Positions 1 to 64,000 of a DNA stretch of 64,000 nucleotides are shown here, piece by piece. This stretch comes from Candidatus Latescibacterota bacterium (GTDB lineage Bacteria; Latescibacterota; CBDEFO01). The notes under the pieces are model-generated. The model was not told where the DNA came from, did no database searches, and worked only from the letters and a program-made list of their open reading frames with translations. How positions within the stretch are numbered: position 1 is the stretch's first letter; every line of letters begins with the position of its first letter. The position numbers and the translations under genes are program-made. The stretch spans positions 1,912,494-1,976,493 of the forward strand of contig CBDEFO010000008.1 in NCBI GenBank assembly GCA_965237525.1, given 5' to 3'.

Positions 1-139
1 AGACTTTTGGCTGGTTTGGCATTTTACCTTCCGCTGATATTCAATTGTGACTAGCTACTAGTGCCTATTTATTCCAAAATGCCCAATGTGTGGGGGCAGA
101 CCCAAGTGTCTGCCCTGAACATACAGATAAATTGCGCAC

Positions 140-254
140 GTCAGACAGGAATGTCTGACCCACCAGAAGAGCGTGTTGATAATGTGGTCGGTAGGACAGT
201 CCCCGCTCCCCGATTGAGTCTATCGGCGATTCAACCGGGGATTTGTCTGTCCCC
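140..254. repeat. ~115-bp MITE-like composite element, copy A (GTCAGACAGGAATGTCTGAC hairpin plus REP-like palindrome core)
   Basis: Near-identical over ~105 bp to 6730..6834. Contains REP core CCCCGATTGAGTCTATCGG at ~208-228 followed by the half-repeat ATTCAACCGGGG and GATTTGTCTGTCC. Confidence 0.6.
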
Positions 255-257
255 TGT

Positions 258-1376
258 CTACTTGTTTCGAGTTCCCAGCTTCACAAAGGGAGGCCGGACG
301 ACTTCTGCGGCCTTACTGCTGCCTCTTATATCTACTGCGATCTGCGTTCCTTCTTCCCTGTGATTCCACGACACATATCCCATTCCTATCCCACATTTCA
401 GGGAGGGAGAAAAGGTCCCGCTCGTTACAGAGCCTATCTCTTTTCCGTCTTTGCACAGTATCTTCTGATGACTTCTGGGTATCGCCTTTTCCACCATCTT
501 GAAGCCTACGAGTCTCTTTTTCAAGCCGTCCCTTTTCTGTCTCAGAAGGGCATCCTTGCCCACAAAGTCCTGGGGCTTATCCAGCTTGACCGTCCATTTG
601 AGGCGAGCCTCCAGGGGCGTTACGTCCTCGGTAAGATCGTTCCCGTAGAGTGGGTACCCTGCTTCTAATCTCAGAGTATCCCTTGCGCCGAGGCCCGCAG
701 GTACTGCGCCGTCTGTCGAGAGCGCCTCCCATACAGCGGCCGCATCGGACGGATCGCAGATTATCTCAAATCCGTCCTCTCCTGTGTAGCCCGTCCGGGA
801 GATAATGCACTCTTCCCCTGTGGATATCTTCCCTTCCACAAACCAGTAGTAGCCAATTTCGGAGAGGTTCACATCAGTGTGCCCAGACAAGATCTCCTCA
901 GCATGGGGACCCTGAAGCGCTATCATAGCGTATTCCTGGCTGACGTTTCGTGCTGATACATAATCAAATTCCCGCACTCTTTCTGCTGTCCACTCGTAGT
1001 CTGTATCTATCCTTGAGGCGTTGACCACAAGGAGAAAGAGGTCTTCCCTGCGCTTTAAGCAGACCAGATCGTCTATGATCCCGCCTTTTTCATTGCACAT
1101 AGGAGAATACAAAATTCTCCCTGGAACGAGGGAAGCAATGAGGTTCGGGAGCAGGTATTCCAAGAACTGTTCGGCTCTTTTCCCCTCGATTTCAATCTGT
1201 CCCATGTGAGAAACGTCGAAGATGCCGACCTTCTGTCTAACTTTGAGGTGCTCAAAGTTTATGCCCTGATACTGGACGGGCATCTCAAAACCTGCAAATT
1301 CTACCATCTTAGCGCTACTTTTGATATGCAGGTCGTAAAGAGGAGCCCTCTTAAGATCTCCTTCTGAATTTTCCAT
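258..1376 (-). CDS. gcvT: Glycine cleavage system T protein (aminomethyltransferase)
   Basis: 372-aa ORF with GcvT-like N-terminus (PLYDLH...AKMVEFAGFEMPVQY...GIFDVSHMG), folate-binding domain and typical C-terminus. Confidence 0.9.
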   Translation of the reverse strand: MENSEGDLKRAPLYDLHIKSSAKMVEFAGFEMPVQYQGINFEHLKVRQKVGIFDVSHMGQIEIEGKRAEQFLEYLLPNLIASLVPGRILYSPMCNEKGGIIDDLVCLKRREDLFLLVVNASRIDTDYEWTAERVREFDYVSARNVSQEYAMIALQGPHAEEILSGHTDVNLSEIGYYWFVEGKISTGEECIISRTGYTGEDGFEIICDPSDAAAVWEALSTDGAVPAGLGARDTLRLEAGYPLYGNDLTEDVTPLEARLKWTVKLDKPQDFVGKDALLRQKRDGLKKRLVGFKMVEKAIPRSHQKILCKDGKEIGSVTSGTFSPSLKCGIGMGYVSWNHREEGTQIAVDIRGSSKAAEVVRPPFVKLGTRNK

Positions 1377-2355
1377 AATCTTTACCTTTATCCATGTCTA
1401 TCTATCTTGTCATCCCGAAGTTGTCCAAAAAGATCACAAAGTCGGACAGACCGACCCCACCATCGCCGTTCAAGTCGAACGTTGGATCCCAATCTAGTGA
1501 ACTGTTCGTTGTCCCGAACACATCCAGAAAACGGACAAAGTCGGAAAGATCTACTTCATTATCCCCATCGAAATCGCCGGCGAGATCAATTATGCTAGAG
1601 GGCCCAGAGATATTGAACAGCACTGATATGCTGTCTCTTCTCCTGTTGACTACAACCAGGTCGCTGTCACCATCTCCGTCCAGACCCGTCATGAAAAGCC
1701 AACGCGGCCTATCACCGGCAAAGTAGTCCATCCTCACACCGAACGTTCCGTCTCCGTCGTTCAATAACACCGATACAGTGTTGCTGATTACGATAGCTAC
1801 AGCTATGTCGTTGTCTCCGTCCCCGTCTAAATCCTCAATGAATACTGACATAGGTTGAATTCCAACGCTATAGTCCTCCCTGGTGCCGAATCTCCCATCT
1901 CCTTTGTTAAGCAACATTGATACGCTATCGCCCTTCCAGTTCGCCGCAGCCAAGTCATAATGCCCATCACCGTTCAAATCCACACCTAAAACTGACCAGG
2001 GTTCATCCCCAACATCGTAGTCGGCCCTATTTGCGAACGTCCCATCTCCATTGTTTAGCAAAACTGATATGTTATTACTAGCCGAGTTGGCTACGGCCAA
2101 GTCATTGTGACCATCGCCGTTTAGGTCCGCACCATAAACTGCACGTGGACTATTCCCCACTTCATAGTCTGTCCTGGGCGCATATGTGCCATCTCCATTG
2201 TTTAATAACACCGACATGGTATTGCTCTCGAAATTACCAACGGCTAAGTCCTTATGGCCATCTCCACCCAAATCCGCGCCGAAAACTGAACGAGGTCCAC
2301 CGCCAACCGGATATACCGCCCTGGCTGCGAATGTGCCGTTTCCGTTGTTCATTAA

Positions 2356-3874
2356 AAGCCTTGTGAAATAGTTATGTCCCAGGCAGCGTCTGAAGCGCCG
2401 ATTATGGGTCAAAGAGTAGCATATCGTATCGTTTTGCTGTGGAATAAGCAAAATAGTCTTATCAGAGTTCTGGTCAGCAAGGAATAGGAGTTGTTTGAAG
2501 AACAGGATGCACTGTCTTTGACAGACAGGGCACACATAGACGCTTTCCCCCTTCTTATGAAAGATACAAGCCTCTTGAGATTCTGTACTGTTGCAACAAG
2601 ATTCAACTGTTCATTCAGTGAGGCTGGTCCTCTATAACGGGCTCGTCCCATACCGTGTTGTTGCCTGGCTTCAGCAAAGATATGTTCACTGCGTTTACGG
2701 AGTCTCCGGGAGAGTTTGTAGTCAGCTGTTAATGAGATAGACCGTGCATGATTTCTGGCTTTCGCCTCTCGCACTTTTCTATCCCGTTCGGCCTGAATAT
2801 GTGCTGGATTTGTCTTGTTTTTCCATGTAGGAATCGGTTCAATCTTCTCATCGGCTCGCAGAGGAATATGGGGTATGATTCCCCGGTCAAGTACATCAGC
2901 GATAAAATTACCAGAACCGTAACCGGTATCGGCACTAAGTGTCTGAATGTCTTTGGGCATGGTGTATGTTTCAAGGTCATCTACCATCTTAAGGGCACTT
3001 TCGGGCTCTGCTGTCCCTGTCGCCTGCGTGCCCTGAGTCTCAAGGATTACTCTGCTTTTTGTGTCGATCAGATCATGGCCCATAAACGAGAGAAAAGCCC
3101 CTTTGCCCTTCGATTTGCTGTATAAGCGCGCGTCGGGGTCTGTAGTCGAACGGTGTGTTTGGTTCGTCCACTTTTCACCATGAAAGTCTTTATCCTGAGG
3201 ATGCCCGGACCTACCCTTTGTCTTATCACCTTCAAAACCGATTCCCTTGAGATAATCATCAAGAGAAAAAGGGGGTTCTATCGGCTCAATACTTTTCACT
3301 GAAGCATCAGCTTGTATCTGAGTGCCGTCGACACTAAGGTGTTTACCGCTCACAACACCGACATCTATGCAACACTGGACTACCTGACGCATTATCCGTT
3401 CAAACAACCCACTGGATGCCCACTTGTGATTGCGAAGCTTGTTGATCGTGCTCCTATCCGGAACCGCATCATCAAATGTCTGATGACAAAACAACCGATA
3501 TGCCGCATGCATCCCCACTTCCTGACAGAGCCGATTCTCACTCAAATTATACAGATAGCCAATAAGGATCATTCGAACAACTAATTCAGGATCAATACCG
3601 GGTCTGCCATTGTCAGGGCAATAACAATCTGATACAACGTCTCGTACAAATGAAAAATCAACTGCCTCATCAATCTGACGAAGGATATGATCCTCGGGAA
3701 CTAAATCCTCCATCTGAAAATAGTGAAACATCGGATTTGTCTGTTCCTGCTCTTGTGGGGTCATTGTTTCCTCCATGTATAATATTATCAATAACATAAT
3801 ATAATACATCGGAGCTGCTTTATCAATGCTTGTTCTATACTACTTTCTGAATCTAAGGGTTTTTCACAAGGCTT
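2356..3874 (-). mobile_element. Insertion sequence copy 1 (IS5/IS1182-like DDE element, ~1.52 kb)
   Basis: 13-bp perfect TIR AAGCCTTGTGAAA / TTTCACAAGGCTT. Flanked by TSD TTAA (2352-2355 and 3875-3878). More than 99% identical to copies at 10783..12302 and 14637..16156. Confidence 0.85.
2409..3809 (-). CDS. DDE transposase (InsH-N-terminal-like domain plus DDE catalytic domain)
   Basis: 466-aa ORF filling the TIR-bounded element. N-terminal region LVVRMILIGYLYNLSENRLCQEVGMHAAYRLFC resembles the IS5/IS1182 transposase N-domain. Confidence 0.8.
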   Translation of the reverse strand: MYYIMLLIILYMEETMTPQEQEQTNPMFHYFQMEDLVPEDHILRQIDEAVDFSFVRDVVSDCYCPDNGRPGIDPELVVRMILIGYLYNLSENRLCQEVGMHAAYRLFCHQTFDDAVPDRSTINKLRNHKWASSGLFERIMRQVVQCCIDVGVVSGKHLSVDGTQIQADASVKSIEPIEPPFSLDDYLKGIGFEGDKTKGRSGHPQDKDFHGEKWTNQTHRSTTDPDARLYSKSKGKGAFLSFMGHDLIDTKSRVILETQGTQATGTAEPESALKMVDDLETYTMPKDIQTLSADTGYGSGNFIADVLDRGIIPHIPLRADEKIEPIPTWKNKTNPAHIQAERDRKVREAKARNHARSISLTADYKLSRRLRKRSEHIFAEARQQHGMGRARYRGPASLNEQLNLVATVQNLKRLVSFIRRGKASMCALSVKDSASCSSNNSYSLLTRTLIRLFCLFHSKTIRYATL

Positions 3875-4600
3875 TTAATACAGACGCAGTATTGCCGTAG
3901 AAATCGGCCACAGCCAAGTCATTATCTCCATCTCTATCGAAATCCACACTGAATACTGAATTGGGAGCATCCCCGGCAGCATAGTCCACCTTAGGTGAAA
4001 ATGTGCCATCTCCATTATTCAAGGACACTGACACAGTATTGGCGAACCTATTGGCCACAGCTAAATCGTTATATCCATCGTCATCTAAATCTGTGCAGAA
4101 GACCGATGCAGGAGCGTCCCCAGCAGGATAGTCTACTTTATTCGCAAATGTCCCGTCTCCATTATTGGACAACACAGATATATTATCGCTGAGCCAGTTA
4201 GCCACAGCCAGATCATAGTCTCCATCGTCATCCAGATCTGCGCTGAAGAGCGAGGCCGGGGTAGCACCAGCAAGATAGTCTGCCTTGGCTGTAAATGTTC
4301 CGTCTCCGTTGTTGAACAGGACAGACACATTGTCGTTGTTGAGATTGGCCACAGCCAGGTCATTATCTCCATCGCTATCAAGATCTGCGCTGAAGATCTA
4401 TACCGGACGATCGCCAACGGGGTAGTCAGTCCGGATTCCGAAAATAGCCTGTGCAGAGGCAGGCGCGTTCAAAGCGAGCGATAGCACCAGAGTAGCATAT
4501 GGGATAGTTCGACTCATTTTGATGATCTACTTGTTGGTATAGTGCTCACCATTGTGTGGAACTCCAGGCCTTGGTCCTTGGTAATCGATATTTCTTGGAT

Positions 4601-5746
4601 TTATCCAGCCCTGCCGAAGTTATCCAAGAAGATCACAAAGTCGGACAGACCGACATCCCCATCATCGTCCAAGTCAAATGCAGGATCCCAATCGGCTGAA
4701 GTGGTTGTTGCCCCAAACACATCCAGAAAACGGACAAAGTCGGAAAGTCCTACTTCACTGTCCCCATCGAAATCACCTACAAGGCCGGGGACGCCAACAG
4801 GGATATCGGAGAGATTTAACAGAACTGAAATGTAATCCATGAGGCCAGAGTTAGCCACAGCCAGGTCGTTATCTCCATCTCCATCTAAATCTGCCGCGAA
4901 TAGTGATACGGGAGTATATCCAGCGGGATAGTTTAGCTTAGGTGCGAATGTGCCATCTCCGTTATTCATCAATATTGACACATTGTCACTTCCCCCATTA
5001 GCTACAGCTAGATCACTATCGTCATCTCCATCTAAATCTGCAACGAATACTGATTTCGGGTAACGCCCAACAGCATACTCCATGTTGCTTGGAAAGGTCC
5101 CATCGCCCTTATTCAATAGCAGGGATACACTGTGCCTGGAGTAGTTAGGCACAGCCAGATCATTGTCTCTATCCCCATCCAAATCTGCAGCGAATACCGA
5201 AGAACCTCCGCTGATATCGTAGTCAGTCCTTGGCGCGAAAAGACCGGTGCGAGTAACGATTTCTATGGTCTTTTCGGCTACCGATGTAATTCCAGGTTCA
5301 TATGATTTGAATTCTCCCTTAATGGTATAGGTTCCTTCAGGTAGTGTTTCACTTTTGAGACATCCCCAATTGTCTTCTGTGCATTCGTCTAATTTCCACA
5401 TAAATAGAAAGGCGGTTTCACCGGGTTTAAGCTCCACCTCTGTTATTAGATCACAATGTGTACCAGGAGGGATTATGAACCTTCTCCCGGAAGAATCAAA
5501 ATAGGATAGAGTACAAGCCTCGTAAAATGGATTAAATATATACGATACTTTGCCCGTATTTTTTATCATAATTTCTACTGGTTCTCCAACATTGTGAGTA
5601 TCGCTGATAGCAAATTGTATATCTGAAGTGACGCTATCTATCTGACTTTTCGCTCCCGTGTTGCCGGTCGCCCAGATGTCCACATATAAATACTGATTTA
5701 GAGCAACCGATAGCACTATAACAGTAAAGAAGATCTTTCGATTCAT
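4601..5746 (-). CDS. FG-GAP/VCBS-repeat secreted protein with C-terminal dockerin-like module (intact paralog)
   Basis: Start at MNRKIFFTVIVLSVALN (signal peptide). Four FG-GAP-like repeats. C-terminal ~60 aa nearly identical at DNA level to the 3' end of the 1402..2355 fragment. Confidence 0.75.
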   Translation of the reverse strand: MNRKIFFTVIVLSVALNQYLYVDIWATGNTGAKSQIDSVTSDIQFAISDTHNVGEPVEIMIKNTGKVSYIFNPFYEACTLSYFDSSGRRFIIPPGTHCDLITEVELKPGETAFLFMWKLDECTEDNWGCLKSETLPEGTYTIKGEFKSYEPGITSVAEKTIEIVTRTGLFAPRTDYDISGGSSVFAADLDGDRDNDLAVPNYSRHSVSLLLNKGDGTFPSNMEYAVGRYPKSVFVADLDGDDDSDLAVANGGSDNVSILMNNGDGTFAPKLNYPAGYTPVSLFAADLDGDGDNDLAVANSGLMDYISVLLNLSDIPVGVPGLVGDFDGDSEVGLSDFVRFLDVFGATTTSADWDPAFDLDDDGDVGLSDFVIFLDNFGRAG

Positions 5747-5801
5747 AGTGATTCTCTTTCCAGCTAGATAGTCCACAGAATTCTGCACAGCACTGACCTC
5801 C

Positions 5802-5993
5802 TCAGAACCAATGCAGTTTCTCCCCCAGAACGTTCTCGAATATATTCAACGCTCTGTCCAGATCTTCATCTCTATGGGCCGGTGACAGGTAGGTCTTACC
5901 TCCGGGAGTCACGAAGAGGTCTCTCTTTAGGAGTTCTATCCGAAATCTCCGGGCCTTATGGGCGTCCGCCTTCAGATAGGACTCCCAATCCAC
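5802..5993 (-). pseudogene. C-terminal remnant of a class-III aminotransferase (HemL-like)
   Basis: Only ~63 aa present: ARRFRIELLKRDLFVTPGGKTYLSPAHRDEDLDRAL matches the conserved C-terminus of glutamate-1-semialdehyde aminomutase-type enzymes. No N-terminal body upstream; the LOG gene abuts. Confidence 0.55.
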
Positions 5994-6016
5994 TCGGTCT
6001 CTCCTGTATTTGACGG

Positions 6017-6695
6017 TCAGGCATCAGTTTTGTAGAAACTCTCTATAGCCTTGACAGCCTCCTGGGGTGTCTCGACTATCTGGAATATATCCATATCCTC
6101 AGGAGAAATATACTTCTCCGTCAAAAGGACTTTCTTCATCCAATCTACAAGACCGTTCCAGTATTCTCCTCCCATAAGGATTACGGGAAAGTTGTGTATC
6201 CTTTCAGTCTGAATCAAGGTTGTAGCTTCGAAGAATTCATCCAGTGTTCCCAAACCGCCCGGAAATATGACGAATGCCGAGGCGTACTTCACGAACATGG
6301 TCTTGCGGGAGAAGAAGTATCTGAACGATAACAGGGTCTCGATGTAGGGATTCGGCTTCTGCTCTGAGGGAAGTTCTATGTTCAAGCCGATGGACTTTCC
6401 CCTTTGTCCCTAACGCTCCTTTGTTGGCCGCCTCCATAATCCCCGGCCCACCACCCGTTATCACGGCGTATCCGGCCTGAGCAAAGAGCTGTGCGGTTTC
6501 TTCTGCTTTTTTGTAGAACTTGCTGTCTTCTGGAGTCCTGGCAGATCCGAAGATTGTGACTGCGGGTCCTATCTTTGAGAGATCCTCAAATCCCTCCACA
6601 AACTCCGCCACTATCCTGAAGATCCGCCACGTATCGTCTTGGGTGAAGCTGGAACTCGTGTCTCTGTCCAGGCTCGTATAATCATCTGATCTCAT
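6017..6695 (-). pseudogene. LOG family protein (cytokinin riboside 5'-monophosphate phosphoribohydrolase-like, TIGR00730) with 1-nt frameshift
   Basis: Two overlapping ORFs (6237..6758 and 6017..6385) carry the LOG motifs GGGPGIMEA and PGGLGTLDEF. Deleting one nucleotide in the acaaaggggaaagtcc run (~6400) joins them into ...TKGKSIGLNIELPSEQ.... True start is ATG at 6695..6693 with an upstream AGGAG; the longer ORF start lies inside the MITE-like repeat. Confidence 0.65.
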
Positions 6696-6729
6696 CTTAT
6701 CTCCTTGAAAAACATAAGGGGTCCCCTCA

Positions 6730-6834
6730 GTCAGACAGGAATGTCTGACCCACCACAAAGTGTGTTGATAATATGGTTGGTAGGGCAGTCCCCGATTGAG
6801 TCTATCGGGGATTCAATCGGGGATTTGTCTGTCC
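6730..6834. repeat. ~105-bp MITE-like composite element, copy B
   Basis: GTCAGACAGGAATGTCTGAC ... CCCCGATTGAGTCTATCGGGGATTCAATCGGGGATTTGTCTGTCC. Near-identical to 140..254. Confidence 0.6.
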
Positions 6835-6880
6835 ATTTGCACATCACACGGGAGTGTCTGACTCTTCTTGGGGAAAAGGT

Positions 6881-9565
6881 TCAATGCGCCTCCAACCAGC
6901 TGTCTCCGACTCCCACTTCCACCTTTATCGGCACAGAAAGTTCATATGCCCCTTCCATGTCCTCTACAATTAAGCGCTTTGCCTCCTCCACCTCATCTTT
7001 GGGGGTCTCAAAGACGAGTTCGTCGTGAACCTGAAGTATCATCTTAGTTCTCAGGTTCTCCTTTTTGATCCTTCTGTGGATGTTGATCATCGCGATCTTT
7101 ATGATGTCTGCGGCTGTTCCCTGAATAGGCGTGTTGATAGCTGTCCTTTCGGAAACTTCTCGAATCCTTGCATTGGAACTCTTGATTTCAGGAAGATACC
7201 TCCTCCTGCCCAGAAGCGTGGTTACATATCCCTTTTCTTTGGCATCCTGAATCGTCTGATCGAAGTATCTTTTGACTCCCGGATAGACCGCAAAGTAACT
7301 GTCTATAAAATCCTGCGCCTCCTTTTGGCCTATTCCCAACTGTCTGGACAGCCCGAAGGCAGTCTGTCCGTAAATCGTGGCGAAGTTGACGGTCTTTGCC
7401 TGCGCCCTCATCTCGGGGGTCACTAACTCCGGGAATACGTTGAACATAAGAGAAGCTGTCTTCTGATGAACGTCTTCATCTCTTTTGAAGGCCTCTATGA
7501 GGGCGTCGTCCCCTGAAAAGTGCGCCATGACCCTCAGCTCGATCTGAGAATAATCTGCCGACATCAAGACCCACGATCTGTCCTCCGTAATGAAGGCCTG
7601 TCGAATCCGTCTTCCTATATCCGTGCGTATGGGTATGTTCTGGAGATTGGGGTCTGAGCTTGAGAGCCTGCCCGTGGCAGCAACGGTCTGGTTGAAAGAC
7701 GTGTGTGTCCTTCTGGTCTCTAAATTGACCAATTTGGGCAGGGCGTCAACGTAGGTGGATTTCAATTTGGATAGCTGCCTGTAATCCAGAAGCAATTTGG
7801 GCAGTCTGTGTTCCTCTGCAAGTTCTTCCAAAACATCTACATCGGTGGAATAGCCAGTTTTCGTCTTCTTACCGGGGGGCAGTTTAAGCTTCTCAAAGAG
7901 GATATAGGAAAGCTGTTGAGTCGAATTGATATTGAACTTTTCGTCCGCTTCCTCGTATATCCTCTCCTCCAAGTTTTCAAGACCCGTCTTCAGCTCCTCG
8001 GACATCTCCTTTAAGAAGTCTATATCCACCGAGACACCCGACATCTCCATATCCACCAGGACATCCACCAGGGGCATTTCTATCTTAAAAAAGAGTTCTT
8101 CGAGGCCCTTCTCCCTTAGCTCATTGGACAGAACGCTCTTCAGTCTTAACGTTATATCAGCATCCTCTGATGAGTAATCGCGGGCTGTATCTACAGGCAC
8201 CTTGGCAAAGCTTATCTGCTTTTTCCCTGTCCCTATCAGATCGGAAATCGGCGTCATCTTATAGCCGAGATACCGCATGCTCAACGAATCTAAGCTGTGC
8301 TGGCGGGATGAAGGGTCTATAAGATAAGCGGCTATCATAGTATCGAAAGTGAAGCCCACAGAATCTATGCCGTATCTTTTCAGGACGGTAATATCGTATT
8401 TTACGTTCTGGCCCAACTTTTCGATTTTGGGATCTTGCAGGATCGGCTTTATCTTCTCTAATGTTAATTCTATGTCTACGTTGCCGCCCTCTTCGTGCCC
8501 TAAAGGTATATAGAAGCCCTCTTTCTGCTTCAGCGACACGGATATTCCCAGTATCTCAGCCTGCATCGCATCCACGCCAGTGGTCTCTACGTCTATGCAA
8601 AATACCCCTTCTTTTTCTATCTTCTTCAGCAGACGCTTAAGTCCGTTCTCATCCACCGTCCTGTAGTCGGCATCTTCTGCTCTTTTTTCCTTGGCTATCT
8701 CGACCAGAAACCTGTTAAACTCAAGCTCTTTGAAAACCTCTCTCAGCGCCTCAAAATTGAACTGGTTGCGCTTCAGATCCTCTATTTTGTACTCTATGGG
8801 AACATCCGTTTTTATCGTCACGAGCTCTTTGGCTCTGGTCGCATCGTCTCTTTGCTGGTTTATGTTTTCTCTAACTTTCCTTTTACTTATGGCGTCGGCG
8901 TTTTTTAAAACCTCTTCAAGGCTCCCATATTCTACGATCAATTCTAAGGCCGTCTTGGGGCCTATTCCCGAGATTCCGGGGACGTTGTCCGACGAATCGC
9001 CCACCAGACTTAAGATATCCACCACCCTATCGGGTCCTACGCCCATCTTTTCTAAGACAGCCTGTTTATCCATCAGTTCGGTCTCTTTGCCTCCTTTTGG
9101 CAGATTCATAATCTTAACGTTATCAGAGACCAACTGCATAAAATCCTTGTCCCCCGTTACCAGAATAACCTCTATATCCTCCTTTTGTGCCCTTTTGGCC
9201 AGGGTTCCCATAATGTCGTCCGCTTCGAATCCCTCAAGCTCTAAGACGGTTATCCTCATTCCCTCCAATATCTGATATATCCTCGGCAGTGAGGCGCTCA
9301 TCTTGTCCGGCATCTTCTGGCGGGTTGCCTTGTATTCCTTATACATCTTATGTCTGAAGGTAGGAGAGGGAGTGTCAAACACGACAGCTATATAATCTGG
9401 ATCTTCATCCTTTAAAAGCTTGATCATAGTCGATGTAAAACCGAAGGGGGCAGATGTATCTTCCCCCTTGGAAGTTGTCAGAGGTTCCCTGGAGGAAATA
9501 CCATAGTACGATCTATACGCCAGTGCCGAGCCATCTATTAGAAAGAGCCGTCTCCTTTTGTCCAT
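6881..9565 (-). CDS. polA: DNA polymerase I
   Basis: 894-aa ORF. 5'-3' exonuclease N-terminus (LFLIDGSALAYRSYY), 3'-5' exonuclease domain and polymerase motifs (…RRRAKTVNFATIYG…, …QVHDELVFE…). Confidence 0.95.
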   Translation of the reverse strand: MDKRRRLFLIDGSALAYRSYYGISSREPLTTSKGEDTSAPFGFTSTMIKLLKDEDPDYIAVVFDTPSPTFRHKMYKEYKATRQKMPDKMSASLPRIYQILEGMRITVLELEGFEADDIMGTLAKRAQKEDIEVILVTGDKDFMQLVSDNVKIMNLPKGGKETELMDKQAVLEKMGVGPDRVVDILSLVGDSSDNVPGISGIGPKTALELIVEYGSLEEVLKNADAISKRKVRENINQQRDDATRAKELVTIKTDVPIEYKIEDLKRNQFNFEALREVFKELEFNRFLVEIAKEKRAEDADYRTVDENGLKRLLKKIEKEGVFCIDVETTGVDAMQAEILGISVSLKQKEGFYIPLGHEEGGNVDIELTLEKIKPILQDPKIEKLGQNVKYDITVLKRYGIDSVGFTFDTMIAAYLIDPSSRQHSLDSLSMRYLGYKMTPISDLIGTGKKQISFAKVPVDTARDYSSEDADITLRLKSVLSNELREKGLEELFFKIEMPLVDVLVDMEMSGVSVDIDFLKEMSEELKTGLENLEERIYEEADEKFNINSTQQLSYILFEKLKLPPGKKTKTGYSTDVDVLEELAEEHRLPKLLLDYRQLSKLKSTYVDALPKLVNLETRRTHTSFNQTVAATGRLSSSDPNLQNIPIRTDIGRRIRQAFITEDRSWVLMSADYSQIELRVMAHFSGDDALIEAFKRDEDVHQKTASLMFNVFPELVTPEMRAQAKTVNFATIYGQTAFGLSRQLGIGQKEAQDFIDSYFAVYPGVKRYFDQTIQDAKEKGYVTTLLGRRRYLPEIKSSNARIREVSERTAINTPIQGTAADIIKIAMINIHRRIKKENLRTKMILQVHDELVFETPKDEVEEAKRLIVEDMEGAYELSVPIKVEVGVGDSWLEAH

Positions 9566-9645
9566 GATCTGAACATCCTTTTTAAGGAAAAGATTTCCTT
9601 GATAATTTACGAGTAATTAGCTATTATCTTATACGACATGAAGGT

Positions 9646-9743
9646 GGGAATGGCTGAGTCACTGGTGGGCTTCGCGGACTTCAAATCCGTTGCGGCGTAC
9701 TAACACTGCGCTGGGTGGGTTCGATTCCCACACATTCCCGCCA
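9646..9743 (+). tRNA. selC: tRNA-Sec (anticodon UCA)
   Basis: ~98-nt tRNA. Acceptor GGGAATG/CATTCCC plus discriminator G plus CCA. Anticodon loop CTTCAAA (TCA). Long variable arm. T-arm GGGTTCGATTCCC. Confidence 0.8.
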
Positions 9744-9763
9744 AAGAGATAGTAGCCCCCGCT

Positions 9764-9796
9764 CCCCCCTGATAGATTCAATCGGGGGTAGACAGG
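9764..9796. repeat. REP-like palindrome (reverse orientation) with TAGACAGG tail
   Basis: CCCCCCTGATAGATTCAATCGGGGGTAGACAGG, 20 bp after the tRNA-Sec 3' end. Preceded by CCCCGCTCCCC as in the MITE-like copies. Confidence 0.6.
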
Positions 9797-9875
9797 GTGG
9801 TCTCTCCTCCCTATTCAACATCAATGTCCCCACGGTGACCGAAGGGACACTGATCACCTGATTGGTTATTCCCTC

Positions 9876-10673
9876 TTAGAAACTGAGTGTGAAGTTCACT
9901 CCGATATTGCCTGGAGCTAGGGTCGGGAACCAGGTGATGTACTGCTTTCCAGAGACGTTCTCTGTTCTGGGTACAACACTGCAGCCGACAATGTAACCGA
10001 GCCCTGCACCGGCTACTACGTCGCTTAAGAAATGAGCATTCTTTGCAAGTCGGGAAAAGCCTACAAATGCTGCCGTGGCATAGGCGGGGATGGCGGCTTT
10101 GTGCCCATAGTGATGGCCCACCACCGCCGCCCACATAAAGGAGTTGGAAGCGTGTCCGGAGGGGAAAGAAAGGTTGTCGTTGCCGTTGGGCCGTCGGCGG
10201 CCAATGCCAAGTTTGATGCTTCCTGTCAAAGCGCTGTTGAGCACATAGCCTTGTGCCAGCGAAAAAGACATAGAGCGGAAGCGGCTGTTCTCATATAAGT
10301 TACTGATTAACAGAAGGCTGCCGAAAGTTGTACCTAAAAGAAGGCGCCTGCCTAAGATTCTGCCCACTTCGCCTACACTCTCGAGTCGCTCTTGAACATC
10401 GTCATCAAGCATGGAGGCGACGCCAGTGCCGCTCGAACTGACCAATAGCGGGGTTAAATTTGGGTACGAGAAGAGATCTCGAAAGTTCTTGACCAGTTGA
10501 TAAGGGAAATCTTTCAAAGTGGGTCTTGGTAGCGATTGATTAGTTTGAGCAGTAGACGCTTCTTCAGCCTTCTGACTGAGGAGTTTGAGTTTAAGAGTGT
10601 TGGCCCAGGTATAAGGGCTATTCCAGCTTAAGGCGATTGCCAGAAAGATGAGGCTTAAGCGTGTCCTGCACAT
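9876..10673 (-). CDS. PAP2-superfamily phosphatase (secreted/membrane)
   Basis: Signal peptide. PAP2 motifs KLGIGRRRP, PSGHAS, SRLAKNAHFLSDVVAG. Confidence 0.7.
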   Translation of the reverse strand: MCRTRLSLIFLAIALSWNSPYTWANTLKLKLLSQKAEEASTAQTNQSLPRPTLKDFPYQLVKNFRDLFSYPNLTPLLVSSSGTGVASMLDDDVQERLESVGEVGRILGRRLLLGTTFGSLLLISNLYENSRFRSMSFSLAQGYVLNSALTGSIKLGIGRRRPNGNDNLSFPSGHASNSFMWAAVVGHHYGHKAAIPAYATAAFVGFSRLAKNAHFLSDVVAGAGLGYIVGCSVVPRTENVSGKQYITWFPTLAPGNIGVNFTLSF

Positions 10674-10782
10674 AAGCTTCTGTCTCCTGATTATTTCGTT
10701 TACAAAAGCGAGAATCCAAAAACGTCATAATCTAATATACAAATAACTTCCCTTTATTGCAAAGATTTTGTCCTCGTATTAA

Positions 10783-12302
10783 AAGCCTTGTGAAAAACCC
10801 TTAGATATCAGAAAGTAGTATAGAACAAGCATTGATAAAGCAGCTCCGATGTATTATATTATGTTATTGATAATATTATACATGGAGGAAACAATGACCC
10901 CACAAGAGCAGGAACAGACAAATCCGATGTTTCACTATTTTCAGATGGAGGATTTAGTTCCCGAGGATCATATCCTTCGTCAGATTGATGAGGCAGTTGA
11001 TTTTTCATTTGTACGAGACGTTGTATCAGATTGTTATTGCCCTGACAATGGCAGACCCGGTATTGATCCTGAATTAGTTGTTCGAATGATCCTTATTGGC
11101 TATCTGTATAATTTGAGTGAGAATCGGCTCTGTCAGGAAGTGGGGATGCATGCGGCATATCGGTTGTTTTGTCATCAGACATTTGATGATGCGGTTCCGG
11201 ATAGGAGCACGATCAACAAGCTTCGCAATCACAAGTGGGCATCCAGTGGGTTGTTTGAACGGATAATGCGTCAGGTAGTCCAGTGTTGCATAGATGTCGG
11301 TGTTGTGAGCGGTAAACACCTTAGTGTCGACGGCACTCAGATACAAGCTGATGCTTCAGTGAAAAGTATTGAGCCGATAGAACCCCCTGTTTCTCTTGAT
11401 GATTATCTCAAGGGAATCGGTTTTGAAGGTGATAAGACAAAGGGTAGGTCCGGGCATCCTCAGGATAAAGACTTTCATGGTGAAAAGTGGACGAACCAAA
11501 CACACCGTTCGACTACAGACCCCGACGCGCGCTTATACAGCAAATCGAAGGGCAAAGGGGCTTTTCTCTCGTTTATGGGCCATGATCTGATCGACACAAA
11601 AAGCAGAGTAATCCTTGAGACTCAGGGCACGCAGGCGACAGGGACAGCAGAGCCCGAAAGTGCCCTTAAGATGGTAGATGACCTTGAAACATACACCATG
11701 CCCAAAGACATTCAGACACTTAGTGCCGATACCGGTTACGGTTCTGGTAATTTTATCGCTGATGTACTTGACCGGGGAATCATACCCCATATTCCTCTGC
11801 GAGCCGATGAGAAGATTGAACCGATTCCTACATGGAAAAACAAGACAAATTCAGCACATATTCAGGCCGAACGGGATAGAAAAGTGCGAGAGGCAAAAGC
11901 CAGAAATCATGCACGGTCTATCTCATTAACAGCTGACTACAAACTCTCCCGGAGACTCCGTAAACGCAGTGAACATATCTTTGCTGAAGCCAGGCAACAA
12001 CACGGTATGGGACGAGCCCGTTACAGAGGACCAGCCTCACTGAATGAACAGTTGAATCTTGTTGCAACAGTACAGAATCTCAAGAGGCTTGTATCTTTCA
12101 TAAGAAGGGGGAAAGCGTCTATGTGTGCCCTGTCTGTCAAAGACAGTGCATCCTGTTCTTCAAACAGCTCCTATTCCTTGCTGACCAGAACTCTGATAAG
12201 ACTATTTTGCTTATTCCACAGCAAAACGATACGATATGCTACTCTTTGACCCATAATCGGCGCTTCAGACGCTGCCTGGGACATAACTATTTCACAAGGC
12301 TT
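10783..12302 (+). mobile_element. Insertion sequence copy 2
   Basis: Same TIRs as copy 1. TSD TTAA at 10779-10782 and 12303-12306. Inserted ~95-110 bp upstream of cdaA. Confidence 0.85.
10849..12249 (+). CDS. DDE transposase
   Basis: 466-aa ORF differing from copy 1 at ~3 residues. Confidence 0.8.
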   Translation: MYYIMLLIILYMEETMTPQEQEQTNPMFHYFQMEDLVPEDHILRQIDEAVDFSFVRDVVSDCYCPDNGRPGIDPELVVRMILIGYLYNLSENRLCQEVGMHAAYRLFCHQTFDDAVPDRSTINKLRNHKWASSGLFERIMRQVVQCCIDVGVVSGKHLSVDGTQIQADASVKSIEPIEPPVSLDDYLKGIGFEGDKTKGRSGHPQDKDFHGEKWTNQTHRSTTDPDARLYSKSKGKGAFLSFMGHDLIDTKSRVILETQGTQATGTAEPESALKMVDDLETYTMPKDIQTLSADTGYGSGNFIADVLDRGIIPHIPLRADEKIEPIPTWKNKTNSAHIQAERDRKVREAKARNHARSISLTADYKLSRRLRKRSEHIFAEARQQHGMGRARYRGPASLNEQLNLVATVQNLKRLVSFIRRGKASMCALSVKDSASCSSNSSYSLLTRTLIRLFCLFHSKTIRYATL

Positions 12303-12396
12303 TTAAGATCGTGCAAAAAGTGGTTGTTATACTCCAAGTTTATTGTTATCTTAACTACTATGTCTATAATAAGATAAGTCAAAGGGACAACTGCCT

Positions 12397-13170
12397 ATGG
12401 AGGGCCTTGAGCTTTTCAGGATCGGTTTTCTGCCTATACGGGTAATAGACATAGTGGACATATTGGCTATCGCCTACGTCTGCTATTACATTTTTGCGCT
12501 TTTGCGAGGTACAAGAGCGGCCCAGATGATCGTGGGGCTGATCGTTTTGCTTATTGCTTCGTTTGTGACTGACAGCGTGAACATGAGTGGGCTCTCGTGG
12601 CTCTTGTCGCATCTCCGGACGGCTTGGGTGTTCGCTATCATAATCTTGTTTCAACCTGAGTTGCGGCGGATGCTGATCCGTCTGGGACAGAGCAGGGCGA
12701 TGAGGCTATTCTACAGAGTGCAGGAGAGTCGCGTTGTGGATGAGGTAGTAAATGCCTCAAGGGTATTGTCGGAGCGGGAATACGGGGCTCTTATTGTCAT
12801 AGTCAGGGACGTAGGCATAGCCGCCATTATTGAGACAGGCGTGCCGATTCAGGCAGAACTGTCGGCTGACCTTTTGACCACCATATTCACGCCGAGGTCG
12901 CCCCTCCACGACATGGCGAGTGTGATACAGGGGAATCTCGTAGTGGCCGCAAAATGTGAGCTTCCCCTCTCTCAAAGTGCGATTATAGATAGATCGATGG
13001 GAACCCGGCACAGAGCGGCGTTGGGACTCTCAGAGGAATCAGATGCTGTTGTTATCATGGTATCTGAGGAGACGAGCCAGATATCCATAGCGGTGGATGG
13101 CAAATTCATAAGGAATCTGAGCCCGGAACAGCTAAAGGACGAGTTGATAAGGCTCGTGGACAGAAGATAG
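12397..13170 (+). CDS. cdaA: Diadenylate cyclase (c-di-AMP synthase) CdaA
   Basis: Three N-terminal TM helices plus DAC domain. Strongly matches B. subtilis CdaA landmarks (IIFQPELRR, GALIVI, LGTRHRAA.G.SE.SDA..I.VSEETS.IS.A.DG). Confidence 0.9.
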   Translation: MEGLELFRIGFLPIRVIDIVDILAIAYVCYYIFALLRGTRAAQMIVGLIVLLIASFVTDSVNMSGLSWLLSHLRTAWVFAIIILFQPELRRMLIRLGQSRAMRLFYRVQESRVVDEVVNASRVLSEREYGALIVIVRDVGIAAIIETGVPIQAELSADLLTTIFTPRSPLHDMASVIQGNLVVAAKCELPLSQSAIIDRSMGTRHRAALGLSEESDAVVIMVSEETSQISIAVDGKFIRNLSPEQLKDELIRLVDRR

Positions 13171-13196
13171 ACAGACGGATTCTGGAAAAGTTTGCA

Positions 13197-14591
13197 ATGA
13201 CTGACATCTCAGAGAAACAGGATAGTACAGGTTTACAGGCTCCCAGGGTGCTTGTGGTCGGGCCGGAGTCGGAGCATACAAAAGATCTGATCGTGTTCCT
13301 AAAGGGAGAAGGGCTGGAGATCTTATGGGGAAAAGACGGCGAGATGGGGTATAATATACTGGACTCCACTCACATTGATGTTATTGTAACAGAGCTGAAG
13401 GTGCACAGGATAGATGGGATGAACCTGCTGTCAATAGCCAAAAAGAGGAACCCTGAGATATGTGTGATTGTGATAGCTGATGAGGCAAACATAGAGCTTG
13501 CCACCGAGGCGATGCGTCAGGGCGCTTACGATTTTCAGTCCAAGCCTCTAAATTTAGAAAAATTGAAGGCGGTGATAGATAGAGCCATATCGCACCAGCG
13601 TCTCGTACTGGAGGTGACAGATTTGTATGAGCGGCTGGATGATCGCCTGAGCTTCAGAAACATAGTCGGAAGGTCGAAGGCTATGGGCGAAGTATATGAG
13701 AAGATAAGGCAGGTTGCCCCTTCTCGTGCGACCGTGCTTTTGTGCGGCCAGACAGGGACAGGAAAGGAACTCGTGGCCCAGGCGATCCATCACAACAGCC
13801 CGCGGAAAGACAGTCCGTTTGTGAAATTAAGCTGCTCAGCGCTATCTGAAGGTGTGATCGAAAGCGAACTCTTCGGGCACGAAAAGGGAGCCTTCACAGG
13901 AGCCGTATCACCCAGGAAGGGCAGGTTCGAGATAGCTGACGGCGGGACGCTCTTCTTAGATGAAGTCGGAGAGATAACCCCTTCAATTCAGGTTAAGCTC
14001 TTGAGGGTCCTTCAAGAGGGCGAGTTCGAAAGGGTGGGAGGAGACATCACACGGAAGGTGAACGTCAGATTGATAGCGTCTACAAACAGGGACCTGGAGG
14101 AGATGATCCGAAGGGGAGAATACAGAAGAGATCTCTATTATCGTCTGAACGTGGTGACGGTGCATCTCCCGCGGCTGAGGGACAGGAGGGACGATATTCC
14201 GCTTCTGGTGGACGTATTCATAAGGGATTTCAGCGGGGAAAACGGCAAGGATATAACGGGAATTACCAGAGGAGCGATGAATATTCTGATGCAATACGAC
14301 TGGCCGGGAAACGTAAGGGAGTTAAAGAACTGCATAGAGGGAATGGTGGTCCTGTCGAAGGAGAAGAGTCGTCTGGAGGTCACAGATCTTCCTGAGCACA
14401 CAAGGCGTTCGGGGGCGGCATCTGATGAGGATATTCGTCTGAAGGTCGGAATGACCATGAGGGACATAGAAAAAGAGGCAATTAAGGAGACTCTGAAGCA
14501 CGTGGGATATAACAAGCCTATGGCCGCGGAGCTATTAGGGATAGGCTTAAGGACGCTCTACAGAAAGCAGAAGGAGTACGGAATAGATTGA
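13197..14591 (+). CDS. Sigma-54-dependent response regulator (NtrC family: receiver + AAA+ + HTH)
   Basis: Receiver domain with conserved D. AAA+ Walker A GQTGTGKE. GAFTGA motif. ESELFGHEKGAFTGA. C-terminal HTH. Confidence 0.85.
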   Translation: MTDISEKQDSTGLQAPRVLVVGPESEHTKDLIVFLKGEGLEILWGKDGEMGYNILDSTHIDVIVTELKVHRIDGMNLLSIAKKRNPEICVIVIADEANIELATEAMRQGAYDFQSKPLNLEKLKAVIDRAISHQRLVLEVTDLYERLDDRLSFRNIVGRSKAMGEVYEKIRQVAPSRATVLLCGQTGTGKELVAQAIHHNSPRKDSPFVKLSCSALSEGVIESELFGHEKGAFTGAVSPRKGRFEIADGGTLFLDEVGEITPSIQVKLLRVLQEGEFERVGGDITRKVNVRLIASTNRDLEEMIRRGEYRRDLYYRLNVVTVHLPRLRDRRDDIPLLVDVFIRDFSGENGKDITGITRGAMNILMQYDWPGNVRELKNCIEGMVVLSKEKSRLEVTDLPEHTRRSGAASDEDIRLKVGMTMRDIEKEAIKETLKHVGYNKPMAAELLGIGLRTLYRKQKEYGID

Positions 14592-14636
14592 AGACTTGAA
14601 ACCTTTAGAACCATCTGCGTAAAAGTGTTAGCTTAG

Positions 14637-16156
14637 AAGCCTTGTGAAATAGTTATGTCCCAGGCAGCGTCTGAAGCGCCGATTATGGGTCAAAGAGTAG
14701 CATATCGTATCGTTTTGCTGTGGAATAAGCAAAATAGTCTTATCAGAGTTCTGGTCAGCAAGGAATAGGAGCTGTTTGAAGAACAGGATGCACTGTCTTT
14801 GACAGACAGGGCACACATAGACGCTTTCCCCCTTCTTATGAAAGATACAAGCCTCTTGAGATTCTGTACTGTTGCAACAAGATTCAACTGTTCATTCAGT
14901 GAGGCTGGTCCTCTGTAACGGGCTCGTCCCATACCGTGTTGTTGCCTGGCTTCAGCAAAGATATGTTCACTGCGTTTACGGAGTCTCCGGGAGAGTTTGT
15001 AGTCAGCTGTTAATGAGATAGACCGTGCATGATTTCTGGCTTTTGCCTCTCGCACTTTTCTATCCCGTTCGGCCTGAATATGTGCTGAATTTGTCTTGTT
15101 TTTCCATGTAGGAATCGGTTCAATCTTCTCATCGGCTCGCAGAGGAATATGGGGTATGATTCCCCGGTCAAGTACATCAGCGATAAAATTACCAGAACCG
15201 TAACCGGTATCGGCACTAAGTGTCTGAATGTCTTTGGGCATGGTGTATGTTTCAAGGTCATCTACCATCTTAAGGGCACTTTCGGGCTCTGCTGTCCCTG
15301 TCGCCTGCGTGCCCTGAGTCTCAAGGATTACTCTGCTTTTTGTGTCGATCAGATCATGGCCCATAAACGAGAGAAAAGCCCCTTTGCCCTTCGATTTGCT
15401 GTATAAGCGCGCGTCGGGGTCTGTAGTCGAACGGTGTGTTTGGTTCGTCCACTTTTCACCATGAAAGTCTTTATCCTGAGGATGCCCGGACCTACCCTTT
15501 GTCTTATCACCTTCAAAACCGATTCCCTTGAGATAATCATCAAGAGAAACAGGGGGTTCTATCGGCTCAATACTTTTCACTGAAGCATCAGCTTGTATCT
15601 GAGTGCCGTCGACACTAAGGTGTTTACCGCTCACAACACCGACATCTATGCAACACTGGACTACCTGACGCATTATCCGTTCAAACAACCCACTGGATGC
15701 CCACTTGTGATTGCGAAGCTTGTTGATCGTGCTCCTATCCGGAACCGCATCATCAAATGTCTGATGACAAAACAACCGATATGCCGCATGCATCCCCACT
15801 TCCTGACAGAGCCGATTCTCACTCAAATTATACAGATAGCCAATAAGGATCATTCGAACAACTAATTCAGGATCAATACCGGGTCTGCCATTGTCAGGGC
15901 AATAACAATCTGATACAACGTCTCGTACAAATGAAAAATCAACTGCCTCATCAATCTGACGAAGGATATGATCCTCGGGAACTAAATCCTCCATCTGAAA
16001 ATAGTGAAACATCGGATTTGTCTGTTCCTGCTTTTGTGGGGTCATTGTTTCCTCCATATATAATATTATCAATAACATAATATAATACATCGGAGCTGCT
16101 TTATCAATGCTTGTTCTATACTACTTTCTGATATCTAAGGGTTTTTCACAAGGCTT
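14637..16156 (-). mobile_element. Insertion sequence copy 3
   Basis: Same TIRs. TSD TTAG at 14633-14636 and 16157-16160. Inserted ~45 bp downstream of the sigma-54 activator stop. Confidence 0.85.
14690..16090 (-). CDS. DDE transposase
   Basis: 466-aa ORF, near-identical to the other two copies. Confidence 0.8.
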   Translation of the reverse strand: MYYIMLLIILYMEETMTPQKQEQTNPMFHYFQMEDLVPEDHILRQIDEAVDFSFVRDVVSDCYCPDNGRPGIDPELVVRMILIGYLYNLSENRLCQEVGMHAAYRLFCHQTFDDAVPDRSTINKLRNHKWASSGLFERIMRQVVQCCIDVGVVSGKHLSVDGTQIQADASVKSIEPIEPPVSLDDYLKGIGFEGDKTKGRSGHPQDKDFHGEKWTNQTHRSTTDPDARLYSKSKGKGAFLSFMGHDLIDTKSRVILETQGTQATGTAEPESALKMVDDLETYTMPKDIQTLSADTGYGSGNFIADVLDRGIIPHIPLRADEKIEPIPTWKNKTNSAHIQAERDRKVREAKARNHARSISLTADYKLSRRLRKRSEHIFAEARQQHGMGRARYRGPASLNEQLNLVATVQNLKRLVSFIRRGKASMCALSVKDSASCSSNSSYSLLTRTLIRLFCLFHSKTIRYATL

Positions 16157-16437
16157 TTAGTGTCTTGGAAAATATTACTACCTTCGAATCGGGATTGGTG
16201 GCTGCTTAATAGAATTGGTGACGGTTGGTGACCGTTTGCATAGAACTTTTGAAAAAACAAATTTTTTGAAAATGTGAACAGTTTATAGTAAAAGGTCACC
16301 AAGGTCACCAAGTGAGCATTTTGGTCCATCATATTACCTTGATCTTTAACTCTTTGGAGCTCTTGATCTCTAACGTCTTGTAAATCTAAATTTCGATCTT
16401 CTGCTGACCCACCAAGGCTCAAATTAGAAAATCCATT

Positions 16438-17691
16438 TTATCTTACTTCCCCCCACTCAACCTGATTGTATATACGGTTGAACTCCTGGCTGCCGTCGTT
16501 CTCGATGACTTCCAGAGTAACACCGGGCACAAAGAGAGGTAGGTTGCCCGCGTAGAACGCCTGCTGATAATCCGACTCTCTTGTGAAAGCCCATGTCCTG
16601 GCCTCTTCTCTCCTTGAGCGGGGGGGCCAGCAGATCCTCAGCACCCGGCGCTTTTTGAGGTATTCGTCCTGTGGAGTCGGCGCACCGTCATCCACTCTGT
16701 ACTTTTCGAGAGCGTCCTGGTCTATTTCCACACCCAGACCGGGCGCTTCGGGGCAGCGGATATAGCCGTCCTTAACCTCAAGGCGCTCCTTCAACAGGTC
16801 GTCTTCAAAGAGTTCGTGACAGGTGATAGCTGGCCACCGGGCGTGCGAGAGCACTGCGCCAAGATGGACTGTGAAGGCTGTCATAATTCCTGAGCCGACC
16901 ATCTGGAGCCAGAAGGATTTATTGGACACGGCAGCAATAGTCCCCTGTCGGATGACGTTACCAGCAGAGCCGCTGATGACGAAGCCGTCGCAGACCTCCT
17001 CTTTGAGCGCGGTCATGATAGGCGGCGTGCCGAAGTGCAGACTGATAGGATGGCTGATCTGACTTCTGATCTGTCTGTAGCCTTCCACATCGGTCTGGGG
17101 TATTGGCGACTCGAAGATAGCCACGTTCTCCCTTTTTTCGAGTTCTTTTAATACAGGAAGGGCGTTGCCCGCGTTGAGGAGGAAGCCGTTGAAGTCCACA
17201 TCTAACTTGAAGCTTTCAGGAACGACCTTTGCAATAGCGTCCACCTGCTGGATGATGTCGAACCAGGGCCGGGCCTTCAGCTTGAAAGAAGTATATCCGA
17301 GCCGCTGGGCCTCCTCTGCCTCCTGTGCCCAGTCCTCTGGGGGCATATCTATAGCCCACCAGGAAATGGGACACCAGTCTCGAACTTTCGACCCGATGAG
17401 CCGATATACGGGCACGTTCTCCTGTCTTCCTACGGCGTCCAGGATCGCTATTTGAACTGCGGGATTAATAGAATCGTCCCACAGAAGCTCAAACGGGTTC
17501 CTCGCGACGAGATCCTGTGAATCCGCACCTTGACCATGCATTTCACCGTAGCCGATAACACCGGTGTCCATTCTTACCCGAAAGACGCACACGCGCTCCC
17601 CGTGAGTGCTGGCGCGGTGCATATGGCGCTCTGTCCGCGGGGAGGCAAAGGGCAGATCCAAAGTGAACATCTCAATCTGGTCGATCTTCAT
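16438..17691 (-). CDS. Enolase-superfamily enzyme (mandelate racemase/muconate lactonizing enzyme-like) with ~100-aa C-terminal extension
   Basis: Capping plus TIM-barrel domains with KLDVDFNG-type metal ligand region. Paralogous to 59489..60748. Confidence 0.7.
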   Translation of the reverse strand: MKIDQIEMFTLDLPFASPRTERHMHRASTHGERVCVFRVRMDTGVIGYGEMHGQGADSQDLVARNPFELLWDDSINPAVQIAILDAVGRQENVPVYRLIGSKVRDWCPISWWAIDMPPEDWAQEAEEAQRLGYTSFKLKARPWFDIIQQVDAIAKVVPESFKLDVDFNGFLLNAGNALPVLKELEKRENVAIFESPIPQTDVEGYRQIRSQISHPISLHFGTPPIMTALKEEVCDGFVISGSAGNVIRQGTIAAVSNKSFWLQMVGSGIMTAFTVHLGAVLSHARWPAITCHELFEDDLLKERLEVKDGYIRCPEAPGLGVEIDQDALEKYRVDDGAPTPQDEYLKKRRVLRICWPPRSRREEARTWAFTRESDYQQAFYAGNLPLFVPGVTLEVIENDGSQEFNRIYNQVEWGEVR

Positions 17692-17803
17692 GTTTGTCTC
17701 TTTCCAAATATGTAGTTTCTATGACTCTAGAATCTCATAAGGGCTCTTTGTGGGCCATTCAGGAGTGAGTCCCAGGAACATTATGCTTCCTACAAGATGT
17801 CTC

Positions 17804-18154
17804 CTACAAGATGCCTCCTACAATAAGGAGCCTGAGTTTTTCTTCCAGGTCGGTATTGTAAACTCTGTGTTCTACGCCTTCTTCATTGTACAGGGCGTCT
17901 CCCCCTTCAAATTCGTGCTTTTGACCTCCCGACTCTATGGTTCCCCGCCCCTGAAGGACATAGTATATCTCTTCACAGTTATGCCTGTGCAGTGGGGAAT
18001 GCTCCCCGGGGTCTATCTCCACTATTCCTGCGATCAGCGTCTTGGTATCAACTCCCGTTTCGGGATAGATGAGTTTCCAGTCTTTCACTCCCTTTCTCGC
18101 CTCCATCGGAGCGCCCGATACAAACTCTGATCTCTTGACCACCACTCTGGACAT
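17804..18154 (-). CDS. Cupin-domain protein
   Basis: Start ATG at 18154 with AGGAGG 7 nt upstream. Cupin motifs G.HSPLHRH...EEIYYVL.G. The longer annotated ORF runs through a REP copy and is probably an artefact. Confidence 0.7.
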   Translation of the reverse strand: MSRVVVKRSEFVSGAPMEARKGVKDWKLIYPETGVDTKTLIAGIVEIDPGEHSPLHRHNCEEIYYVLQGRGTIESGGQKHEFEGGDALYNEEGVEHRVYNTDLEEKLRLLIVGGIL

Positions 18155-18313
18155 ATGAATACCTCCTGCAGCAATCGTGCGGGGTGGGACGAGGTGTCCG
18201 TGCTTGGGGACGAGGTGCCCGTGCCTACTGGGCGAACAGCTGGGTGCGCCCAAGGGGCGAGCGGACCTCGCCCCTACATTCTGTCTCCTATAACCGAGAT
18301 CGCTTCGAGATGA

Positions 18314-18335
18314 ACCCCCGATTGTTTCTATCGGG
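18314..18335. repeat. REP-like palindrome (forward)
   Basis: CCCCCGATTGTTTCTATCGGGG. Confidence 0.6.
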
Positions 18336-18497
18336 GACGTGTGTCTGCCCCTGGGACGACCACTTCGTGGTTTGTTGCCTCCACTCCCCGGCAAAGCTCC
18401 CACGGCGCCTTGCCCCTAAATTCAATCTGCTGCCTTTAAGATGGCCTGAGCAATCTCGGAGGGGATAGGATGTATCCCCTGCCTACCTCTGATTGCA

Positions 18498-18520
18498 TCT
18501 CCGATTGAATCTATGGCGGG
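18498..18520. repeat. Degenerate REP-like copy
   Basis: CTCCGATTGAATCTATGGCGGG. An adjacent hairpin GGGGATAGGATGTATCCCC lies at 18461-18480. Confidence 0.4.
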
Positions 18521-18530
18521 CTACTGTGTA

Positions 18531-19709
18531 CTAACCCTGCGGATCGACCCAGCGTCCGTCTGATTTGATGAGCTTGACGAGCTCTTCCACGCCCTTCTCC
18601 TGGTCCACGCCGGGCTTTATGCACTCTATCCCCCGGTAGAGGGCTATCTGACCACCGGCCTTCCCGACGTAGCCGTAGTCAGCGCCGGCCATCTCGCCCG
18701 GGCCGTTAACGATGCAGCCCATAACCGCAATGTCCAGACCGACGAGGTGATCTGTCGCCGCCCTGACCTTGGCCAGGACCTCCTCCAGGTCAAATTTGGT
18801 GCGGCCACAGGAGGGGCAGGCGATGAACTCGACCTTCGTGCGACGCAAACCCAGAGCTTGAAGAATGTCGTAGCAGACAGGGATCTCGTTGACCGGGTCT
18901 TCCGTAAGAGAGACACGGATAGTGTCTCCGATGCCCTCCCAGAGGAGTGTGCCGATTCCGGCTGTGGACTTGATCCGGGCGTACTGGCCGTCGCCGGCCT
19001 CTGTGACGCCCAAATGGAGAGGGTAATCCATCCCTTCCTCGTCCATGCGTTGCACCATGAGCCGGTTGGCCTGGATCATCACGGGCACGCGAGACGCCTT
19101 CAGAGAAATTACCAGATTCCCGTAATCGTGTCTTTCACAGATCCGTACAAACTCCAGCGCCGACTCGACCATCCCCTCCGGTGTATCGCCGTAGGTGACC
19201 ATCATGCGGTCTGAAAGAGAGCCGTGATTTACGCCTATGCGCATGGCTATATCTCGCTCTTTGCACGCCTCTATGACAGGCTTCATCTCCTCCTGGATGG
19301 AGCCGACGGCCTCCCGGAATTCCTCTTGTGAGTACTCTTCGCCCTCTGTGCGCTTTTGATAGACAAAGAGGCCGGGGTTGACCCGCACCTTGTCCACATG
19401 CTTTGCGGCCTCAAGTGCGATCCGGGAGCCCTGGTGATGAACGTCTGCCACAAGGGGCACCTGGATGCCTATTCGCGTCAGTTCCTCCCTGATTCGACCG
19501 AGGCACTCTGCGTCCCTTAAAGTCGGAGTCGTGACCCGGACGATCTCACAACCGGCTTCGTAAAGGCGGACTATGGATTTTACACAGGCATCTATATTTC
19601 GGGTATCGTCTGTTATCATAGATTGAACGACAATAGGATTATGGCCGCCGATGACGACATCTCCGACCGCCACCTCGCGGGTCCTGCGGCGAGCATAAAG
19701 AGTTTCCAT
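18531..19709 (-). CDS. ispG: 4-hydroxy-3-methylbut-2-enyl diphosphate synthase (flavodoxin), IspG/GcpE
   Basis: 392-aa ORF with IspG N-terminal TIM-barrel ([11 protein letters not shown]) and C-terminal 4Fe-4S domain (CPSCGR...C). Confidence 0.9.
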
Positions 19710-19922
19710 TGACTCTGCACTCCTTCGTATCGAACACCAACGAAATTGCCACCGGCAATTTGGGCGAAGGGGCGCATGCCCCGAAGCCGTTAGTGCTCAG
19801 TTATGCACTGGCAGCCCCCTTAACCCTTAACAGCAGATGTCCTCAAAGAGAAACCATAAAACAGACGGTATACTTTTCGAAATAGTAAAAAAGGCTTGTT
19901 TCAAGACGTATGATCTGCCCTT

Positions 19923-20759
19923 CTATAAAGCTTTGAGAACGTAGTACAAATTCTCCAATTCTCCACTTATGTGAGTATCCATCGACACGAATCTGTAGCG
20001 CTCATCATATATTGCCGCTAGTTTAAACCTGCCAGACTTATGAACAAGACTTGTGAAATCTTCAAAAAACCAAAGCCGTAGCGTATGGCGCTCCTCTAAT
20101 CGAATCTCGTTGTCGTGATCATTGATTTCCATTCTGCAAATCTGGTAACTGATCTTTTTCCGCTTATCTTCTCTTTCAATACGCCAGGCTGTTTTTACGC
20201 GAATCCCATCCCTTTCCATGCTCCATTCGTCTCCGCCGTAGGATTCCGTATCATAAGCACAGCTAAGGTGAAGGATGTAGATTCCATTACTTTTCAGTGA
20301 TTCACCTGTATTGACCAAGTGTGAAAGCATATCCTTATCCGAGAGGAGGTATCCTAAACTATTGATTGAATTGAGAGCCGCATCAAAGGTTGCCTCGAAT
20401 CTTGCTGACTTCATGTCTTCTCTTTGAACGGTTGCCACACTCTGCAATCCTGCTTCAGCGATCTTCTTTTGAGCATAGGCGACCATTCGTGGACTACTAT
20501 CATATCCTGTTACATGATATCCATATTTGGGCAGACTCCTGAGAAAACGGCCTGTACCGCATGCAGGCTCCAAGATGTGCTTCACTTCAAAGGGAACATA
20601 TCTCTTGAAGAGAGTCCCCAAGAACTCAATCTCTTGAGAGATGTCCCAGAAGAAGGCGATATCGTAAATCTCTGGGAGGCTGTATAATTTTGCCTGCATC
20701 GTCCTTTTTTTCCTGTGCTCAAGGAAATCACTCAAAAAGAAAATCTTGGTGATCAACAA
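19923..20759 (-). CDS. Class I SAM-dependent methyltransferase
   Basis: Motif I LEPACGTGRFL. Start may be the internal M (MQAKLY, ~20699). Confidence 0.7.
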   Translation of the reverse strand: MLITKIFFLSDFLEHRKKRTMQAKLYSLPEIYDIAFFWDISQEIEFLGTLFKRYVPFEVKHILEPACGTGRFLRSLPKYGYHVTGYDSSPRMVAYAQKKIAEAGLQSVATVQREDMKSARFEATFDAALNSINSLGYLLSDKDMLSHLVNTGESLKSNGIYILHLSCAYDTESYGGDEWSMERDGIRVKTAWRIEREDKRKKISYQICRMEINDHDNEIRLEERHTLRLWFFEDFTSLVHKSGRFKLAAIYDERYRFVSMDTHISGELENLYYVLKAL

Positions 20760-20802
20760 GCAAATCTTGAGCTTCTCGCATGTCTTTACTGCATGTGCAC
20801 AA

Positions 20803-21375
20803 CTATTTGATAGCTGACATCAGTTTCCTTACAGCCTCACCTCTGTGGCTGATCTTGTTCTTTAGACTTCGATCCATCTGCGCCAGCGTTAGTCCCAGCT
20901 CGGGTATCAAGAATAGTGGATCGTACCCGAATCCACTCGTTCCTTTTCGTTTTTCTATTATTATCCCCTCCAAGGTCCCCTCTGCCGTCGCCGTATCTCC
21001 AGAAGGATAACAGAGCGCAACCACGCACTTAAACTGAGCTGTCCTTTCCTTTAAGGGCACGTCTTTGATCATTTGCAATAGCTTCGCGTTGTTTTCATCG
21101 TCTGTGGCATCTTCTCCCGCAAAGCGGGAGGACATAACGCCGGGCGCACCGCACAGGGCGTCCACCTCAAGCCCCGAATCGTCAGCCAACGCGGGCATAT
21201 TCAGATGCTCAGATAGGGCCTTTGCCTTCTTTATAGCGTTCTCTTTGAAAGTAGCGCCGTCCTCCTCTATCTGGGGGATGCCCGAAAAATCGGCCAGGGA
21301 AAGTATATCGCACCGGGAGCCCAAAATCTGCGCGATCTCCCCAATCTTTTCTCTATTTTTTGTCGCCAAAACGAG
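20803..21375 (-). CDS. rdgB: Non-canonical purine NTP pyrophosphatase RdgB/HAM1
   Basis: …RLVLATKNREKIGEI… …PALADDSGLEVDAL.GAPGV.S.R… …GFGYDPLF… collinear with E. coli RdgB. The annotated 5' extension (to 21444) translates a REP copy, so the true start is probably a TTG/GTG just downstream of it. Confidence 0.75.
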   Translation of the reverse strand, partial: LVLATKNREKIGEIAQILGSRCDILSLADFSGIPQIEEDGATFKENAIKKAKALSEHLNMPALADDSGLEVDALCGAPGVMSSRFAGEDATDDENNAKLLQMIKDVPLKERTAQFKCVVALCYPSGDTATAEGTLEGIIIEKRKGTSGFGYDPLFLIPELGLTLAQMDRSLKNKISHRGEAVRKLMSAIK

Positions 21376-21388
21376 ACGGAGCCGCCCT

Positions 21389-21421
21389 CCCCGATTGCTT
21401 CTATCGGGGATCAATCGTGGG
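21389..21421. repeat. REP-like palindrome (forward) plus half-repeat
   Basis: CCCCGATTGCTTCTATCGGGGATCAATCGTGGG. Confidence 0.6.
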
Positions 21422-21568
21422 TCGACCTTTTTTCCTTTCTCCATAGAGAATCCAATCAGAAATGGGCGTTTCTGGCGTATTGAGAATGGTTCGCCTTAAA
21501 TGACAGACGGGGGACGTAATCCCCCGTCTTCTTTCCTTTTGCGGTCTATAGAAATTAGGCGCGAAGAT

Positions 21569-21847
21569 TCAAATGTGACGTTCTTCGCTAAAATAGGTCG
21601 CTGATGAACTTTCATGATGGTCCAGCGTGATCAATCCATCGGTCGCCGGAATTTTAAGGTGAATTATCCAGCCCTCGATCTTCTTGCCTCTGATGTGTAC
21701 AGTCTTACGTTCCTTTTTTAATACCACGGCGTCGTCCCTGAGCGCTGCCATGGTCCTATCATCCTTGTCGTCTATACAGAAATAGGAATGAATCTTCCAG
21801 TCTCTTATATTCTCATTGGCTTCGGCGTTATCAGACATAGCAGACAC
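21569..21847 (-). CDS. Hypothetical small protein
   Basis: 92-aa ORF, no recognisable motif. Confidence 0.35.
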   Translation of the reverse strand: MSAMSDNAEANENIRDWKIHSYFCIDDKDDRTMAALRDDAVVLKKERKTVHIRGKKIEGWIIHLKIPATDGLITLDHHESSSATYFSEERHI

Positions 21848-22095
21848 CTCTTTTCAGAACTGCGCTGGAGTTTGAATCTCCTGTAAAAACAGCTCATTAT
21901 CGTTCAAACTATCCTTTTAATCGTCATCATCAACCGCGATGGCCTCTCTTTAGGGGCCTGTGCTTTAAGATTTGCCCAAACGAAAGCCCCTTGTGCCGAT
22001 TACGCAAGGCGGCTCTCGCCCCAGTCATTCACCGCTGCCCTTACCGGCGCAATTCCATTTAAAGAAAGTCACGTTGTCACCTGCCGCTGTCTATT

Positions 22096-22782
22096 TTATA
22101 GGCCGATAGAACGTGCGCTCTTGCTGAATCCCAGAAGTAGCTTACTTAACGCAGGATGTTCAAATATCGTAATATTTATTAGAGCAGAAATCGCTGCCTT
22201 GGCATCCAGGATCTCTGACAGGAGTTCTGGGAGTTTTTCTTCTCCTTCCTCCCAGATTTCCTTTATTTCTTCGTAAACTTCCCGTCTTATATCAGCAGAA
22301 GAATGTCCATCTAACTTGGCGCTTAAATAGTTCACAATTCCTTGAAACTCATCTCTATCCAACCAGATACCGTGACAATCTGGGCACCAATCGATAATGA
22401 TAGTAGAATCCCCAAAATTAGTAGATACTAATTTGACTCCCTCGCATTCTGGGCATACACGGTTTGATGGAATTGCATTGGCCTTCTCGATAGCCTCAAC
22501 TTCGTCATCCATCCAGCTTAACGTGCGCCATGAGCCTTTCTGAGCTTTGTCCTTCAGTTTTCGTAGTTCATCCCTATCCAGGAAAATGCCTTTGCAATAG
22601 GGGCAGCCATCTATCTCCATGCCATAGACTGTGTATAGATTAAGAGTAGTTTTACATACTGGACATATTTTTGTAGTCTGTGCTGTGAATTTAGCGTTTT
22701 CTATCGGAGGAACTGTACTGCCCCCCAGAAAAGCGACATCAATTAAGCAACTTGGGGTAGCAGATAAAATTGTTTTCTCCAC
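22096..22782 (-). CDS. Tandem TFIIB-type zinc-ribbon (zf-TFIIB, C-x2-C…C-x2-C-G-x-[FW]LD) protein
   Basis: Two C..C…C..CKG.FLDRDEL / C.DCHGIWLDRDEF units. The first 21 codons (22719..22782) lie inside the IS3 remnant, so the start is uncertain or IS-provided. Confidence 0.55.
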   Translation of the reverse strand: MEKTILSATPSCLIDVAFLGGSTVPPIENAKFTAQTTKICPVCKTTLNLYTVYGMEIDGCPYCKGIFLDRDELRKLKDKAQKGSWRTLSWMDDEVEAIEKANAIPSNRVCPECEGVKLVSTNFGDSTIIIDWCPDCHGIWLDRDEFQGIVNYLSAKLDGHSSADIRREVYEEIKEIWEEGEEKLPELLSEILDAKAAISALINITIFEHPALSKLLLGFSKSARSIGL

Positions 22783-23626
22783 TCTTCCGGGGTCTTGTAT
22801 CCCAGAGATGAATGAAGCCAGTTCTTGTTGTAATTATCGATCCACTGAGATATGATCTTCTCAGCTTGTTCAAAGGGCTTGAAATTGTGAAGCCACACAC
22901 ACTCCTGCTTGAGGGTCCTGAAAAAACGTTCTATGACCCCGTTCCAATCGGCCTTTACGCTCGGAATATATTCTTGACGAATGTCCCAATATTCGGTACT
23001 TGCCAAATAGGCCCGAGCCAAAAAGATGGAACCATTGTCAGAGCGCAAAGTGAGACCCTGGGGGACAGCCTCCTTGGAGGTGTATCGAGAGATCACGGCC
23101 CGATCCAGGGCATCTATGGCCTCCAACGCCCTTCCTCTTTTACTAAGACGATACCCAGGAACCTCCCGGCTTCCGTTGTCCACCACCGCAATAAGAGGAC
23201 ACCAACCATCTTTTCCACAGTAAATCTTTGTCAAGTCACTCGACCACAAACTGTCGGGACTATCCACCACAGAACGCTTCTGGGCAACCTGTGGCCCCTT
23301 TCTCCCGGGGTCCCCGATTGATTCTATCGGGGATTCCACAGCTTACACTGCCACCCCTTAAGCTTCATTATCCTATGAACCTTCTTGACGTTGCCACATT
23401 CCCCTTCCTTGAAACGAAGATGCGCCCAAACCCGCCTGTGACCAAATGCCTCTTCTTGGTCCAGTATCCCTCGAATACGAAAGGCAAGCTCCTCATCTAT
23501 CACAGGCTCTTTAACAGAAGAACTGACACCTCTATCCCTAAACCTATACAGAGTCGAACGATGAAAACCCAAAGCCAAAGCTACCACCTTGCGGGAATAG
23601 CCTCGACCCCAAAACCGCCCACTCAA
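22743..23626 (-). pseudogene. IS3 OrfB (DDE integrase) split by a REP-like insertion
   Basis: 100-aa N-terminal fragment (…HRIMKLKGWQCKLWNPR*) and 198-aa C-terminal fragment are separated by the REP at 23312..23332. Removing 20 (or 23) nt there fuses them in frame. Confidence 0.75.
23312..23332. repeat. REP-like palindrome (forward) inside IS3 orfB
   Basis: CCCCGATTGATTCTATCGGGG. Confidence 0.7.
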
Positions 23627-23935
23627 GGAAACCGCTTCGTTTTTTTTAGACGGGCTACCTCTTCGAGTATCTCCAACTGGAGCGTCAACTGCCCTACCTT
23701 GCGCTCCAACCGGCTAACCTCTCGCTCCTTCGGATCCTTGCGACCACGCCGAGACTTCAGACTCTCCTGGCCCCCTTCTAAGAAACTATCACTCCAAAGC
23801 ATACGCCTGCGACTGGCTAATTCCATTCTTACGACACACCTCAGATAGATCTGCTCCTCTCAAAAAAGCCAACACAATCTCTCCCTTACGGGTCGCCGTC
23901 CAGCGCTTACCATCTTTCACTTCGGGGCTCGACAC
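23623..23935 (-). pseudogene. IS3 OrfA (HTH + leucine zipper), internally frameshifted
   Basis: GTG start at 23935. HTH part …LRGADLSEVCRKNGISQSQAYALE stops; the zipper part is in the +1 frame (LERKVGQLTLQLEILEEVARLKK). Confidence 0.6.
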
Positions 23936-23983
23936 CTTGACCTCCTTTCTCAAACCCCAATTTGCAAAATATTTGTCGCCCTG

Positions 23984-24478
23984 TCAAGGGGAGCGGTATG
24001 GAACATCTACTTCAAAATCAGTTTGGCTGCTCTTTCTTCTTACTCGTTTATACCAATAAGGCAGGTGTACATTGTTGACGAATTCCGAGAATCCTCTACC
24101 TGTAACAGGCATTATGTTTGTCAGTTCTCTATTTGCTAAATCGAGTTCACCGCCATCTAACCAGAAACCGCCGCAGTTTCTGCAGCGATCCAACACTATA
24201 TCGCTATGATCCAGAAAGAACACCTTATCTAAAATGGTCTCCTCACATCTTGGACATTTTACTGTAACTTCGGAGATGCCTTCAGCCCTATCTTTGGCAT
24301 CTCTGGAGGAGTATTCAATACTTCCAGTTACATGGAAGGCCATCTTGTCTAACTCACCAGCATCCAGCCAAAGACTCCCACAGGCGTCGCAAATATCGTA
24401 AGATATCTGTTTAAGCTGCACAAACTTAGTCTGTACAAGATTGTTGATCATTTCCTCATTACAATTTAAACACTTCAT
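23984..24478 (-). CDS. Tandem TFIIB-type zinc-ribbon protein (paralog of 22096..22782)
   Basis: Two C.NC…C..CGS.WLDAGELDK / CP.C…C.NCGGFWLDGGELD units. Confidence 0.6.
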   Translation of the reverse strand: MKCLNCNEEMINNLVQTKFVQLKQISYDICDACGSLWLDAGELDKMAFHVTGSIEYSSRDAKDRAEGISEVTVKCPRCEETILDKVFFLDHSDIVLDRCRNCGGFWLDGGELDLANRELTNIMPVTGRGFSEFVNNVHLPYWYKRVRRKSSQTDFEVDVPYRSP

Positions 24479-24871
24479 TGCAATATCTCATCCTCTAAAT
24501 CTTCAGGTTTCGTATGTTGTCTTCCACTTTTAATAGAGATCCTTGTATCATACCGTATTGACTGGGTAATGATCTTAACTCTATTTTATCCCTCTGACCT
24601 CCGTGTCTCTAAGGTGAGTAATCCTAACGGTTCAGGGATGCCTCCAAATGTTGAGTCTCTCCAATTTGAAGCTCTTTTTCTGACTTAAATATATGTAATC
24701 TGATCCGTATCCGCAAATATTTTTTGACTATCTATCTGGATTCTTCCTGCATCGCTGTGCCTGGCTTTTTCTATGTTTTTTCATTTTCCCTTTACTTGGA
24801 TTTGATTTTTTGTTATTTTTCTATCAATGCCACATTGTCTTCAATTTCACAATATGAAAACGGAGGTTTGC

Positions 24872-25348
24872 ATGTCAGTTGACTATCCGCAGATGAACCA
24901 CGTCTTCGATAAGCTCTGCATCAGCGACAGCAATTGGGCTTTTGACCTGAATAATCTGAAACGGGAGGGCGTAGAGGCAGTTATCTGTATAACTCGAGAG
25001 TCCCCCGGAGACGGCGTCGAGGACGCAGCTTATCCCGCAGAGTATCTGCACTATCTCAAGGATTATCTGCATTTTCCTATCGAGGACGCTTATCCCCTTC
25101 CCGAATATATAATCTCCAAATCCTTAGATTTCATCGGTGAAAACTTGTCCTCAGGCAGGAATGTCCTTGTCCACTGCACCGGAGGTGCCAGCAGGTCAGT
25201 CGCGCTTGCCCTATGCCATCTTTTTAGAATGGGAATGGGATTCGATGAAGCTCAGCAATTCTTGAAGGCAAAAAGGCCTCAGGCTATCTTTAGAGACGAA
25301 TTGATGTCCTCCATAAAGGAATATTTCAATATTTCCAATATTTCTTAG
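24872..25348 (+). CDS. Dual-specificity (Cys-based) protein phosphatase, copy 1
   Basis: P-loop VHCTGGASRS (C-x5-R). GGAGG 6-7 nt upstream of ATG. Confidence 0.75.
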   Translation: MSVDYPQMNHVFDKLCISDSNWAFDLNNLKREGVEAVICITRESPGDGVEDAAYPAEYLHYLKDYLHFPIEDAYPLPEYIISKSLDFIGENLSSGRNVLVHCTGGASRSVALALCHLFRMGMGFDEAQQFLKAKRPQAIFRDELMSSIKEYFNISNIS

Positions 25349-25586
25349 TATAGTGGGAACGCAGCAGGGTCCCTATTAGGCTTCAGAAAAATCCTTGAAT
25401 TGTCACACCTTGCCCAGAAGCTTTTCTTGACTATCACAGCCATAGTATTTATCAGTATCGTCATGCGCTTGATCTTGACTTGTTATACCTTTTTCAGCTT
25501 TCCACTACCTGAATTTGATTTTTTTGTTGTCTTTCTATCAAAGTCATATTATCGTTGATTCCGCCAAGAGGAAAACGGAGGCTCAG

Positions 25587-26054
25587 ATGCCAGTTGCCAA
25601 TCAACCGATGAACCACGTGTTCGATAAGCTGTGCATCAGCAACAGCAAGTGGGCTTTTGACCTGGATAATCTGAAACGTGAGGGCATAGAGGCAATTATC
25701 TGCATAACACGACAATGCCCTGGAGACGGCCTCGAGGACGAATCTTATCCCGCCAGGTATCTCCACTATCTCAGCGACTATCTCCACTTTCCCATCAATG
25801 ACGGCTTTCCGCTTCCGGGACACATTATATCCAAATCCTTGGATTTCATGGAAGAGAACTTATCCTCAGGAAGGAAAGTCCTTGTGCACTGCACTGCCGG
25901 AGCCAGCAGGTCAGTCGCCCTTGTCCTTTGCCACCTTTTAACCCTGGGGATGGGATTCGATGAAGCTCAGCGTTTCTTGGAGGAGAAGCGACCTCAGGCC
26001 GTCTTTTTTGACGAATTGATGTCCTCCGTAAGGCAGTATTTCAACATTTCATAG
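25587..26054 (+). CDS. Dual-specificity protein phosphatase, copy 2 (tandem paralog)
   Basis: VHCTAGASRS P-loop. ~75% aa identity to copy 1. The upstream ~80 bp are also duplicated. Confidence 0.75.
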   Translation: MPVANQPMNHVFDKLCISNSKWAFDLDNLKREGIEAIICITRQCPGDGLEDESYPARYLHYLSDYLHFPINDGFPLPGHIISKSLDFMEENLSSGRKVLVHCTAGASRSVALVLCHLLTLGMGFDEAQRFLEEKRPQAVFFDELMSSVRQYFNIS

Positions 26055-26199
26055 TACAGTCAGAACACGGGCAGGCTCCGACAAGGGTTCGGTAGAATTT
26101 TTGATTCGTCCTACCCATTGCCCAGAAGTTTTTCTTGACTATCACACTTAATTTATCTATCATAAATGGCCTGCACCCATCTGTGAGGCGTCATAGCGT

Positions 26200-26273
26200 G
26201 CCCCCGTAGCTCAGGTGGATAGAGCAAAGGATTCCTAATCCTTGTGTCGCGTGTTCGAGTCGCGCCGGGGGTA
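26200..26273 (+). tRNA. tRNA-Arg (anticodon CCU)
   Basis: Cloverleaf GCCCCCG / D-arm GCTCAGGTGGATAGAGC / anticodon loop TTCCTAA / T-arm GCGTGTTCGAGTCGCGC / acceptor CGGGGGT plus A. CCA not encoded. Confidence 0.8.
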
Positions 26274-26715
26274 CTCTCACTCTACCAAGAAAAGCCCATA
26301 AAATCATAGACTTGCGGGCTTAGTGTATTTGTCGTTATTTTCCATTAAGTCGCAACAATCATTCGCAATTGTCACTTTTTGTCCCCAAATTATTAGCAGA
26401 AACCGACAGGGAGTTTTTCGGTTTCCTCTCCAGAACCCCTAAATCCGGCTTGAGAAACTGGTTCAATTATTCAGAGTCCGGTTTCCTCGCTTCCACCGGC
26501 GATGCCCAACTATCCCTCAACGAGGACTGCGCTATCAACTCATTTTTCGCATAGATCTCTTGTGTACGACGATGCTTTTTCTATTGACAGATCTGGAAGG
26601 TTCCGTACCTTATGAGCTATAGCATAGCGATCTGTCCGCCGTCTCTATGGGGGATAGAGCACTATATGGGGCAGGCGGCATTCCGGGGTGGTTTCCCCCT
26701 GAAAGGAGATTTCCC

Positions 26716-27768
26716 ATGAGTTCGATCAAAAATTCAGATCCGTACAGGCAGCGTAAGCGCGAGGCTACGGAGACCAAAATCCTGGCCACAGCTCCGATTG
26801 ACCCGATCATCTGCAAGGGGTTGGGCAGGCTTTATCCGGTACTGTTCGCTGAAAATGACCATCGCGAAACCCTGCTTGCCCTGATGCCGGGAACAATTTG
26901 CTTGATCAGTCGAGGCCTGGCTCACATTGACGGTGAAATTATGGATGCCAGCAGCGATCTGCTGGTGATCAGCCGGACGGGTGCCGGCTATGAAAACGTG
27001 GACATTGAGGCTGCTACAAAGCGCGGCATCCCCGTGGTCTATGCGCCGTTGCTCGGTGAAGCGGTGGCGGAGGCCACCTTCGCAATGATCTTAGCACTTA
27101 CCAAGCGGTTGTTTTACTGGCACGAATCGTTGATCAGCGGCCAATGGGACCGGAGGATCACCGAGCGTACCGAAGAACTGTACGAAAAAACCATCGGCAT
27201 TGTCGGTCTTGGCAGGATCGGCAGAGAGGTCGCCAAGCGAGCCAAAGCCTTCGGCATGCGAATCGTGGCCCATGATCCGTACGTTGGAAAGGAGCAGGCC
27301 AGTGAACTGCAGGTGGAATTAAAATCTCTTGACGACCTGTTGGAAAGCTCGGACATCGTCACTCTGCACGCTCTGGTCACGCCCGAGACGAGGGCGATGA
27401 TCAACCGCTCGAACATAGTCAGGATAAAGCGAGGCGCTTATCTGGTCAACTTCGGGCGAGGCGCTTTGATTGAGAACCTGGACATTCTGTACGAGGCCCT
27501 GGAAGACGGACGTCTCGCCGGGGTGGGTCTGGACGTGTTCCCGGATGAACCGCCTACCAATCTCGACCATCCGCTCTTTTCACATCCGAATTTCATCGGC
27601 TCCCCGCATATCCTGGCAGCTACCAGCGCCAACGAGGCACGCTGTGCCCGATCGGTCTGCAAAGACGTGACGGCTGTGCTCGGTGGGCAAAGACCCCGGT
27701 GGTGCGTCAATCCAGAAGTGTTCGACTCGCCACAACTGCGTTCACCAGGAAAAGGCCATGTGGGATAA
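26716..27768 (+). CDS. D-isomer-specific 2-hydroxyacid dehydrogenase family (PGDH/GyaR-like)
   Basis: NAD-binding GIVGLGRIGREVA…AFGMRIVAHDP. Catalytic R/E/H arrangement. Confidence 0.75.
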   Translation: MSSIKNSDPYRQRKREATETKILATAPIDPIICKGLGRLYPVLFAENDHRETLLALMPGTICLISRGLAHIDGEIMDASSDLLVISRTGAGYENVDIEAATKRGIPVVYAPLLGEAVAEATFAMILALTKRLFYWHESLISGQWDRRITERTEELYEKTIGIVGLGRIGREVAKRAKAFGMRIVAHDPYVGKEQASELQVELKSLDDLLESSDIVTLHALVTPETRAMINRSNIVRIKRGAYLVNFGRGALIENLDILYEALEDGRLAGVGLDVFPDEPPTNLDHPLFSHPNFIGSPHILAATSANEARCARSVCKDVTAVLGGQRPRWCVNPEVFDSPQLRSPGKGHVG

Positions 27769-29016
27769 GACCGAATACGAAGTTCCGGAATCACAGTTTC
27801 GCCAACGAATCGCGCGCGCTTATGAACTCGCCAGTGAGCATTACCTGAGCGCCGTCGTCGTCTATTCGGCGCCCAGAATCCACCAGTGGACCCAGACCGG
27901 ACACGTGGGATATCTGACCAACTGGTCCAATCTGGATCGAATCACTGACTCGATGGTGGTTGTGAGTCGCGATGCAGAGCCTGTCCTTCTGGTGGCCGGC
28001 GTTGAGTACATGCTGGACCAGATCAGAGAAGTCTCATGGGTCAGCGACGTGCGGTTGGTCAGCTCGCCCGATCCTCGAGCTGTCTCGGCTGCCTTCGACC
28101 CCAGCGTCGGCGGGCAAGAAGCAGCCCGCGGGGCCAGAACCTTCGGCAGCGAGATTAGCCAGATTCTGAAAACCAAGCGTTGCGCTGACAGTTCCATTGG
28201 CATCGCAGGCCTGGATGCCATGCCCGCCGCCATCCACCGGGACCTGGCATCGTGCCTGGACGGCCGCATTGCCGACGTGCCTGATATCGTGTCCCGGCTC
28301 CGTGCGATTAAGACGCCGCAGGAACTGGCGATTCTCAGACAAGTCGCGGCTATCTCTGATCGCTGCTACGAGACCATGATGGAGGTCTTGACCGATGGGA
28401 TGTGGGGCTACGAGCTTAGCGCGGAGATGGACCGCGCTGCCAAGCGCGAAGGCGCTGATCTTGTCTACAATACTGTGCACAGCGCTCCAGGCGGGGACCT
28501 GTCAAGGGGCAAGCTGTCCATCAAGGCCCACGATTGTCGGCTGCGCATAGCGGTGATTACATCAATGTCAATGCCTATGTGGTTTACAAGGGCTATTGGA
28601 TTCAATCAGACCGGGTCGGCACCATCGGCCCAGAGCTGGGATCAACAGCCGCCCGTGCAGTCGAGGCCAATCTCCGCGTGCAGGATGAGGTCCTGGCAGC
28701 GATTAGGCCGGGATTGCCCATCGGCGAGCTGGTGCGTATCGGGGACGAGGTGGCCGAACGGCAGGGCTACCGGATCCAGGGCGGACGAATCGGTCACGGA
28801 CAGGGATTGGATTATTCCGAGCAACCTTTTCTCATCGCAGGCAGTCGCGAAACCCTCAAACCGGGCCACGTGTTTGTCCTGCATGTCTGCCTGGAGCTAC
28901 CCGGCACGAATGTTCTGATCAACCCCATCGCCGACCTGTGTCACGTGACCGAGGATGACGTCGAAGTGCTCAACCGATTTCCTCGCGGGCTCTTTTACTC
29001 TCAGGAGTCGCCATGA
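27758..29016 (+). pseudogene. M24-family metallopeptidase (creatinase/prolidase-like) with internal frameshift
   Basis: N-terminal creatinase-like domain in ORF 27683..28918. C-terminal catalytic half (GDYINVNAYVVYKGYWIQSDRVGTIG … GHGQGLDYSEQP … GHVFVLHVCLE) in the +2 frame from ~28520. Junction lies in a G-rich run (gcggggacctgtcaagggg). Confidence 0.65.
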
Positions 29017-29669
29017 ACGTGAATCCTCTCAAACAGATATGGGAAGCTGGCGTGGCACTTCCAGGACAAGGGTACGTCGAGATGATTCACAACTTTTTGC
29101 ACCAACACTGACCCTTTACAGGCAGCTCTCCTTATCGTGCAGAGCTTTCAATACCCTGGATGGCCTTGAGCGTTTCCTCCACTAGCATATCTCCTATGTT
29201 TGTTTCAAGAGCAGGACTGCCACATATCTCTGCCGTCTGAGCCGAAGTGTAACCCACCGTTAGAATTTCCCGCGATAGGGTCCATATTCTGTGAGATCGT
29301 TGCTACTACCCGGCATAAACAGATTGTCAGTGGGACACCTGATTATCTTGACAAAATTAATGGGATATAAGTAGTCGGGTATCTCTGGCTAAATTAGCCT
29401 CTACCTGTTTCCTGCCGACTGTTTCCGATCTATATAGTCATGTCCAGAGTATTTTCAACTGATCCTTAGATCTTAGATTAGAGCGCAGACTGCTGAGATA
29501 GCTCTGAGGGAATTAGAGGATTCAAGCAGAAGGAGATTGAGATAAGGGACGTATCTTCTGTTGAAATTGAAATCTGGTTTGTGCAGTTAAGGCTCAAAAA
29601 TTACTTGACTAATACCATCATACGATTTAGATTTATACTCTGATATTCAAAAATAGATTGACCCCTACT

Positions 29670-29690
29670 CGCCGATTGAATCTATCGGGG
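29670..29690. repeat. REP-like palindrome (forward)
   Basis: CGCCGATTGAATCTATCGGGG followed by ATAGATC. Confidence 0.6.
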
Positions 29691-29726
29691 ATAGATCAAA
29701 ATTATACTCATAGAACTGGAGGTTAG

Positions 29727-30032
29727 ATGCCCACTTACGAATATGAGTGTGTTGACTGCGGATATCAGTTCGAAGAATTTCAGAGCATAACAGCCGATCC
29801 CATTGATTCCTGTCCCAAATGCGCAGGAAGGGCAAAGAAACTGATAAGCGCCGGAGCAGGATTCTTATTTAAGGGCTCCGGATTCTACGCTACCGATTAC
29901 CGCAGTGAAAGCTACAAAAAAGATGCGAAGAAGGATAAGGGTACTCCTTCCGATTCTGGATCTTCAGGCAAGGAGAAAGATTCTACCTCTAAAGCCAAGG
30001 AGAAAGATTCTACCTCTAAAGAAAGCAATTGA
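29727..30032 (+). CDS. FmdB-family zinc-ribbon protein with low-complexity K/S/D-rich tail
   Basis: MPTYEYECVDCGYQFE…CPKCAG. GGAGG RBS. 27-bp tandem duplication in the tail (KEKDSTSKAKEKDSTSK). Confidence 0.7.
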   Translation: MPTYEYECVDCGYQFEEFQSITADPIDSCPKCAGRAKKLISAGAGFLFKGSGFYATDYRSESYKKDAKKDKGTPSDSGSSGKEKDSTSKAKEKDSTSKESN

Positions 30033-30033
30033 T

Positions 30034-30054
30034 CCCCGATAGATTCAATCGGGG
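30034..30054. repeat. REP-like palindrome (reverse)
   Basis: CCCCGATAGATTCAATCGGGG followed by ATAGATTC. Begins 2 nt after the FmdB stop. Confidence 0.65.
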
Positions 30055-30144
30055 ATAGATTCTCTAAGATGGAAAAATTGTGGAACTGATACGGTGTTTA
30101 GAAGTCTATTTTAGGGTGTTTACTGGTGAAAACCGAGGGAGATT

Positions 30145-30879
30145 ATGAACGTGAAAAGGACGGTAATATCGTTATTCTTTGCAGCCACAGCTCTCTCTGG
30201 GTGCGGTAAATCTCCGGAGGAGCTCTACTCGGAGGCGCTTTCTGCGCAAAAAGATGGCAAAGCGCAAGAGGCAATATCCAAATATGAAAACTTAAGAAGG
30301 GAGTATCCGCAAAGCCAACTGGCTCCAAAGGCTCAATTTATGATAGGCTTGGTGTCGGAAAAAATCCTCAAAGATTACAAGAAAGCCAAGACAGAATATC
30401 AAGAAACGTTGGATAGTTATCCCAATTCGGCAGAGGCGGACAGCGCGGGAATAGCTATAGAGCAGATGGCAATCACTATCTTCTCTGAGGGGCAGAGAGC
30501 ATCTGTCAAACCTGCGTTATTCTCAAAGGCTGAGGAGCTTTTGAACACGTTCCTGGAGCTTTATCCCAATCATTCCTCGTGTGACAGCACACTTTTGACA
30601 CTCGCCAGAATCGCACAGAACAAGGGCAATGCAAAAAAAGCGATCTCAATGTATAATCAGCTTTTGGACAAATATCCCAACAGCAGATTCGGATACCAGT
30701 CCCAGTTTATGATAGCTTTCGTTTACGAAGAGATGTTAAATGATCACGAGAATGCTAAACTGGCCTACCAAAAGGTGATAGACAACTATCCTGACTCGGA
30801 CCTTGCCGACGACGCAGAGGTTATGTTAGCACACATAGGCAAAGATCCGGAGGATTGGATCGATTTTCAGGCTCCTTAA
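30145..30879 (+). CDS. TPR-repeat lipoprotein (YbgF/BamD-like fold)
   Basis: Lipobox LSGC. Repeated A..Y……YP.S..A helical TPR-like units. Confidence 0.55.
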   Translation: MNVKRTVISLFFAATALSGCGKSPEELYSEALSAQKDGKAQEAISKYENLRREYPQSQLAPKAQFMIGLVSEKILKDYKKAKTEYQETLDSYPNSAEADSAGIAIEQMAITIFSEGQRASVKPALFSKAEELLNTFLELYPNHSSCDSTLLTLARIAQNKGNAKKAISMYNQLLDKYPNSRFGYQSQFMIAFVYEEMLNDHENAKLAYQKVIDNYPDSDLADDAEVMLAHIGKDPEDWIDFQAP

Positions 30880-31088
30880 GTTACAAGAAATAGCAAATCT
30901 CATCTAAAGAAAATGGAAGCAGAAAAAAGGATACTATCTCTAGACATTCCCATTCTTACGCATTACAGAAACCGTACCCTCCGAACTGAAGCCATCCCTA
31001 TCACTATAACTCAAGCTGTTTCAGAAAGTCCAAGGGCATTCTTCTGGATGACTCAACTCCTTATGTCGGGACCCTGAAAAGAGTTCTT

Positions 31089-31109
31089 CCCCGATAGATT
31101 CAATGGGGG
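31089..31109. repeat. REP-like palindrome (reverse)
   Basis: CCCCGATAGATTCAATGGGGG. Confidence 0.6.
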
Positions 31110-31257
31110 ATACTTTTTGGGGAGAAAGGATTGAGATAGGCCTAAAGATAGGCCTAGACTGCCCCGTCTTCTTGGAGTCGTCCTACGGAGTCGTCCTACA
31201 TAGTCGGCGTAGCCGAAAGATCAGTCGTTGGAATTCAAAGGGAACGGAGAAAACTGC

Positions 31258-32253
31258 ATGCAGATGGCAGCGGACATAGAGAAGATCAACGAAATGATAA
31301 TGGGTGAAAGCGCCTTTACAGAGAAGATAATCTCCGAGATCGGCAAGATCATAGTCGGACAAGAGCAAATGGTCGAGCGCATCTTGATAGGTCTCCTTTC
31401 GGACGGTCACATCCTTTTGGAGGGGGTCCCGGGTCTGGCCAAGACTTTAACTGTTGTCACTTTAGCAAAGACGATACGGGCTCAGTTTCAAAGGATACAG
31501 TTCACACCCGACCTCCTTCCGGCAGACCTTGTGGGGACAATGATCTACAGTCAGGAGACTGGAAAGTTCAATCCCCAAAAGGGTCCGATATTTGCAAATA
31601 TCATACTTGCCGACGAGGTCAACCGCTCTCCTGCAAAGGTCCAGAGCGCGATGCTCGAATCTATGCAGGAACACCAGGTTACCATAGGGCATAGCACGCA
31701 TCGCCTCCCTGAGCCGTTTATGGTGTTGGCCACGCAAAATCCCATAGAACAGGAGGGTACCTATCCGCTTCCGGAGGCGCAGATAGATAGATTTATGCTC
31801 AAGATAAACATCAGCTATCCTAACAAGACCCAAGAGCGGGAGATTATCGACAGGATGACCTCCGGAAACGACCTGCACGTGAATCCGGTAATAGACCTAC
31901 AGGATATCCTGAAGGCCCGATCTGTGGTAAGCCAGGTTTATATAGACGAGAAGATAAAGGACTATATAGTTGACATCGTCTTTGCAACGAGAGAGCCTGA
32001 AAACTACGGTTTGAACGATCTGTCCGGTTTGATCGAATACGGCTCCTCCCCGAGGGCGTCCATATATCTTGTGTTGGCGTCGAAGGCTCAAGCTTTTTTG
32101 AGGAGACGAGGCTACGTGACTCCTGAAGATGTCAAGGAGGTCGGGATGGATGTCCTGCGCCACAGGGTCATAGTTACCTACGAGGCCGAAGCTGAGGAGA
32201 TAACATCTGAGGACATAATAAAAAGGATATTCGATCACATAGAGGTACCCTAA
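31258..32253 (+). CDS. moxR: MoxR-family AAA+ ATPase
   Basis: Walker A GVPGLAKT. Walker B ILADEVNR. Typical MoxR length. GGAG 7 nt upstream of ATG. Confidence 0.85.
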   Translation: MQMAADIEKINEMIMGESAFTEKIISEIGKIIVGQEQMVERILIGLLSDGHILLEGVPGLAKTLTVVTLAKTIRAQFQRIQFTPDLLPADLVGTMIYSQETGKFNPQKGPIFANIILADEVNRSPAKVQSAMLESMQEHQVTIGHSTHRLPEPFMVLATQNPIEQEGTYPLPEAQIDRFMLKINISYPNKTQEREIIDRMTSGNDLHVNPVIDLQDILKARSVVSQVYIDEKIKDYIVDIVFATREPENYGLNDLSGLIEYGSSPRASIYLVLASKAQAFLRRRGYVTPEDVKEVGMDVLRHRVIVTYEAEAEEITSEDIIKRIFDHIEVP

Positions 32254-32255
32254 AT

Positions 32256-33134
32256 ATGATCCCAAAAGACATATTAAAGAAGGTCAAACAGATAGAGATA
32301 CAGACCAGGAATCTCGTAAATACGGTCTTTTCAGGTGAGTATCATTCCGTCTTCAAGGGCAGGGGGATGGAGTTTGCGGAGGTGAGAGAGTACCAGACAG
32401 GGGACGACGTAAGGACTATCGATTGGAACGTGACGGCCAGGATGAATCATCCGTTTGTCAAGGTCTTCGAAGAGGAGCGGGAACTGACGGTGATTTTAGT
32501 CGTGGATGCGAGCTCCTCCGGAGAGTTCGGCACGGTTCATCAGATGAAGGGGGAGATAGCCGTAGAGATATGCGCGCTGCTGGCATTTTCGGCTATCAAG
32601 AACAACGATAGGGTAGGGCTGATCATCTTCACCGACGATGTTGAGAAGTTCATCCCGCCCAAAAAGGGCAAAAAGCACGTGTTGAGAGTTATAAGGGAGC
32701 TCCTCTATTTTGAGCCGAGAGGAAGAGGTACCGACATAGCCAGGGCGTTGGAGTTCCTGAACAAGGTGACCACAAGAAAGAGCGTGGTTTTTATTGTATC
32801 GGATTTTTTGTCCCAGGGCTACGACACCTCTTTGAAGATAGCCAGCAAAAGGCACGACGTCATAGGCATAACGATCACAGACCCCAGGGAGATGGAACTG
32901 CCGAATGTAGGGATTGTGGAGTTGGAGGACGCTGAGAGTGGAGAGAAGATATTGATGGACACCTCCGACCCACAGATCAGAGAGAGATTCTCCACTCTGA
33001 ACGACCAGGAGAGGTCAAAGCGGGACAGGCTCTTCAGGTCGATCGGAGTCGATTCGGTAGACGTAACGACCCACCGCCCTTATGTGGAATCCTTAATGCG
33101 CTTTTTCAGGATGAGGGCCAGCAAATTCAGGTAG
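32256..33134 (+). CDS. DUF58 (vWA-like) protein partnering MoxR
   Basis: DUF58 signature …REYQTGDDVRTIDWNVTAR… and vWA-like LVVDASSSG. Immediately downstream of moxR. Confidence 0.8.
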   Translation: MIPKDILKKVKQIEIQTRNLVNTVFSGEYHSVFKGRGMEFAEVREYQTGDDVRTIDWNVTARMNHPFVKVFEEERELTVILVVDASSSGEFGTVHQMKGEIAVEICALLAFSAIKNNDRVGLIIFTDDVEKFIPPKKGKKHVLRVIRELLYFEPRGRGTDIARALEFLNKVTTRKSVVFIVSDFLSQGYDTSLKIASKRHDVIGITITDPREMELPNVGIVELEDAESGEKILMDTSDPQIRERFSTLNDQERSKRDRLFRSIGVDSVDVTTHRPYVESLMRFFRMRASKFR

Positions 33135-33221
33135 AGATCGAAAGCTGGGAACTTTATCCCGACGTTGTCGTAAAATATTACAGATCGCTTTCTGAGCAAT
33201 TAGACGCGAGGATACACCTTT

Positions 33222-33824
33222 TTGGAATTTAAGTACTGGCTCCTCCCGATCATCAGCGCGGCGGTCGGATGGTTTACAAACTATGTGGCCGTAAAGATGA
33301 TCTTCCATCCCCGAAGGAGGATAGAGTTCTGGGGGCTTTCGATACAGGGTCTGCTCCCCAAAAGACAGGGGCAGCTTGCCGAGAGTATAGGAAGAATTGT
33401 CGAGGAAGAGCTCCTTACACACGCAGATATAAGACGTGCAATTTTTGAGGATGGATTTTGCGACACTGCGGCGGACGTGATAGGTCGCAGGATAGACGAA
33501 ACAGTGGACTACAAGCTGAAACCGTACAGTATCTTCCTGAAGAACTCGGTCGCCAAGAAAGCCCTTCAGAGATTCAAGGATGCTCTGACCTACGAAGCTG
33601 TTTCTCTCATTCCTGATGTATCGGATGAGATGATGAAGCGCATCGAGGAGAACATAAAGATAAGGGACATGGTAAAGGATAAGATAGAAAAGTTCGACAT
33701 GGATAAGTTCGAAGGCATAGTATTCAAAGTAGCCGATAAGGAGTTTAAACATATAGAGATGTTCGGAGGGGTACTGGGATTTTTGATAGGGGTTCTGCAG
33801 ATGGTGTTAATAAAGCTTTTGTAA
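33222..33824 (+). CDS. DUF445-family membrane protein
   Basis: FTNYVAVKMIFHP motif. TTG start predicted. Confidence 0.5.
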   Translation: MEFKYWLLPIISAAVGWFTNYVAVKMIFHPRRRIEFWGLSIQGLLPKRQGQLAESIGRIVEEELLTHADIRRAIFEDGFCDTAADVIGRRIDETVDYKLKPYSIFLKNSVAKKALQRFKDALTYEAVSLIPDVSDEMMKRIEENIKIRDMVKDKIEKFDMDKFEGIVFKVADKEFKHIEMFGGVLGFLIGVLQMVLIKLL

Positions 33825-33840
33825 AACAAGGAGGTCGCGC

Positions 33841-34782
33841 TTGATTGAAGTTGAAAACCTAACAAAATACTACGGGAGAGTCCCGGCCGTTGAGGACATC
33901 GCTTTCCGGGTTGAGAAGGGAGAGATTCTGGGCTTCTTAGGCCCAAACGGTGCGGGCAAGACGACGACCATGCGGATTTTGACCTGCTACCTCCCTGCGT
34001 CTTCGGGAACGGCGAAAGTGGCAGGGTTCGATGTTTTCGAAAACTCGATGGATGTCCGAAGGAGGATCGGCTATCTGCCGGAGCATCCCCCTTTGTACAA
34101 CGAGATGACGGTCAGGTCGTATATGAAGTACGTGGCCAGGATAAAGGGCGTGCCGTCGTCGGAGAGGAAAAAGAGATTCGACGTGGTAAAAGAGCAGTGC
34201 GCTATAGGTGAGGTCTGGAATACGATAATAAGTAAGCTGTCCAAGGGCTATAGACAGAGAGTGGGGCTTGCTCAGGCTCTCATCCACGATCCGGAGGTCC
34301 TGATATTGGATGAGCCTACGGTCGGCCTGGATCCCAAGCAGATAATCGAGGTGAGGGAGTTGATCAAGGACCTTGCTGGGGAGCACACAATAATCTTAAG
34401 CACGCACATATTGCCTGAGGTGGAGATGACCTGCCAGCGGGTCGTAATAATCAACAGGGGCAGGATAGTGGCAGAAGATACGCCTGAAAAACTTGTATCG
34501 AGGCTCAAAGGGGCAAATACCCTCTTTTTGAAGGTTGAGGGTCCACCTGAGGATGTGCTGAATACGATAAGAGCAATCCAGGATGTGAGCAAGGTCAGTC
34601 TGGACGGGGTGGCAGATGAGAACCAAATAAACAGCTATCTTGTGGAGAGCCAGATAACCAGCGACATAAGGGCGCAGGTTGCTTCCCGGATAGTGGCGGG
34701 CAATTTCTCTCTCCTGGAGATGAGACCCGTGGAACTAAGATTGGAGGACATCTTCCTTCAGCTTACTGCGGAGGAAAGCTGA
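33841..34782 (+). CDS. ABC transporter ATP-binding protein (GldA-like)
   Basis: Walker A GPNGAGKTTT, signature LSKGYRQRV, Walker B ILDEPT. Confidence 0.85.
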   Translation: MIEVENLTKYYGRVPAVEDIAFRVEKGEILGFLGPNGAGKTTTMRILTCYLPASSGTAKVAGFDVFENSMDVRRRIGYLPEHPPLYNEMTVRSYMKYVARIKGVPSSERKKRFDVVKEQCAIGEVWNTIISKLSKGYRQRVGLAQALIHDPEVLILDEPTVGLDPKQIIEVRELIKDLAGEHTIILSTHILPEVEMTCQRVVIINRGRIVAEDTPEKLVSRLKGANTLFLKVEGPPEDVLNTIRAIQDVSKVSLDGVADENQINSYLVESQITSDIRAQVASRIVAGNFSLLEMRPVELRLEDIFLQLTAEES

Positions 34783-35570
34783 TGAGAAATTTTTGGGCTG
34801 TCTACACAAAAGAGCTGAAGACGTACTTCGTATCTCCTATAGCTTACACCGTAGCTGGGGTCTTTATCTTTCTGTCCGGTTACTTCTTCAACAATCTCCT
34901 CAAGGAGTTCAGCAGGATCTGCTTTACCTACACACAGCAGATGTCAAGAATGGGCGGCCAGATCCCCCTGCTGAATCTGAACGAGTGGGTGGTAACACCT
35001 TTCTTCGGCGTGATGGACTTTATTTGGCTCCTAATGATTCCGATGCTGACGATGCGGCTCTATTCGGAGGAGAAGAAAGCGGGGACGATGGAGCTCCTGA
35101 TGACTTCGCCTATCACTACAGTTCAGGTCCTGCTCGGCAAGTTCTTCGCATGTTTTACGCTGTACCTTGCTATTGTGGCCACCACGATCGTATTTCCGAT
35201 ACTCCTTGAGATATACGCCGAGCCCGATTGGGGACCCATATTATCGGCTTATGCCGGGGTCATTCTGATGGGTTCGACGTTCATAGCGATAGGAGTCTTT
35301 ATGTCGTCGCTTACGGAGAACCAGATAGTGGCTGTGATAGCAACTTTCGGGTTTATCCTTTTGTTCTGGCTACTGGACTGGTCCGCAAGTTTTGCCGGTC
35401 CGACATTGGGTGAGGTTCTCAGGTATTTGTCTATAATGCAGCATCTTGCGGACTTCCACAAGGGAGTGATAGATACCAATGATGTGGTCTATTACATAAG
35501 CTTCATCGCATTTGCTCTCTTCTTGACATATTCAGTCATAGAATCCAGGAGATGGAGGAGCGGAGTATGA
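34782..35570 (+). CDS. ABC-2 type permease (GldF-like)
   Basis: Six-TM ABC-2 permease. Start overlaps the upstream stop (ATGA). Confidence 0.75.
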   Translation: MRNFWAVYTKELKTYFVSPIAYTVAGVFIFLSGYFFNNLLKEFSRICFTYTQQMSRMGGQIPLLNLNEWVVTPFFGVMDFIWLLMIPMLTMRLYSEEKKAGTMELLMTSPITTVQVLLGKFFACFTLYLAIVATTIVFPILLEIYAEPDWGPILSAYAGVILMGSTFIAIGVFMSSLTENQIVAVIATFGFILLFWLLDWSASFAGPTLGEVLRYLSIMQHLADFHKGVIDTNDVVYYISFIAFALFLTYSVIESRRWRSGV

Positions 35571-36973
35571 CGAAAATACTCGCAAGCAGGACATTCAAAT
35601 ACGGTTCTAACGCCATAATTTTGGCCCTGATCGTACTGGGCATAGTGGCCGTAATAAACTATCTTTCCATCGAATATCACAAAAGGTTTGACGTGACGCC
35701 GGGAAAGCTCTACAGCCTTTCCGATCAGACTATAACTGTGCTGAAGAACCTGGATAAAGACATCAAGATCACGGCTTTCTACCGTGAGATGGAGAGCCCT
35801 AAATTCAAGGATCTTCTCCAAGAGTATTCCTATTACTCGGACAGGTTCTCCTACGAGCTCGTAGATCCCGATAAGAATCCAGCCATCGCCAAACAGTACG
35901 GGATCAGGGCCTACAGGACTACACTCATCGAGAGCGACGGCGCCTCCGAAAAGATAGAAAGCGACACAGAAAGGGACCTCACTAACGCTATAATGAAGGT
36001 CACAAGGGATGAAAACAAGGTGATATATTTCACGATGGGGCACGGTGAGGCGGACATTGACAACGATAAGACCAAAGAAGGATACAGCATCTTCAGAGAC
36101 CGGCTCAAAGAATCTAACTACAACGTGGAGAAGGTCATACTCGCCCAAGAAGGAGGGATCCCCCAAGACTGCGATCTTTTAGTGGTAGCAGGACCCCAAA
36201 ACCGCCTCTTCGACCCGGAGATAGGCTTGATCAGTACGCACCTGGATAAGGGAGGAGATGCCCTGTTCCTTCTGGATCCTTTAGTGGATTCCGGGCTTGA
36301 GGCAATGCTGAGGTCGTGGTCGGTGGAGGTCGGGAACGACTTCGTGGTGGACTTCGGGATTATCGGTAAACTGTTCGGTTTAAGAGACAACACGATGCCC
36401 GTGACGACCCAGTACGGCAATCACGAAATCACCAAAAAGCATCAGCGCATTATGACGTTCTATCCCCTGGTAAGGTCGGTCTCGGCTATGGATAAAAAGG
36501 AATCGGGGACACAGGTAACAGAGCTGGTTTTGACGAGTTCTGAAAGTTGGGCTGAAAAGAGTGTGGATCTCTTGAAAGGCCCAGCGGGGAAGGTCGAGAT
36601 AAATCAAGACCCTGATGAGAAGGGAGGGCCGGTTTCGTTAGCTGTGGTTGTCGTCTCGGATGCACGGATGGCGTCTCAAGATGAAGAGTCCGAGGAGGAT
36701 GGAGATAAGAAGTCCAGGATAGTCGTATTCGGAGACCACGACTTCGGGAACAATCAGTTCTTCGGTCAGCAGGGAAACGGCGATCTCCTTATGAACTCAG
36801 TAAACTGGGTACTCGAGGAGGAGGAGCTTATCTCAATTCGTCCCAAGCAGCCCGGCTTCAATCCGGTGACACTCTCGGCAAAGCAGGGGGACGTCGTGTT
36901 CTATATATCGGTCGTGGCGCTCCCCGCCCTAATTCTGCTTTCTGGAGTGGCGGTCTGGTGGAGAAGAAAATAG
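35552..36973 (+). CDS. GldG-like ABC-transporter auxiliary component
   Basis: N- and C-terminal TM anchors, large periplasmic domain. Usual ABC ATPase – ABC-2 permease – GldG gene order. Confidence 0.7.
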   Translation: MEERSMTKILASRTFKYGSNAIILALIVLGIVAVINYLSIEYHKRFDVTPGKLYSLSDQTITVLKNLDKDIKITAFYREMESPKFKDLLQEYSYYSDRFSYELVDPDKNPAIAKQYGIRAYRTTLIESDGASEKIESDTERDLTNAIMKVTRDENKVIYFTMGHGEADIDNDKTKEGYSIFRDRLKESNYNVEKVILAQEGGIPQDCDLLVVAGPQNRLFDPEIGLISTHLDKGGDALFLLDPLVDSGLEAMLRSWSVEVGNDFVVDFGIIGKLFGLRDNTMPVTTQYGNHEITKKHQRIMTFYPLVRSVSAMDKKESGTQVTELVLTSSESWAEKSVDLLKGPAGKVEINQDPDEKGGPVSLAVVVVSDARMASQDEESEEDGDKKSRIVVFGDHDFGNNQFFGQQGNGDLLMNSVNWVLEEEELISIRPKQPGFNPVTLSAKQGDVVFYISVVALPALILLSGVAVWWRRK

Positions 36974-37074
36974 TACAGATGGCAGGCTTTAGGGATACCT
37001 TTTATGGATATAAAGAATCAGGCAAGTAGTGACTTTAGCAATTAGTGCATTAGTTTGGCATCTGCACACGCATA

Positions 37075-37941
37075 GTGACAACGGAGCATAGCTTTATGTT
37101 GGAGCAAGTTAGTTTCTTTGCTGAAGGTCTAGATCACGCAGAAGGAGTGGCCGTCCATCCCGATGGCGGTGTCTGGTGCGGCGGCGAGGCCGGTCAGATC
37201 TATCGAATCGATCCATCGGGTAAGAACGTGGAAGAAGTTGCCCACACCGGTGGGTTCGTGCTGGGTTTGGCATTTTCACCTGATGTCAGTTGGCTGGCAA
37301 TCTGCGATGCCGGGAACAAAGCAGTGATGAGATTAGAGCTGTCCACTATGGAGGTTAGCACGTTCGCACAGACGATTGGTGACTGGCAACTTATGCTGCC
37401 GAATTATCCCGTATTTGCTCGGGACGGGACGCTATACGTTTCGGAGTCAGGCGACTTTGGAAAAGTCAACGGGCGCATATTTCGTTTCGATCGGGAGGGT
37501 AACGGTACACTCTGGACCCGCGAGACGCTGAATTTCGCCAACGGCATGGCGTTGGATGCGGACGAATCGTACATGTATCTGGTGGAGACCTTCTCCTCGG
37601 ACGTTTCGCGTTTTCGCATCAACGCGGACGGTTCCGCGGGTCCAAGAGAACTTTACGTGGATGACATACGCGAAGTCCCGGACGGCCTTGCATTTGATGT
37701 GGAGGGCAATCTCTACTGTTCGTGTTATGCCCCGTCTCGGATTTACAGAATTGATCCCCATGGTCGTACCTCCGTGTTGGTCGAGGACATTACGTGCCAC
37801 ATGTTGTCCAACTGCACCAACATCGCGTTCGGCGGGCCTGAATTTAAGACCTTGCTGATCACCAATCTGGGGCGCTGGCACGTTTCGCAGCTGCCGATGA
37901 ATGTGAGGGGTCTGCCGCTTTCCTGTCATGCCGAGCAATGA
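37075..37941 (+). CDS. SMP-30/gluconolactonase/LRE-like beta-propeller protein
   Basis: Repeated …G…FANG.A.D… blades. AEGLDHAEGVAVHPDGGVW N-terminus. Confidence 0.65.
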   Translation: MTTEHSFMLEQVSFFAEGLDHAEGVAVHPDGGVWCGGEAGQIYRIDPSGKNVEEVAHTGGFVLGLAFSPDVSWLAICDAGNKAVMRLELSTMEVSTFAQTIGDWQLMLPNYPVFARDGTLYVSESGDFGKVNGRIFRFDREGNGTLWTRETLNFANGMALDADESYMYLVETFSSDVSRFRINADGSAGPRELYVDDIREVPDGLAFDVEGNLYCSCYAPSRIYRIDPHGRTSVLVEDITCHMLSNCTNIAFGGPEFKTLLITNLGRWHVSQLPMNVRGLPLSCHAEQ

Positions 37942-37999
37942 GCTCACCGTGTAGCTCACAGTGTCTGCGGCGAGGGTATTGAAATACTGAAAGGTTTAA

Positions 38000-38764
38000 T
38001 TGACGATGGCTGCATCCATGTTTGAGCTTGATGGGCGCGTGGCGTTGGTCACCGGAGGTGGCAGTGGGCTGGGCCAGGCAATTTCCTGCGGCCTTGCCGA
38101 CGCTGGCGCCCGTGTGGCTGTGACCGACAGAAATCTCGAGGGCGCTCGGGAGACCCTTGATATGATCCAGCAGAAGGGGGGAAAGGCCAGGGCCGACCAC
38201 ATGGATGTCAAGAATCGGGGGGAGATCGAGCAGGTTGTGGCCGATGTTCTCTCCGAATGGCAGGCCATAGACATCCTGGTTAACTCCGCAGGTCTTGCAA
38301 TCAGGGGAACGGCGCTCGACTACGCGGAATCCGACTGGGATGAGATTATGGCGATCAATCTGAAGGGAACCTTTTTAACCATGCAGATCGTCGGACGGCA
38401 CATGGCCGAACGCAAACGAGGGAAAATCATCAATCTGGCATCCATCGGCGCCTTTGTCGCCTATCCAGGCAGTATGGCTTATCTGGCCAGCAAGGGCGGG
38501 GTCGTCCAGCTGACCAGATCTTTCGCCGTGGAACTGGCCTCCGTCAACGTGCAGGTTAATGCCATTGCACCGTCTCTCTTCGATACGCCTCAGATAAGGA
38601 GAGTCCGTTCTGACTCTTTGGATTACTTTGTCCAGCGGACACCGGCGGGACGGCTGGGACAACCTGAAGAGATTGTAGGCGCCGCCATTTTCCTGGCGTC
38701 GGATGCATCTCCCATGGTCACCGGACATACACTGGCGGTCGATGGCGGATACCTGTCAGTATAG
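38000..38764 (+). CDS. SDR-family oxidoreductase
   Basis: TGGGSGLGQAI cofactor motif. Catalytic Y…K (AYLASK). Confidence 0.85.
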   Translation: MTMAASMFELDGRVALVTGGGSGLGQAISCGLADAGARVAVTDRNLEGARETLDMIQQKGGKARADHMDVKNRGEIEQVVADVLSEWQAIDILVNSAGLAIRGTALDYAESDWDEIMAINLKGTFLTMQIVGRHMAERKRGKIINLASIGAFVAYPGSMAYLASKGGVVQLTRSFAVELASVNVQVNAIAPSLFDTPQIRRVRSDSLDYFVQRTPAGRLGQPEEIVGAAIFLASDASPMVTGHTLAVDGGYLSV

Positions 38765-38821
38765 GCTATCGCCCCCGCATCGATTCATTCCACAGCCACA
38801 TCCATATCGGGAGGTAAAGAG

Positions 38822-39604
38822 ATGGATCTAACAGGAAAAGTAGCCGTAGTGACCGGCGCCGGGGCTGGTATCGGCCGCGGCGTCGGTCTGGCCTTTGCCG
38901 AACACGGCGCTGCTGTTGCCGTCGTGGACATCAACCTGGACGCCGCCCGCGAAACCGCGGGTAAAATCGGCCAGGGGGAAGATAGAGTCCTGGCCGTTCA
39001 AGCCGACGTGGGGGAGGAAGACAGCGTGGATGCGGCATTCAGCGCCATCGTCGAAAAATTCGGTCAGGTCGACCATTTGCTTAATGTAGCTGGCTTCGAG
39101 CTGTACAAGGAATTTCTGGACTATAGCAGTGGGGAGTGGGACCGACAGTTGGCGGTGAATCTAAAGAGCGTCTTTCTGTGCGCTCGACGAGCGGTACCCC
39201 CCATGATTCAGGCTGGAGGCGGCAGCATCGTTAATACAGCTTCGGTACAGGCCCTGGCGACGACCGGCAAAATCGCACCGTATGCCGCAGCCAAGGGCGG
39301 GATTGTCGCCATGACCCGTGATATGGCGCGCGATCTTGGGAAATTCAATATCCGCGTCAACTCCATTTTGCCCGGTGTCATTCAAACACCCATGCTGGAT
39401 CGATCTTTTGACGATACCGCGGATCGGGATGCCTACATGGAAAAGTTGAAGAAGGCACTCCCCCTGGGTCGAATCGGCGCACCGGCCGATATCGCCAATG
39501 TGGCCCTCTTTCTGACTTCTCCCCTGGCGGCATACGTAACCGGCATAGCCCTGATTGTAGATGGAGGCATGATGTGCAAACTCCCACTACCCGAAGGGGA
39601 CTGA
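38822..39604 (+). CDS. SDR-family oxidoreductase
   Basis: TGAGAGIGRG. Catalytic YAAAK. Confidence 0.85.
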   Translation: MDLTGKVAVVTGAGAGIGRGVGLAFAEHGAAVAVVDINLDAARETAGKIGQGEDRVLAVQADVGEEDSVDAAFSAIVEKFGQVDHLLNVAGFELYKEFLDYSSGEWDRQLAVNLKSVFLCARRAVPPMIQAGGGSIVNTASVQALATTGKIAPYAAAKGGIVAMTRDMARDLGKFNIRVNSILPGVIQTPMLDRSFDDTADRDAYMEKLKKALPLGRIGAPADIANVALFLTSPLAAYVTGIALIVDGGMMCKLPLPEGD

Positions 39605-39606
39605 GT

Positions 39607-39621
39607 CCAGCAATCGCGGGG
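39607..39621. repeat. 15-bp direct repeat CCAGCAATCGCGGGG (left copy) flanking the ROCO-carrying unit
   Basis: Identical 15-mer at 42630..42644. Each copy directly abuts an inverted-repeat terminus. Confidence 0.7.
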
Positions 39622-39695
39622 TCTGTAAGGAATTTTGTGTAAATGGGAAAATGAGTTACATTTAGTCAACCACCATTTACGTGAGGAGTTCTTAC

Positions 39696-39791
39696 ATGAA
39701 CAAGCTAGGCCCGAAGTTGATTGAAGAGCTGCTAAGAGACTACGAGAAGCCGGAAGACATAATCGGTGAAGATGGTTTTTTGAAGCAGGTG
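39696..39791 (+). pseudogene. N-terminal remnant (~32 aa) of an IS256-family (Mutator-type) transposase
   Basis: MNKLGPKLIEELLRDYEKPEDIIGEDGFLKQ matches the conserved IS256-family N-terminus (…LDELLKDY.GPEDLLGEDGLLKQL…). No transposase body follows in any frame. Confidence 0.55.
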
Positions 39792-40053
39792 GGCGAATCG
39801 GGCTGCGCACATCGACACACCTGTACGGCGTGCTGTCGTCTAACGACCTTCCGACGATCATCGATAGCAGGCATTGTTTCTTTGATCTCCTTGAAGATTC
39901 GTATGAACAGAACAATCTGGCACAGACCGATCGCGAGTCTAAGCTTGCCGACACGTTACATCAAAGGCTCGAAGCGTGGAACCGGAATACTTAATGGCTG
40001 ACTACCTAGCTGTTCGTTGTGGACGAGTTTTAATCTGAATAGGAGGTTCGCAG

Positions 40054-40401
40054 ATGACGAAAGAGGAACTCCTACTACTAATTGAACAATGCGGTAAAGA
40101 AGAATGGACGAAGCTTCACCTCATTGGAGAACGCTTGACCGAACTACCCCTGGAGATCTGTCAGCTGACCAACTTGACATCGCTTGATCTCGGTGGCAAC
40201 CAGCTAACCACACTACCCCCGGAGATCTGTCAGCTGACCAACTTGACATCGCTTGTTCTCGGTGGCAACCAGCTGACCGCACTACCTCCGGAGATCTGTC
40301 AGCTGACCAACTTGACATCGCTTAATCTCAGTGGCAACCAGCTAACCGCACTTCCACAACCAGCTGTCCGTACTACCTCCGGAGATCGGCCAACTCACTA
40401 A
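40054..40401 (+). CDS. Leucine-rich-repeat N-terminal fragment of a ROCO protein (frame-disrupted)
   Basis: AGGAGG RBS. Three perfect 23-aa LRRs (PEICQLTNLTSL.L.GNQLT.LP) encoded by 69-bp near-identical tandem DNA repeats. Frame breaks at ~40350-40400. Confidence 0.6.
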   Translation: MTKEELLLLIEQCGKEEWTKLHLIGERLTELPLEICQLTNLTSLDLGGNQLTTLPPEICQLTNLTSLVLGGNQLTALPPEICQLTNLTSLNLSGNQLTALPQPAVRTTSGDRPTH

Positions 40402-40490
40402 TCGGAGATCTGTGACCAACAGAGTCCGTACTACCTCCGGAGATCTGTCCTAATCTCTTCGACAACCAGCTGACCGCACTACCTCCGGAG

Positions 40491-42485
40491 ATGTGTCAGC
40501 TGACCAACTTGACATCGCTTGATCTCAGTGGCAACCAGCTGTCCGTACTACCTCCGGAGATCGGCCAACTCACTAATCTGACAGAGCTTGACCTAATAGA
40601 AAACCCGCTCCCCATTCCCCCTGAGATTTTAAGTAAAATAGATCAGCCTGAAACTATTATCAACTATTATTTGCAGCATGAAACTGGTCTGAAAAGACCG
40701 TTAAGTGAAGCCAAGATGTTGCTCATCGGGCAGGGAAGCGTGGGGAAAACTTCGCTGGTCAAGCGGCTGGTGGAAGGCTGCTTTGACCCTCATGAAAACA
40801 AAACGGAGGGCATTGACATCAGACGATGGGCTGTGGACGTCGATGGGAAGAACATCCGGATCAACGTCTGGGATTTCGGCGGTCAGGAGATCATGCACGC
40901 CACCCACCAGTTTTTTCTCACCAGACGCAGCCTCTATCTGCTTGTCTTGGACACCAGGCTGGACGAACAGGAGAATCGCTTAGAATATTGGCTCAAGATA
41001 ATCCAGAGCTTCGGGGGAGAGTCGCCCATCATCGTCGTGGGTAATAAAACTGACCAGCACCCGCTGGACATCGACCGGAACGTCCTGCAGAGCAAGTACA
41101 AGAGCATCAAAGTCTTTGTCGAAACTTCGTGCGATACTGGAGACGGCATCGAGGAGTTGAAAGCCGCCATCGCCAGAGAGGTCGGCGGTTTGGCACACAT
41201 CCACGATCAATTGCTGAACACCTGGTTTAACATCAAAACTCAGCTCGAAGGAATGACGGAGAATTACATTACATACACCGAGTATGTGGGCATTTGCAAA
41301 GTTGCGGGCATCACCGATCCTTTGAGCCAACGCACCCTCGCCAGCTTTCTCCACGATCTGGGCATCATTTTGAATTTCCAGGACAACCCCCGTCTGGAGG
41401 ACACCAACATCTTAAACCCCAAATGGGTCACAAACGGTGTCTATAATATTTTAAACTCCAATGTCCTGTTTCAAAGCAAGGGAGTTTTGGAACTGGAGCA
41501 GCTCTACCAAGTTTTGGACCATGAGGAATACCCTCGGCAAAAGCACCTGTTCATCATGGACATGATGCGCAAGTTTGAGCTCTGTTTCAATTTTGAAGGC
41601 TTTACCGACCAGAAGTTCCTGGTTCCTGACCTGCTCTCCAAAGAAGAACCGTACACTGGCGATTGGGATGGCGCGTTAGCTTTTCAATATCATTACAACG
41701 TCCTTCCCACCAGCATCATTTCCCGCTTCATCGTGAGGATGCAGGCCTTTATTCACCAAAACACTTTCTGGCGCTATGGAGTCGTGCTAGAGGATGGGGG
41801 GAACAAAGCCCTGGTAAAAGTGGATGTAGAGGAGAAAGAGACTATAATCTGTGTGAGTGGCCCGGAACGAACGCGGCGCGAATTCCTGTCAAACATCCGC
41901 TTCGAGTTCAACGCGATCCACAAGACAATTCCCAGAATCGAGGAGATGGAAAAGGTGCCCTTGCCCGATCATCCGGAGATCTTGGTAAGCTATGACCACT
42001 TGCTGAACCTGGAAAAAGCGGGCATAAAGAGCTATATCCCTGAAGGACTGGTAGATGCAGTGGATGTCAATGAGTTGCTCAACGGCATTGAAACCCAGGA
42101 AGAACGCCGAAAGCGTAGGGAAGGAGAAGTTGAACCTCGTCCAAAACCACTGCCGACCGAACCCACCCCATCAAGTGATGAGACAGTCAGGAAGAAAAGT
42201 CCGTGGTTTTCAGGAACGTTTTATTTGTTTGCGGCACTCCTTGTTTTGGGAGCAATTGCCATTATCGGCATCTTTGCGCCTTCGTACATTCTCCCAATCG
42301 CAATTATTGGCACGGTAATAATTATCTCCGTAATCAGCGCTTGCCAGTTACGCCAGGATGAACGTTTGAGTGAAGAAAGCTTTTTGACGTCTGTGCGTCA
42401 GTTCTTGAAGCAGATGACATTACTCAAAGGCGTCAGGCCATCAGAGGAGGCGCTGGAGGAAAAAGGTGGGGAGGATTCCGAATAA
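40491..42485 (+). CDS. ROCO-family protein: LRR – Roc (Ras-like GTPase) – COR – C-terminal TM segment
   Basis: Further LRRs, then P-loop GQGSVGKTSL, switch II DFGGQE, NKTD G4 motif and a COR-like domain. Two predicted TM helices near the C-terminus. Confidence 0.75.
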   Translation: MCQLTNLTSLDLSGNQLSVLPPEIGQLTNLTELDLIENPLPIPPEILSKIDQPETIINYYLQHETGLKRPLSEAKMLLIGQGSVGKTSLVKRLVEGCFDPHENKTEGIDIRRWAVDVDGKNIRINVWDFGGQEIMHATHQFFLTRRSLYLLVLDTRLDEQENRLEYWLKIIQSFGGESPIIVVGNKTDQHPLDIDRNVLQSKYKSIKVFVETSCDTGDGIEELKAAIAREVGGLAHIHDQLLNTWFNIKTQLEGMTENYITYTEYVGICKVAGITDPLSQRTLASFLHDLGIILNFQDNPRLEDTNILNPKWVTNGVYNILNSNVLFQSKGVLELEQLYQVLDHEEYPRQKHLFIMDMMRKFELCFNFEGFTDQKFLVPDLLSKEEPYTGDWDGALAFQYHYNVLPTSIISRFIVRMQAFIHQNTFWRYGVVLEDGGNKALVKVDVEEKETIICVSGPERTRREFLSNIRFEFNAIHKTIPRIEEMEKVPLPDHPEILVSYDHLLNLEKAGIKSYIPEGLVDAVDVNELLNGIETQEERRKRREGEVEPRPKPLPTEPTPSSDETVRKKSPWFSGTFYLFAALLVLGAIAIIGIFAPSYILPIAIIGTVIIISVISACQLRQDERLSEESFLTSVRQFLKQMTLLKGVRPSEEALEEKGGEDSE

Positions 42486-42629
42486 CGTCTGTGTCGAACT
42501 TATGATGTACTCCACTTTCGCATCACCTTCGAAAAACTCAAAGGGGAACCAGAAGAGTCGCTCATAGAGGACACTCGACAAATGTGATGCGCTGCGAGCA
42601 AACCCATTTACACAAAAAATCTGACACAC

Positions 42630-42644
42630 CCAGCAATCGCGGGG
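42630..42644. repeat. 15-bp direct repeat CCAGCAATCGCGGGG (right copy)
   Basis: See 39607..39621. Confidence 0.7.
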
Positions 42645-42716
42645 CTGATCCAATCTTCTATCTATGAGCTACAACCAGAACGAAGAGTTCCCAAATAGGA
42701 TTCACAAGGAGGACAG

Positions 42717-44195
42717 ATGAAGTTCAGATATACTATAATCCTTGCGGTTATCTTTGCAGGGCTCCTTGCTTTTGCGCTCCGCGATAAACGACAGCGCCAG
42801 GAGAAAGAAGAGACAAAAAAGGAGGCGGAGAAGTTACTTATATTTGACAGAGATCAGGTGAGACGGCTGACTCTGATCCGGGAGGATGAGACCATTGTGG
42901 CAGAAAAAGAGGAGTCGGGAGAATGGAAGATAGTTTCCCCTGTCCAGACAGACGCTGACAACGACGCTGTTGAAAGGCTCATAGACAACATTGGAAACAC
43001 CCGAACAGATAGAGTCCTCGTAAAGGAGGTGGATGTAGAGGACGCAGAAGAGACACTCGAAGGATACGGTCTGGATAAACCCACTGTCGTTCTGCACATG
43101 GAGCTGGAAGGTGATGCGACCAGTACGTACGGTCAACTGGATACGGTTTACTATGGGGGAGAAAGCCCTACCAGTTCCTACGCATACGTAAGGAAAGGGC
43201 AGAGTCTGGATATACTTACTATCCCGCTTTGGAGGAGGGATAATGTGGACAAGCAGCTTTTCGATCTGAGAGATCAAAGGGTGCTGGGGTTTCAAAGCGA
43301 TGAAGTGAGACAATTAGATATCAAAAGGGCTGGTATTTTAATGTCGGTCTCCAGGTCGGGAAGTATGTGGAACATAGATAAACCTGTCCAGGACAGAGGT
43401 GACGGAGACGAAATAGATAAGATCATACGAAAGCTGAATCAGGAGAAGGTCAAAGAGTTCGTCAGCGAATCGCCTGACATGGGTGAGCTTGAGGGATACG
43501 GGCTTACAGATCCGCATGTAGAGGTCACACTCTGGCTGGGGGCGGACAGAGCTAAGAAGATTCTCTATATCGGAGACGAAAAGCGTAGTGATCTCTATGC
43601 CCAGGATAAAGAGGACGCTGATCGCTACGCCAAGGATGAATCGAAGGAAGCTGTCTTTCTGATATCTTCCGAATTGAAGGAGGCCCTGGAGGTAGACCCC
43701 TTTGCGCTTCGATACAAACAATTAGCTGATTTCGAAAGCGACGATATAGACAAGGTGGAGTTCGCATACAAAGAAGAGGCGCCCACTCCGTATAACGCGA
43801 TCTTATGTGTGAAGGACACGTCTGGTAACTGGAGCGTGGCATTCCCATCCCCGATAGATTCAATCGGGCAAAAGAAAGATGCCAAAGGATGGAAGATTCG
43901 CGGTGCTATGAGTGATATAGCTGATCTCAAAGCTGAGAAGTTCCTCCCAGAGGAGTCTTCCGACACGGAGTCGGCGCTGGACCTGTCCCAGTACGGTCTT
44001 GAGCGCCCGCGCATCACCGTCAGATTGTGGAAGGGAGAGAAGCTGGTGCTCCAGTTTTTCATCGGCAAGGGGAAGGATGAGTTCGTCTACGCCAAGACAT
44101 CCCAAAGCGATAGGGTCTACCTTGTCAGAAAGAGTATAGTGGAGGATCTGAACTTCACTATAGACGACATAGCAGTATCAGAAGGAGGGGCTTGA
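42717..44195 (+). CDS. DUF4340-like protein (usual partner of GldG-type ABC modules)
   Basis: N-terminal TM anchor. Repetitive beta-rich domains typical of DUF4340. A REP copy is embedded in frame. Confidence 0.5.
   Translation: MKFRYTIILAVIFAGLLAFALRDKRQRQEKEETKKEAEKLLIFDRDQVRRLTLIREDETIVAEKEESGEWKIVSPVQTDADNDAVERLIDNIGNTRTDRVLVKEVDVEDAEETLEGYGLDKPTVVLHMELEGDATSTYGQLDTVYYGGESPTSSYAYVRKGQSLDILTIPLWRRDNVDKQLFDLRDQRVLGFQSDEVRQLDIKRAGILMSVSRSGSMWNIDKPVQDRGDGDEIDKIIRKLNQEKVKEFVSESPDMGELEGYGLTDPHVEVTLWLGADRAKKILYIGDEKRSDLYAQDKEDADRYAKDESKEAVFLISSELKEALEVDPFALRYKQLADFESDDIDKVEFAYKEEAPTPYNAILCVKDTSGNWSVAFPSPIDSIGQKKDAKGWKIRGAMSDIADLKAEKFLPEESSDTESALDLSQYGLERPRITVRLWKGEKLVLQFFIGKGKDEFVYAKTSQSDRVYLVRKSIVEDLNFTIDDIAVSEGGA
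43849..43869. repeat. REP-like palindrome (reverse) embedded in-frame in a CDS
   Basis: CCCCGATAGATTCAATCGGGC encodes P-I-D-S-I-G-Q inside ORF 42717..44195. Confidence 0.65.
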
Positions 44196-45190
44196 GGGAA
44201 GAAATGGGCAAGGTGCAAGCCGTAGTCTTTAGAGCCGCGGCGGTTATGTTTATCTGGCTTTACCCCTCCTTTTGTCAAAGCGGCGTTACTGTCAGGTCAG
44301 AGGTCGACAGGTCCACTATTACCGTCGGCGACCCTATCAAGTATACTCTCATTATCACTTACGAAGAATACGATAGAGTCTATCCTCCTCCTCTGGCCTC
44401 CAACCTCGGCCAGTTTGAGATCAAGGACTTCAAATACCCCCGGACTATGCGGACAGACGAGGGACTCCTCGAGGTGAGGACGGAATATACCGTAACTGCC
44501 TACAGGACAGGTGACTTTCAGATACCTCCCCTAATAATTGGATTTGTCACAGCGGAGGGGGACAGCGGTTGGATAGAGTCCGAGCCTATAGCGATCAGGA
44601 TCCAGAGCGTGAATGTGGAGGGGGCTAAGGATATCCGCGATATTAAAGGCCCCGTTGAAATCCCGCAGGGAGTAAGGTCGTGGATGATCTGGAGCGGGGT
44701 TGCCCTGCTTGTAGCTTTAGCGGGCGTGTGCCTCCATATCTTGGCAAGTAGGAAAAAAAGACTGCAAGAAGATATAGCGACAGAGCCGGATGTCCCCATA
44801 GACGAACTTGGGGAGTTCGACAAGATAGATGCCCTGGGTCTGATAGAAAAGGGTCAATACAAAGAACATTATATATTGATCTCAGAGGCCCTCAGAAGAT
44901 ATATAGAGAGACGCTACAAAGTAGAGGCTATGGAGAGGACTACCTATGAGCTTCTGGCCGATATGAACGATGCCAGGGCAGAACGTATGATAGAGATAGA
45001 AAAAGAGCACATAGAGTCAATAGATGATTTTCTCTCAGGATGTGATCTGGTCAAATTCGCCAAGTATATGCCTCGTTTAGAAGAAGCGAAAGGCTCTACA
45101 CAAAGAGCCACGGCCATCGTGAAGGATACACAGATAAAGGAGTCTAAAGAACCGGACGAAGTCTTAGAATCCGAGGCTTCCCGAGGATAG
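44192..45190 (+). CDS. Membrane protein of the MoxR/Bat cluster (DUF4381/BatD-N-like)
   Basis: Signal or TM N-terminus, central TM helix, C-terminal helical domain. Start overlaps upstream stop. Confidence 0.45.
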   Translation: MREEMGKVQAVVFRAAAVMFIWLYPSFCQSGVTVRSEVDRSTITVGDPIKYTLIITYEEYDRVYPPPLASNLGQFEIKDFKYPRTMRTDEGLLEVRTEYTVTAYRTGDFQIPPLIIGFVTAEGDSGWIESEPIAIRIQSVNVEGAKDIRDIKGPVEIPQGVRSWMIWSGVALLVALAGVCLHILASRKKRLQEDIATEPDVPIDELGEFDKIDALGLIEKGQYKEHYILISEALRRYIERRYKVEAMERTTYELLADMNDARAERMIEIEKEHIESIDDFLSGCDLVKFAKYMPRLEEAKGSTQRATAIVKDTQIKESKEPDEVLESEASRG

Positions 45191-45197
45191 AATCGCT

Positions 45198-46220
45198 GTG
45201 ATGCGCTTTCAGAATCCATATCTACTTCTCCTTTTGCTGGTCATCCCGGTCATAATCTATCGCTACATTAAGGGTGAAAAGAGCGGGACGATACGGTTCT
45301 CCGATATAGGCTCTATCAAGAGCATCAGACCCTCCCTCAAACTCCGGCATAGTCTCATAGTCCTGAGATCCCTGGGATTGGCACTTTTAATAGTCGCTTT
45401 TGCGCGTCCGCAGTCTGGAACGGAAGAAAGAGAGATGCTCACAGAGGGAATAGACATCATCCTGACGCTGGACGCATCGGGCAGTATGCAGAGCAAAGAC
45501 CTTGACAGCAACAAAAAGTCCAGACTTGATGTCTCAAAAGAGGTCGTATCTGAGTTCGTGAATGGGCGCACAAATGATCGTTTGGGCTTGGTAGTCTTTG
45601 CCGGAAGGAGCGCTACGTGGTGTCCCTTGACGCTCGATTACGGGACTTTCTTGAATTTTCTGGACAGTGTGAGCATAGAGCAGCTCCAGGACATCGTAAT
45701 GTCAGACAGCACAGCCATAGGCACCGCTATTGCTAACTCTGTAGCCCAGCTTGGAGAGAGTGAGGCCAAAAGCAAGGTTATTATACTTCTTACGGACGGC
45801 TCCAACAACAAAGTGGACCGCATCCCGAACACGGGGATTGTAATGGACCCTATAACGGCGGCTCGTATCGCCGCCTCCCTCGGGATCAGAATATACACTA
45901 TCGGAGCCGGTAGCAAGGGGACAATAATGCGTGAAGTGGAGGGTATATTCGGCGTGCGCTTTCTGCCCTACCGGGTCGAAATAGATGAAGAGACGCTGCA
46001 GAAGATAGCCGACATCACAGGTGGGAAGTACTACAGAGCTACGAGCCAGGAGAAGCTGTCAGAGATCTACGAGGAGATAAGCCAACTGGAAAAGACCGAG
46101 ATCAAGACCAAGGAGCATGTGGAATACACGGAGATATTCTCAAAGTTTGCGCTGGCAGGGCTATTTATGTTGCTGTTGGAGATATTTCTGGCAAATACCA
46201 GATTCAGGAAAATACCTTAA
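45198..46220 (+). CDS. batA: vWA-domain aerotolerance-type protein BatA
   Basis: N-terminal TM pair, MIDAS DASGSM, C-terminal TM. Confidence 0.75.
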   Translation: MMRFQNPYLLLLLLVIPVIIYRYIKGEKSGTIRFSDIGSIKSIRPSLKLRHSLIVLRSLGLALLIVAFARPQSGTEEREMLTEGIDIILTLDASGSMQSKDLDSNKKSRLDVSKEVVSEFVNGRTNDRLGLVVFAGRSATWCPLTLDYGTFLNFLDSVSIEQLQDIVMSDSTAIGTAIANSVAQLGESEAKSKVIILLTDGSNNKVDRIPNTGIVMDPITAARIAASLGIRIYTIGAGSKGTIMREVEGIFGVRFLPYRVEIDEETLQKIADITGGKYYRATSQEKLSEIYEEISQLEKTEIKTKEHVEYTEIFSKFALAGLFMLLLEIFLANTRFRKIP

Positions 46221-46236
46221 GTGCGGTAGACAGTAG

Positions 46237-46259
46237 CCCCCGATAGATTCAATCGGGGG
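46237..46259. repeat. REP-like palindrome (reverse) flanked by GTAGACAG short repeats
   Basis: GTAGACAGTAG-CCCCCGATAGATTCAATCGGGGG-TGGACAGTAGACAGGACAAACAAGTAGACAGCAAACAGTAGTCAGTAGACAGG. Confidence 0.6.
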
Positions 46260-46347
46260 TGGACAGTAGACAGGACAAACAAGTAGACAGCAAACAGTAG
46301 TCAGTAGACAGGGCACCACCGCCCTTCCCACCAGATTGCTTTGCAGT

Positions 46348-46368
46348 CCCCGATATAAGCAATCGGGG
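46348..46368. repeat. REP-like palindrome variant with extended 12-bp stem
   Basis: GCAGTCCCCGAT-ATAAGCA-ATCGGGGACTGC. Confidence 0.55.
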
Positions 46369-46471
46369 ACTGCCCCTACAGATGAATTTAGGGACCAGAC
46401 CGCGTAGTTTGTCGCCTCCACTGCCTGACAACGCACGCGGTGGCAGCGGGACAACGGCCCCGACGAAAGCA

Positions 46472-47492
46472 CATGAACATGCATTTTGGAGAACCTGCAT
46501 ATTTTCACTGCTTATGGCTCATTCCTGCGCTGATCATCTTCTACGTCTGGGCGTTCAGGAGAAAGAAGCGGGCGCTTTTCCTCTTCGGGGGCACGGAGCT
46601 TATAGACAAATTGGCGGCGTCCAGGAGCAGAAGGAACCAGATATGGAAGATAATCTTATCTATATTGGGCATCTTTTTCCTTGTCTTGGCCTTGGTGCGG
46701 CCTCAACTGGGAGCGAAGCTGAAATTAGGTCAAAGCAGGGGCGTGGATGTGGTCATACTCCTGGACACGTCCTTGAGCATGCTGTCGGAGGACATCAAAC
46801 CGAACAGGCTGGAAAGGGCAAAATACGGCATCAGAGATCTAATAGATAAGCTGGGTGGGAATCGCATCGGGATAGTTTCCTTTGCCGGAGAAAGTTACAT
46901 AGAGTGTCCGCTGACTTTAGATTACAGCACCGCTCAGAGTATCGTTGACGGTCTGGATACGACCTCTGTTCAGGGGACTGCTGTCGGCGACGCTATACGG
47001 ATGGCATCGTCCCTTTTCAATAAGAAGGACCTCAAGTACAAGGTGATGGTAATCTTTTCGGATGGAGAGAGCCACGAAAGCGACATCACAAGCGCAGCCG
47101 AAATAGCCACGGATGAGGGCGTCGTCATACACGCTGTGGGAGTCGGTACAAAGAAGGGGGACGTTATCTCCTTCCGCCAGAAAGATGGAAACGTAGAATA
47201 TAAGAAGGATAGGGCAGGAAACGTGGTGGTTACCAGGCTGATGGAGAGCAACCTGCAAAGAATCGCTTTCCACTCCGGAGGCATCTATCAGAGCATGCGG
47301 GAGTTTGAGCCGGAGGAGATATACGAAGAGATCTCAAAGATGGAAAAGAAAGAACTGCAATCTAGAAAGTACACTAAATATGAAGACAGATTTCAGTACG
47401 TCTTGGTCTTCTCCATAGCCGCTCTTATTATAGAATCTATTACCAGTGACAGAAGGAGGCTGAAGGCGGAATGGAAGGGGCGGTTCCAATGA
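46472..47492 (+). CDS. batB: vWA-domain protein BatB
   Basis: TM N-terminus, MIDAS DTSLSM, vWA fold. The annotated longer start runs into the REP region. Confidence 0.75.
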
Positions 47493-49447
47493 TCCATCGG
47501 GAGACTCGTCAGGTAAACAACGTAAGAATAAGTGGAAAGGCAAGCGGAGCGTTGCCCTGTCTGCCCCGATTGCATCTTTCGGGGGGAGGCCCTCGATTGT
47601 ATCCATGTGGCGCTACTATCTACTGTCTGCTGATACCTGTCTTCTGTATACTGATTTTGTCGGTGTCGTTTCCTGCCTATACTGCTGACGTTAGCTTTCA
47701 GGCCTACGTAGACAAGAATAAGATCGGAACGACCGACCGGCTTAAGCTGATCGTATCGGTCTCGGGATCTAAGCTGGGCAGCCTCCCCGATCCGGTCCTC
47801 CCCACTCTGAACAATTTTACCGTGTCCGCTCCGGTCCGAAGCTCATCTTCCAGCTATCAGTTCTCCACAGGCGGTAGTTTGGTATCCGAACAGAAATTAG
47901 AGTTTACGTATATTCTGCGCCCTCTGAGGAGCGGGCGCTTGGTTATAGGTCCCGTGAAAATGAAGGTTAAGGCTGTGGAGTATGAGTCTCGTCCTATTCA
48001 GATCCAAGTAGTCGAGGGAACCACTGAAACTGTGAGGACGCCGAGAGGTAGTCAAATACCGATAGAGGGAAATCTGTATATGGAGGTGACTGCAGATAGA
48101 GAGAGGGCATACGTGGGCGAGCAGATAACCCTGTCCTACGACCTTTACAACAGATTCAGTATTTCAGACTTAAGATACAACGCCGCCCCTGCGTATCAGG
48201 ACTTCTGGGTTGAGGATATATTCGATTTCAGAACAAAGAGTTATCTGGAGAGCAGACGAGAGGCGATAGATAACCGACTCTTTGAAGTAGCTCTTCTGAA
48301 AAAGGTGGCAGTCTTTCCGAAGGCTCCGGGTACTTTCAGGATAGAGCCTCTTAAGATAGAATGCGACATCCAGGTGAGAGGTAGGAGTACGAGCATCTTT
48401 GACTTTGGTGGATTCTCCTCAAGGACGAAGACCCTTTTAGTTCAGTCCGATCCCATAGATGTGGAGGTTCTGCCGCTGCCACAAAGGGGAAAGACGGGGG
48501 ATTTTGACGTTCCTGTCGGCGACTTTTCCATCTCGGCTTCGACCGATCTGAAGACCGCTACAAAGGGGGATGCGATATCCTTAAAGGTGGTCATCTCGGG
48601 TGCGGGAAATGTAACTTCCATAAGGGAACTGAAGTCTCCTCTCTTGGACTCGTTCAAGGTCTACGATCCTAAAATAGAGGCAGAATCGAAGGCCGTAGAC
48701 GGGATCATTCAGGGCACAAAGACGTTCGAATATGTTCTGATACCTGAGACTGACGGCGATCTTCTGATAGCTCCCTTTGAGTTTTCTTACTTCGATCCTG
48801 CAAAAGAAAGGTATATGACGACTCAGACTTCTCCTCTGTCCCTCAGTATTTCTCCTGTGTTAGAGACCGAGAAGGTTTCGGCGGGATATGGCCTTTCCCG
48901 CGAGGAAATAAAGTTAATAGGGGAGGATATACGCTATATCAAGCCCGATTATAGAGGGGCAGAACGCCAGCTTGAGGATCAGGGCCGACCCTTATACAAG
49001 AATATGCGTTTCTTATTCCTTCAGATAGTCCCCGTCATAGCCCTGATCGGGGCCTGGACATATAAACGGCACCTTGTGAAGGTTCGTACCGATGCTGCCT
49101 ACGTCCGCAGGAAGAGGGCCAAAACTCAGGCCGCCAGGAGGCTCAAAAGGGCAAGGCAACTTATGAAAGATGAGTCATCAACCGAGTTCTACGCTGAGAT
49201 CAACAGCGCTCTTTCGGAGTTTTTGGCGGATAAGCTCAATATCCCGGCTGCAGGGCTCACCAAAGATTCTATGGAGGAGCATCTACTGCAAAGAGGCGTA
49301 GACCAGGCATTGGTAGATAACCTGAAAGATACTCTAAGCCGGTGTGACTTTGCAAGGTTTGCCCCCTCCCAATCTATGTCCGATGATCTGGAAACGCTCC
49401 TGAATAAGACCGAAAAGTCCATTGATCGTTTGGAAAAGCGAATTTAA
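47489..49447 (+). CDS. batD: BatD-like oxygen-tolerance protein
   Basis: ATGA overlap with the batB stop. Signal peptide, repeated beta domains, C-terminal TM plus basic tail. Confidence 0.6.
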   Translation: MIHRETRQVNNVRISGKASGALPCLPRLHLSGGGPRLYPCGATIYCLLIPVFCILILSVSFPAYTADVSFQAYVDKNKIGTTDRLKLIVSVSGSKLGSLPDPVLPTLNNFTVSAPVRSSSSSYQFSTGGSLVSEQKLEFTYILRPLRSGRLVIGPVKMKVKAVEYESRPIQIQVVEGTTETVRTPRGSQIPIEGNLYMEVTADRERAYVGEQITLSYDLYNRFSISDLRYNAAPAYQDFWVEDIFDFRTKSYLESRREAIDNRLFEVALLKKVAVFPKAPGTFRIEPLKIECDIQVRGRSTSIFDFGGFSSRTKTLLVQSDPIDVEVLPLPQRGKTGDFDVPVGDFSISASTDLKTATKGDAISLKVVISGAGNVTSIRELKSPLLDSFKVYDPKIEAESKAVDGIIQGTKTFEYVLIPETDGDLLIAPFEFSYFDPAKERYMTTQTSPLSLSISPVLETEKVSAGYGLSREEIKLIGEDIRYIKPDYRGAERQLEDQGRPLYKNMRFLFLQIVPVIALIGAWTYKRHLVKVRTDAAYVRRKRAKTQAARRLKRARQLMKDESSTEFYAEINSALSEFLADKLNIPAAGLTKDSMEEHLLQRGVDQALVDNLKDTLSRCDFARFAPSQSMSDDLETLLNKTEKSIDRLEKRI

Positions 49448-49469
49448 TCTTTCCGAGATCTCATAACCC

Positions 49470-50279
49470 GTGATGAAATCCTTGATCTGCAGCCAAAACA
49501 ACGCCAAATCGCTTCTTTCCCTTGTTGTCCTCTTTACTCTATTTTTCTTAATTGTATTTTCCGGGGTCTCAAGTTATGCATCCTCAGCCGCAACGGCTCT
49601 TTACAACGAGGCTAACAGACTCTACAGAGATGGGCAGTACCTGGAGGCGGCAGAACAGTACGAGGCAATACTAAAGACGGGGATACAAAATGGGGATGTC
49701 TATTATAACCTGGGAAACGCCTACTTTAAAAGTGGACAGATCGGAAGGGCTATTCTCTGGTACGAACGGGCCTTGAGGCTACGCCCCCGCGATGAGGATG
49801 TAAAATGGAACCTGAAATTTGCAAACCTGCTAAAGGTGGATAAAGACCTTCCACCGGGCCAAAACATAGTGACAAGGTTCATTCTCGGGGTTCACAATCT
49901 CCTGACAGTAGACGAGCAGACGATTCTTTGCAGCGCTCTTTTCTATTCTATAACAGCCGCCTTTGTTGCTCTTTTGTTCGCAGGCACCAGAGTTCGAACC
50001 GCGCTGATAACGCTTCTTATCTGCTTCGGCGTCCTGTGGCTGGTTGGGGGAGTCTCCACGGCCGCCAAAATATATCGCAACGAGTCTGAAGAGGAGGCTG
50101 TGGTAATTTCCCCTGATGCAGACGCTTTCAGCGGTCCGGGAGAGGATAACACGAAGATATTTACGCTCCACGAGGGTACTAAAGTCACGATAGAGCGCCG
50201 AAGCCTGGAGTGGTTTCTCGTCCGTCTGTCCGACGACACTGGGGCGTGGATACAAAAAGAGGTAGTTGAGAAGATATAG
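49470..50279 (+). CDS. TPR plus SH3-like protein (BatC/BatE-like)
   Basis: TPR units (YYNLGNAYFKSGQIGRAILWYERAL), TM segments, C-terminal SH3b-like domain. Confidence 0.6.
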   Translation: MMKSLICSQNNAKSLLSLVVLFTLFFLIVFSGVSSYASSAATALYNEANRLYRDGQYLEAAEQYEAILKTGIQNGDVYYNLGNAYFKSGQIGRAILWYERALRLRPRDEDVKWNLKFANLLKVDKDLPPGQNIVTRFILGVHNLLTVDEQTILCSALFYSITAAFVALLFAGTRVRTALITLLICFGVLWLVGGVSTAAKIYRNESEEEAVVISPDADAFSGPGEDNTKIFTLHEGTKVTIERRSLEWFLVRLSDDTGAWIQKEVVEKI

Positions 50280-50535
50280 ACAAGGTCGTGTAGAGTTTAC
50301 TGAGAATCACACTCTACCGAGTGAATTCTTTATATAGATCTTTGTCATTTCTCAAGCAGATAGAATGCAGTTGGAACGCTGCCTTTGGATAGACTGTCTT
50401 TATCTATCTTTCTTTTTGTGTCTGTCTAGTCTCAGTCTCTTTTTCCTTTTATGCGTCGCTATTTTCTTGCGTTTCTTCTTTTTACCGCAGGGCAAAGACT
50501 CGCACCTCCTTTCGATAGCCAGAATGTAGGGCTGT

Positions 50536-50569
50536 CCCCAATACAAAAAACGATAGACGAAATCGGGGA
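50536..50569. repeat. Degenerate, elongated REP-like copy
   Basis: GCTGTCCCCAATACAAAAAACGATAGACGAAATCGGGGACCTGTC. Confidence 0.35.
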
Positions 50570-50599
50570 CCTGTCTTTAACATTGTCAAAGTTTTGAGG

Positions 50600-50908
50600 C
50601 TACACCTGTGTTGTTAATAACCTGTTTTTCAACTTCTTGGACGGTTTGAAGACAGGCACGTATCTTTCCGGGATTTTGACCTCTTCTCCAGTCCTGGGAT
50701 TTCGTCCTGTCCTCTGCGCTCTCTTGACTACCTTGAACGTTCCGAATCCCCTGAGTTCGATAGTTTTATTTTGAGATATCGCTTCAACAACAGAGTTCAA
50801 GAATCCATCTACAATGACCCCTGTGTCGATCTTCGTTATTCCGGTAGCCGATGCCACCCTGTCCACAATATCCGCCTTGGTCACGTCGGTCCCTCCTTTT
50901 TCGGGCAA
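50600..50908 (-). CDS. hup: HU/IHF-family DNA-binding protein
   Basis: …RGFGTFKVVKRAQRTGRNPRTGEEVKIPERYVPVFKPSKKL… is the HU beta-arm signature. Confidence 0.8.
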   Translation of the reverse strand: MPEKGGTDVTKADIVDRVASATGITKIDTGVIVDGFLNSVVEAISQNKTIELRGFGTFKVVKRAQRTGRNPRTGEEVKIPERYVPVFKPSKKLKNRLLTTQV

Positions 50909-50927
50909 GAGGTCTTTGGGGAGAAAG

Positions 50928-51824
50928 CTAAAGGAGCATATATTTAAGTGAGATGTGAGATCCTCTTTCTCCCAGAAAGATCCTATCCATAATTATGTCC
51001 ATAATCATGTCCAGCAGTTTCAATCCCCTTCGTTTTTCCACGACAGTCTTTGGGTCTTTCTCCAGGCCCGTCATCTGTGCCGCTATATCTATAGCGTCTT
51101 GATAGTTTCCCAAAACGTCCACGAATCCGTACTCCAGAGCCTGTCTGCCAGTAAATATTCGTCCGTCAGCCAATTTGATCACTTCTTCCTGGGTGAGTTT
51201 TCTTTGAGAAACTATAGCCTCTATGAACTGGTTATAGGTGTCATCTATGACGCCCTGTAGTAGTTCTCGCTCCTCCTTTGTGAGTTCTTTTGAAAATGCT
51301 CCCATGTCTTTGTACTTGCCGCTCTTTACAACGTCAAATTCCAGCCCGATCTTTTTGAGCAGCTCCTTTGCATTGGCAAGTTGAGCGATGACTCCTATGC
51401 TTCCCGTAATCGTTGCCGGGCTTGCGACTATGGTATCCGCCGCGGCAGCTATGTAATATCCGCCGGAGGCCGCCACGCTTCCCATAGATACGATGACCTT
51501 TTTGCCCTTTGACCTTACCTTGAGCATCGTCTCATATATTTCTTGAGACGGAACCACTGCTCCTCCGGGGCTGTCTATCCTTACGACTACGGCGGGCACA
51601 GAGTCGTCATCGCTGTATTTTTTCAGTTGCTTTATGACAGAACTGGAGCTGAAGATAGGCCCCTTTATCTCTATCAGGGCCACTTTCCTGGCCGAATCGC
51701 CGCTTATAGAAAGACCGTCGCTCTCCATTCCTATAAGTCCTATTGCGATCAGGGCGATCAGAAAGACGAATAGGAGGCTCGATCCAATAATGATTCCTAT
51801 TATCCAATCCTGCTTCTTTGCCAC
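50928..51824 (-). CDS. sppA: Signal peptide peptidase SppA (36K type)
   Basis: N-terminal TM. ClpP/crotonase-like fold with …GSVAASGGYYIA…. Catalytic S/K arrangement. Confidence 0.8.
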   Translation of the reverse strand: MAKKQDWIIGIIIGSSLLFVFLIALIAIGLIGMESDGLSISGDSARKVALIEIKGPIFSSSSVIKQLKKYSDDDSVPAVVVRIDSPGGAVVPSQEIYETMLKVRSKGKKVIVSMGSVAASGGYYIAAAADTIVASPATITGSIGVIAQLANAKELLKKIGLEFDVVKSGKYKDMGAFSKELTKEERELLQGVIDDTYNQFIEAIVSQRKLTQEEVIKLADGRIFTGRQALEYGFVDVLGNYQDAIDIAAQMTGLEKDPKTVVEKRRGLKLLDMIMDIIMDRIFLGERGSHISLKYMLL

Positions 51825-52374
51825 GTCTTATTCTCCTAACTTAACAGAACACTGCAAGATAAAGGACAATATAATAAATATAACGGAACTGGCCTATTTG
51901 TCAACAGATTTACATTTAGCTGTCAGGGTAATGCACTTCTCAGTCTGGAGGTGAGGCTTGATTGAACGTCTGTTTAAGTGCTTTCTTCCTGTTTCGTGTT
52001 TCCCTAACTCTTTATGTTATTAGGAGATAAAGCTTATTGACTTTCCTCTTGTTTCGTGTTATGTTATGGCATTCCCGCTTGTTCCAGTAGAAATTTAGTA
52101 GAAGTATGGTAGAAAAGTCAAGGACAAAATTGCCCAGGGGTATTCAGTATTCCCAGAAGTGTTGGTTGGGTAGGAGCGAAGCAACGTATCAAGGCCAATC
52201 AGGGCTCGTTCACCTCCGGACTGAGAACTGTAAACTCTGTGGCAACTTCCAATCCTGTCGGGTAAAGGCACATGGTATCCACCCTTGGTAAAGATAGATA
52301 GAAGAGAGTCAAGGATCAAGACTGGCCCGATTAATTCATAAACTTGGTGGAGTCATTGCGAGGAGCAAAGCGGT

Positions 52375-52395
52375 CCCCGATTGAGTCTATCGGGG
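52375..52395. repeat. REP-like palindrome (forward)
   Basis: CCCCGATTGAGTCTATCGGGG. Confidence 0.65.
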
Positions 52396-52700
52396 AAGCA
52401 ATCTCAAGGTTTTATAGTGGTCTCCTATGAGAGCCCGAGAGTATTACATCTACCACATAATCGAGATTGCTTCGCCTTCGGCTCGCAAGGACACCGAAGG
52501 TGGTTAAACGTCATAACTATAATATAATACAATCCCTTAATTAATACACGGCCTTTTTTTGTGAATTATTCGGGCTTAGCTTGAAACTTTGTTGCACTAA
52601 TTGAGGCCATAATCAAAAGCTATCCTTAGCCTGCGGTTGAGGAAGCGATACAGATGTAGCTGGGCTTTAGGTTTGATCAACTAATAAAAGGAGGCAGGCG

Positions 52701-55433
52701 GTGAGAGATCTTAGAACTATACATTGTGCTTGCGAAGCTGTTCTTATGATGAGTTTGGTACTTTTCCTATTTCCTGTTCGTGTGCAGGCTCAGGTTCGTA
52801 TGGAGCGTCAGGGATATTCGATCGTGGGCGGCAACAAGGTCATCATAGATTCGAAAGAGCAATGGTCTTTCTGGAAGGCTGCTGCAAAGACGATCCAGGT
52901 CACCGATGAGGGGGTAAGACCTGGGTTCATGCGCAAGAGCACAGAAATAGAGATAGATGGCCAGATGGTGAGGGTTCCCGGCATAGACGTTGTCCCAAAT
53001 GCATTTGAGTTTGGAGGAGGCATAAAGGCGGCAGGTTCAAACGCTTCAATCGCCGCCGACCTTATGGATGGTGATCTGGACACCTACTGGGAACCGGATA
53101 TGGATGATCCTATAGAGAATTGGTGGGTGCAGATAGATCTGGGGCAGCTTATATCTGTCACCAAGATCGTTCTCAGGTTCGTGGGGGAGGATCTTGGAGA
53201 TCCATTTTTGCAGTTTAAGGTCCTAACGGCTCAAGGGGAGCCGTTCCCTGGTCGGCCTGACCTGTTTATATTCAGAAAGGTCTTGAGTACGGACCAGCCT
53301 AACCTGGATGAGAGGGTCTTTGAGGTGGATATGACTCTTCTGAAGCCCACTGATTTTCCAGATGTACTCGGGGATTTCACTGGTGATGTTATCAGATATG
53401 TGAATGTGGTTATAACAGACAGCAGATACGGTAAGGGGCTGCGGGTCACCGAATCTGGATTTGAGAGTCTGGAGCCTGACGAACGTGGAGAGATAGAATA
53501 CTTCAGACGAGAGTCAACAGGCAGGTTGAGGTTGGTGGAAGGCTTACGGCAATGGGAGGCTATAGAGGATGAGAGCAAACGAGGACCGGTAGTCCACCAC
53601 CGTCGGGAGTTGCCGAGGTTGGCGGAGGTTGAGGTGTGGTCAATTGGCGACAACATCGCTTTGGGCATATTAGATCGCGGCGGCACTTTAGAGAGCACTG
53701 AAGCCCCAAACGAACCGCTCTTGGTTGATGGTAATATCAAACCGGCGTACAACATTTCGAATCAATATAAGAACGACCCAACGCCGGATTTTCTGCAAAC
53801 TGAGCGCGGGTTAGTTATAGATCTTGGAGGTGCCTTCTTTTTAGATAACGTTCGGATGATTACGGATTTAGGGGGGACACACGGTCAGGGCACGCTTTAT
53901 GACAATTACGCAATGAGTCTGTCGGACGGTTCCAGGACTCTTGACGGGAGCTTAGCCTGGAAGCTTGTGGTGGATATGGTTTCCGGAAGCCAGCTTGGTC
54001 AAACAAAATATCACGACCACAAATTCAAGGCTTCCAAAGCTAAATTCTTCTCCCTTACCTGGACTCTGCTTGGGGTAAAGGGAGGGGGAGGACGTGCCGC
54101 AATAAAGGAGATTCAATTATTCGGAGAGGGCTATTTGCCGGAGGCCCAGATTGTATCTATCTTTGAAGGGAGATCCCCCTTCATTGAGCTGCCAGGGATA
54201 AGGAATCTGACGTCGTTACAGTGGGATGCAGATACGCCGGAAGGCACAGATGTGCTTATTCAGACAAAGACAGGTGATACGGTCAAGAAGGTAAAATACT
54301 ACTTCACGAGGGCAGGCAAAGAATTGCACCCGGGGAACGAGAAAGAAGCAGAAAAAGCATATAACAAGTGCTGTCTTAAAGGGTTTTTTGAGGGGAGTAT
54401 AGTGGAGGAGACAGTCCCAGGAAGTGGTTGGAGTGGCTGGAGTGAGACCTATGTGCGTTCGGGGGACAGGTTCAGATCTCCCAGTCCCAGAAAATACATT
54501 ATGATCCGAGCTACCTTTCTGACGGACGATCCTTTTCGATTTGCTACTTTGCGTTCAGTGAGGCTTAATTTCTTGGCAGGTGACCCTGTTGCCACATCTG
54601 TGATTGGAGAGGTAACACCTTCCCGTCTGGATTCGATAGGCATTAAGCAGGAACTGTCCTTTTTCATCCGCCCCACGTTTGATTTTAGGAGCAAAGGGTT
54701 GGATGAGATCCTTATCGAGGCGCCTTCTGGAGTCAGGATGAACTTTAAGCAGGTCAATAAGTGGGAGGATGAAAGCATTGAAGACATGATCATAGATGGC
54801 CATCTGAGGGAACCTGATGAAAGTTATACAGATAAAAGCGAAGGTTTTCAGGTTTTATCCAGACCTGATTCCGATTCACTGTGGGTTCGGCTGCCGGGTC
54901 GTATAAAGACGACTACGGGTAATGTTCTAATCGAGGTCAAGTTTGAAGCGCAGTTATTTGGATTCAGCACATTTTTTGATGGTTCTATAGGCAATTCATC
55001 CGTAGAGGGTTCCTGGCAGAGGACGGACGATGGTGATGCTAATGGCGTTACAGACAGCGAAAAGACAGTAGTATTAGCCCTTGAGGGGAATAGGATATTA
55101 GATGCTATTGAGGTAGATCCTAAGATAATTACACCCAATGGAGACGGGATTAACGATAAGACGTCGATAAGCTTTTTACTGTTGCGTGTGGGGTTATCAA
55201 CTCCTGTGCAGGTGCAGATATACGATCTTAGCGGCAATATAGTTGTTGAGTTGCTGAATGACTCTCTTTCTTCGGGGGCATATAAAGAAGACGATGCAGT
55301 GATCTGGGATGGCACCGATAGTTCAGGAGGGTTAGTTACTCCTGGTATATATGTTATAAGGATTAATGTTGATACCGATTCAGATTCTGCTGAAGATAGT
55401 TCAGTCAGCCGGTTAGTGCAGGTTGCATATTGA
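52701..55433 (+). CDS. Large secreted protein: N-terminal discoidin/F5-8-type-C-like domain, C-terminal T9SS type-B (CHU_C/gliding-CTD-like) sorting domain
   Basis: Signal peptide. …MDGDLDTYWEP… domain. C-terminus …IITPNGDGINDKTSISF…VQIYDLSGNIV… resembles the PNGDGIND T9SS CTD. Confidence 0.55.
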   Translation: MRDLRTIHCACEAVLMMSLVLFLFPVRVQAQVRMERQGYSIVGGNKVIIDSKEQWSFWKAAAKTIQVTDEGVRPGFMRKSTEIEIDGQMVRVPGIDVVPNAFEFGGGIKAAGSNASIAADLMDGDLDTYWEPDMDDPIENWWVQIDLGQLISVTKIVLRFVGEDLGDPFLQFKVLTAQGEPFPGRPDLFIFRKVLSTDQPNLDERVFEVDMTLLKPTDFPDVLGDFTGDVIRYVNVVITDSRYGKGLRVTESGFESLEPDERGEIEYFRRESTGRLRLVEGLRQWEAIEDESKRGPVVHHRRELPRLAEVEVWSIGDNIALGILDRGGTLESTEAPNEPLLVDGNIKPAYNISNQYKNDPTPDFLQTERGLVIDLGGAFFLDNVRMITDLGGTHGQGTLYDNYAMSLSDGSRTLDGSLAWKLVVDMVSGSQLGQTKYHDHKFKASKAKFFSLTWTLLGVKGGGGRAAIKEIQLFGEGYLPEAQIVSIFEGRSPFIELPGIRNLTSLQWDADTPEGTDVLIQTKTGDTVKKVKYYFTRAGKELHPGNEKEAEKAYNKCCLKGFFEGSIVEETVPGSGWSGWSETYVRSGDRFRSPSPRKYIMIRATFLTDDPFRFATLRSVRLNFLAGDPVATSVIGEVTPSRLDSIGIKQELSFFIRPTFDFRSKGLDEILIEAPSGVRMNFKQVNKWEDESIEDMIIDGHLREPDESYTDKSEGFQVLSRPDSDSLWVRLPGRIKTTTGNVLIEVKFEAQLFGFSTFFDGSIGNSSVEGSWQRTDDGDANGVTDSEKTVVLALEGNRILDAIEVDPKIITPNGDGINDKTSISFLLLRVGLSTPVQVQIYDLSGNIVVELLNDSLSSGAYKEDDAVIWDGTDSSGGLVTPGIYVIRINVDTDSDSAEDSSVSRLVQVAY

Positions 55434-55441
55434 GCAAGCAG

Positions 55442-55463
55442 CCCACGATAGATTCAATCGGGC
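55442..55463. repeat. Degenerate REP-like copy (reverse)
   Basis: CCCACGATAGATTCAATCGGGC, 9 nt after the stop of the 910-aa gene. Confidence 0.45.
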
Positions 55464-55712
55464 AGTCGGGGTGTGGGCATCTCGTGCACAGCTGCCACCC
55501 CTTTTTGCTGGGGGACGAAGTGCCAGCAAACCGCGAAGTGGGCGAAGCAATCTGACTTAGGTTGCCTCTCCCTGTGTGTTGGCTGCTATTTAGGATCCCT
55601 ACAAACTTGTGCATACTATTTTGACGCGATACTGGGCTTTTACTTGAAGGGAGGGAACCCTAGTGTCAAACTCCGTTAATCACGGGAAGTCAGACCATTA
55701 ATCTCCAATGGG

Positions 55713-57130
55713 GTGATAAAAATGTCTTGGTGTGCAAGAATGGGTAGTATTTTATGTAGGCTGGCAGGGTTGATTCTGCTTGCTTTGGTGGTCACCAGTA
55801 TCTTTTCAGATGAAGCCACCTGTGCGACTATCTACAGGATCGGAAGGCCGTTTTCACCAGTAGAGAAAGACAGTCTCCAGGGGATAGGGATTAAGCTCAA
55901 GGAGATCAGCTGGTTGAACAAAGATGCATCTGAGATCAGGGAGAACATCGATGAGGACTCTCTGAAAGCGGCGGATGCAGGCTCAATTCAACCCAAGTTT
56001 ATCAGGGAGGGTGAGAGCATAGCCGCAACGGCTCTGGACAGAGGTGGATGGATAGCCGAAGGTACCCCCAAGCTTATGAGAGGCTAGGCCACCATGAGGG
56101 ATATGGAATCGAAGGCAACATTGGGAATAACATGATAGATGGGGATCCGACCACGGCTTTTGTGTGGCCTTGGCCGGCGCCCGCGGGGGAGCAAAGAGGC
56201 GGCGCAAGATGTCATCATGCACCTCACCGGATAGTTATTAACTTAGGCGGAATATTTGTCGTCAATAAAGTAAGATTCTACACTCGTGAAGGAACATCCC
56301 CAGAGGGTGAGGAATATGAGACTCACTTCATACAGGACTACGAATTGGGTACCAGCCTTGGCCGCCCGCAGGATTTCATCGAGACCCACTATTGTCGAGG
56401 AACGGGTTACATCCCGAGTTTCCGACAGTTTGCCAAGTACACTCACCCAGGCAGTAGAGGTCAATCTGGATTTCCATCTGGCGCCAGTGCACGTCATGAG
56501 CGCGTTGAAAATCTATTTCCTGAAGTTATAATACCGCTTGATCCTCCGGAGAAAATCTCTTATGTCGCGCTGTTCATCTATACCCCAAATTTGAAGACGA
56601 TAGAGATCGCCGAGTTTGAGGTCTTGGGACAGGGCTTTGTAGAAGAAGCCTCTTATATAGCTGACATAATTGAGTTGGACGACATCGCCAGTTTCGGCGA
56701 GATCACCTGGTCGGGGAGTCGTGATCCCAAGGCCGAGGCTAGGATCCGAACCAGGAGTGGGACAGATCGTCATCCGGACGTCTACTGGAGAATCAGCCCT
56801 GAGCAGCAAACGTCGGTAGTTTTGCCTCCCGAAAAGGGGGGAAAAGACCTGAGCCCAGAGGAGCACAAAAGTGAGTACGACAAACTCCCTAAAAGTTTTA
56901 GGGGTCCAGTGACTTACGATTCGGAAAACTGGAGCTTCTGGTCTGCACCTTACAAGTTTGAAAGTCCGGGAGTGACGATCGGAAGTGGTGTTTGGTGGAA
57001 ACAGAAGATGGTCACAAGGGTTGGTTTGCTGTTGAATCCAACTGGCGGATTGTCGGCACAGGAAAAGAGGCAGATGAGATATTTGACGGTCTATGTCACG
57101 CAGATTAGCTGGATGCTTACTGTTGCCTGA
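55713..57130 (+). pseudogene. Frame-disrupted paralog of the discoidin-like secreted protein
   Basis: ORF 55713..56087 (signal peptide) and ORF 56048..57130 (NMIDGDPTTAFVWPW…IVINLGGIFVVNKVRFYT, paralogous to 52701-ORF residues ~95-160) overlap in different frames. The second ORF ends abruptly compared with its 910-aa paralog. Confidence 0.5.
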
Positions 57131-57260
57131 CACCGCGTGCAACGGACGCGAGCGGCTAGCGGTTTTTGAATGTTTTGGAGTCAACCAAGAATAGGACTTG
57201 CTGCTGCTCGGCCTATAGTGTAGATAACGTTCTGTTGATCCGAAAAAGGAGAAGGAAATC

Positions 57261-59153
57261 ATGAAGACATTAATCAGAGGTTTCTGTGCACTCAGCATTC
57301 TAATTGCTGCGTCGGCTGTTGTTTCAGCTCACCAGCCATCTGGTGGCATCTTTCCGGTTTTTCAGTTTCCCGAAAACGCCTTGCCGCGGATAGACGGCGA
57401 TTTAAGCGATTGGGATATGGTCCCAGAGAAGTTCTGGATAACTCTGGACAATAATTTCGGAAAGAGCGAGGTAATGCCGTCAGGAGCGTATACTTATCAT
57501 CCTATCTGGAGAGATTTCGATCTTGCCGATTTGAACGTAAAGTGCATCGTAGGCTGGAATGAGAAGACAAACCGTATCTACGTTATGGCTGAAGTAGTGG
57601 ACGACTATCTCCACAATTCACGTGAAAACCCCTCACGTTATGACTGGGACGACGACATCAATTTGGTAATCGATGCCGACCACAGCGGGGGAAAGCTCTT
57701 CAAGAAAAGATGGGAATACTTACCTCGAGAAGAGCAAGAGCAGTTGTTCTATACGACTGGCCAGCTTTACACTATGCTGGTACCGCCTATAGACGGCTAT
57801 TACAGCTTTATGTACTTTCTGGACGGCGGCACCTTCTGGTGGTTGACGGATGGGACACGTGACCTTGCTCCTGATTATCTAAAGACAGGCTGGACACGCA
57901 CAGGCGAAACAGGAGGACCTGGTACTTATACTTATGAGTATATGGTAACCCCCTGGGAGTTGCTGAGTCCTGACGGTCCTGATTCGAGCACAATAGTGGA
58001 TCTAGAGGAAGGGAAGATCATACACCTCGGGTTTCTGTTCAAGGATTACGATACCTTTGAGAGCTACGAGGGGTCGTATGATTTTCCTCCCATGCACGAA
58101 GTCTGGCGCAACGCTGACCTTGCTGCCGACTTCGTGCTGTTACCAATTGGCGGCGATCTGCGTACTATCGCGGGCACGGTTACCAACTTGAGGCACTATA
58201 GAAAGGGGGTCCCGCTTCTAAAGGACCTGCCCGGGTGGTTCTTCGGACTTCGGTACCTTTTCGGAGTCAGCAGAAAAGATTTAGAACCCTATGGGGGATT
58301 GGTCATCGAGGCCTACCGAGGCGATCAGCCGGCGGGGAGTGCCCATACGGACGCAGAAGGACAGTACAATTTGATGGTGATGCCCGGGGAATACACCTTG
58401 GGGGTGCCTGGGGGACAGGGTGTGGAGGCTCCCCAGGTGGCAGGACTCACTGTGCGTGCGGGGCAGGAGACTAATGCCGATTTTGAAGTGACTCCGATCG
58501 AGCTGCCTAAGGTGCTGGAGCCATCTATAGCCGGGTACCAACTTAAGTGGTACAATGAACCGCTTATGAAGACCGAGCTAAGTATTATTCACATGAGCTT
58601 GGGAGTGGACGTCAAGCGCTATTCCTACGAAATACCCGACTTTCACTACATCTGCTATTCATATGAGCGCTACATAGAGGGCCAGAAGCAGCAGAGATTG
58701 GGGCGTGATGGCGAACTCATAGACTGGACATCTGGAGGAATATCGGGTGCGTCAGGGGGTAAGAACATCATATCGCTTATCTTCCGCAGAACAGACGAAA
58801 TGCTTCATATATGGCACGCGACAAAGGGCGGCGGTGGAACTCTGGGTCGAGTTAACATCGAGGGCTATTACCCGAGAGGAGATGTAAGATATGGAGAGTC
58901 TCTGGCTGTGGGCAAAAGGTCGCTTGTTCATGTATGGGTTGCTGATAGCGCCGGAAATATTGAACGCTACTTGGAAAGAGGCCGACTTTCACCCCAGCGG
59001 ACTGTGGAGGAGATCGCCTCCGAATATGGTCTTGTGGTAGCTATATACGCCGAACTTGAATGCAAAGAAGCGGAGTGGATAAAGCGTAAAGTGGAAAAAG
59101 TCACAGAGCAGAGAAAGCGCCAGAAGAAGGGCAAAACAAAAAACCCTGAATGA
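57261..59153 (+). CDS. Secreted hypothetical protein with carboxypeptidase-regulatory-like beta-sandwich segment
   Basis: Signal peptide …SAVVSA. Segment GLVIEAYRGDQPAGSAHTDAEGQYNLMVMPGEYTL. K-rich C-terminus. Confidence 0.45.
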   Translation: MKTLIRGFCALSILIAASAVVSAHQPSGGIFPVFQFPENALPRIDGDLSDWDMVPEKFWITLDNNFGKSEVMPSGAYTYHPIWRDFDLADLNVKCIVGWNEKTNRIYVMAEVVDDYLHNSRENPSRYDWDDDINLVIDADHSGGKLFKKRWEYLPREEQEQLFYTTGQLYTMLVPPIDGYYSFMYFLDGGTFWWLTDGTRDLAPDYLKTGWTRTGETGGPGTYTYEYMVTPWELLSPDGPDSSTIVDLEEGKIIHLGFLFKDYDTFESYEGSYDFPPMHEVWRNADLAADFVLLPIGGDLRTIAGTVTNLRHYRKGVPLLKDLPGWFFGLRYLFGVSRKDLEPYGGLVIEAYRGDQPAGSAHTDAEGQYNLMVMPGEYTLGVPGGQGVEAPQVAGLTVRAGQETNADFEVTPIELPKVLEPSIAGYQLKWYNEPLMKTELSIIHMSLGVDVKRYSYEIPDFHYICYSYERYIEGQKQQRLGRDGELIDWTSGGISGASGGKNIISLIFRRTDEMLHIWHATKGGGGTLGRVNIEGYYPRGDVRYGESLAVGKRSLVHVWVADSAGNIERYLERGRLSPQRTVEEIASEYGLVVAIYAELECKEAEWIKRKVEKVTEQRKRQKKGKTKNPE

Positions 59154-59488
59154 AAGAGAACCTGAGCATCGGGTTCAATTGAGCTAATTTTATATTCCAA
59201 AGAGTAGACAATGAAAAATACAGTTGTTGTATATTTTCAGATATTGATTCTAAGTCTTCTCTCAACGACCCCTAGTCTTGGTAAAAGCATCTCTCTTCTT
59301 TCCGAGACTCAGGTATCCATCACGGGCTCGTCGAGCGATACCTATTTCTACCAGACAGAAGTCGTGGGGAATATCGCCATCATCGGCACGCGCCGCGCCG
59401 GGACGAATGGTGGCAGGATTCACGACAGAGATAGAAACTGCAGCCAGAAGACTATTACCAACAAGAAAATATCGATAGGGGGACTCTC

Positions 59489-60748
59489 ATGAGAATCACC
59501 GAAATCGAGCCTATTTCCCTGCATGTGCCCTACGAGGCACGCATTCGCAGGCAGTTTTACCATTTCAATATGAGTGAAGAGGTGACGGTCTACAAATTTC
59601 ATACCGATTCGGGCCTTATCGGCCTGGGGGAAAACATAGGAGCCCCTTACGGACAGGACCAGCTAAACGCCTATCTCGGCACGGATCCGTTCGATCATAT
59701 ATTGGGCCAGGGGTTTTTCAACCTCGACATGGCCTGCTATGATCTGATGGGCAAGCACCTGGACCTTCCGGCCTGGAAACTGATGGGCCAGCAGGTGCGG
59801 CAATGGGTGGTCATGGGATGGTGGATGCCATGTATGTCCCCTGAGGACAGCGCCGCCGAAGTTCAGGTGGCTGCAGAGCGCGGGTACCGCGGGCTCAAAT
59901 GCAAGGCCAGGGCGTTCTACGATGTAGTCGAGCAATCTGAGGCGATTCAGGAGATTGCACCGCCTGACTTTCGTGTGGAGTACGATTTCAACGGTTCGTT
60001 AATGAATGTGGAGAAGGCCCTGCCTATCCTGCGGAAATTGGAGAAGTTTCCGGTGGTCAAGGGCCTGGAAGAACCGATCTTCGCCCACGATGTCGAGGGT
60101 TGGCGCCGCCTCCACCGGGAGATACAGATCCCGTTCTACCTGCACGGTGTACATGTCGTTCTTGAGGGTCCTTCGCGCGCTCCTTCGGGACCCTGGATTG
60201 GACTCCGCGCGGGCGACTTCGAGGGCGCACTCTGCAGCCACGATTCGATCAAGGGCGCTCTTTCGGCTAGCTGGGTCTTTACTGCGGCGAACACCCCTAT
60301 TCTGCTGCAGTATGTGGGCACCGGAATTACCACGGCATTTGCCTGCAATCTGGGAGCCGTAATGCCGATGGCCACCCTGCCGGCGGTGACGGCCAGTCAC
60401 ACCTATGAAGATGACCTGATCGTGGAGGCTCATACGGTCCAGCGGGGATTCATGAAGGTCCCTGGGGGACCGGGCCTGGGAGTGGAGTTAGATGAGGATG
60501 CGGTGAAGCGTTATTCGCAGACTTCCGCACCCGAATGGCCCCGGCATATCTCCGTCGTTACCCTGACCGGAGGGATAAAACACTACTACCGGAATTTGCA
60601 GCAGGCCGAAAATCTCATGAAGCTGGGGGTGGACGAATCCTACGCTCCAGGTGTCAGACTGGGCGAATGGGAGGATGACGGCAGCGATAAATTTGACAGT
60701 CTCTGGAAGCGCCTGCAAGAGAGCGATTGGCCAGTGTGGGAGGAGTAG
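59489..60748 (+). CDS. Enolase-superfamily enzyme (MR/MLE-like), paralog of 16438..17691
   Basis: Collinear with the first paralog (…KCKARAFYD… DFRVEYDFNGSL…LRKLEKF…) including a ~100-aa C-terminal extension. Confidence 0.7.
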   Translation: MRITEIEPISLHVPYEARIRRQFYHFNMSEEVTVYKFHTDSGLIGLGENIGAPYGQDQLNAYLGTDPFDHILGQGFFNLDMACYDLMGKHLDLPAWKLMGQQVRQWVVMGWWMPCMSPEDSAAEVQVAAERGYRGLKCKARAFYDVVEQSEAIQEIAPPDFRVEYDFNGSLMNVEKALPILRKLEKFPVVKGLEEPIFAHDVEGWRRLHREIQIPFYLHGVHVVLEGPSRAPSGPWIGLRAGDFEGALCSHDSIKGALSASWVFTAANTPILLQYVGTGITTAFACNLGAVMPMATLPAVTASHTYEDDLIVEAHTVQRGFMKVPGGPGLGVELDEDAVKRYSQTSAPEWPRHISVVTLTGGIKHYYRNLQQAENLMKLGVDESYAPGVRLGEWEDDGSDKFDSLWKRLQESDWPVWEE

Positions 60749-60992
60749 AGAGTGGAGAATGAAGAGCGTCTGTATCCTACCAGATGACATTGGGGTCGTT
60801 CTGGACGAACCTAACTCTGAGGATGTGACCGACGTCTACCGGGTAGTGGTCGAGGCCCAAATATGAGGAGTCATAAGCATTGAATGTCTACGTAATTAGC
60901 CGACACTGAAATGACGCTCCAACTAGCCGGAGCAACATTCAGTTTCGGTGACCTTACACTGTAAGAAGCCAAGTATAAGTGCTTCGGTATAT

Positions 60993-61033
60993 CCCCGACC
61001 CTCGATAGAGTCATTCGGGGGTTCAATTGGGGA
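60993..61033. repeat. Degenerate REP-like copy (reverse) plus half-repeat
   Basis: CCCCGACCCTCGATAGAGTCATTCGGGGGTTCAATTGGGGA. Confidence 0.45.
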
Positions 61034-61061
61034 CGAAGCATCACAGACAAAGGAGAGGATA

Positions 61062-62039
61062 ATGAACGTTCCGCCGACGGACGGGATGCGAGTTTCTGTA
61101 CAGGACCTTCGCAAGCTGGTGGCGTCCATATACCGGGGAGTTCCCGTTCCCGAGGATCACGCCCAACTGATCGCCGATCTCCTGATCGACACGGAGCTGC
61201 GCGGCGTCGTCAGTCACGGGGTTGTGCAGGTCGAACGCTATGTGCGCGCCTTCCAGGAGGGTAAAGCCAATGCGCACCCCAACGTTCGGGTTCTGAAGGA
61301 AGGTCCTGTGACAGCGGCCCTGGATGGAGACGGCGGTCTCGGGATGATCGTCGCCACGAAGGCCATGCAGATGGCAATAGCTAAAGCCAAGAAGATGGGG
61401 GTCGGAGTCACTACAAGTACCTACCACGATCACCTTGGGAGTTCGGGAAAGTATATCCGGATGGCCCTGCGCGATGACCTGATCGGGATTAGCTTCTCGG
61501 GTAGGAACGCATCGCCGAGCTACGACTACAACAGCACCATTCAAGGTTCGATACAGGGGAGTCCGCCGCTCGCCTTCGGCATGCCTTCCGGGCCCGATCA
61601 GCCGTACTTCATGCTGGACCTGGGCAGTCACATGGAGTGGGATGAGGAGTGCTTCAAGAAGATGCCTCAGGTCTTCTTCAGGTGCATCGGGTTCTCGCAC
61701 GTGGCCAACATCATGAGCGGCACCCTTGGGGGTCAGATGCTTCCGGAGTTCAACCGCCAGAACGTCAAGTACACCGGCGCCAACCAATCCGGGTTCTTCA
61801 TGGCCCTTGACATCGAGTGTTTCGTCTCGCTCCAGGCCTTCAAGGACGATATGAACCGTCTGATGGAAGAGACAAGCAAGATGAAGCCCTTTCCGGGCTA
61901 TTCCGAATCTAGCCTCCCCGGTGGACGCGCGTGGAAGAAGGAGAAAGAATATTTGCAGGATGGCATTCCCATCTCCGAGACCGCAGTTAAATCGTTGGAG
62001 AAATTGGCTCTTGAATTCGGCCTTCCTGTTCCCTGGTAG
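61062..62039 (+). CDS. Ldh_2-family (malate/L-lactate/sulfolactate-type) NAD(P)-dependent dehydrogenase
   Basis: GGAG RBS. Ldh_2 fold landmarks (…HGVVQVERY…, …HLGSSGKY…, …GISFSG…). Confidence 0.6.
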   Translation: MNVPPTDGMRVSVQDLRKLVASIYRGVPVPEDHAQLIADLLIDTELRGVVSHGVVQVERYVRAFQEGKANAHPNVRVLKEGPVTAALDGDGGLGMIVATKAMQMAIAKAKKMGVGVTTSTYHDHLGSSGKYIRMALRDDLIGISFSGRNASPSYDYNSTIQGSIQGSPPLAFGMPSGPDQPYFMLDLGSHMEWDEECFKKMPQVFFRCIGFSHVANIMSGTLGGQMLPEFNRQNVKYTGANQSGFFMALDIECFVSLQAFKDDMNRLMEETSKMKPFPGYSESSLPGGRAWKKEKEYLQDGIPISETAVKSLEKLALEFGLPVPW

Positions 62040-62120
62040 AGGGGGAGAAGCGCAGTAATTACGCTCGTACTTTGGAGATGAAGTACGTGTGGTAGGTGTG
62101 CACGGATCGTGATCCCTGAT

Positions 62121-62141
62121 CCCCGATTGCGTCTAGTGGGG
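62121..62141. repeat. Degenerate REP-like copy (forward)
   Basis: CCCCGATTGCGTCTAGTGGGG. Confidence 0.45.
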
Positions 62142-62370
62142 AGGGATGTTTCGGGCGTTTTCTGTTTGTGCTGACTTTGAAAGGGTAAACGGTTCGAAGA
62201 AGAGCGGGATGCGAAGGTGCAGGTCCCCGTCTGGCCGACCTTGGGAGGGAATAAAGTTTCGGCGATAGGGAGGCCGGCCAAGGCAAGACAGCCGCACTGC
62301 CGAAGATAAGATCTTTGCCTAATGTTTCTTGACAATTTGTGGCATCAAGTGCAAACCGTAGGTGATCTAT

Positions 62371-63195
62371 ATGACTGAAATAGAAAAGTACGAGTTCGAC
62401 CGCCAAGGATATCTTATTATCAAAGATATGCTCAAGGAGCAGGAAGTAAAAAAACTGGCAGCAGCGGTTAATGAACTGGAAGACCATGCACTGCGGCACG
62501 TGGATCTGCCGCCGCGGAAGGTCAGCGCGTGGGGGCCTGAATACCATTTCAATGAGGAAAGGGGTTACTACGTTCGGGGGTCGAATAAGCAGGGCGAGAC
62601 TCTGATGATTGAGGATTTCTGGAATGCTGATCTGGCCTTTGATTTGCTGGTCAACGATGCATCGACAATGGCCTATATGCGGGCCATTATCCAGGGCCAC
62701 AGCACCATCAATAATTCGGAGATCCGTATACGCTATCCCGGCAACGCCTCCCGTACCCATCTGGGCGGACCGGTAGGTCCCAAGTACCGTTATGCGTTTA
62801 ATGCCGATGGTATTGACTGTATGATGGTACGTATGATTTATTTTGTGCATGATGTGAGCAATGAGCAGGGAGCCTTTTGTGTGGTCCCTGGCACTCATAA
62901 GAGCAACTTTGTCTCGCCCTATGGCGATAACCCGGATGAGGAACCGGGCATGATCGGTCTGGAGGTGAAGGCTGGCGATGCGATCTTGTTTACGGAAAAT
63001 CTTCGGCACGGGAGATTGACCAACCGTTCCCCGCAGGTTCGTAAGACGCTGTATGTGGGATATGGTCCGGCCTGGATGATGTCGCAGAATATCGCTACGA
63101 TGGATGAACCGCAGTATTTGAAGGAAGAGACTCTGATGCGCTATGATGTGGATCAGCAGAATCTGTTCAGGGCCTGGCCCCTAGGAGCGGATTGA
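62371..63195 (+). CDS. Phytanoyl-CoA dioxygenase (PhyH)-family Fe(II)/2-oxoglutarate oxygenase
   Basis: N-terminal …YEFDRQGYLIIKDML. H.D…H triad candidates (HDVSNEQGAFCVVPGTHK … RHGR). Confidence 0.6.
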   Translation: MTEIEKYEFDRQGYLIIKDMLKEQEVKKLAAAVNELEDHALRHVDLPPRKVSAWGPEYHFNEERGYYVRGSNKQGETLMIEDFWNADLAFDLLVNDASTMAYMRAIIQGHSTINNSEIRIRYPGNASRTHLGGPVGPKYRYAFNADGIDCMMVRMIYFVHDVSNEQGAFCVVPGTHKSNFVSPYGDNPDEEPGMIGLEVKAGDAILFTENLRHGRLTNRSPQVRKTLYVGYGPAWMMSQNIATMDEPQYLKEETLMRYDVDQQNLFRAWPLGAD

Positions 63196-63332
63196 ATCAA
63201 AGATATGCATCATCTACATTAAAGAGTATAAGGGGAAGCCTGAGATTATTTTAAGCGATCCGAGCCAAATAGAGGTGTTGGAGTAACTAAGTGTCCACCA
63301 TCTGAATAATCTACCAGTGATCGGACATTTTA

Positions 63333-63581
63333 TTGGTGAACAAGGAGGAATCATCCATGACGTCCCATGCACAGGACTTGCAGATCGTACGGGAGCGACT
63401 GGAGAAGGTAGAGAGGCAATATCATAGGCTCAAGAGTATAGTAACTGTCGGTTTGGTTATCGCCGGCACGATCTTGGTGATGGGACAAACTCTACCTAAA
63501 AGTCGGACTGTAGAGGCTGAAAGATTCTTTCTTCGTGGCAAGGATGGGAATAGACATGTTGGAGGGATAAGATGCTGTTGA
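63333..63581 (+). CDS. Small hypothetical membrane-anchored protein
   Basis: 82-aa ORF with one hydrophobic helix. Overlaps the start of the next ORF. Confidence 0.3.
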   Translation: MVNKEESSMTSHAQDLQIVRERLEKVERQYHRLKSIVTVGLVIAGTILVMGQTLPKSRTVEAERFFLRGKDGNRHVGGIRCC

Positions 63582-64000
63582 TAAGTGGACAGGGTCCCGG
63601 TTATCCAAAGATCTGGCATGCAGCGGATATGCCGATCGAGGAGCGCTTGAAGCTCCACGTCAGAGGGCACTACGAACCCGTGCGACCTCTTGAAGCTGGA
63701 GAATATGTCACGATCACTTTTCACTTTGAAGTAGGCGAAGAGAAAATCGCCGGCGGGGGACGGCTCGGAATCGCTTGGCGTTGGCCCTTTGACTGGGGGG
63801 ACCTGCAGTCGGAGGATCCGAAGGGAGACGGATATATGGCAGTCTCAACCGCCGCCTCAGAGGTAGACATAGAAGCGACGTATCATCGTAAGGGCGGCGT
63901 TGATCCATGGCCTCACTATATCTCCTTGGAGGTGATTCGCGGGTATCTGGCGCGCGGCGACCGGGTGTGTCTGGTATGCGGCGATCGAACAGGGGGCAGT
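63572..64000 (+). CDS. Hypothetical protein, 3'-partial (runs off window end)
   Basis: Open frame from ATG 63572 to the window edge with no stop. Not in the supplied ORF track because it is incomplete. Confidence 0.35.
   Translation, partial: MLLISGQGPGYPKIWHAADMPIEERLKLHVRGHYEPVRPLEAGEYVTITFHFEVGEEKIAGGGRLGIAWRWPFDWGDLQSEDPKGDGYMAVSTAASEVDIEATYHRKGGVDPWPHYISLEVIRGYLARGDRVCLVCGDRTGGS

Follow-up and report, generated by a model that had tools for sequence, protein, structure and literature searches.

What is the short palindrome that recurs throughout this stretch of Latescibacterota DNA, and how did it become so frequent? The window (the whole 64-kb stretch analysed) had been described in an earlier note as holding a dense family of REP-like palindromes, and this description is borne out. 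The consensus Y-CCCCGAT-W-GANTC-W-ATCGGGG-R is found at 18 sites, against 0.2–0.3 expected by chance. Exact matches to CCCCGAT-N7-ATCGGGG number eight (0.00 expected), there are 17 when up to two stem mismatches are tolerated (0.28 expected), and a search with CCCCGATWGNNTCWATCGGGG allowing up to three mismatches returns 18 sites (0.16 expected). The repeat has the broad properties of REP sequences, being a short (20–40 bp) imperfect palindrome that is over-represented and mainly extragenic. Known REP families share such properties (PMC3733652, PMC3116915).

The copies are listed in Table 1. The positions first reported were correct to within 1–7 nt. Among the 18 copies then listed, the one at 18498 is a degenerate copy, and the site near 50536, where the loop is enlarged, amounts to no more than a relic.

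Table 1. Palindrome copies in the window, with genes as called in this analysis (sister genome, OZ252149.1)
Position	Strand	Stem and loop	Context
208..228	-	1 stem mismatch	29 nt past gcvT stop; degenerate extra right arm ATTCAACCGGGG next
6790..6810	-	perfect	70 nt past polA stop; extra right arm ATTCAATCGGGG next
9767..9787	+	T-G wobble in stem	23 nt past tRNA-Sec
18316..18336	-	perfect stem, variant loop TGTTTCT	intergenic or 5' edge of weak ORF
18499..18519	-	degenerate, 3 mismatches	11 nt past stop of gene 18531-19709
21389..21409	-	perfect stem, variant loop TGCTTCT	
23312..23332	-	perfect	within IS3-family orfB (element 22714-24000), reading frame split; empty paralogues in sister genome
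29670..29690	-	1 mismatch	36 nt upstream of zinc-ribbon gene; also in sister genome (L031)
30034..30054	+	perfect	begins 1 nt past stop of gene 29727-30032
31089..31109	+	1 mismatch	BamD-like gene on one side, next gene on other
43849..43869	+		intragenic, in frame, DUF4340 gene 42717-44195; encodes SPIDSIG
46238..46258	+	perfect	17 nt past batA stop; GTAGACAG repeats flank
46348..46368	+	perfect stem, variant loop ATAAGCA	flanks add 5 pairs (GCAGT/ACTGC)
47564..47584	-	variant, TGCATCT loop	TGTC 5' flank; inside annotated 5' end of BatD gene
52375..52395	-	perfect	in loop of CGTC-like REP within 250-bp repeat 52325-52578; empty paralogues known
55443..55463	+	2 mismatches	9 nt past stop of gene 52701-55433
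61000..61020	+	2 mismatches	upstream of or at 5' edge of Ldh_2 gene; degenerate extra right arm next
62121..62141	-	degenerate variant	81 nt past Ldh_2 stop

Sequence and structure of the repeat

The repeat is a hairpin of 21–23 bp overall, with an 8-bp stem (Y-CCCCGAT / ATCGGGG-R) and a 7-nt loop, W-GANTC-W. The outer stem pair is T-A or C-G and is followed by C-G pairs. Nearly no variation is seen at any of the 21 motif positions, and the loop bases are conserved to the same degree as the stem bases. Pairing is also preserved where the sequence varies. The flanking pair is T..A or C..G in 60 of 72 copies (36.6 expected), which is a covariation, and four of ten copies with a double mismatch are compensatory in the Watson-Crick sense. 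Outside this lineage the flanks lengthen the stem by at least two pairs in 54 of 98 copies, compared with about 14 of 98 when partners were shuffled as a control. Folding of the transcript, which had been proposed as a check, gives a stable RNA hairpin of -15.5 to -17.6 kcal/mol (z = -3 to -4).

On one strand the outer loop positions read T..T and on the opposite strand A..A, which gives every copy an orientation, as had been claimed; within this lineage the asymmetry is fixed. Five window copies (18316, 21389, 46348, 47564 and 62121) have a variant loop, TGYTTCT or similar. Half-sites are nearly always paired: motif copies and the extra arm at 6790 together account for 13 of the window's 14 CCCCGAT sequences and for 11 of its 16 ATCGGGG sequences.

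Many copies had been thought to carry a second half-repeat, which was overstated. A true second half-repeat is present at 208 and 6790 only, with degenerate versions at 21389 and 61000, and the remaining ATTCAATCGGGG matches in the window are the right half of the motif itself. The 6790 copy belongs to a repeat of about 110 nt that is also present at 140-252. Flanks of the GACAG/CTGTC type do occur at some copies, for example 208, 6790, 9767, 46238 and 47564, and are not general.

No tag could be assigned to the main form. GTAG follows the core in just 5 of 70 copies, no 4-mer is conserved on either side, and neither a CGTC tag nor a conserved 3-nt tail was found. The main form shows no doublet (REPIN) organisation; its copies are mostly singletons, and neighbouring copies are irregularly spaced (49–380 nt) in mixed orientations.

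Genomic position and orientation

Copies survive almost solely where they are harmless, in intergenic DNA and often just past stop codons. The earlier view that they are mostly intergenic and often lie at gene ends holds: 15 of the 18 window copies are outside confirmed coding sequence and at least eight are 1–81 nt downstream of a stop codon or tRNA-Sec. About half of the copies in a tandem gene context are within 60 nt of the upstream stop. The stop-proximal side is favoured only about 2:1, which is not significant, and copies also occur in divergent promoter regions.

An orientation pattern relative to flanking genes, seen by eye in the window (about 13 of 15), was lost among 57 copies of the sister genome, where 23 are sense and 20 antisense; relative to GC skew the same copies divide 28 to 29. 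A bias with transcription or replication was therefore rejected. No DnaA-box cluster was found at the strand-switch region. A link to GANTC restriction avoidance or methylation was discarded as GANTC is not depleted (316 observed, 250 expected), and a CRISPR array was discarded as the copies are kilobases apart at irregular spacing.

Distribution in other genomes

The repeat is abundant beyond the window, so the refuting condition set in the earlier note does not apply. The exact core is found at 39 loci of OZ252149.1, a 95%-identical Latescibacterota MAG (the sister genome), in at least eight differently labelled MAGs and in at least 120 metagenome contigs of 33–68% GC. Proteins common to the motif-bearing lineages are just 28–45% identical. 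No match was found in the viral contigs searched.

Outside this lineage the core usually caps longer hairpins of variable sequence, which are sometimes canonical terminators with T-runs; terminator forms with T/A-runs make up at least 8 of the 103 copies from elsewhere, against 0 of 49 in this lineage. The palindrome is perfect, CCCCGATTGA-N-TCAATCGGGG, in lineages of higher GC content. A variant CCCCGAR...ATCGGGG form with a CGTC/TGTC-like tag is found in other lineages and, in the window, at 47564 only. In this sister form, YGT-CCCCGAR-TGNTTCT-ATCGGGG-AT, the 5' flank resembles CGTC/TGTC, and copies in a 42%-GC lineage are joined head to head with GTC-ATTCCCGA...TCGGGAAT REPs as dimers.

The motif matches no described family found in Rfam or in literature sequence searches, in agreement with the earlier note. 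The only Rfam matches in the window are tRNA-Sec and tRNA-Arg, the composite units of other lineages also have no Rfam match, and full-text searches with the motif sequence returned only chance primer matches. A metagenome search for orthologous loci via the VWA protein found none, and a search for contigs encoding two window proteins was also negative. A contig search with window protein P0001 returned the same strain and was uninformative on polymorphism.

Insertion of single units

Comparison of filled and empty sites demonstrates that, in many independent places, sequence already present has gained a single unit. One unit is inserted in IS3 orfB, one in the loop of a CGTC-like REP within the 250-bp repeat and one at the 5' end of an IS3, and at least six further events are seen in the 42%-GC lineage. 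In the DUF4340 gene the insertion is an in-frame gain of seven codons (SPIDSIG) that is missing from seven homologues. The inserted unit measures 20–23 nt (27 nt in its variant form), and because filled and empty sites differ by these lengths the longer ancestral unit once suggested is unsupported.

The junctions differ between events. Some show a net gain of 20 nt with 2–3 nt replaced, others a net gain of 27 nt with a direct duplication of 5–6 nt, and in others the apexes of small hairpins are replaced. The duplication is found in two events only, and the other events replace 2–9 nt. Several of the empty comparators are paralogues just 80–90% identical, so that subsequent change may have obscured some details of the junctions. 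These heterogeneous junctions are not all accounted for by any one known transposition chemistry.

The window IS3 copy is a mosaic of two subfamilies, and its motif may thus stem from gene conversion instead of a fresh insertion. Independent re-insertion at the IS3 site was considered and rejected; gene conversion is preferred because the window copy is a mosaic and a minority loop variant is shared. The repeat was also considered as a MITE, and this was rejected since the unit is only 20–27 bp against 50–500 bp for a MITE, has no fixed-length target-site duplication and is unlike the ends of the window IS elements (no resemblance to those of its IS3 or IS5-like elements was found).

Search for a mobilising enzyme

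HMM searches detect no Y1/RAYT gene in the window, which confirms an earlier statement, and none was found when the 39 OZ252149.1 loci were included (309 kb of the sister genome; about 370 kb together with the window, roughly 8% of the genome). Profile HMMs were used for all RAYT searches, as a crude HUH regular expression misses real RAYT genes. Among the best 120 RAYT homologues, none lies on a contig that matches in length either genome of this lineage (2,030,145 or 4,540,735 nt). Three RAYT genes (PF01797) are present in the motif-bearing 42%-GC lineage (loci L100/L123, L006 and L022), each flanked by its own different GTAG-type REPs and not by this motif. Across 181 loci no protein family is enriched beside the motif, and only TPR, FG-GAP and response-regulator families recur there.

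Proposed mechanism and alternatives

We consider it on balance probable that the repeat is a REP-class non-autonomous dispersed palindrome in which the hairpin itself is the replicating unit, copied and pasted by a trans-acting enzyme, and may have a role in 3' untranslated regions. The unit would be copied and pasted as a single-stranded hairpin. A sequence-specific enzyme acting in trans, its gene lying outside the window, would read the invariant stem and loop, and insertion may favour exposed hairpin apexes or single-stranded DNA. After insertion the unit would be transcribed into 3' untranslated regions as an RNA hairpin of -15 to -18 kcal/mol, which could act as a weak terminator or as a barrier at the 3' end. 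Where A/T runs flank the core, in AT-richer hosts, it would take the form of a canonical bidirectional terminator. Because there is no U-tract in this genome, the RNA role is one that we only infer.

A bolder reading, which we regard as rather doubtful, is that the 21-mer forms the core of a 'hairpin-cap' element of about 20–23 nt, cosmopolitan and spreading horizontally, which is written into hairpin apexes already in place (those of REPs, terminators and small palindromes) by a novel enzyme or a templated repair pathway and not by a RAYT or DDE transposase. If true, this would be the smallest autonomous-looking mobile DNA unit in bacteria. It would account for the identical core across genomes of 33–68% GC and for the odd junctions, in which 2–3 nt are replaced, flank nucleotides are mirrored and the net gain is 20 or 27 nt.

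It seems unlikely that the copies are moved specifically by a RAYT (a Y1 HUH transposase) encoded elsewhere in the genome, with copies of the motif flanking its gene in the manner of classical REP/REPIN-RAYT systems. The REP-like anatomy and hairpin dependence would suit this explanation, as would the RAYT genes in genomes of the 42%-GC lineage and the small part (about 8%) of the sister genome sampled, but the main form is without the GTAG tag, single units insert alone and not as REPIN doublets, the three RAYT genes found are flanked by other REPs, the searches of the window and the sister-genome loci were negative, and none of the best 120 RAYT homologues is on a contig of matching length. 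The position and stability of the hairpin could instead suggest that the copies serve first of all as functional hairpins in RNA (terminators, factor-independent or assisted, or 3'-end stabilisers) kept by selection at gene ends, with mobility incidental or absent. Canonical hairpin-plus-U-run terminators are not enriched in the window (19 found, 15.3 expected), so another signal could be used, and in other genomes the core with A/T runs resembles a bidirectional terminator. However, terminators need neither an invariant 21-nt sequence nor a conserved loop, the U-run is missing from every copy of this lineage, the stop-proximal preference is not significant, copies also lie in an IS transposase gene, a protein gene and divergent promoter regions, and the insertion polymorphism indicates that copies are gained as units; we judge this explanation quite improbable. 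An intrinsic-terminator scan of the window flags one motif copy only.

The dyad symmetry runs through the loop (GA-N-TC), and the site could be a double-stranded binding site for a dimeric host protein, nucleoid-associated or topology-related. E. coli BIMEs, for example, are bound by gyrase and IHF. Conservation of loop and stem alike, the perfect palindrome of the higher-GC lineages and the retention of the exact sequence across distant lineages would agree with such a site; the covarying flanks of variable sequence and the compensatory stem changes, however, point to intrastrand pairing, the A..A/T..T asymmetry is fixed in this lineage, and no candidate protein was found, which leaves a binding site with little probability. 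A further proposal, that the arms are DNA-uptake sequences in inverted pairs like the Neisseria DUS or Haemophilus USS, is disfavoured as highly improbable. Inverted pairs downstream of genes do recall DUS-pair terminators, but uptake sequences occur mainly as solo 9–12-mers on both strands and also inside genes, whereas solo half-sites are almost absent here, and they are lineage-specific and not common to genomes of such different GC content.

How REP-type repeats spread without a RAYT has been a standing question since the CGTC families were described. This family is unusually clean material for it, with a 20–23 nt unit, many filled and empty pairs, junctions at base level and nesting in REP loops. 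As very distant uncultured lineages carry an identical core, it is feasible to look for a co-occurring enzyme by phylogenomics. Genes such as IS3 orfB and DUF4340 are also disrupted or decorated by the element, and in MAG annotations it gives rise to spurious short ORFs and to peptide motifs, SPIDSIG among them.

Comparison with known repeats

The CGTC-tagged REP superfamily includes Neisseria dRS3 and Rickettsia RPE-4/6 (Di Nocera et al. 2013, PMC3733652). Its members have an unpaired tag (CGTC, TGTC or CCTC) at one end with a 3-nt tail at the opposite end, an 8–9 bp stem starting with two A-T pairs, and a loop of 4–5 nt. Like these (PMC3733652), the motif is a short intergenic palindrome with a stem of such length, found near the 3' ends of ORFs and now and then inside genes, and its family is common to distant phyla. 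CGTC REPs also have no known dedicated transposase (PMC3733652), and the present data are consistent with this within the part of the genome seen. The sister form resembles them in its 5' flank and its head-to-head dimers in the 42%-GC lineage. The main form differs in that it is without the conserved tag or 3-nt tail, its stem does not begin with A-T pairs, its loop is 7 nt (5 if W.W is counted as stem) and conserved in sequence, and its copies are mostly singletons and not head-to-head dimers.

With the GTAG REPs and REPINs (Bertels & Rainey 2011, PMC3116915) the motif shares over-represented extragenic hairpins, non-autonomous mobile behaviour and preserved pairing. It is without their tag, replicates as a single 21–23 bp hairpin and not as an inverted doublet, and has no cognate RAYT found, the RAYT genes of a motif-bearing lineage flanking other REPs.

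Intrinsic (Rho-independent) terminators are likewise GC-rich hairpins right after stop codons, and A/T runs accompany the motif in some AT-richer genomes, but U-runs are found at 0 of 49 copies in this genome, the sequence is invariant and non-terminator positions are also occupied. The Rickettsia palindromic elements offer a parallel for a palindrome in frame within a protein gene (DUF4340, +7 aa). Most RPE families, such as RPE-1, are 100–150 bp, so the motif is far shorter, and it has one in-frame case only here. The small dispersed repeats of Nostocaceae, reportedly about 21–27 nt, judged mobile by those who described them and with no enzyme known, are also said to be very small dispersed units, but they are unrelated in sequence and from a different phylum, and the motif core is common to many lineages. 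Set beside the known REP repeats, the motif is a relative that is new and unusually small.

Structure and number of copies

The pattern CCCCGAT-N7-ATCGGGG has eight exact matches in the window, against 0.00 expected from 100 dinucleotide-preserving shuffles. Allowing up to two stem mismatches gives 17 matches (0.28 expected), and a pattern that includes the loop finds 18 sites with up to three mismatches (0.16 expected). The coordinates listed in the earlier note are correct, except that the copy at 18498 has three mismatches and that at 50536 is a mere relic. The loop is W-GANTC-W, therefore the whole 21-mer is a near-perfect dyad with the W positions as its sole break. These read T..T on one strand and A..A on the other, and each copy can indeed be orientated. 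In five window copies the loop is a TGYTTCT-type variant, and in higher-GC lineages the palindrome occurs with the perfectly palindromic form TTGAWTCAA.

A comparison of 72 copies, drawn from the window and from OZ252149.1 (the sister genome), shows that none of the 21 core positions varies much. The pair just outside them covaries as T..A or C..G (60 copies, 36.6 expected), and beyond this pair there is neither conservation nor pairing. No GTAG, CGTC or other conserved tag was found on either side of the palindrome. The second half-repeat that had been ascribed to many copies is a true additional right arm, ATTCAATCGGGG, only after those at 208 and 6790, and is degenerate at 21389 and 61000.

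Distribution

By our calculation the exact pattern CCCCGATWGANTCWATCGGGG is expected by chance about four times in 596 Gb. It is abundant outside the window: a genome scan gave at least 61 loci, and OZ252149.1, a 4.54-Mb Candidatus Latescibacterota MAG chromosome, supplies 39 of those listed. The other listed loci are in MAGs labelled by their depositors as Deltaproteobacteria (four MAGs, 40-43% GC), PVC group (55%), uncultured bacterium (58%), Bacteroidales (32%), Thermodesulfobacteriota and others. A metagenome scan gave at least 120 contigs of 33-68% GC, and the viral contigs searched contained no copies. Proteins homologous between motif-bearing lineages are only 28-45% identical. In line with the earlier note, which did not recognise the family, Rfam gave no match, and full-text sequence searches returned chance primer matches only.

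The context of the palindrome varies with lineage. In AT-richer contigs the core lies between a run of A and a run of T, resembling a bidirectional terminator, and in the 42%-GC lineage it lies inside several larger repeats. It also sits in GTCATTGCGAGG...GACGAAGCAATC REPs, within their loop, and, in contigs of 41-58% GC, forms part of a conserved composite unit of about 90 nt with a UUCG-type hairpin. This unit comprises, in order, TAAATTAGCGCC-TTCG-GGCGCTACTTTAT, GGA-palindrome-TCT and GTTGGTTAA, and occurs at L063, L068, L074, L086, L096, L101, L119, L121, L135 and loci of the JAZDIV and CAWGIE MAGs. By eye, its first hairpin appears to covary. Rfam has no counterpart of the unit, which is a candidate for a structured RNA or for a composite mobile repeat.

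Host and gene context

Window positions 21854-29832 correspond to L031 of OZ252149.1 at 95% identity. A database protein on a 2.03-Mb contig is identical to one window protein, and the strain's second assembly, L182, has the same motif content. The gene set is ordinary and chromosomal, including gcvT, polA, cdaA, a sigma-54 activator, a BatA/BatD cluster and tRNA-Sec; the presence of the latter means that the organism uses selenocysteine.

Most copies are intergenic, often at gene ends, as the earlier note observed: 15 of 18 lie outside confirmed coding sequence, and at least eight sit 1-81 nt past a stop codon or tRNA-Sec. In the window itself, the strand that reads A..A tends to be the sense strand of the gene upstream, with a flip near 25 kb where gene strand and GC skew also flip. 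The orientation bias that this might imply is absent from 57 OZ252149.1 copies, which in tandem contexts are sense to the flanking genes in 23 cases and antisense in 20 (locus gene calls are our own, based on codon usage) and divide 28 to 29 with respect to GC skew. The combined trend for stop-proximal copies, 19 to 9, is not significant. We treat the window's pattern as local or chance.

The region of the strand switch (Table) resembles an origin or the boundary of an inversion; a search there for a DnaA-box cluster found none. The segment at 10.8-16.1 kb lies between inverted copies of the DDE_Tnp_1/DUF772 IS and has GC skew opposite to its neighbours, which suggests an IS-mediated inversion.

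Filled and empty sites

The IS3-family element has paralogues in OZ252149.1. Two empty ones, L040b and L056, have an intact 316-aa orfB reading ...CCCGGGAC/GATTCC..., and in the filled ones, the window copy plus four more, the sequence is ...CCCGGG[GTCCCCGATTGATTCTATCGGG]GATTCC... and the ORF is split. The 250-bp repeat is likewise found empty, AAAGCGAC/GAAGCAATC, and filled, AAAGCG[GTCCCCGATTGAGTCTATCGGG]GAAGCAATC, the insertion point being the loop of a CGTC-like REP (AGTC-ATTGCGAGG...GACGAAGCAAT-CTC). At both junctions 22 nt replace 'AC', a net gain of 20 nt without target duplication. Three copies of the IS3 5' end carry a variant unit, CCCCGATAGCATCACTCGGGG with a further 6 nt (net +27), which seven others, the window's among them, lack. 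The copy at 43849 keeps the reading frame of a DUF4340 gene, where it codes for SPIDSIG; each of the seven homologues (35-43% identical) shows a gap of seven residues at precisely this position.

The 42%-GC lineage provides at least six further insertion events. One is another net +20 replacement, two have a 5-6 nt direct duplication around the 21-22-mer (net +27; one of them within a GTAG-type REP loop), one variant insertion mirrors 5 nt of flank, and several small-hairpin apexes (GCTTGAAGC, CTGGCAAGTTGCCAG, GGCGATTTGCC) are swapped for the 21-mer. The junctions are heterogeneous. The filled/empty differences therefore define a replicating unit of 20-23 nt (27 nt in the variant) and not the longer ancestral element that the earlier note had suggested.

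The IS3 copy of the window combines the filled and empty subfamilies as a mosaic and has the minority loop variant; its palindrome probably came by gene conversion and not by fresh insertion. Both subfamilies are present in OZ252149.1. Copies of the disrupted one are 99.8-100% identical, so it has recently spread despite a broken transposase gene, presumably mobilised in trans. The CCCCAAT..ATTGGGG copies (Table) are nested in the loops of standard copies, therefore the palindrome has inserted within itself.

GTCATTGCGAGG...GACGAAGCAATC elements much like the CGTC-like REP of the 250-bp repeat host the palindrome in the unrelated contigs L088, L111 and L143, and a more diverged element of this type does so in the Bacteroidales MAG (L024). 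The short GTAGACAG/GTAGACAGGG(N)CACC...CCTCCC repeats are a family separate from the palindrome.

Coordinates of features (window positions unless a locus is named)
Feature	Position	Remark
RAYT gene	L100 7058-7537 (also L123)	PF01797 HMM
RAYT gene	L006 6019-6387	PF01797 HMM
RAYT gene	L022 4168-4860	PF01797 HMM
Compensatory sub-family CCCCAAT..ATTGGGG	L032 3402; L042 7794; L045 920	each within a standard copy's loop
IS3-family element	22714-24000	
250-bp repeat	52325-52578	dispersed; also in L013, L016, L028, L050
IS with 466-aa DDE_Tnp_1/DUF772 transposase	2352-3877; 10800-12320; 14633-16160	three copies
GTAGACAG/GTAGACAGGG(N)CACC...CCTCCC repeats	46226-46311	also beside many OZ252149.1 palindrome copies
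tRNA-Sec gene	9646-9743	palindrome copy 23 nt downstream
Gene strand switch	24500-26650	minus left, plus right; cumulative GC skew minimum
Dual-specificity phosphatase gene, tandem duplicate	24827-25348; 25515-26054	includes upstream region; ~80% identical across ~700 nt
Tandem coding repeats	1714-5200; 40049-40609	147-nt units in FG-GAP repeat proteins; 69-nt units at start of LRR/Roc-COR gene

Search for a mobilising enzyme

We built an HMM from E. coli RayT homologues, widened it by adding 106 diverse PF01797 proteins, and searched all six-frame ORFs from 1.4 Mb of sequence. It matched RAYT genes in the 42%-GC lineage alone, three in number. Each is bracketed by its own GTAG-type REP (GTAGCGCGGGGGTTTATCCCCCGC, GTAGGGGAGGGGCTTGTCCCCTCCC or TAGGGACACATCCC), and none of the three is flanked by the palindrome. 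The CCCCGAR variant sits in the loop of one RAYT-associated REP type (GTAGGGGAGGGGC...TGTCCCCTCCC). The HMM confirmed that the window has no RAYT gene and found none in the 39 OZ252149.1 loci, which amount to about 8% of that genome and do not prove absence. The 120 best homologues of the L100 RAYT include none on a contig of 2,030,145 or 4,540,735 nt, and no protein family is enriched near the palindrome across 181 loci.

Hairpin, RNA and proposed mode of spread

Base pairing is conserved. Four of ten double-mismatch copies are Watson-Crick compensatory (CCCCAAT..ATTGGGG, CCCTGAT..ATCAGGG), where about 0.3 would be expected by chance; these represent about two independent events, probably, because some copies are in propagated sub-lineages. 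Outside the Latescibacterota lineage the flanks lengthen the stem by at least two pairs in 54 of 98 copies (about 14 of 98 in a shuffled-partner control), although their sequence varies between copies, and the core typically caps the longer hairpin. The unit folds as RNA at -15.5 to -17.6 kcal/mol (z = -3 to -4). None of 49 copies of the Latescibacterota lineage is followed by a T-run, and the window shows no enrichment of canonical terminator-like sites (19 against 15.3 expected). A secondary role as a 3' RNA hairpin is likely but unproven.

The best-supported reading is that the palindrome is a REP-class, non-autonomous element propagating as a single hairpin unit, which is tolerated in intergenic DNA, other repeats and permissive coding sites. 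That stem and loop stay invariant in distant lineages speaks for a sequence-specific protein that would recognise both. The preference for hairpin apexes and the mirrored or replaced junction nucleotides argue for a single-stranded or hairpin intermediate, through which the palindrome may spread.

Comparison with known repeat families

The closest likeness in size is to the small dispersed repeats reported from Nostoc by Elhai in 2008. Of the described groups, CGTC-tagged REPs come nearest: these multi-phylum families have intergenic and intragenic sites and no known transposase (PMC3733652). The palindrome shares their locations and multi-phylum spread, likewise has no transposase known so far, and is linked to them by its tagged sister form. 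However, the main form has none of their defining features, namely the tag, the tail, an A-T base to the stem, a loop of 4-5 nt and organisation in dimers. The GTAG tag and the doublets that characterise REPINs (PMC3116915) are likewise absent. The palindrome thus resembles REP families, but we do not class it with any defined superfamily.

Follow-up and report, generated by a model that had tools for sequence, protein, structure and literature searches.

The insertion sequences (ISs) closest to the one described here belong to the IS5 and IS1182 families. IS5 is about 1.2 kb long, has termini with GG ends and encodes a transposase of about 330 aa, and elements of the IS1182 family range from 1.3 to 1.95 kb in length. 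On insertion, IS5 duplicates a Py-T-A-Pu tetranucleotide (PMC5493358). Repeats of the same length have been described in the IS1182 family, i.e., a 4-bp direct repeat (DR) for the 1653-bp element ISPse1 (PMC3281130) and 4-bp repeats for MITEPye1/ISPye18 (PMC11578231). The window, by which we mean the whole 64,000-nt stretch of a Latescibacterota chromosome that was analyzed, holds three copies of a related element, referred to here as copies A, B, and C. We hold with high confidence that this element is a single-gene DDE IS of the IS5/IS1182 superfamily which generates a 4-bp Py-T-A-Pu duplication, and that copy A is recent while copies B and C are older.

The preliminary description of this DNA, made from the sequence alone, wavered between IS5 and IS1182, and the profile HMM scores justify that uncertainty. 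The best-scoring NCBIfam model for the three transposases is the IS1182 model NF033551, which they match from model position 5 of 488 with 263.1-263.3 bits, 7 bits below its curated cutoff of 270. The IS5_4 model NF033581 is matched with 150.6-150.8 bits, which passes its curated cutoff of 140, with the match covering only residues 45-337 in two stretches. All 38 aligned homologues likewise match both models (best IS1182 E = 2e-90). Because the IS5_4 cutoff is passed, relatives of the transposase are named "IS5 family transposase" by the NCBI pipeline (e.g., P0110; Geobacillus plasmid pBt40, 41% aa identity), and proteins with an IS5 family label are 28-41% identical to the window transposase. 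The closest named IS that was found is ISCfr1, an IS1182-family element of enterobacterial plasmids; the alignment spans 88% of the protein at 29.8% aa identity (E = 2e-45). ISEfa7 has 24% aa identity. Judged by these scores, the choice between IS5 and IS1182 is truly borderline.

The architecture of the element is divided in the same way. Similar to members of the IS1182 family, it has one transposase, ~450 aa in length, in which DUF772 is combined with a DDE domain that ends in DDE_Tnp_1_6, and its length of 1519-1520 bp, together with a 4-bp duplication, lies within what the family allows. It is unlike ISCfr1 itself, whose TIRs are 25 bp long (CGGCCGATTCTGTTGAAAAAGTAGC) and whose examined copy lacks a Py-TA-Pu flank. 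Similar to IS5, the element targets a Py-T-A-Pu tetranucleotide (TTAA, TTAA, and CTAA in the three copies) and combines DUF772/InsH-N with DDE_Tnp_1. In contrast to IS5, its transposase of 451 aa is about 120 aa longer than InsH, the element measures 1.52 kb, its termini read AAGCC... instead of GG..., and it prefers TTAA/CTAA where IS5 prefers CTAG. No E. coli IS5 copy was among the plasmid protein matches listed.

A number of unnamed relatives from sediment and groundwater metagenomes and from the Geobacillus plasmid pBt40 share 41-75% aa identity, termini of the form AAGNCNTGTGAAAA, Py-TA-Pu flanks, and a length of 1.49-1.59 kb. These relatives are uncurated, and most lie on short contigs, where the two flanks may come from different genomic copies. 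The 90% protein cluster of the transposase contains 411 distinct sequences on many contigs. A DNA search of PLSDB plasmids with the IS returned no match, nor did a search of JGI metagenomes for the exact 21-nt left-end pattern.

The three copies and their transposase gene

Alignment and a count of the TIRs confirmed that the window contains three near-identical 1.52-kb copies with 13-bp TIRs, each with its own 4-bp flanking repeat (TTAA, TTAA, and TTAG), just as had been noticed beforehand (Table 1). Copies A and B differ by five substitutions and a 1-bp indel, copies B and C by two substitutions, and copies A and C by eight differences, which corresponds to 99.5-99.9% identity. A repeat search returned the copies as inverted arms of 1528 nt (10780-12307/14632-16159) and 1499 nt (2352-3850/10808-12306), both 100% complementary after rounding. 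The TIR is a perfect 13-mer, AAGCCTTGTGAAA, found at both ends of every copy. Its exact matches in the window number six, one per IS end, against a chance expectation of 0.08. A seventh TIR-like match with one mismatch, at 20046, was set aside as a chance occurrence, with no IS sequence continuing from there. An Rfam scan of the whole window found two tRNAs only and no match inside the IS.

Table 1. Positions of the IS copies, their parts, and neighboring features in the window.
Feature	Position	Strand	Details
IS copy A	2356..3874	-	1519 bp; TIRs 2356-2368 and 3862-3874; inside the FG-GAP/VCBS-repeat gene
TSD of copy A, first	2352-2355	+	TTAA
TSD of copy A, second	3875-3878	+	TTAA
Transposase gene, copy A	2409..3764	-	451 aa; longest ORF to 3809, 466 aa; DDE residues intact
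IS copy B	10783..12302	+	1520 bp; TIRs 10783-10795 and 12290-12302; divergent PAP2/cdaA intergenic region
TSD of copy B, first	10779-10782	+	TTAA
TSD of copy B, second	12303-12306	+	TTAA
Promoter-like site, left end of copy B	10832..10860	+	TTGATA-17-TATATT; 10/12 consensus matches; upstream of transposase gene
Transposase gene, copy B	10894..12249	+	451 aa; longest ORF from 10849, 466 aa
Predicted catalytic residues, copy B	11329-11331 (D146), 11728-11730 (D279), 11971-11973 (E360)		with R367
IS copy C	14637..16156	-	1520 bp; TIRs 14637-14649 and 16144-16156; convergent intergenic region, sigma-54 activator gene on one side and enolase-superfamily gene on the other
TSD of copy C, first	14633-14636	+	TTAG (CTAA in element orientation)
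TSD of copy C, second	16157-16160	+	TTAG (CTAA in element orientation)
Transposase gene, copy C	14690..16045	-	451 aa
FG-GAP/VCBS-repeat gene	1402..4352	-	147-nt tandem repeats; split by copy A into 1402-2355 and 3879-~4352
Promoter-like site for cdaA	12343-12370		retained downstream of copy B
cdaA	12397-13170	+	between inverted copies B and C
Sigma-54-dependent response regulator	13197-14591	+	between inverted copies B and C

The transposase ORF is intact in all three copies and, when counted from the first ATG, encodes 466 aa, the length originally given for the protein. The product is probably 451 aa long instead, since the ATG at 10894 in copy B is preceded by the ribosome-binding site GGAGGA (10883-10888), and since this start agrees both with the gene callers of public data and with the N-termini of homologues. 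In the 466-aa numbering, the transposase of copy A differs from that of copy B by three residue changes (V181F, S335P, and S440N) and that of copy C by one, E20K, which is E5K in the 451-aa numbering. Pfam finds DUF772, DDE_Tnp_1, and DDE_Tnp_1_6 in the protein; the first of these is an InsH N-terminal-type domain and bears out the InsH-N-like domain that had been proposed. The residues D146, D279, and E360 are present in all three copies and invariant in 38 homologues down to 47% identity. Pfam and this conservation agree on a single transposase gene with the D, D, and E of a DDE-type IS, and the motif match leads us to predict that the three residues form the catalytic triad. The promoter-like site upstream of the gene matches the promoter consensus and is a putative transposase promoter.

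Empty sites and the age of the insertions

Two related genomes allowed the insertion sites to be viewed without the IS. The first, L014, is a strain in an independent assembly (ERZ25067264) from another sample; it is 99.4-99.7% identical to the window strain across the locus, and a 15.7-kb stretch aligns collinearly with the window at 99.4%. The second, L013, is the Latescibacterota MAG OZ252149.1, used as the empty-site relative. The host assignment goes back to polA: the window gene is identical to P0149, carried on a 2,030,145-bp contig, and OZ252149.1 belongs to the 90% cluster of this polA. At the site of copy A, L014 has no IS and a single TTAA, reading ...GTTCATTAATACAG..., and at the sites of copies B and C the IS is absent from L013, with a single TTAA at each; the window has TTAG at the site of copy C. 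The relatives thus carry one tetranucleotide where the window carries two, although the palindromic TTAA would fit a 4-bp or a 2-bp register. The copies are also polymorphic in presence, copy A being absent from L014 and copies B and C from OZ252149.1. A separate duplication at every copy, together with the corresponding empty site in a relative, confirms that the three are real, separate insertions, in line with the three independent events first suggested.

Copy A lies within an FG-GAP/VCBS-repeat gene. Removal of 1519 + 4 bp gives this gene an open frame of at least 475 aa, in which 4 aa differ from the uninterrupted 475-aa gene of L014, and it also restores the 147-nt repeat register (spacing of 1670 = 147 + 1519 + 4). 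Copy A splits this FG-GAP-repeat surface-protein gene and, among the strains compared, inactivates it in the window strain only.

These comparisons also bear on a warning in the preliminary description, namely that the copies are a likely source of assembly artefacts. The source is a metagenome assembly, repeats of 1.5 kb that are 99.5-99.9% identical are notoriously hard to assemble, and a private 1-bp insertion of copies B and C could stem from consensus polishing, so one might imagine a single IS that had been collapsed or chimerically placed at several positions. Nevertheless, we consider this extremely improbable. In the independent assembly of L014, copies B and C recur with unchanged orientation and base-exact positions. 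The DNA next to each copy is unique and collinear across all junctions, the duplication and the relative's empty site are precise in every case, and the excision of copy A restores both the ORF and the repeat register. As a separate matter, L003 and L004 in OZ252149.1 were considered as reciprocal inversion products and rejected, as the flanks expected of such products (a/b and b/a) do not fit.

The three insertions had further been called recent, and this holds for one of them. Copy A, absent from L014, is a strain-specific recent insertion and the sole demonstrably recent copy of the three. Its absence from a strain so similar over the locus argues that the element is active, as had been supposed. 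In contrast, copies B and C are present in L014 at identical sites and in identical orientation, and so they predate the split from L014. If all three copies were equally recent, with youth alone behind the two substitutions that separate B from C, the high identity among the copies and the three intact ORFs would be readily accounted for. Such a scenario is very improbable, however, given that B and C occupy the same sites in L014 while the flanking DNA differs by 0.17-0.64% and the orthologous IS copies are 13-14 nt apart; the element would have had to enter both strains independently, each time at exactly these two positions and facing the same way, which is hard to credit.

Since copies B and C are closer to each other than to their own L014 orthologues, their near-identity points to homogenisation by gene conversion or to long-read consensus polishing, and not to recency. 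Private variants are common to the copies of one genome, both in the window and in L014, and the 1-bp insertion mentioned above is private to copies B and C and common to both. We infer that gene conversion maintains the similarity of copies within a genome, with a polishing artefact as the alternative.

The positions of copies B and C raise one more question, as the inverted pair brackets 2,334 bp with two genes, cdaA and the sigma-54-dependent regulator. A composite transposon that delivered both genes as a unit would look like this from within the window. We give this idea practically no credence: the outer flanks are unlike, with TTAA on the left side of B and TTAG on the right side of C, where a composite transposon would have one shared outer duplication; B and C each come with a duplication of their own; and L013 shows PAP2, cdaA, and the regulator in identical order with no IS at either site. 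Because L013 keeps this gene order without any IS, cdaA and the sigma-54 regulator are native genes and not cargo, and they were not moved by copies B and C.

Target preference and length of the duplication

To view the target beyond the window, we looked at the flanks of further copies. Of the flanks of long-read copies, 23 of 24 are Py-TA-Pu, as are 83 of 94 flanks of relatives with 47-75% identity, compared with a background of 0.7%. For flanks on short JGI contigs, only the target preference was evaluated, and they were left out of the matching of target site duplications (TSDs), because a short-read contig that crosses a 1.5-kb repeat may connect the flanks of different copies. In the 17 long-read copies elsewhere, the 4-mers on the two sides are identical in 10 and imperfect in 7, while the central TA matches in all 17. 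Five of the seven mismatched copies have T on the left and C on the right. The expectation that the flanking 4-mers would be duplicated at other copies is therefore borne out in part: the flanks there are always Py-TA-Pu-like, but a perfect match is seen in only the 10 copies. For one copy, L100, the empty site is available in L101, a strain with 99.06% identity. L100 has a C beside its right end where the empty site reads TTAA, and its left flank is not syntenic.

The mismatches raise the possibility that the duplication consists of the central TA only (or of 3 bp) and that the element is one base longer per end (R-AAGCC...GGCTT-Y). The apparent 4-bp repeat would then result from the Py-TA-Pu preference together with IS-borne or donor-flank end bases. 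This would account for a TA that matches in every copy beside a full 4-mer that does not, for the five left-T/right-C mismatches, and for the C at the right end of L100 opposite TTAA at the L101 empty site; the 147-nt repeat spacing and empty sites that read the palindrome TTAA agree equally well with either register. We regard a TA-only duplication as unlikely all the same. The four copies with C in the first position on the left all have C on the right too (Fisher about 0.05), and these four non-palindromic CTAA/CTAA pairs show a direct duplication. If the base belonged to the IS, a 9:8 split would be strange among copies that share more than 99.5% identity, and copies B and C, with just 2 nt between them internally, have different end bases. 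With its non-syntenic left flank, L100 is a recombinant or an assembly join. Lastly, relatives in both IS5 and IS1182 are documented with 4-bp repeats (PMC5493358, PMC3281130).

The left-T/right-C mismatches, among them the C missing from the L101 empty site, could reflect a non-canonical step, in which either the right end takes a donor-flank or end base along or gene conversion between copies regularly extends into the duplicated target. The element would on this account form, together with its metagenomic relatives, an uncurated group intermediate between IS5 and IS1182, marked by AAGNCNTGTGAAAA termini, a Py-TA-Pu target, and a ~450-aa transposase. We put this forward tentatively and think it doubtful.

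Proposed transposition and significance

The preferred reading, an ordinary DDE element with a 4-bp target duplication, suggests the following course of transposition. The transposase would be expressed from the element's own promoter-like site and ribosome-binding site, and would bind both IS ends, with DUF772/InsH-N as its DNA-binding part and with a DDE core. It would then excise or copy the element, presumably by cut-and-paste chemistry, and join it to a Py-T-A-Pu tetranucleotide that has been cut in a staggered fashion. The 4-bp duplication would arise when the staggered ends are repaired.

The element is, then, an ordinary if unnamed IS, abundant within a single Latescibacterota population, and knowledge of transposition is unchanged by the findings. 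Their value lies mainly in annotation, and the three copies can be annotated as real with confidence. The inverted pair formed by copies B and C lends itself readily to inversion, or to a later mobilisation of cdaA. Beyond this, the strain comparisons may serve as a small, clean example of IS copies in concerted evolution within a genome.

Copies of the element and their empty sites

The three IS copies in the window (copies A, B and C) are bounded as listed in the table below, from an alignment of the three regions that took in their flanks. A repeat search of the window returned them as the inverted pairs 10780-12307/14632-16159 (1528 nt) and 2352-3850/10808-12306 (1499 nt). In the alignment, five substitutions and a 1-bp indel separate copies A and B, two substitutions separate copies B and C, and copies A and C differ at eight positions. 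The 13-mer TIR AAGCCTTGTGAAA has six exact occurrences in the 64-kb window, i.e., both ends of each copy, where 0.08 would be expected; a seventh TIR-like match at 20046, with one mismatch, was discarded as no IS sequence continues from there. The alignment and the 13-mer search thus agree with the preliminary description, which had reported three near-identical 1.52-kb copies with 13-bp TIRs, each with 4-bp flanks of its own.

Insertion sequence copies and associated features (window positions unless marked L013)
Feature	Position	Strand	Length	Flanking tetranucleotides	Basis or remark
IS copy A	2356-3874	-	1519 bp	TTAA/TTAA	alignment of the three stretches with flanks
IS copy B	10783-12302	+	1520 bp	TTAA/TTAA	same alignment
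IS copy C	14637-16156	-	1520 bp	TTAG/TTAG on + strand, CTAA/CTAA in element orientation	same alignment
Promoter-like site TTGATA-17-TATATT	10832-10860				inside left end of copy B; consensus match alone
IS3-type fragments, HTH_Tnp_1 and HTH_21 ORFs	L013 949-1260/650-913 and 1913-2224/2260-2523				inverted pair

Sites without the element were found in two related loci. L014, from a related strain (sample ERZ25067264), is collinear with window positions 1-19549 at 99.4-99.7% identity and contains copies B and C in the same positions and orientation; copy A is absent, and its site is a single TTAA, precisely the four bases shared by the two flanks of A in the window. In L013, from the Latescibacterota MAG OZ252149.1, the order PAP2-cdaA-sigma-54 regulator is kept with no IS. 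Site B is there a single TTAA, and site C is a single TTAA (TTAG in the window) with one neighbouring substitution, in a region only 86-96% identical. When copy A and four bases are excised, the host gene regains its register of 147-nt repeats (spacing 1670 = 147+1519+4), and the resulting ORF and the intact gene in L014 disagree at 4 of 475 residues. Assembly artefacts had been considered likely at repeats so close together; a collapsed or chimeric assembly is ruled out by the collinearity with L014 and L013, the empty sites, and the register and ORF obtained after excision. The empty sites also rule out a fixed ancient repeat, and a composite transposon formed by B and C is ruled out by the IS-free gene order in L013, the outer flanks being unequal as well (TTAA vs TTAG). 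Synteny between L013 and the window stops about 170 bp past site C (window position ~16329), marking another rearrangement between strains, and close to the syntenic stretch, at L013 650-2523, IS3-type fragments form an inverted pair.

Copy A interrupts a gene of FG-GAP/VCBS repeats whose tail is dockerin-like, copy B lies in the divergent PAP2/cdaA promoter region with promoter-like sites on both sides left in place, and copy C lies between two convergent genes. The IS-split gene (1402-4352), which terminates with a double EF-hand motif resembling dockerin, and its tandem paralogue (4601-5788) occupy 1402-5788; each is made up of tandem repeat units of 147 nt (49 aa) that are 61-75% identical, and the two genes match at 83% identity over their 3' ends (1400-1578 vs 4599-4777). 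A 775-aa version is found in OZ252149.1, so the repeat number differs between strains. Elsewhere in the window, a selenocysteine tRNA with anticodon TCA adjoins polA at 9646-9743 (Rfam, 70 bits over 9646-9739; ARAGORN, 9646-9743), and the organism presumably makes selenoproteins. Also encoded are a bacterial Roc-COR (ROCO) GTPase with an N-terminal leucine-rich repeat (40491-42485; Pfam LRR_4, Roc, COR-A, COR-B), an "aerotolerance"-type cluster of MoxR AAA ATPase, DUF58 and BatA/BatD (VWA) with a DUF4340 protein (31228-49447), and, on the minus strand, two small neighbouring proteins with TFIIB-type zinc-ribbon domains (PF13453; 22096-22782 and 23984-24478).

The transposase and its family

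Each copy contains one long ORF, which reaches the 466 aa originally reported when counted from the first ATG. The product would most likely be 451 aa instead, because in copy B a GGAGGA (10883-10888) precedes the ATG at 10894, these three transposases are themselves called as 451 aa in public data, and homologues begin at the same point in alignment. Pfam matches comprise DUF772 (InsH N-terminal type), bearing out the InsH-N-like domain first noted, together with DDE_Tnp_1 and DDE_Tnp_1_6. Residues D146 (SVDGTQ), D279 (ADTGYG) and E360 (RSEHIFAEAR, with R367) are invariant in 38 aligned homologues down to 47% identity and unbroken in all three copies; judging from known IS4/IS5-type motifs, they form the predicted catalytic triad.

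The initial doubt between IS5 and IS1182 proved well founded. The IS1182 model NF033551 gives the top score, 263 bits from model position 5 of 488, which is below its curated cutoff of 270, while the IS5 model NF033581 exceeds its cutoff (151 bits vs 140) and covers residues 45-337 only. All 38 relatives match both the IS1182 and IS5_4 models (best E = 2e-90 and 4e-49, respectively). Among annotated plasmids, the best match is a Geobacillus pBt40 protein (41% aa) labelled "IS5 family transposase", whose element has ends of the same kind (TAG, then AAGGCCGGTGAA). The closest named IS found, ISCfr1 of the IS1182 family (29.8% over 88% of the transposase), has 25-bp TIRs and flanks that look unlike those of the window element. 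IS5 duplicates a Py-T-A-Pu tetranucleotide (PMC5493358), and 4-bp repeats are known from the IS1182-family ISPse1 and the ISPye18/MITEPye1 pair (PMC3281130, PMC11578231), so repeat length is no guide to family. We therefore file the element under the IS5/IS1182 superfamily, with an IS1182-like transposase architecture and an IS5-like target.

Target preference and duplication

We compared 17 IS copies on long-read contigs, the three window copies included. All 17 have flanks that are Py-TA-Pu or one step away (23 of 24 in the tested subset), as against a background frequency of 0.7% for Py-TA-Pu 4-mers in the window. The terminal motif AAGNCNTGTGAAAA is retained in relatives at 47-75% aa identity, 83 of whose 94 flanks are Py-TA-Pu. 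The preliminary description had proposed checking that the 4-mers are duplicated at other copies, and this was borne out in part: the central TA matches in 17/17, but identical 4-mers on both sides occur at only 10, the other seven being unequal.

Four copies are flanked by CTAA on both sides, a non-palindromic pair that forms a direct repeat and does not extend the TIR; palindromic TTAA sites are compatible with either duplication register. The unequal copies are left-T/right-C in five of seven cases, the reverse never being seen. One of these unequal copies (L100, 2391-3909), 55 nt into leuB, has the right flank CTAA. In its comparison strain (L101, 5645-5700; 99.06% identical), the site is uninterrupted and reads cTTAAa; thus, the C beside the right end is absent from the empty site. 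The left flank of this copy is not leuB, which places it at a synteny break. Unequal flanks would fit recombination or conversion between copies that reaches a base beyond the element, a duplication of 2 bp plus one IS-borne base per end, or a donor-flank base carried over. A target duplication of 4 bp is the best reading and a quite probable one, what competes with it being improbable.

Abundance, age and grouping by genome

In the 90% cluster of the window's polA are the polA proteins of a 1.95-Mb ENA contig and of the Candidatus Latescibacterota MAG OZ252149.1 (4.54 Mb). At 90% identity, the transposase cluster comprises 411 different sequences, spread over many contigs of the population. 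OZ252149.1 has at least eight related IS loci (85-98% aa identity). These form at least three sub-lineages, one of 1519 bp at about 98% nt identity to the window copies, one of 1516 bp at 87-88% and one of 1525 bp at 87%, which implies diversification within the population or repeated acquisition.

The three insertions had been described as independent and recent. They are separate, and copy A is recent, since it is absent from L014 while the flanking DNA of its site differs by only 0.25-0.64%; copies B and C are common to both strains and hence older than their split. The window's B and C, 2 nt apart, each differ by 13-14 nt from their own L014 orthologues (7247-8765 and 3394-4912). In the 2,334 bp that separate B from C, the two strains differ by only 4 nt. 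Private to window B and C is a 1-bp insertion at IS position 25; G520 is common to all three window copies, as T669, A1211 and T1250 are to the two L014 copies. Similarity among copies thus follows the genome rather than the locus. The near-identity of B and C probably stems from gene conversion among the numerous copies per genome, with consensus polishing of the long-read assembly as the alternative source of this grouping. The element is a genuine, intact insertion sequence with recent activity in an uncultured phylum.

Follow-up and report, generated by a model that had tools for sequence, protein, structure and literature searches.

A short REP-like repeat interrupts orfB, the transposase gene of an IS3-family insertion sequence (IS), in the 64-kb stretch of DNA from Candidatus Latescibacterota analyzed here (the window), and sequence comparison with intact relatives confirms that this repeat copy is a derived insertion. 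Taken together, the observations are very probably best explained by a single ancestral insertion, after which the repeat spread as a passenger of the IS. There are few direct cases of a REP insertion whose direction is known; in this one the polarity is fixed by the reading frame together with dozens of intact copies, and the exact product, 22 nt in place of 2 nt with no duplication, lends itself to comparison with further pairs of filled and empty sites in the lineage. The interest of the case lies in this clean polarity, in a reproducible insertion signature and in the apparent hitchhiking of a repeat on a trans-mobilized IS. A transposase gene was disabled by the repeat, yet the element appears to spread in trans; insertion sequences can act as vehicles for such repeats, and the same repeat family is tolerated in frame within a protein-coding gene. 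The host phylum, Latescibacterota, is uncultured, and we found no literature on such repeats or IS elements in it.

The interrupted IS3-family element

The ends of the IS were set by full-length alignment to 72 copies in other assemblies (Table 1), and its two termini, CATACCGCTCCCC and TGTACTGCCCCCC, form imperfect terminal inverted repeats with 9 of 13 positions in agreement. Several features are those of the IS3 family. The frames of orfA and orfB are offset by -1 at the A8 run, and such a run at the orfA/orfB overlap is the usual IS3-type -1 slippery site; perfect 4-bp duplications surround the window copy and most of the copies in a related genome, OZ252149.1; and the rejoined OrfB has the DDE integrase core (rve) of an IS3-family transposase, with Pfam matches to PF00665 (3e-14), PF13683 (2e-17), PF13333 (4e-9) and PF13276 (6e-9). 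The orfA product matches HTH_Tnp_1/HTH_28, and intact copies of the IS encode an orfA product of 103 aa and an orfB product of 287 aa. Further copies of the IS were sought within the 64-kb window, where only matches to the repeat core were found.

Table 1. Coordinates of the IS3-family element, its genes and the inserted repeat in the window.
Feature	Position	Strand	Remarks
IS3-family insertion sequence	22714..24000	-	1287 bp; 1267 bp without the repeat; ends CATACCGCTCCCC..., ...GGGGGGCAGTACA
4-bp target-site duplication of the IS, upstream copy	24001..24004		GAAC on the + strand, GTTC in the orientation of the IS
4-bp target-site duplication of the IS, downstream copy	22710..22713		Based on the same flanks in relatives and on restoration of an ORF
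orfA (HTH)	23623..23953	-	Split in the window by an extra T at 23798
A8 run (T8 on the + strand)	23640..23647	-	Overlap of orfA and orfB; read from the sequence
orfB N-terminal fragment, 100 aa, HTH_21	23324..23626	-	Ends at TAG 23324-23326 inside the repeat
orfB C-terminal fragment, DDE/rve core, 198 aa	22743..23339	-	Apparent GTG start 23337-23339 in native IS sequence
22 nt GTCCCCGATTGATTCTATCGGG (+ strand) in place of native AC	23310..23331	+	Net +20 nt; boundary uncertain by 1-2 nt
21-nt repeat core CCCCGATTGATTCTATCGGGG	23312..23332	+	Stem CCCCGAT/ATCGGGG of 7 bp, loop of 7 nt

A preliminary description of this DNA, made from the window alone, had reported that orfB is split into two pieces, and both the list of open reading frames and the Pfam domains bear this out. 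On the minus strand, a 100-aa piece ending in KLWNPR and matching HTH_21 is followed by a 198-aa piece that begins MESPIESIGDPGRKGPQV and matches rve, rve_2 and rve_3; the frame of the second piece crosses the repeat as SPIESIG. An exact look-up of this 198-aa piece returned no record. The same description had placed both the stop codon and the apparent start inside the repeat: the TAG does lie there, whereas the GTG is 5 nt outside the 21-nt core. In the window only, an extra T (GCTTTGG compared with GCTTGG) also splits orfA, and the contig L004 from ENA, which is 99.6% identical, has an intact orfA of 103 aa. Either a true mutation or an error of sequencing may account for the extra T.

The repeat in orfB is a derived insertion

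A scan of species-representative genomes led to a complete chromosome, that of the MAG Candidatus Latescibacterota OZ252149.1 (4.54 Mb), which contains dozens of copies of the IS. Our sample of it covers 896 kb (about 20%), picked around IS copies, and was used together with the 64 kb of the window genome, so that all copy numbers given below are lower bounds. Intact copies for comparison came from three further sequences (L001-L003) and from OZ252149.1 (53 copies), with about 90-94% nucleotide identity to the window IS.

Alignment with these intact copies, a check that had been named beforehand, defined the inserted bases. On the coding strand, the sequence is CTGTGGAATC-GT-CCCGGGAG in the intact copies and CTGTGGAATC-CCCGATAGAATCAATCGGGGAC-CCCGGGAG in the window copy (longer right flank, CCCGGGAGAAAG), which means that 22 nt stand in place of the native GT. 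The net gain of 20 nt is the excess that had previously been deduced from the reading frames. The insertion lies at the junction of the HTH_21 domain and the DDE core, shifts the frame and brings in a TAG at which translation stops. There is no target-site duplication; the empty site reads ...AATC GT CCCGGG..., and two native nucleotides were lost. The suggestion that the flanking CCC/CCCC could be a target duplication does not hold, because the conserved repeat core includes the left CCC, and CCCGGG stands only once in the empty site.

When the rejoined OrfB was used as a protein query, intact homologs of 274-287 aa were retrieved at 90-91% identity, along with many others at identities as low as about 40%. 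At the native junction, which reads ...KLWNRPGRKGPQV..., none of 16 aligned homologs, down to 51% identity, has any extra residue. Since both the intact relatives and the more distant homologs are without the insert, and since the insert breaks the frame, the repeat in orfB is derived, in agreement with the original proposal that it is a real insertion. Alternatively, the 20 nt could be native IS sequence that the other copies have lost, or an artefact of assembly. We give this negligible weight: homologs at identities as low as 51% are without the 20 nt, the frame is destroyed, and the inserted sequence matches a genome-wide repeat and is found in identical form in the window, in L004 and in OZ252149.1, assemblies that are independent of each other.

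The repeat family

The family to which the insert belongs has the consensus CCCCGATTGAATCTATCGGGG with a conserved loop, TGAATCT, and the copy in orfB has one difference from it, A to T at loop position 11. If up to 3 mismatches are allowed, the window contains 17 repeat sites, where shuffled sequence would be expected to give 0.01. In the 896 kb of OZ252149.1, 95 copies lie outside the IS family, and the density is about 0.11-0.27 per kb; most copies are outside long ORFs, and 15 of about 110 copies in the sampled part of that chromosome sit within this IS. Searches of Rfam at gathering thresholds returned no family for the repeat and matched only a tRNA-Sec and one other tRNA.

As single-stranded DNA, the repeat forms a hairpin of -5.9 kcal/mol with a 7-bp stem and a 7-nt loop. 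The positions at -1 and +1 (Y..R; T..A or C..G) are Watson-Crick paired in 82 of 112 copies, compared with 48 expected, which adds an eighth pair and gives an 8-bp stem. Beyond this, the outer flanks of the core follow only R-Y at -2/-1 and R-Y at +1/+2, that is, R at -2 and Y at +2, and GT...AT, the pair found in the IS, is the second commonest flank pair in the family. Of the 112 copies, 9 have the tetranucleotide GTAG/CTAC directly beside the core, and none has CGTC/GACG there. Copies are mostly single: among the 112 there are 10 pairs within 300 nt, 5 of them inverted.

Spread of the repeat-bearing IS

Junctions were counted in the 896 kb of OZ252149.1 and in L001-L004. We found 58 native junctions (AAT-CGTCCC-GGG) and 16 filled ones (AAT-CCCCGATAGAATCAATCGGGGACCCC-GGG), and the filled junctions are all identical. 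Full-length copies in the OZ252149.1 sample comprise 53 without and 15 with the repeat. The repeat-free copies are largely uniform, as 45 of the 53 are identical to each other with both orfA and orfB intact. The 15 repeat-bearing copies are near-identical over 1288 nt, with mutual differences of at most 3 nt; orfA is intact in them, while orfB is broken three times, into four pieces, with two further 1-nt insertions that all 15 have in common. Distinct perfect 4-bp duplications at distinct loci flank 13 of these 15 copies. All 16 inserts have T at loop position 11, a variant found in 20 of 112 repeat copies outside the IS.

The identical filled junctions, the minority loop variant, the near-identity of the copies and the two shared extra insertions point to a single origin, and the parsimonious reading of these sequences is one insertion followed by amplification of the IS. 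It is also conceivable that G-AC-GA in orfB is a hotspot of recurrent, site-specific insertion and that several IS copies were filled independently. The same target and the same product do occur at an unrelated intergenic site (window 52375, see below), and the presence of the repeat is uncoupled from the backbone haplotype of the IS. We nevertheless consider recurrent filling unlikely, because 16 of 16 inserts carry the same minority loop variant and the same flanking bases, and because the near-identity of the 15 copies, their shared indels and their own duplications are the marks of copying by transposition.

Under the preferred reading of a single event, an ancestral IS3-family copy took up 22 nt with a repeat unit in place of 2 nt, and the defective IS, its ends intact, kept transposing. 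That 13 of the 15 copies have their own 4-bp duplications despite a broken orfB shows that the repeat-bearing IS must have transposed many times after orfB broke, and therefore that transposase was presumably supplied in trans. The obvious source is the intact, repeat-free copies, whose transposase the defective IS would have used in trans.

A further reading would make the element autonomous, with the interrupted orfB being translated across the repeat by a hop of the ribosomes, skipping 20 nt, from the CCC of AAT CCC CGA TAG to the CCC immediately 3' of the hairpin. Ribosome hopping has precedents in gene 60 of phage T4 and in the mitochondrial 'byp' elements. Formally, the sequence offers what such a hop needs: CCC codons that match at a distance of 23 nt, a take-off codon placed within a hairpin, and a stop after one more codon; in L004 orfA and both pieces of orfB are otherwise intact. 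However, CCCC/GGGG arms beside the native CCCGGG yield such matching codons as a matter of course, and all 15 amplified repeat-bearing copies have the two further frameshifts in orfB, so orfB is not being maintained in this subfamily. Programmed bypass of the gene 60 or byp type was rejected, as the downstream ORF is not kept open in the repeat-bearing copies, and we find continued expression of orfB hardly credible.

History of the copy in the window

A segment of OZ252149.1 (L050) is orthologous to window 18420-33511 at 95.9% identity, with synteny prolonged by L053 and L156, and L004 represents the same locus at 99.6% identity. The flanks and the GTTC duplication are identical in the window, in L004 and in the OZ252149.1 copy chr_2928862. 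In all three the IS interrupts a Zn-ribbon gene in the same way. In the window this gene is split into 22096-22713 and 24005-24478; removal of the IS and one GTTC gives a single ORF of 366 aa with four Zn-ribbon (PF13453-type) CxxC pairs.

The shared locus, flanks and duplication place the repeat-bearing IS at this locus before the approximately 4% divergence of the two genomes, and show that the repeat must have come to the window locus as a passenger of the IS. The earlier argument had been that an IS is recently acquired DNA and that the insertion into it is therefore recent, which amounts to a repeat unit jumping into this IS copy after the IS had landed at the locus. The repeat is indeed derived, its family shows recent gain and loss, and the 300 nt around it are 98.3% identical to the repeat-free type. 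Yet the argument fails for the window copy, as the identical 22-for-2 replacement is found in 15 other copies in OZ252149.1; the insert also stands at the orthologous locus of this 4%-diverged genome, where flanks and GTTC duplication match those of the window. Recent insertion in situ is thus most improbable, and arrival as a passenger remains the reading that we follow.

The backbone of the window copy is a mosaic. It differs from the orthologous copy in OZ252149.1 at 72 positions, which fall in blocks: IS positions 71-612 and 734-989 resemble the repeat-free type, while 1-55, 614-691 (repeat included) and 1000-1279 resemble the repeat-bearing type. Such blocks show the signature of gene conversion between IS copies, and the window copy, after its arrival, was patch-converted by repeat-free copies and would also have gained the 1-nt frameshift in orfA. 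Beside the repeat, the blocks lie nearer to the repeat-free type, from which they differ at 5 of 301 nt. With a repeat-free-like backbone beside the repeat, descent must be combined with conversion on both sides; that the repeat was instead gained twice at a hotspot is a small residual possibility.

Gain and loss of repeats at other sites

Orthologous alignment over 37 kb contains 7 repeat sites common to both genomes, 5 found only in the window (9767, 21389, 31089, 46238 and 52375) and 2-3 found only in OZ252149.1. The two genomes, with about 96% identity, disagree at roughly half of their repeat sites, which supports the view that the family is, or recently was, mobile. On this point the preliminary description stands. 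It had also suggested a look for other repeat insertions in IS copies. Together with the insertion in orfB, insertions in a leader and at a deletion junction mean that relatives of the IS were hit at three different sites at least.

The leader case is a fragment of a diverged IS relative (L053, around 4790-4850; OZ252149.1 2910167), where a clean 27-nt insertion, GCTTGT plus the core, separates the leader from the ribosome-binding site of orfA. The deletion case is a 545-bp deleted relative (L054 4456-5005 and L035 6-548, with about 85% mutual identity), in which positions ~1-289 are joined to ~1052-1287 and the repeat core is exactly at the deletion junction; the 21-mer in L054 is that of orfB.

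At the intergenic site 52375, the empty AAAGCG-AC-GAAGC becomes AAAGCG-GT-CCCCGATTGAGTCTATCGGG-GAAGC. Read on the + strand, orfB shows the same target and the same product, CCCGGG-AC-GATTCC becoming CCCGGG-GT-CCCCGATTGATTCTATCGGG-GATTCC. At 31089, C plus a 20-mer replaces a T before GAAG. Single repeat units were inserted at these three sites. No duplication is present at any of them or in the DUF4340 gene described below, and 1-6 target nucleotides were replaced. At 46238 and in L081, direct repeats of flanking sequence are present. A common target motif was sought over ten filled and empty pairs and rejected, as the five insertions lying directly 5' of GA are ambiguous (the core ends in G and is followed by R). 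Pairs from paralogs at 82-87% identity are too diverged for their boundaries to be defined.

A repeat at 43849-43869 lies in frame within a DUF4340 gene (42717-44192), adding 21 nt and the residues SPIDSIG, and homologs at 35-43% identity are without it. The OZ252149.1 ortholog of this gene (P0166; L156 11257-11295) contains a second in-frame insert, 39 nt for 6 (+33), by which AL becomes PSPIASIGDQSGG; the window gene is without it. This 39-nt insert with its borders matches the repeat locus at window 21389, in its L004 form, at 51 of 53 nt, and the flanks ACGGAGcCG and GACCT of this donor locus are homologous to the DUF4340 target.

Two of the differing sites are composite. In window 9646-9801, a tRNA-Sec (9646-9739, 70 bits in Rfam) is followed by a 40-nt composite of GATAGTAGCCCCCGCTCC and the repeat core, and OZ252149.1 has 2 nt instead. 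At 21385-21425 the window has the composite CCCTCCCCGATTGCTTCTATCGGGGATCAATCGTGGG, while L050 has only a palindrome, CCCGATTAAATCGGGGG, which is short and perfect; 18 inner nucleotides seem to have been looped out there, or never to have been added.

Possible insertion mechanisms

We looked for a Y1/HUH transposase (RAYT) by motif and phmmer searches and found none among 2507 ORFs of the window and the 896 kb of OZ252149.1; the YafM query for phmmer was an approximate sequence. Insertion may be carried out either by a RAYT-type HUH (histidine-hydrophobic-histidine) endonuclease or by templated repair and template switching. Templated copying accounts no less well than the transposition of fixed units for three observations: the inserts range in length between 18 and 40 nt, a few bases of the target disappear, and the donor flanks are homologous to the DUF4340 target. 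It also accords with the change of G-AC-GA to G-GT-20mer-GA at two unrelated sites, where the new bases at the outer end of the stem complement the native flank.

For the IS, the original event would then be a copy-in from another repeat copy, turning G-AC-GA into G-GT-CCCCGATTGAnTCTATCGGG-GA. In such a product the new outer stem bases would pair with the native GA, with no duplication and a few target bases lost. A donor repeat with flanks like those of the IS target (CTCCCGGG, GATTCCAC) was not found in the 896 kb of OZ252149.1 or the 64-kb window. It is a tentative idea, with clearly less than an even chance of being right, that a templated process guided by homology and associated with hairpins, for example template switching or short-patch conversion, copies the repeats in and that no RAYT-type transposase moves them. 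If true, it would be a distinct spreading route for REP-like repeats, including in frame into genes and into transposons, and transposons would then carry the repeats further.

Comparison with known repeat systems

The family shares many properties with the REPs and REPINs of Enterobacteria and Pseudomonas, which are short stem-loops (about 21-25 nt) in hundreds of copies per genome, mostly between genes (PMC3116915, PMC3337134, PMC3733652). Here too, insertion leaves no target duplication, copies are often nested in other palindromes and presence varies between close relatives. RAYT-associated REPs have a GTAG or CGTC tetranucleotide at one end (PMC3733652), and inverted doublets, the REPINs, are the replicating unit (PMC3116915). 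In contrast, no such tag is conserved at the core end of the present family, the units are mostly single, and the inserted segments, of 18-40 nt, sometimes bring donor flanks along; no RAYT was found in 0.96 Mb of the two genomes. The element thus behaves as a REP in its short hairpin, its many copies and the lack of duplication, and is without two defining features of the RAYT-associated superfamilies, tag and doublets.

The in-frame copies in the DUF4340 genes make the family similar to the Rickettsia palindromic elements (RPEs), as palindromic repeats in coding DNA. RPEs inside ORFs were reportedly described by Ogata in 2002, and REPs inside ORFs are said to have been covered by Di Nocera in 2013. 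Both kinds of element are documented within ORFs (PMC3733652). The units here are 21-39 nt, however, whereas RPEs are about 100-150 bp. Also unlike RPEs, the insertion in orfB breaks the frame by its 20 nt and an in-frame TAG, while the DUF4340 inserts (+21 and +33 nt) keep the ORF open.

With its defective transposase gene, conserved ends, own 4-bp duplications and near-identical copies beside an intact family, the repeat-bearing IS resembles non-autonomous IS derivatives and MITEs that a related transposase mobilizes in trans. It differs from them in that it is full length and its first disabling lesion is the insertion of a repeat, not an internal deletion. IS elements that target REPs were reportedly treated by Tobes and Pareja in 2006. 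Known examples are IS1397, ISPpu9 and others (PMC3733652, PMC8450116). As in these, an IS and a REP are physically nested here, but in the reverse order: the repeat entered the IS, and the IS itself lies in a Zn-ribbon gene, not in a repeat.

Other repeats and elements

The exact 21-mer consensus is present on 96 JGI metagenome contigs (L060-L155) of 40-46% G+C, often within other multicopy repeats. The RAYT search described above, applied to these contigs, gave one RAYT-like PF01797 gene at L078 7055-7531 (also in L091), which has a different, GTAG-tagged repeat, GCGGGGGATAAACCCCCGCGCTAC, on either side. A second palindromic family, GTAGACAG...CTGTCTAC, is likewise GTAG-tagged, often adjoins the repeat core and is polymorphic. 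Its members lie near window 208-290, 46200-46300 and 47560-47640, and a 59-nt member present in OZ252149.1 at the position of window 32254 is absent from the window.

Another element, of about 1.5 kb, has three copies in the window (2351-3878, 10779-12310 and 14632-16159), which are about 87-88% identical to copies in OZ252149.1, and synteny with OZ252149.1 breaks around copies of this element (window 14655-18420). Tandem duplications of 9-27 nt also differ between the window and OZ252149.1 (at 25327, 25374, 29181, 29968, 33193 and 37005) and are unrelated to the repeat family.
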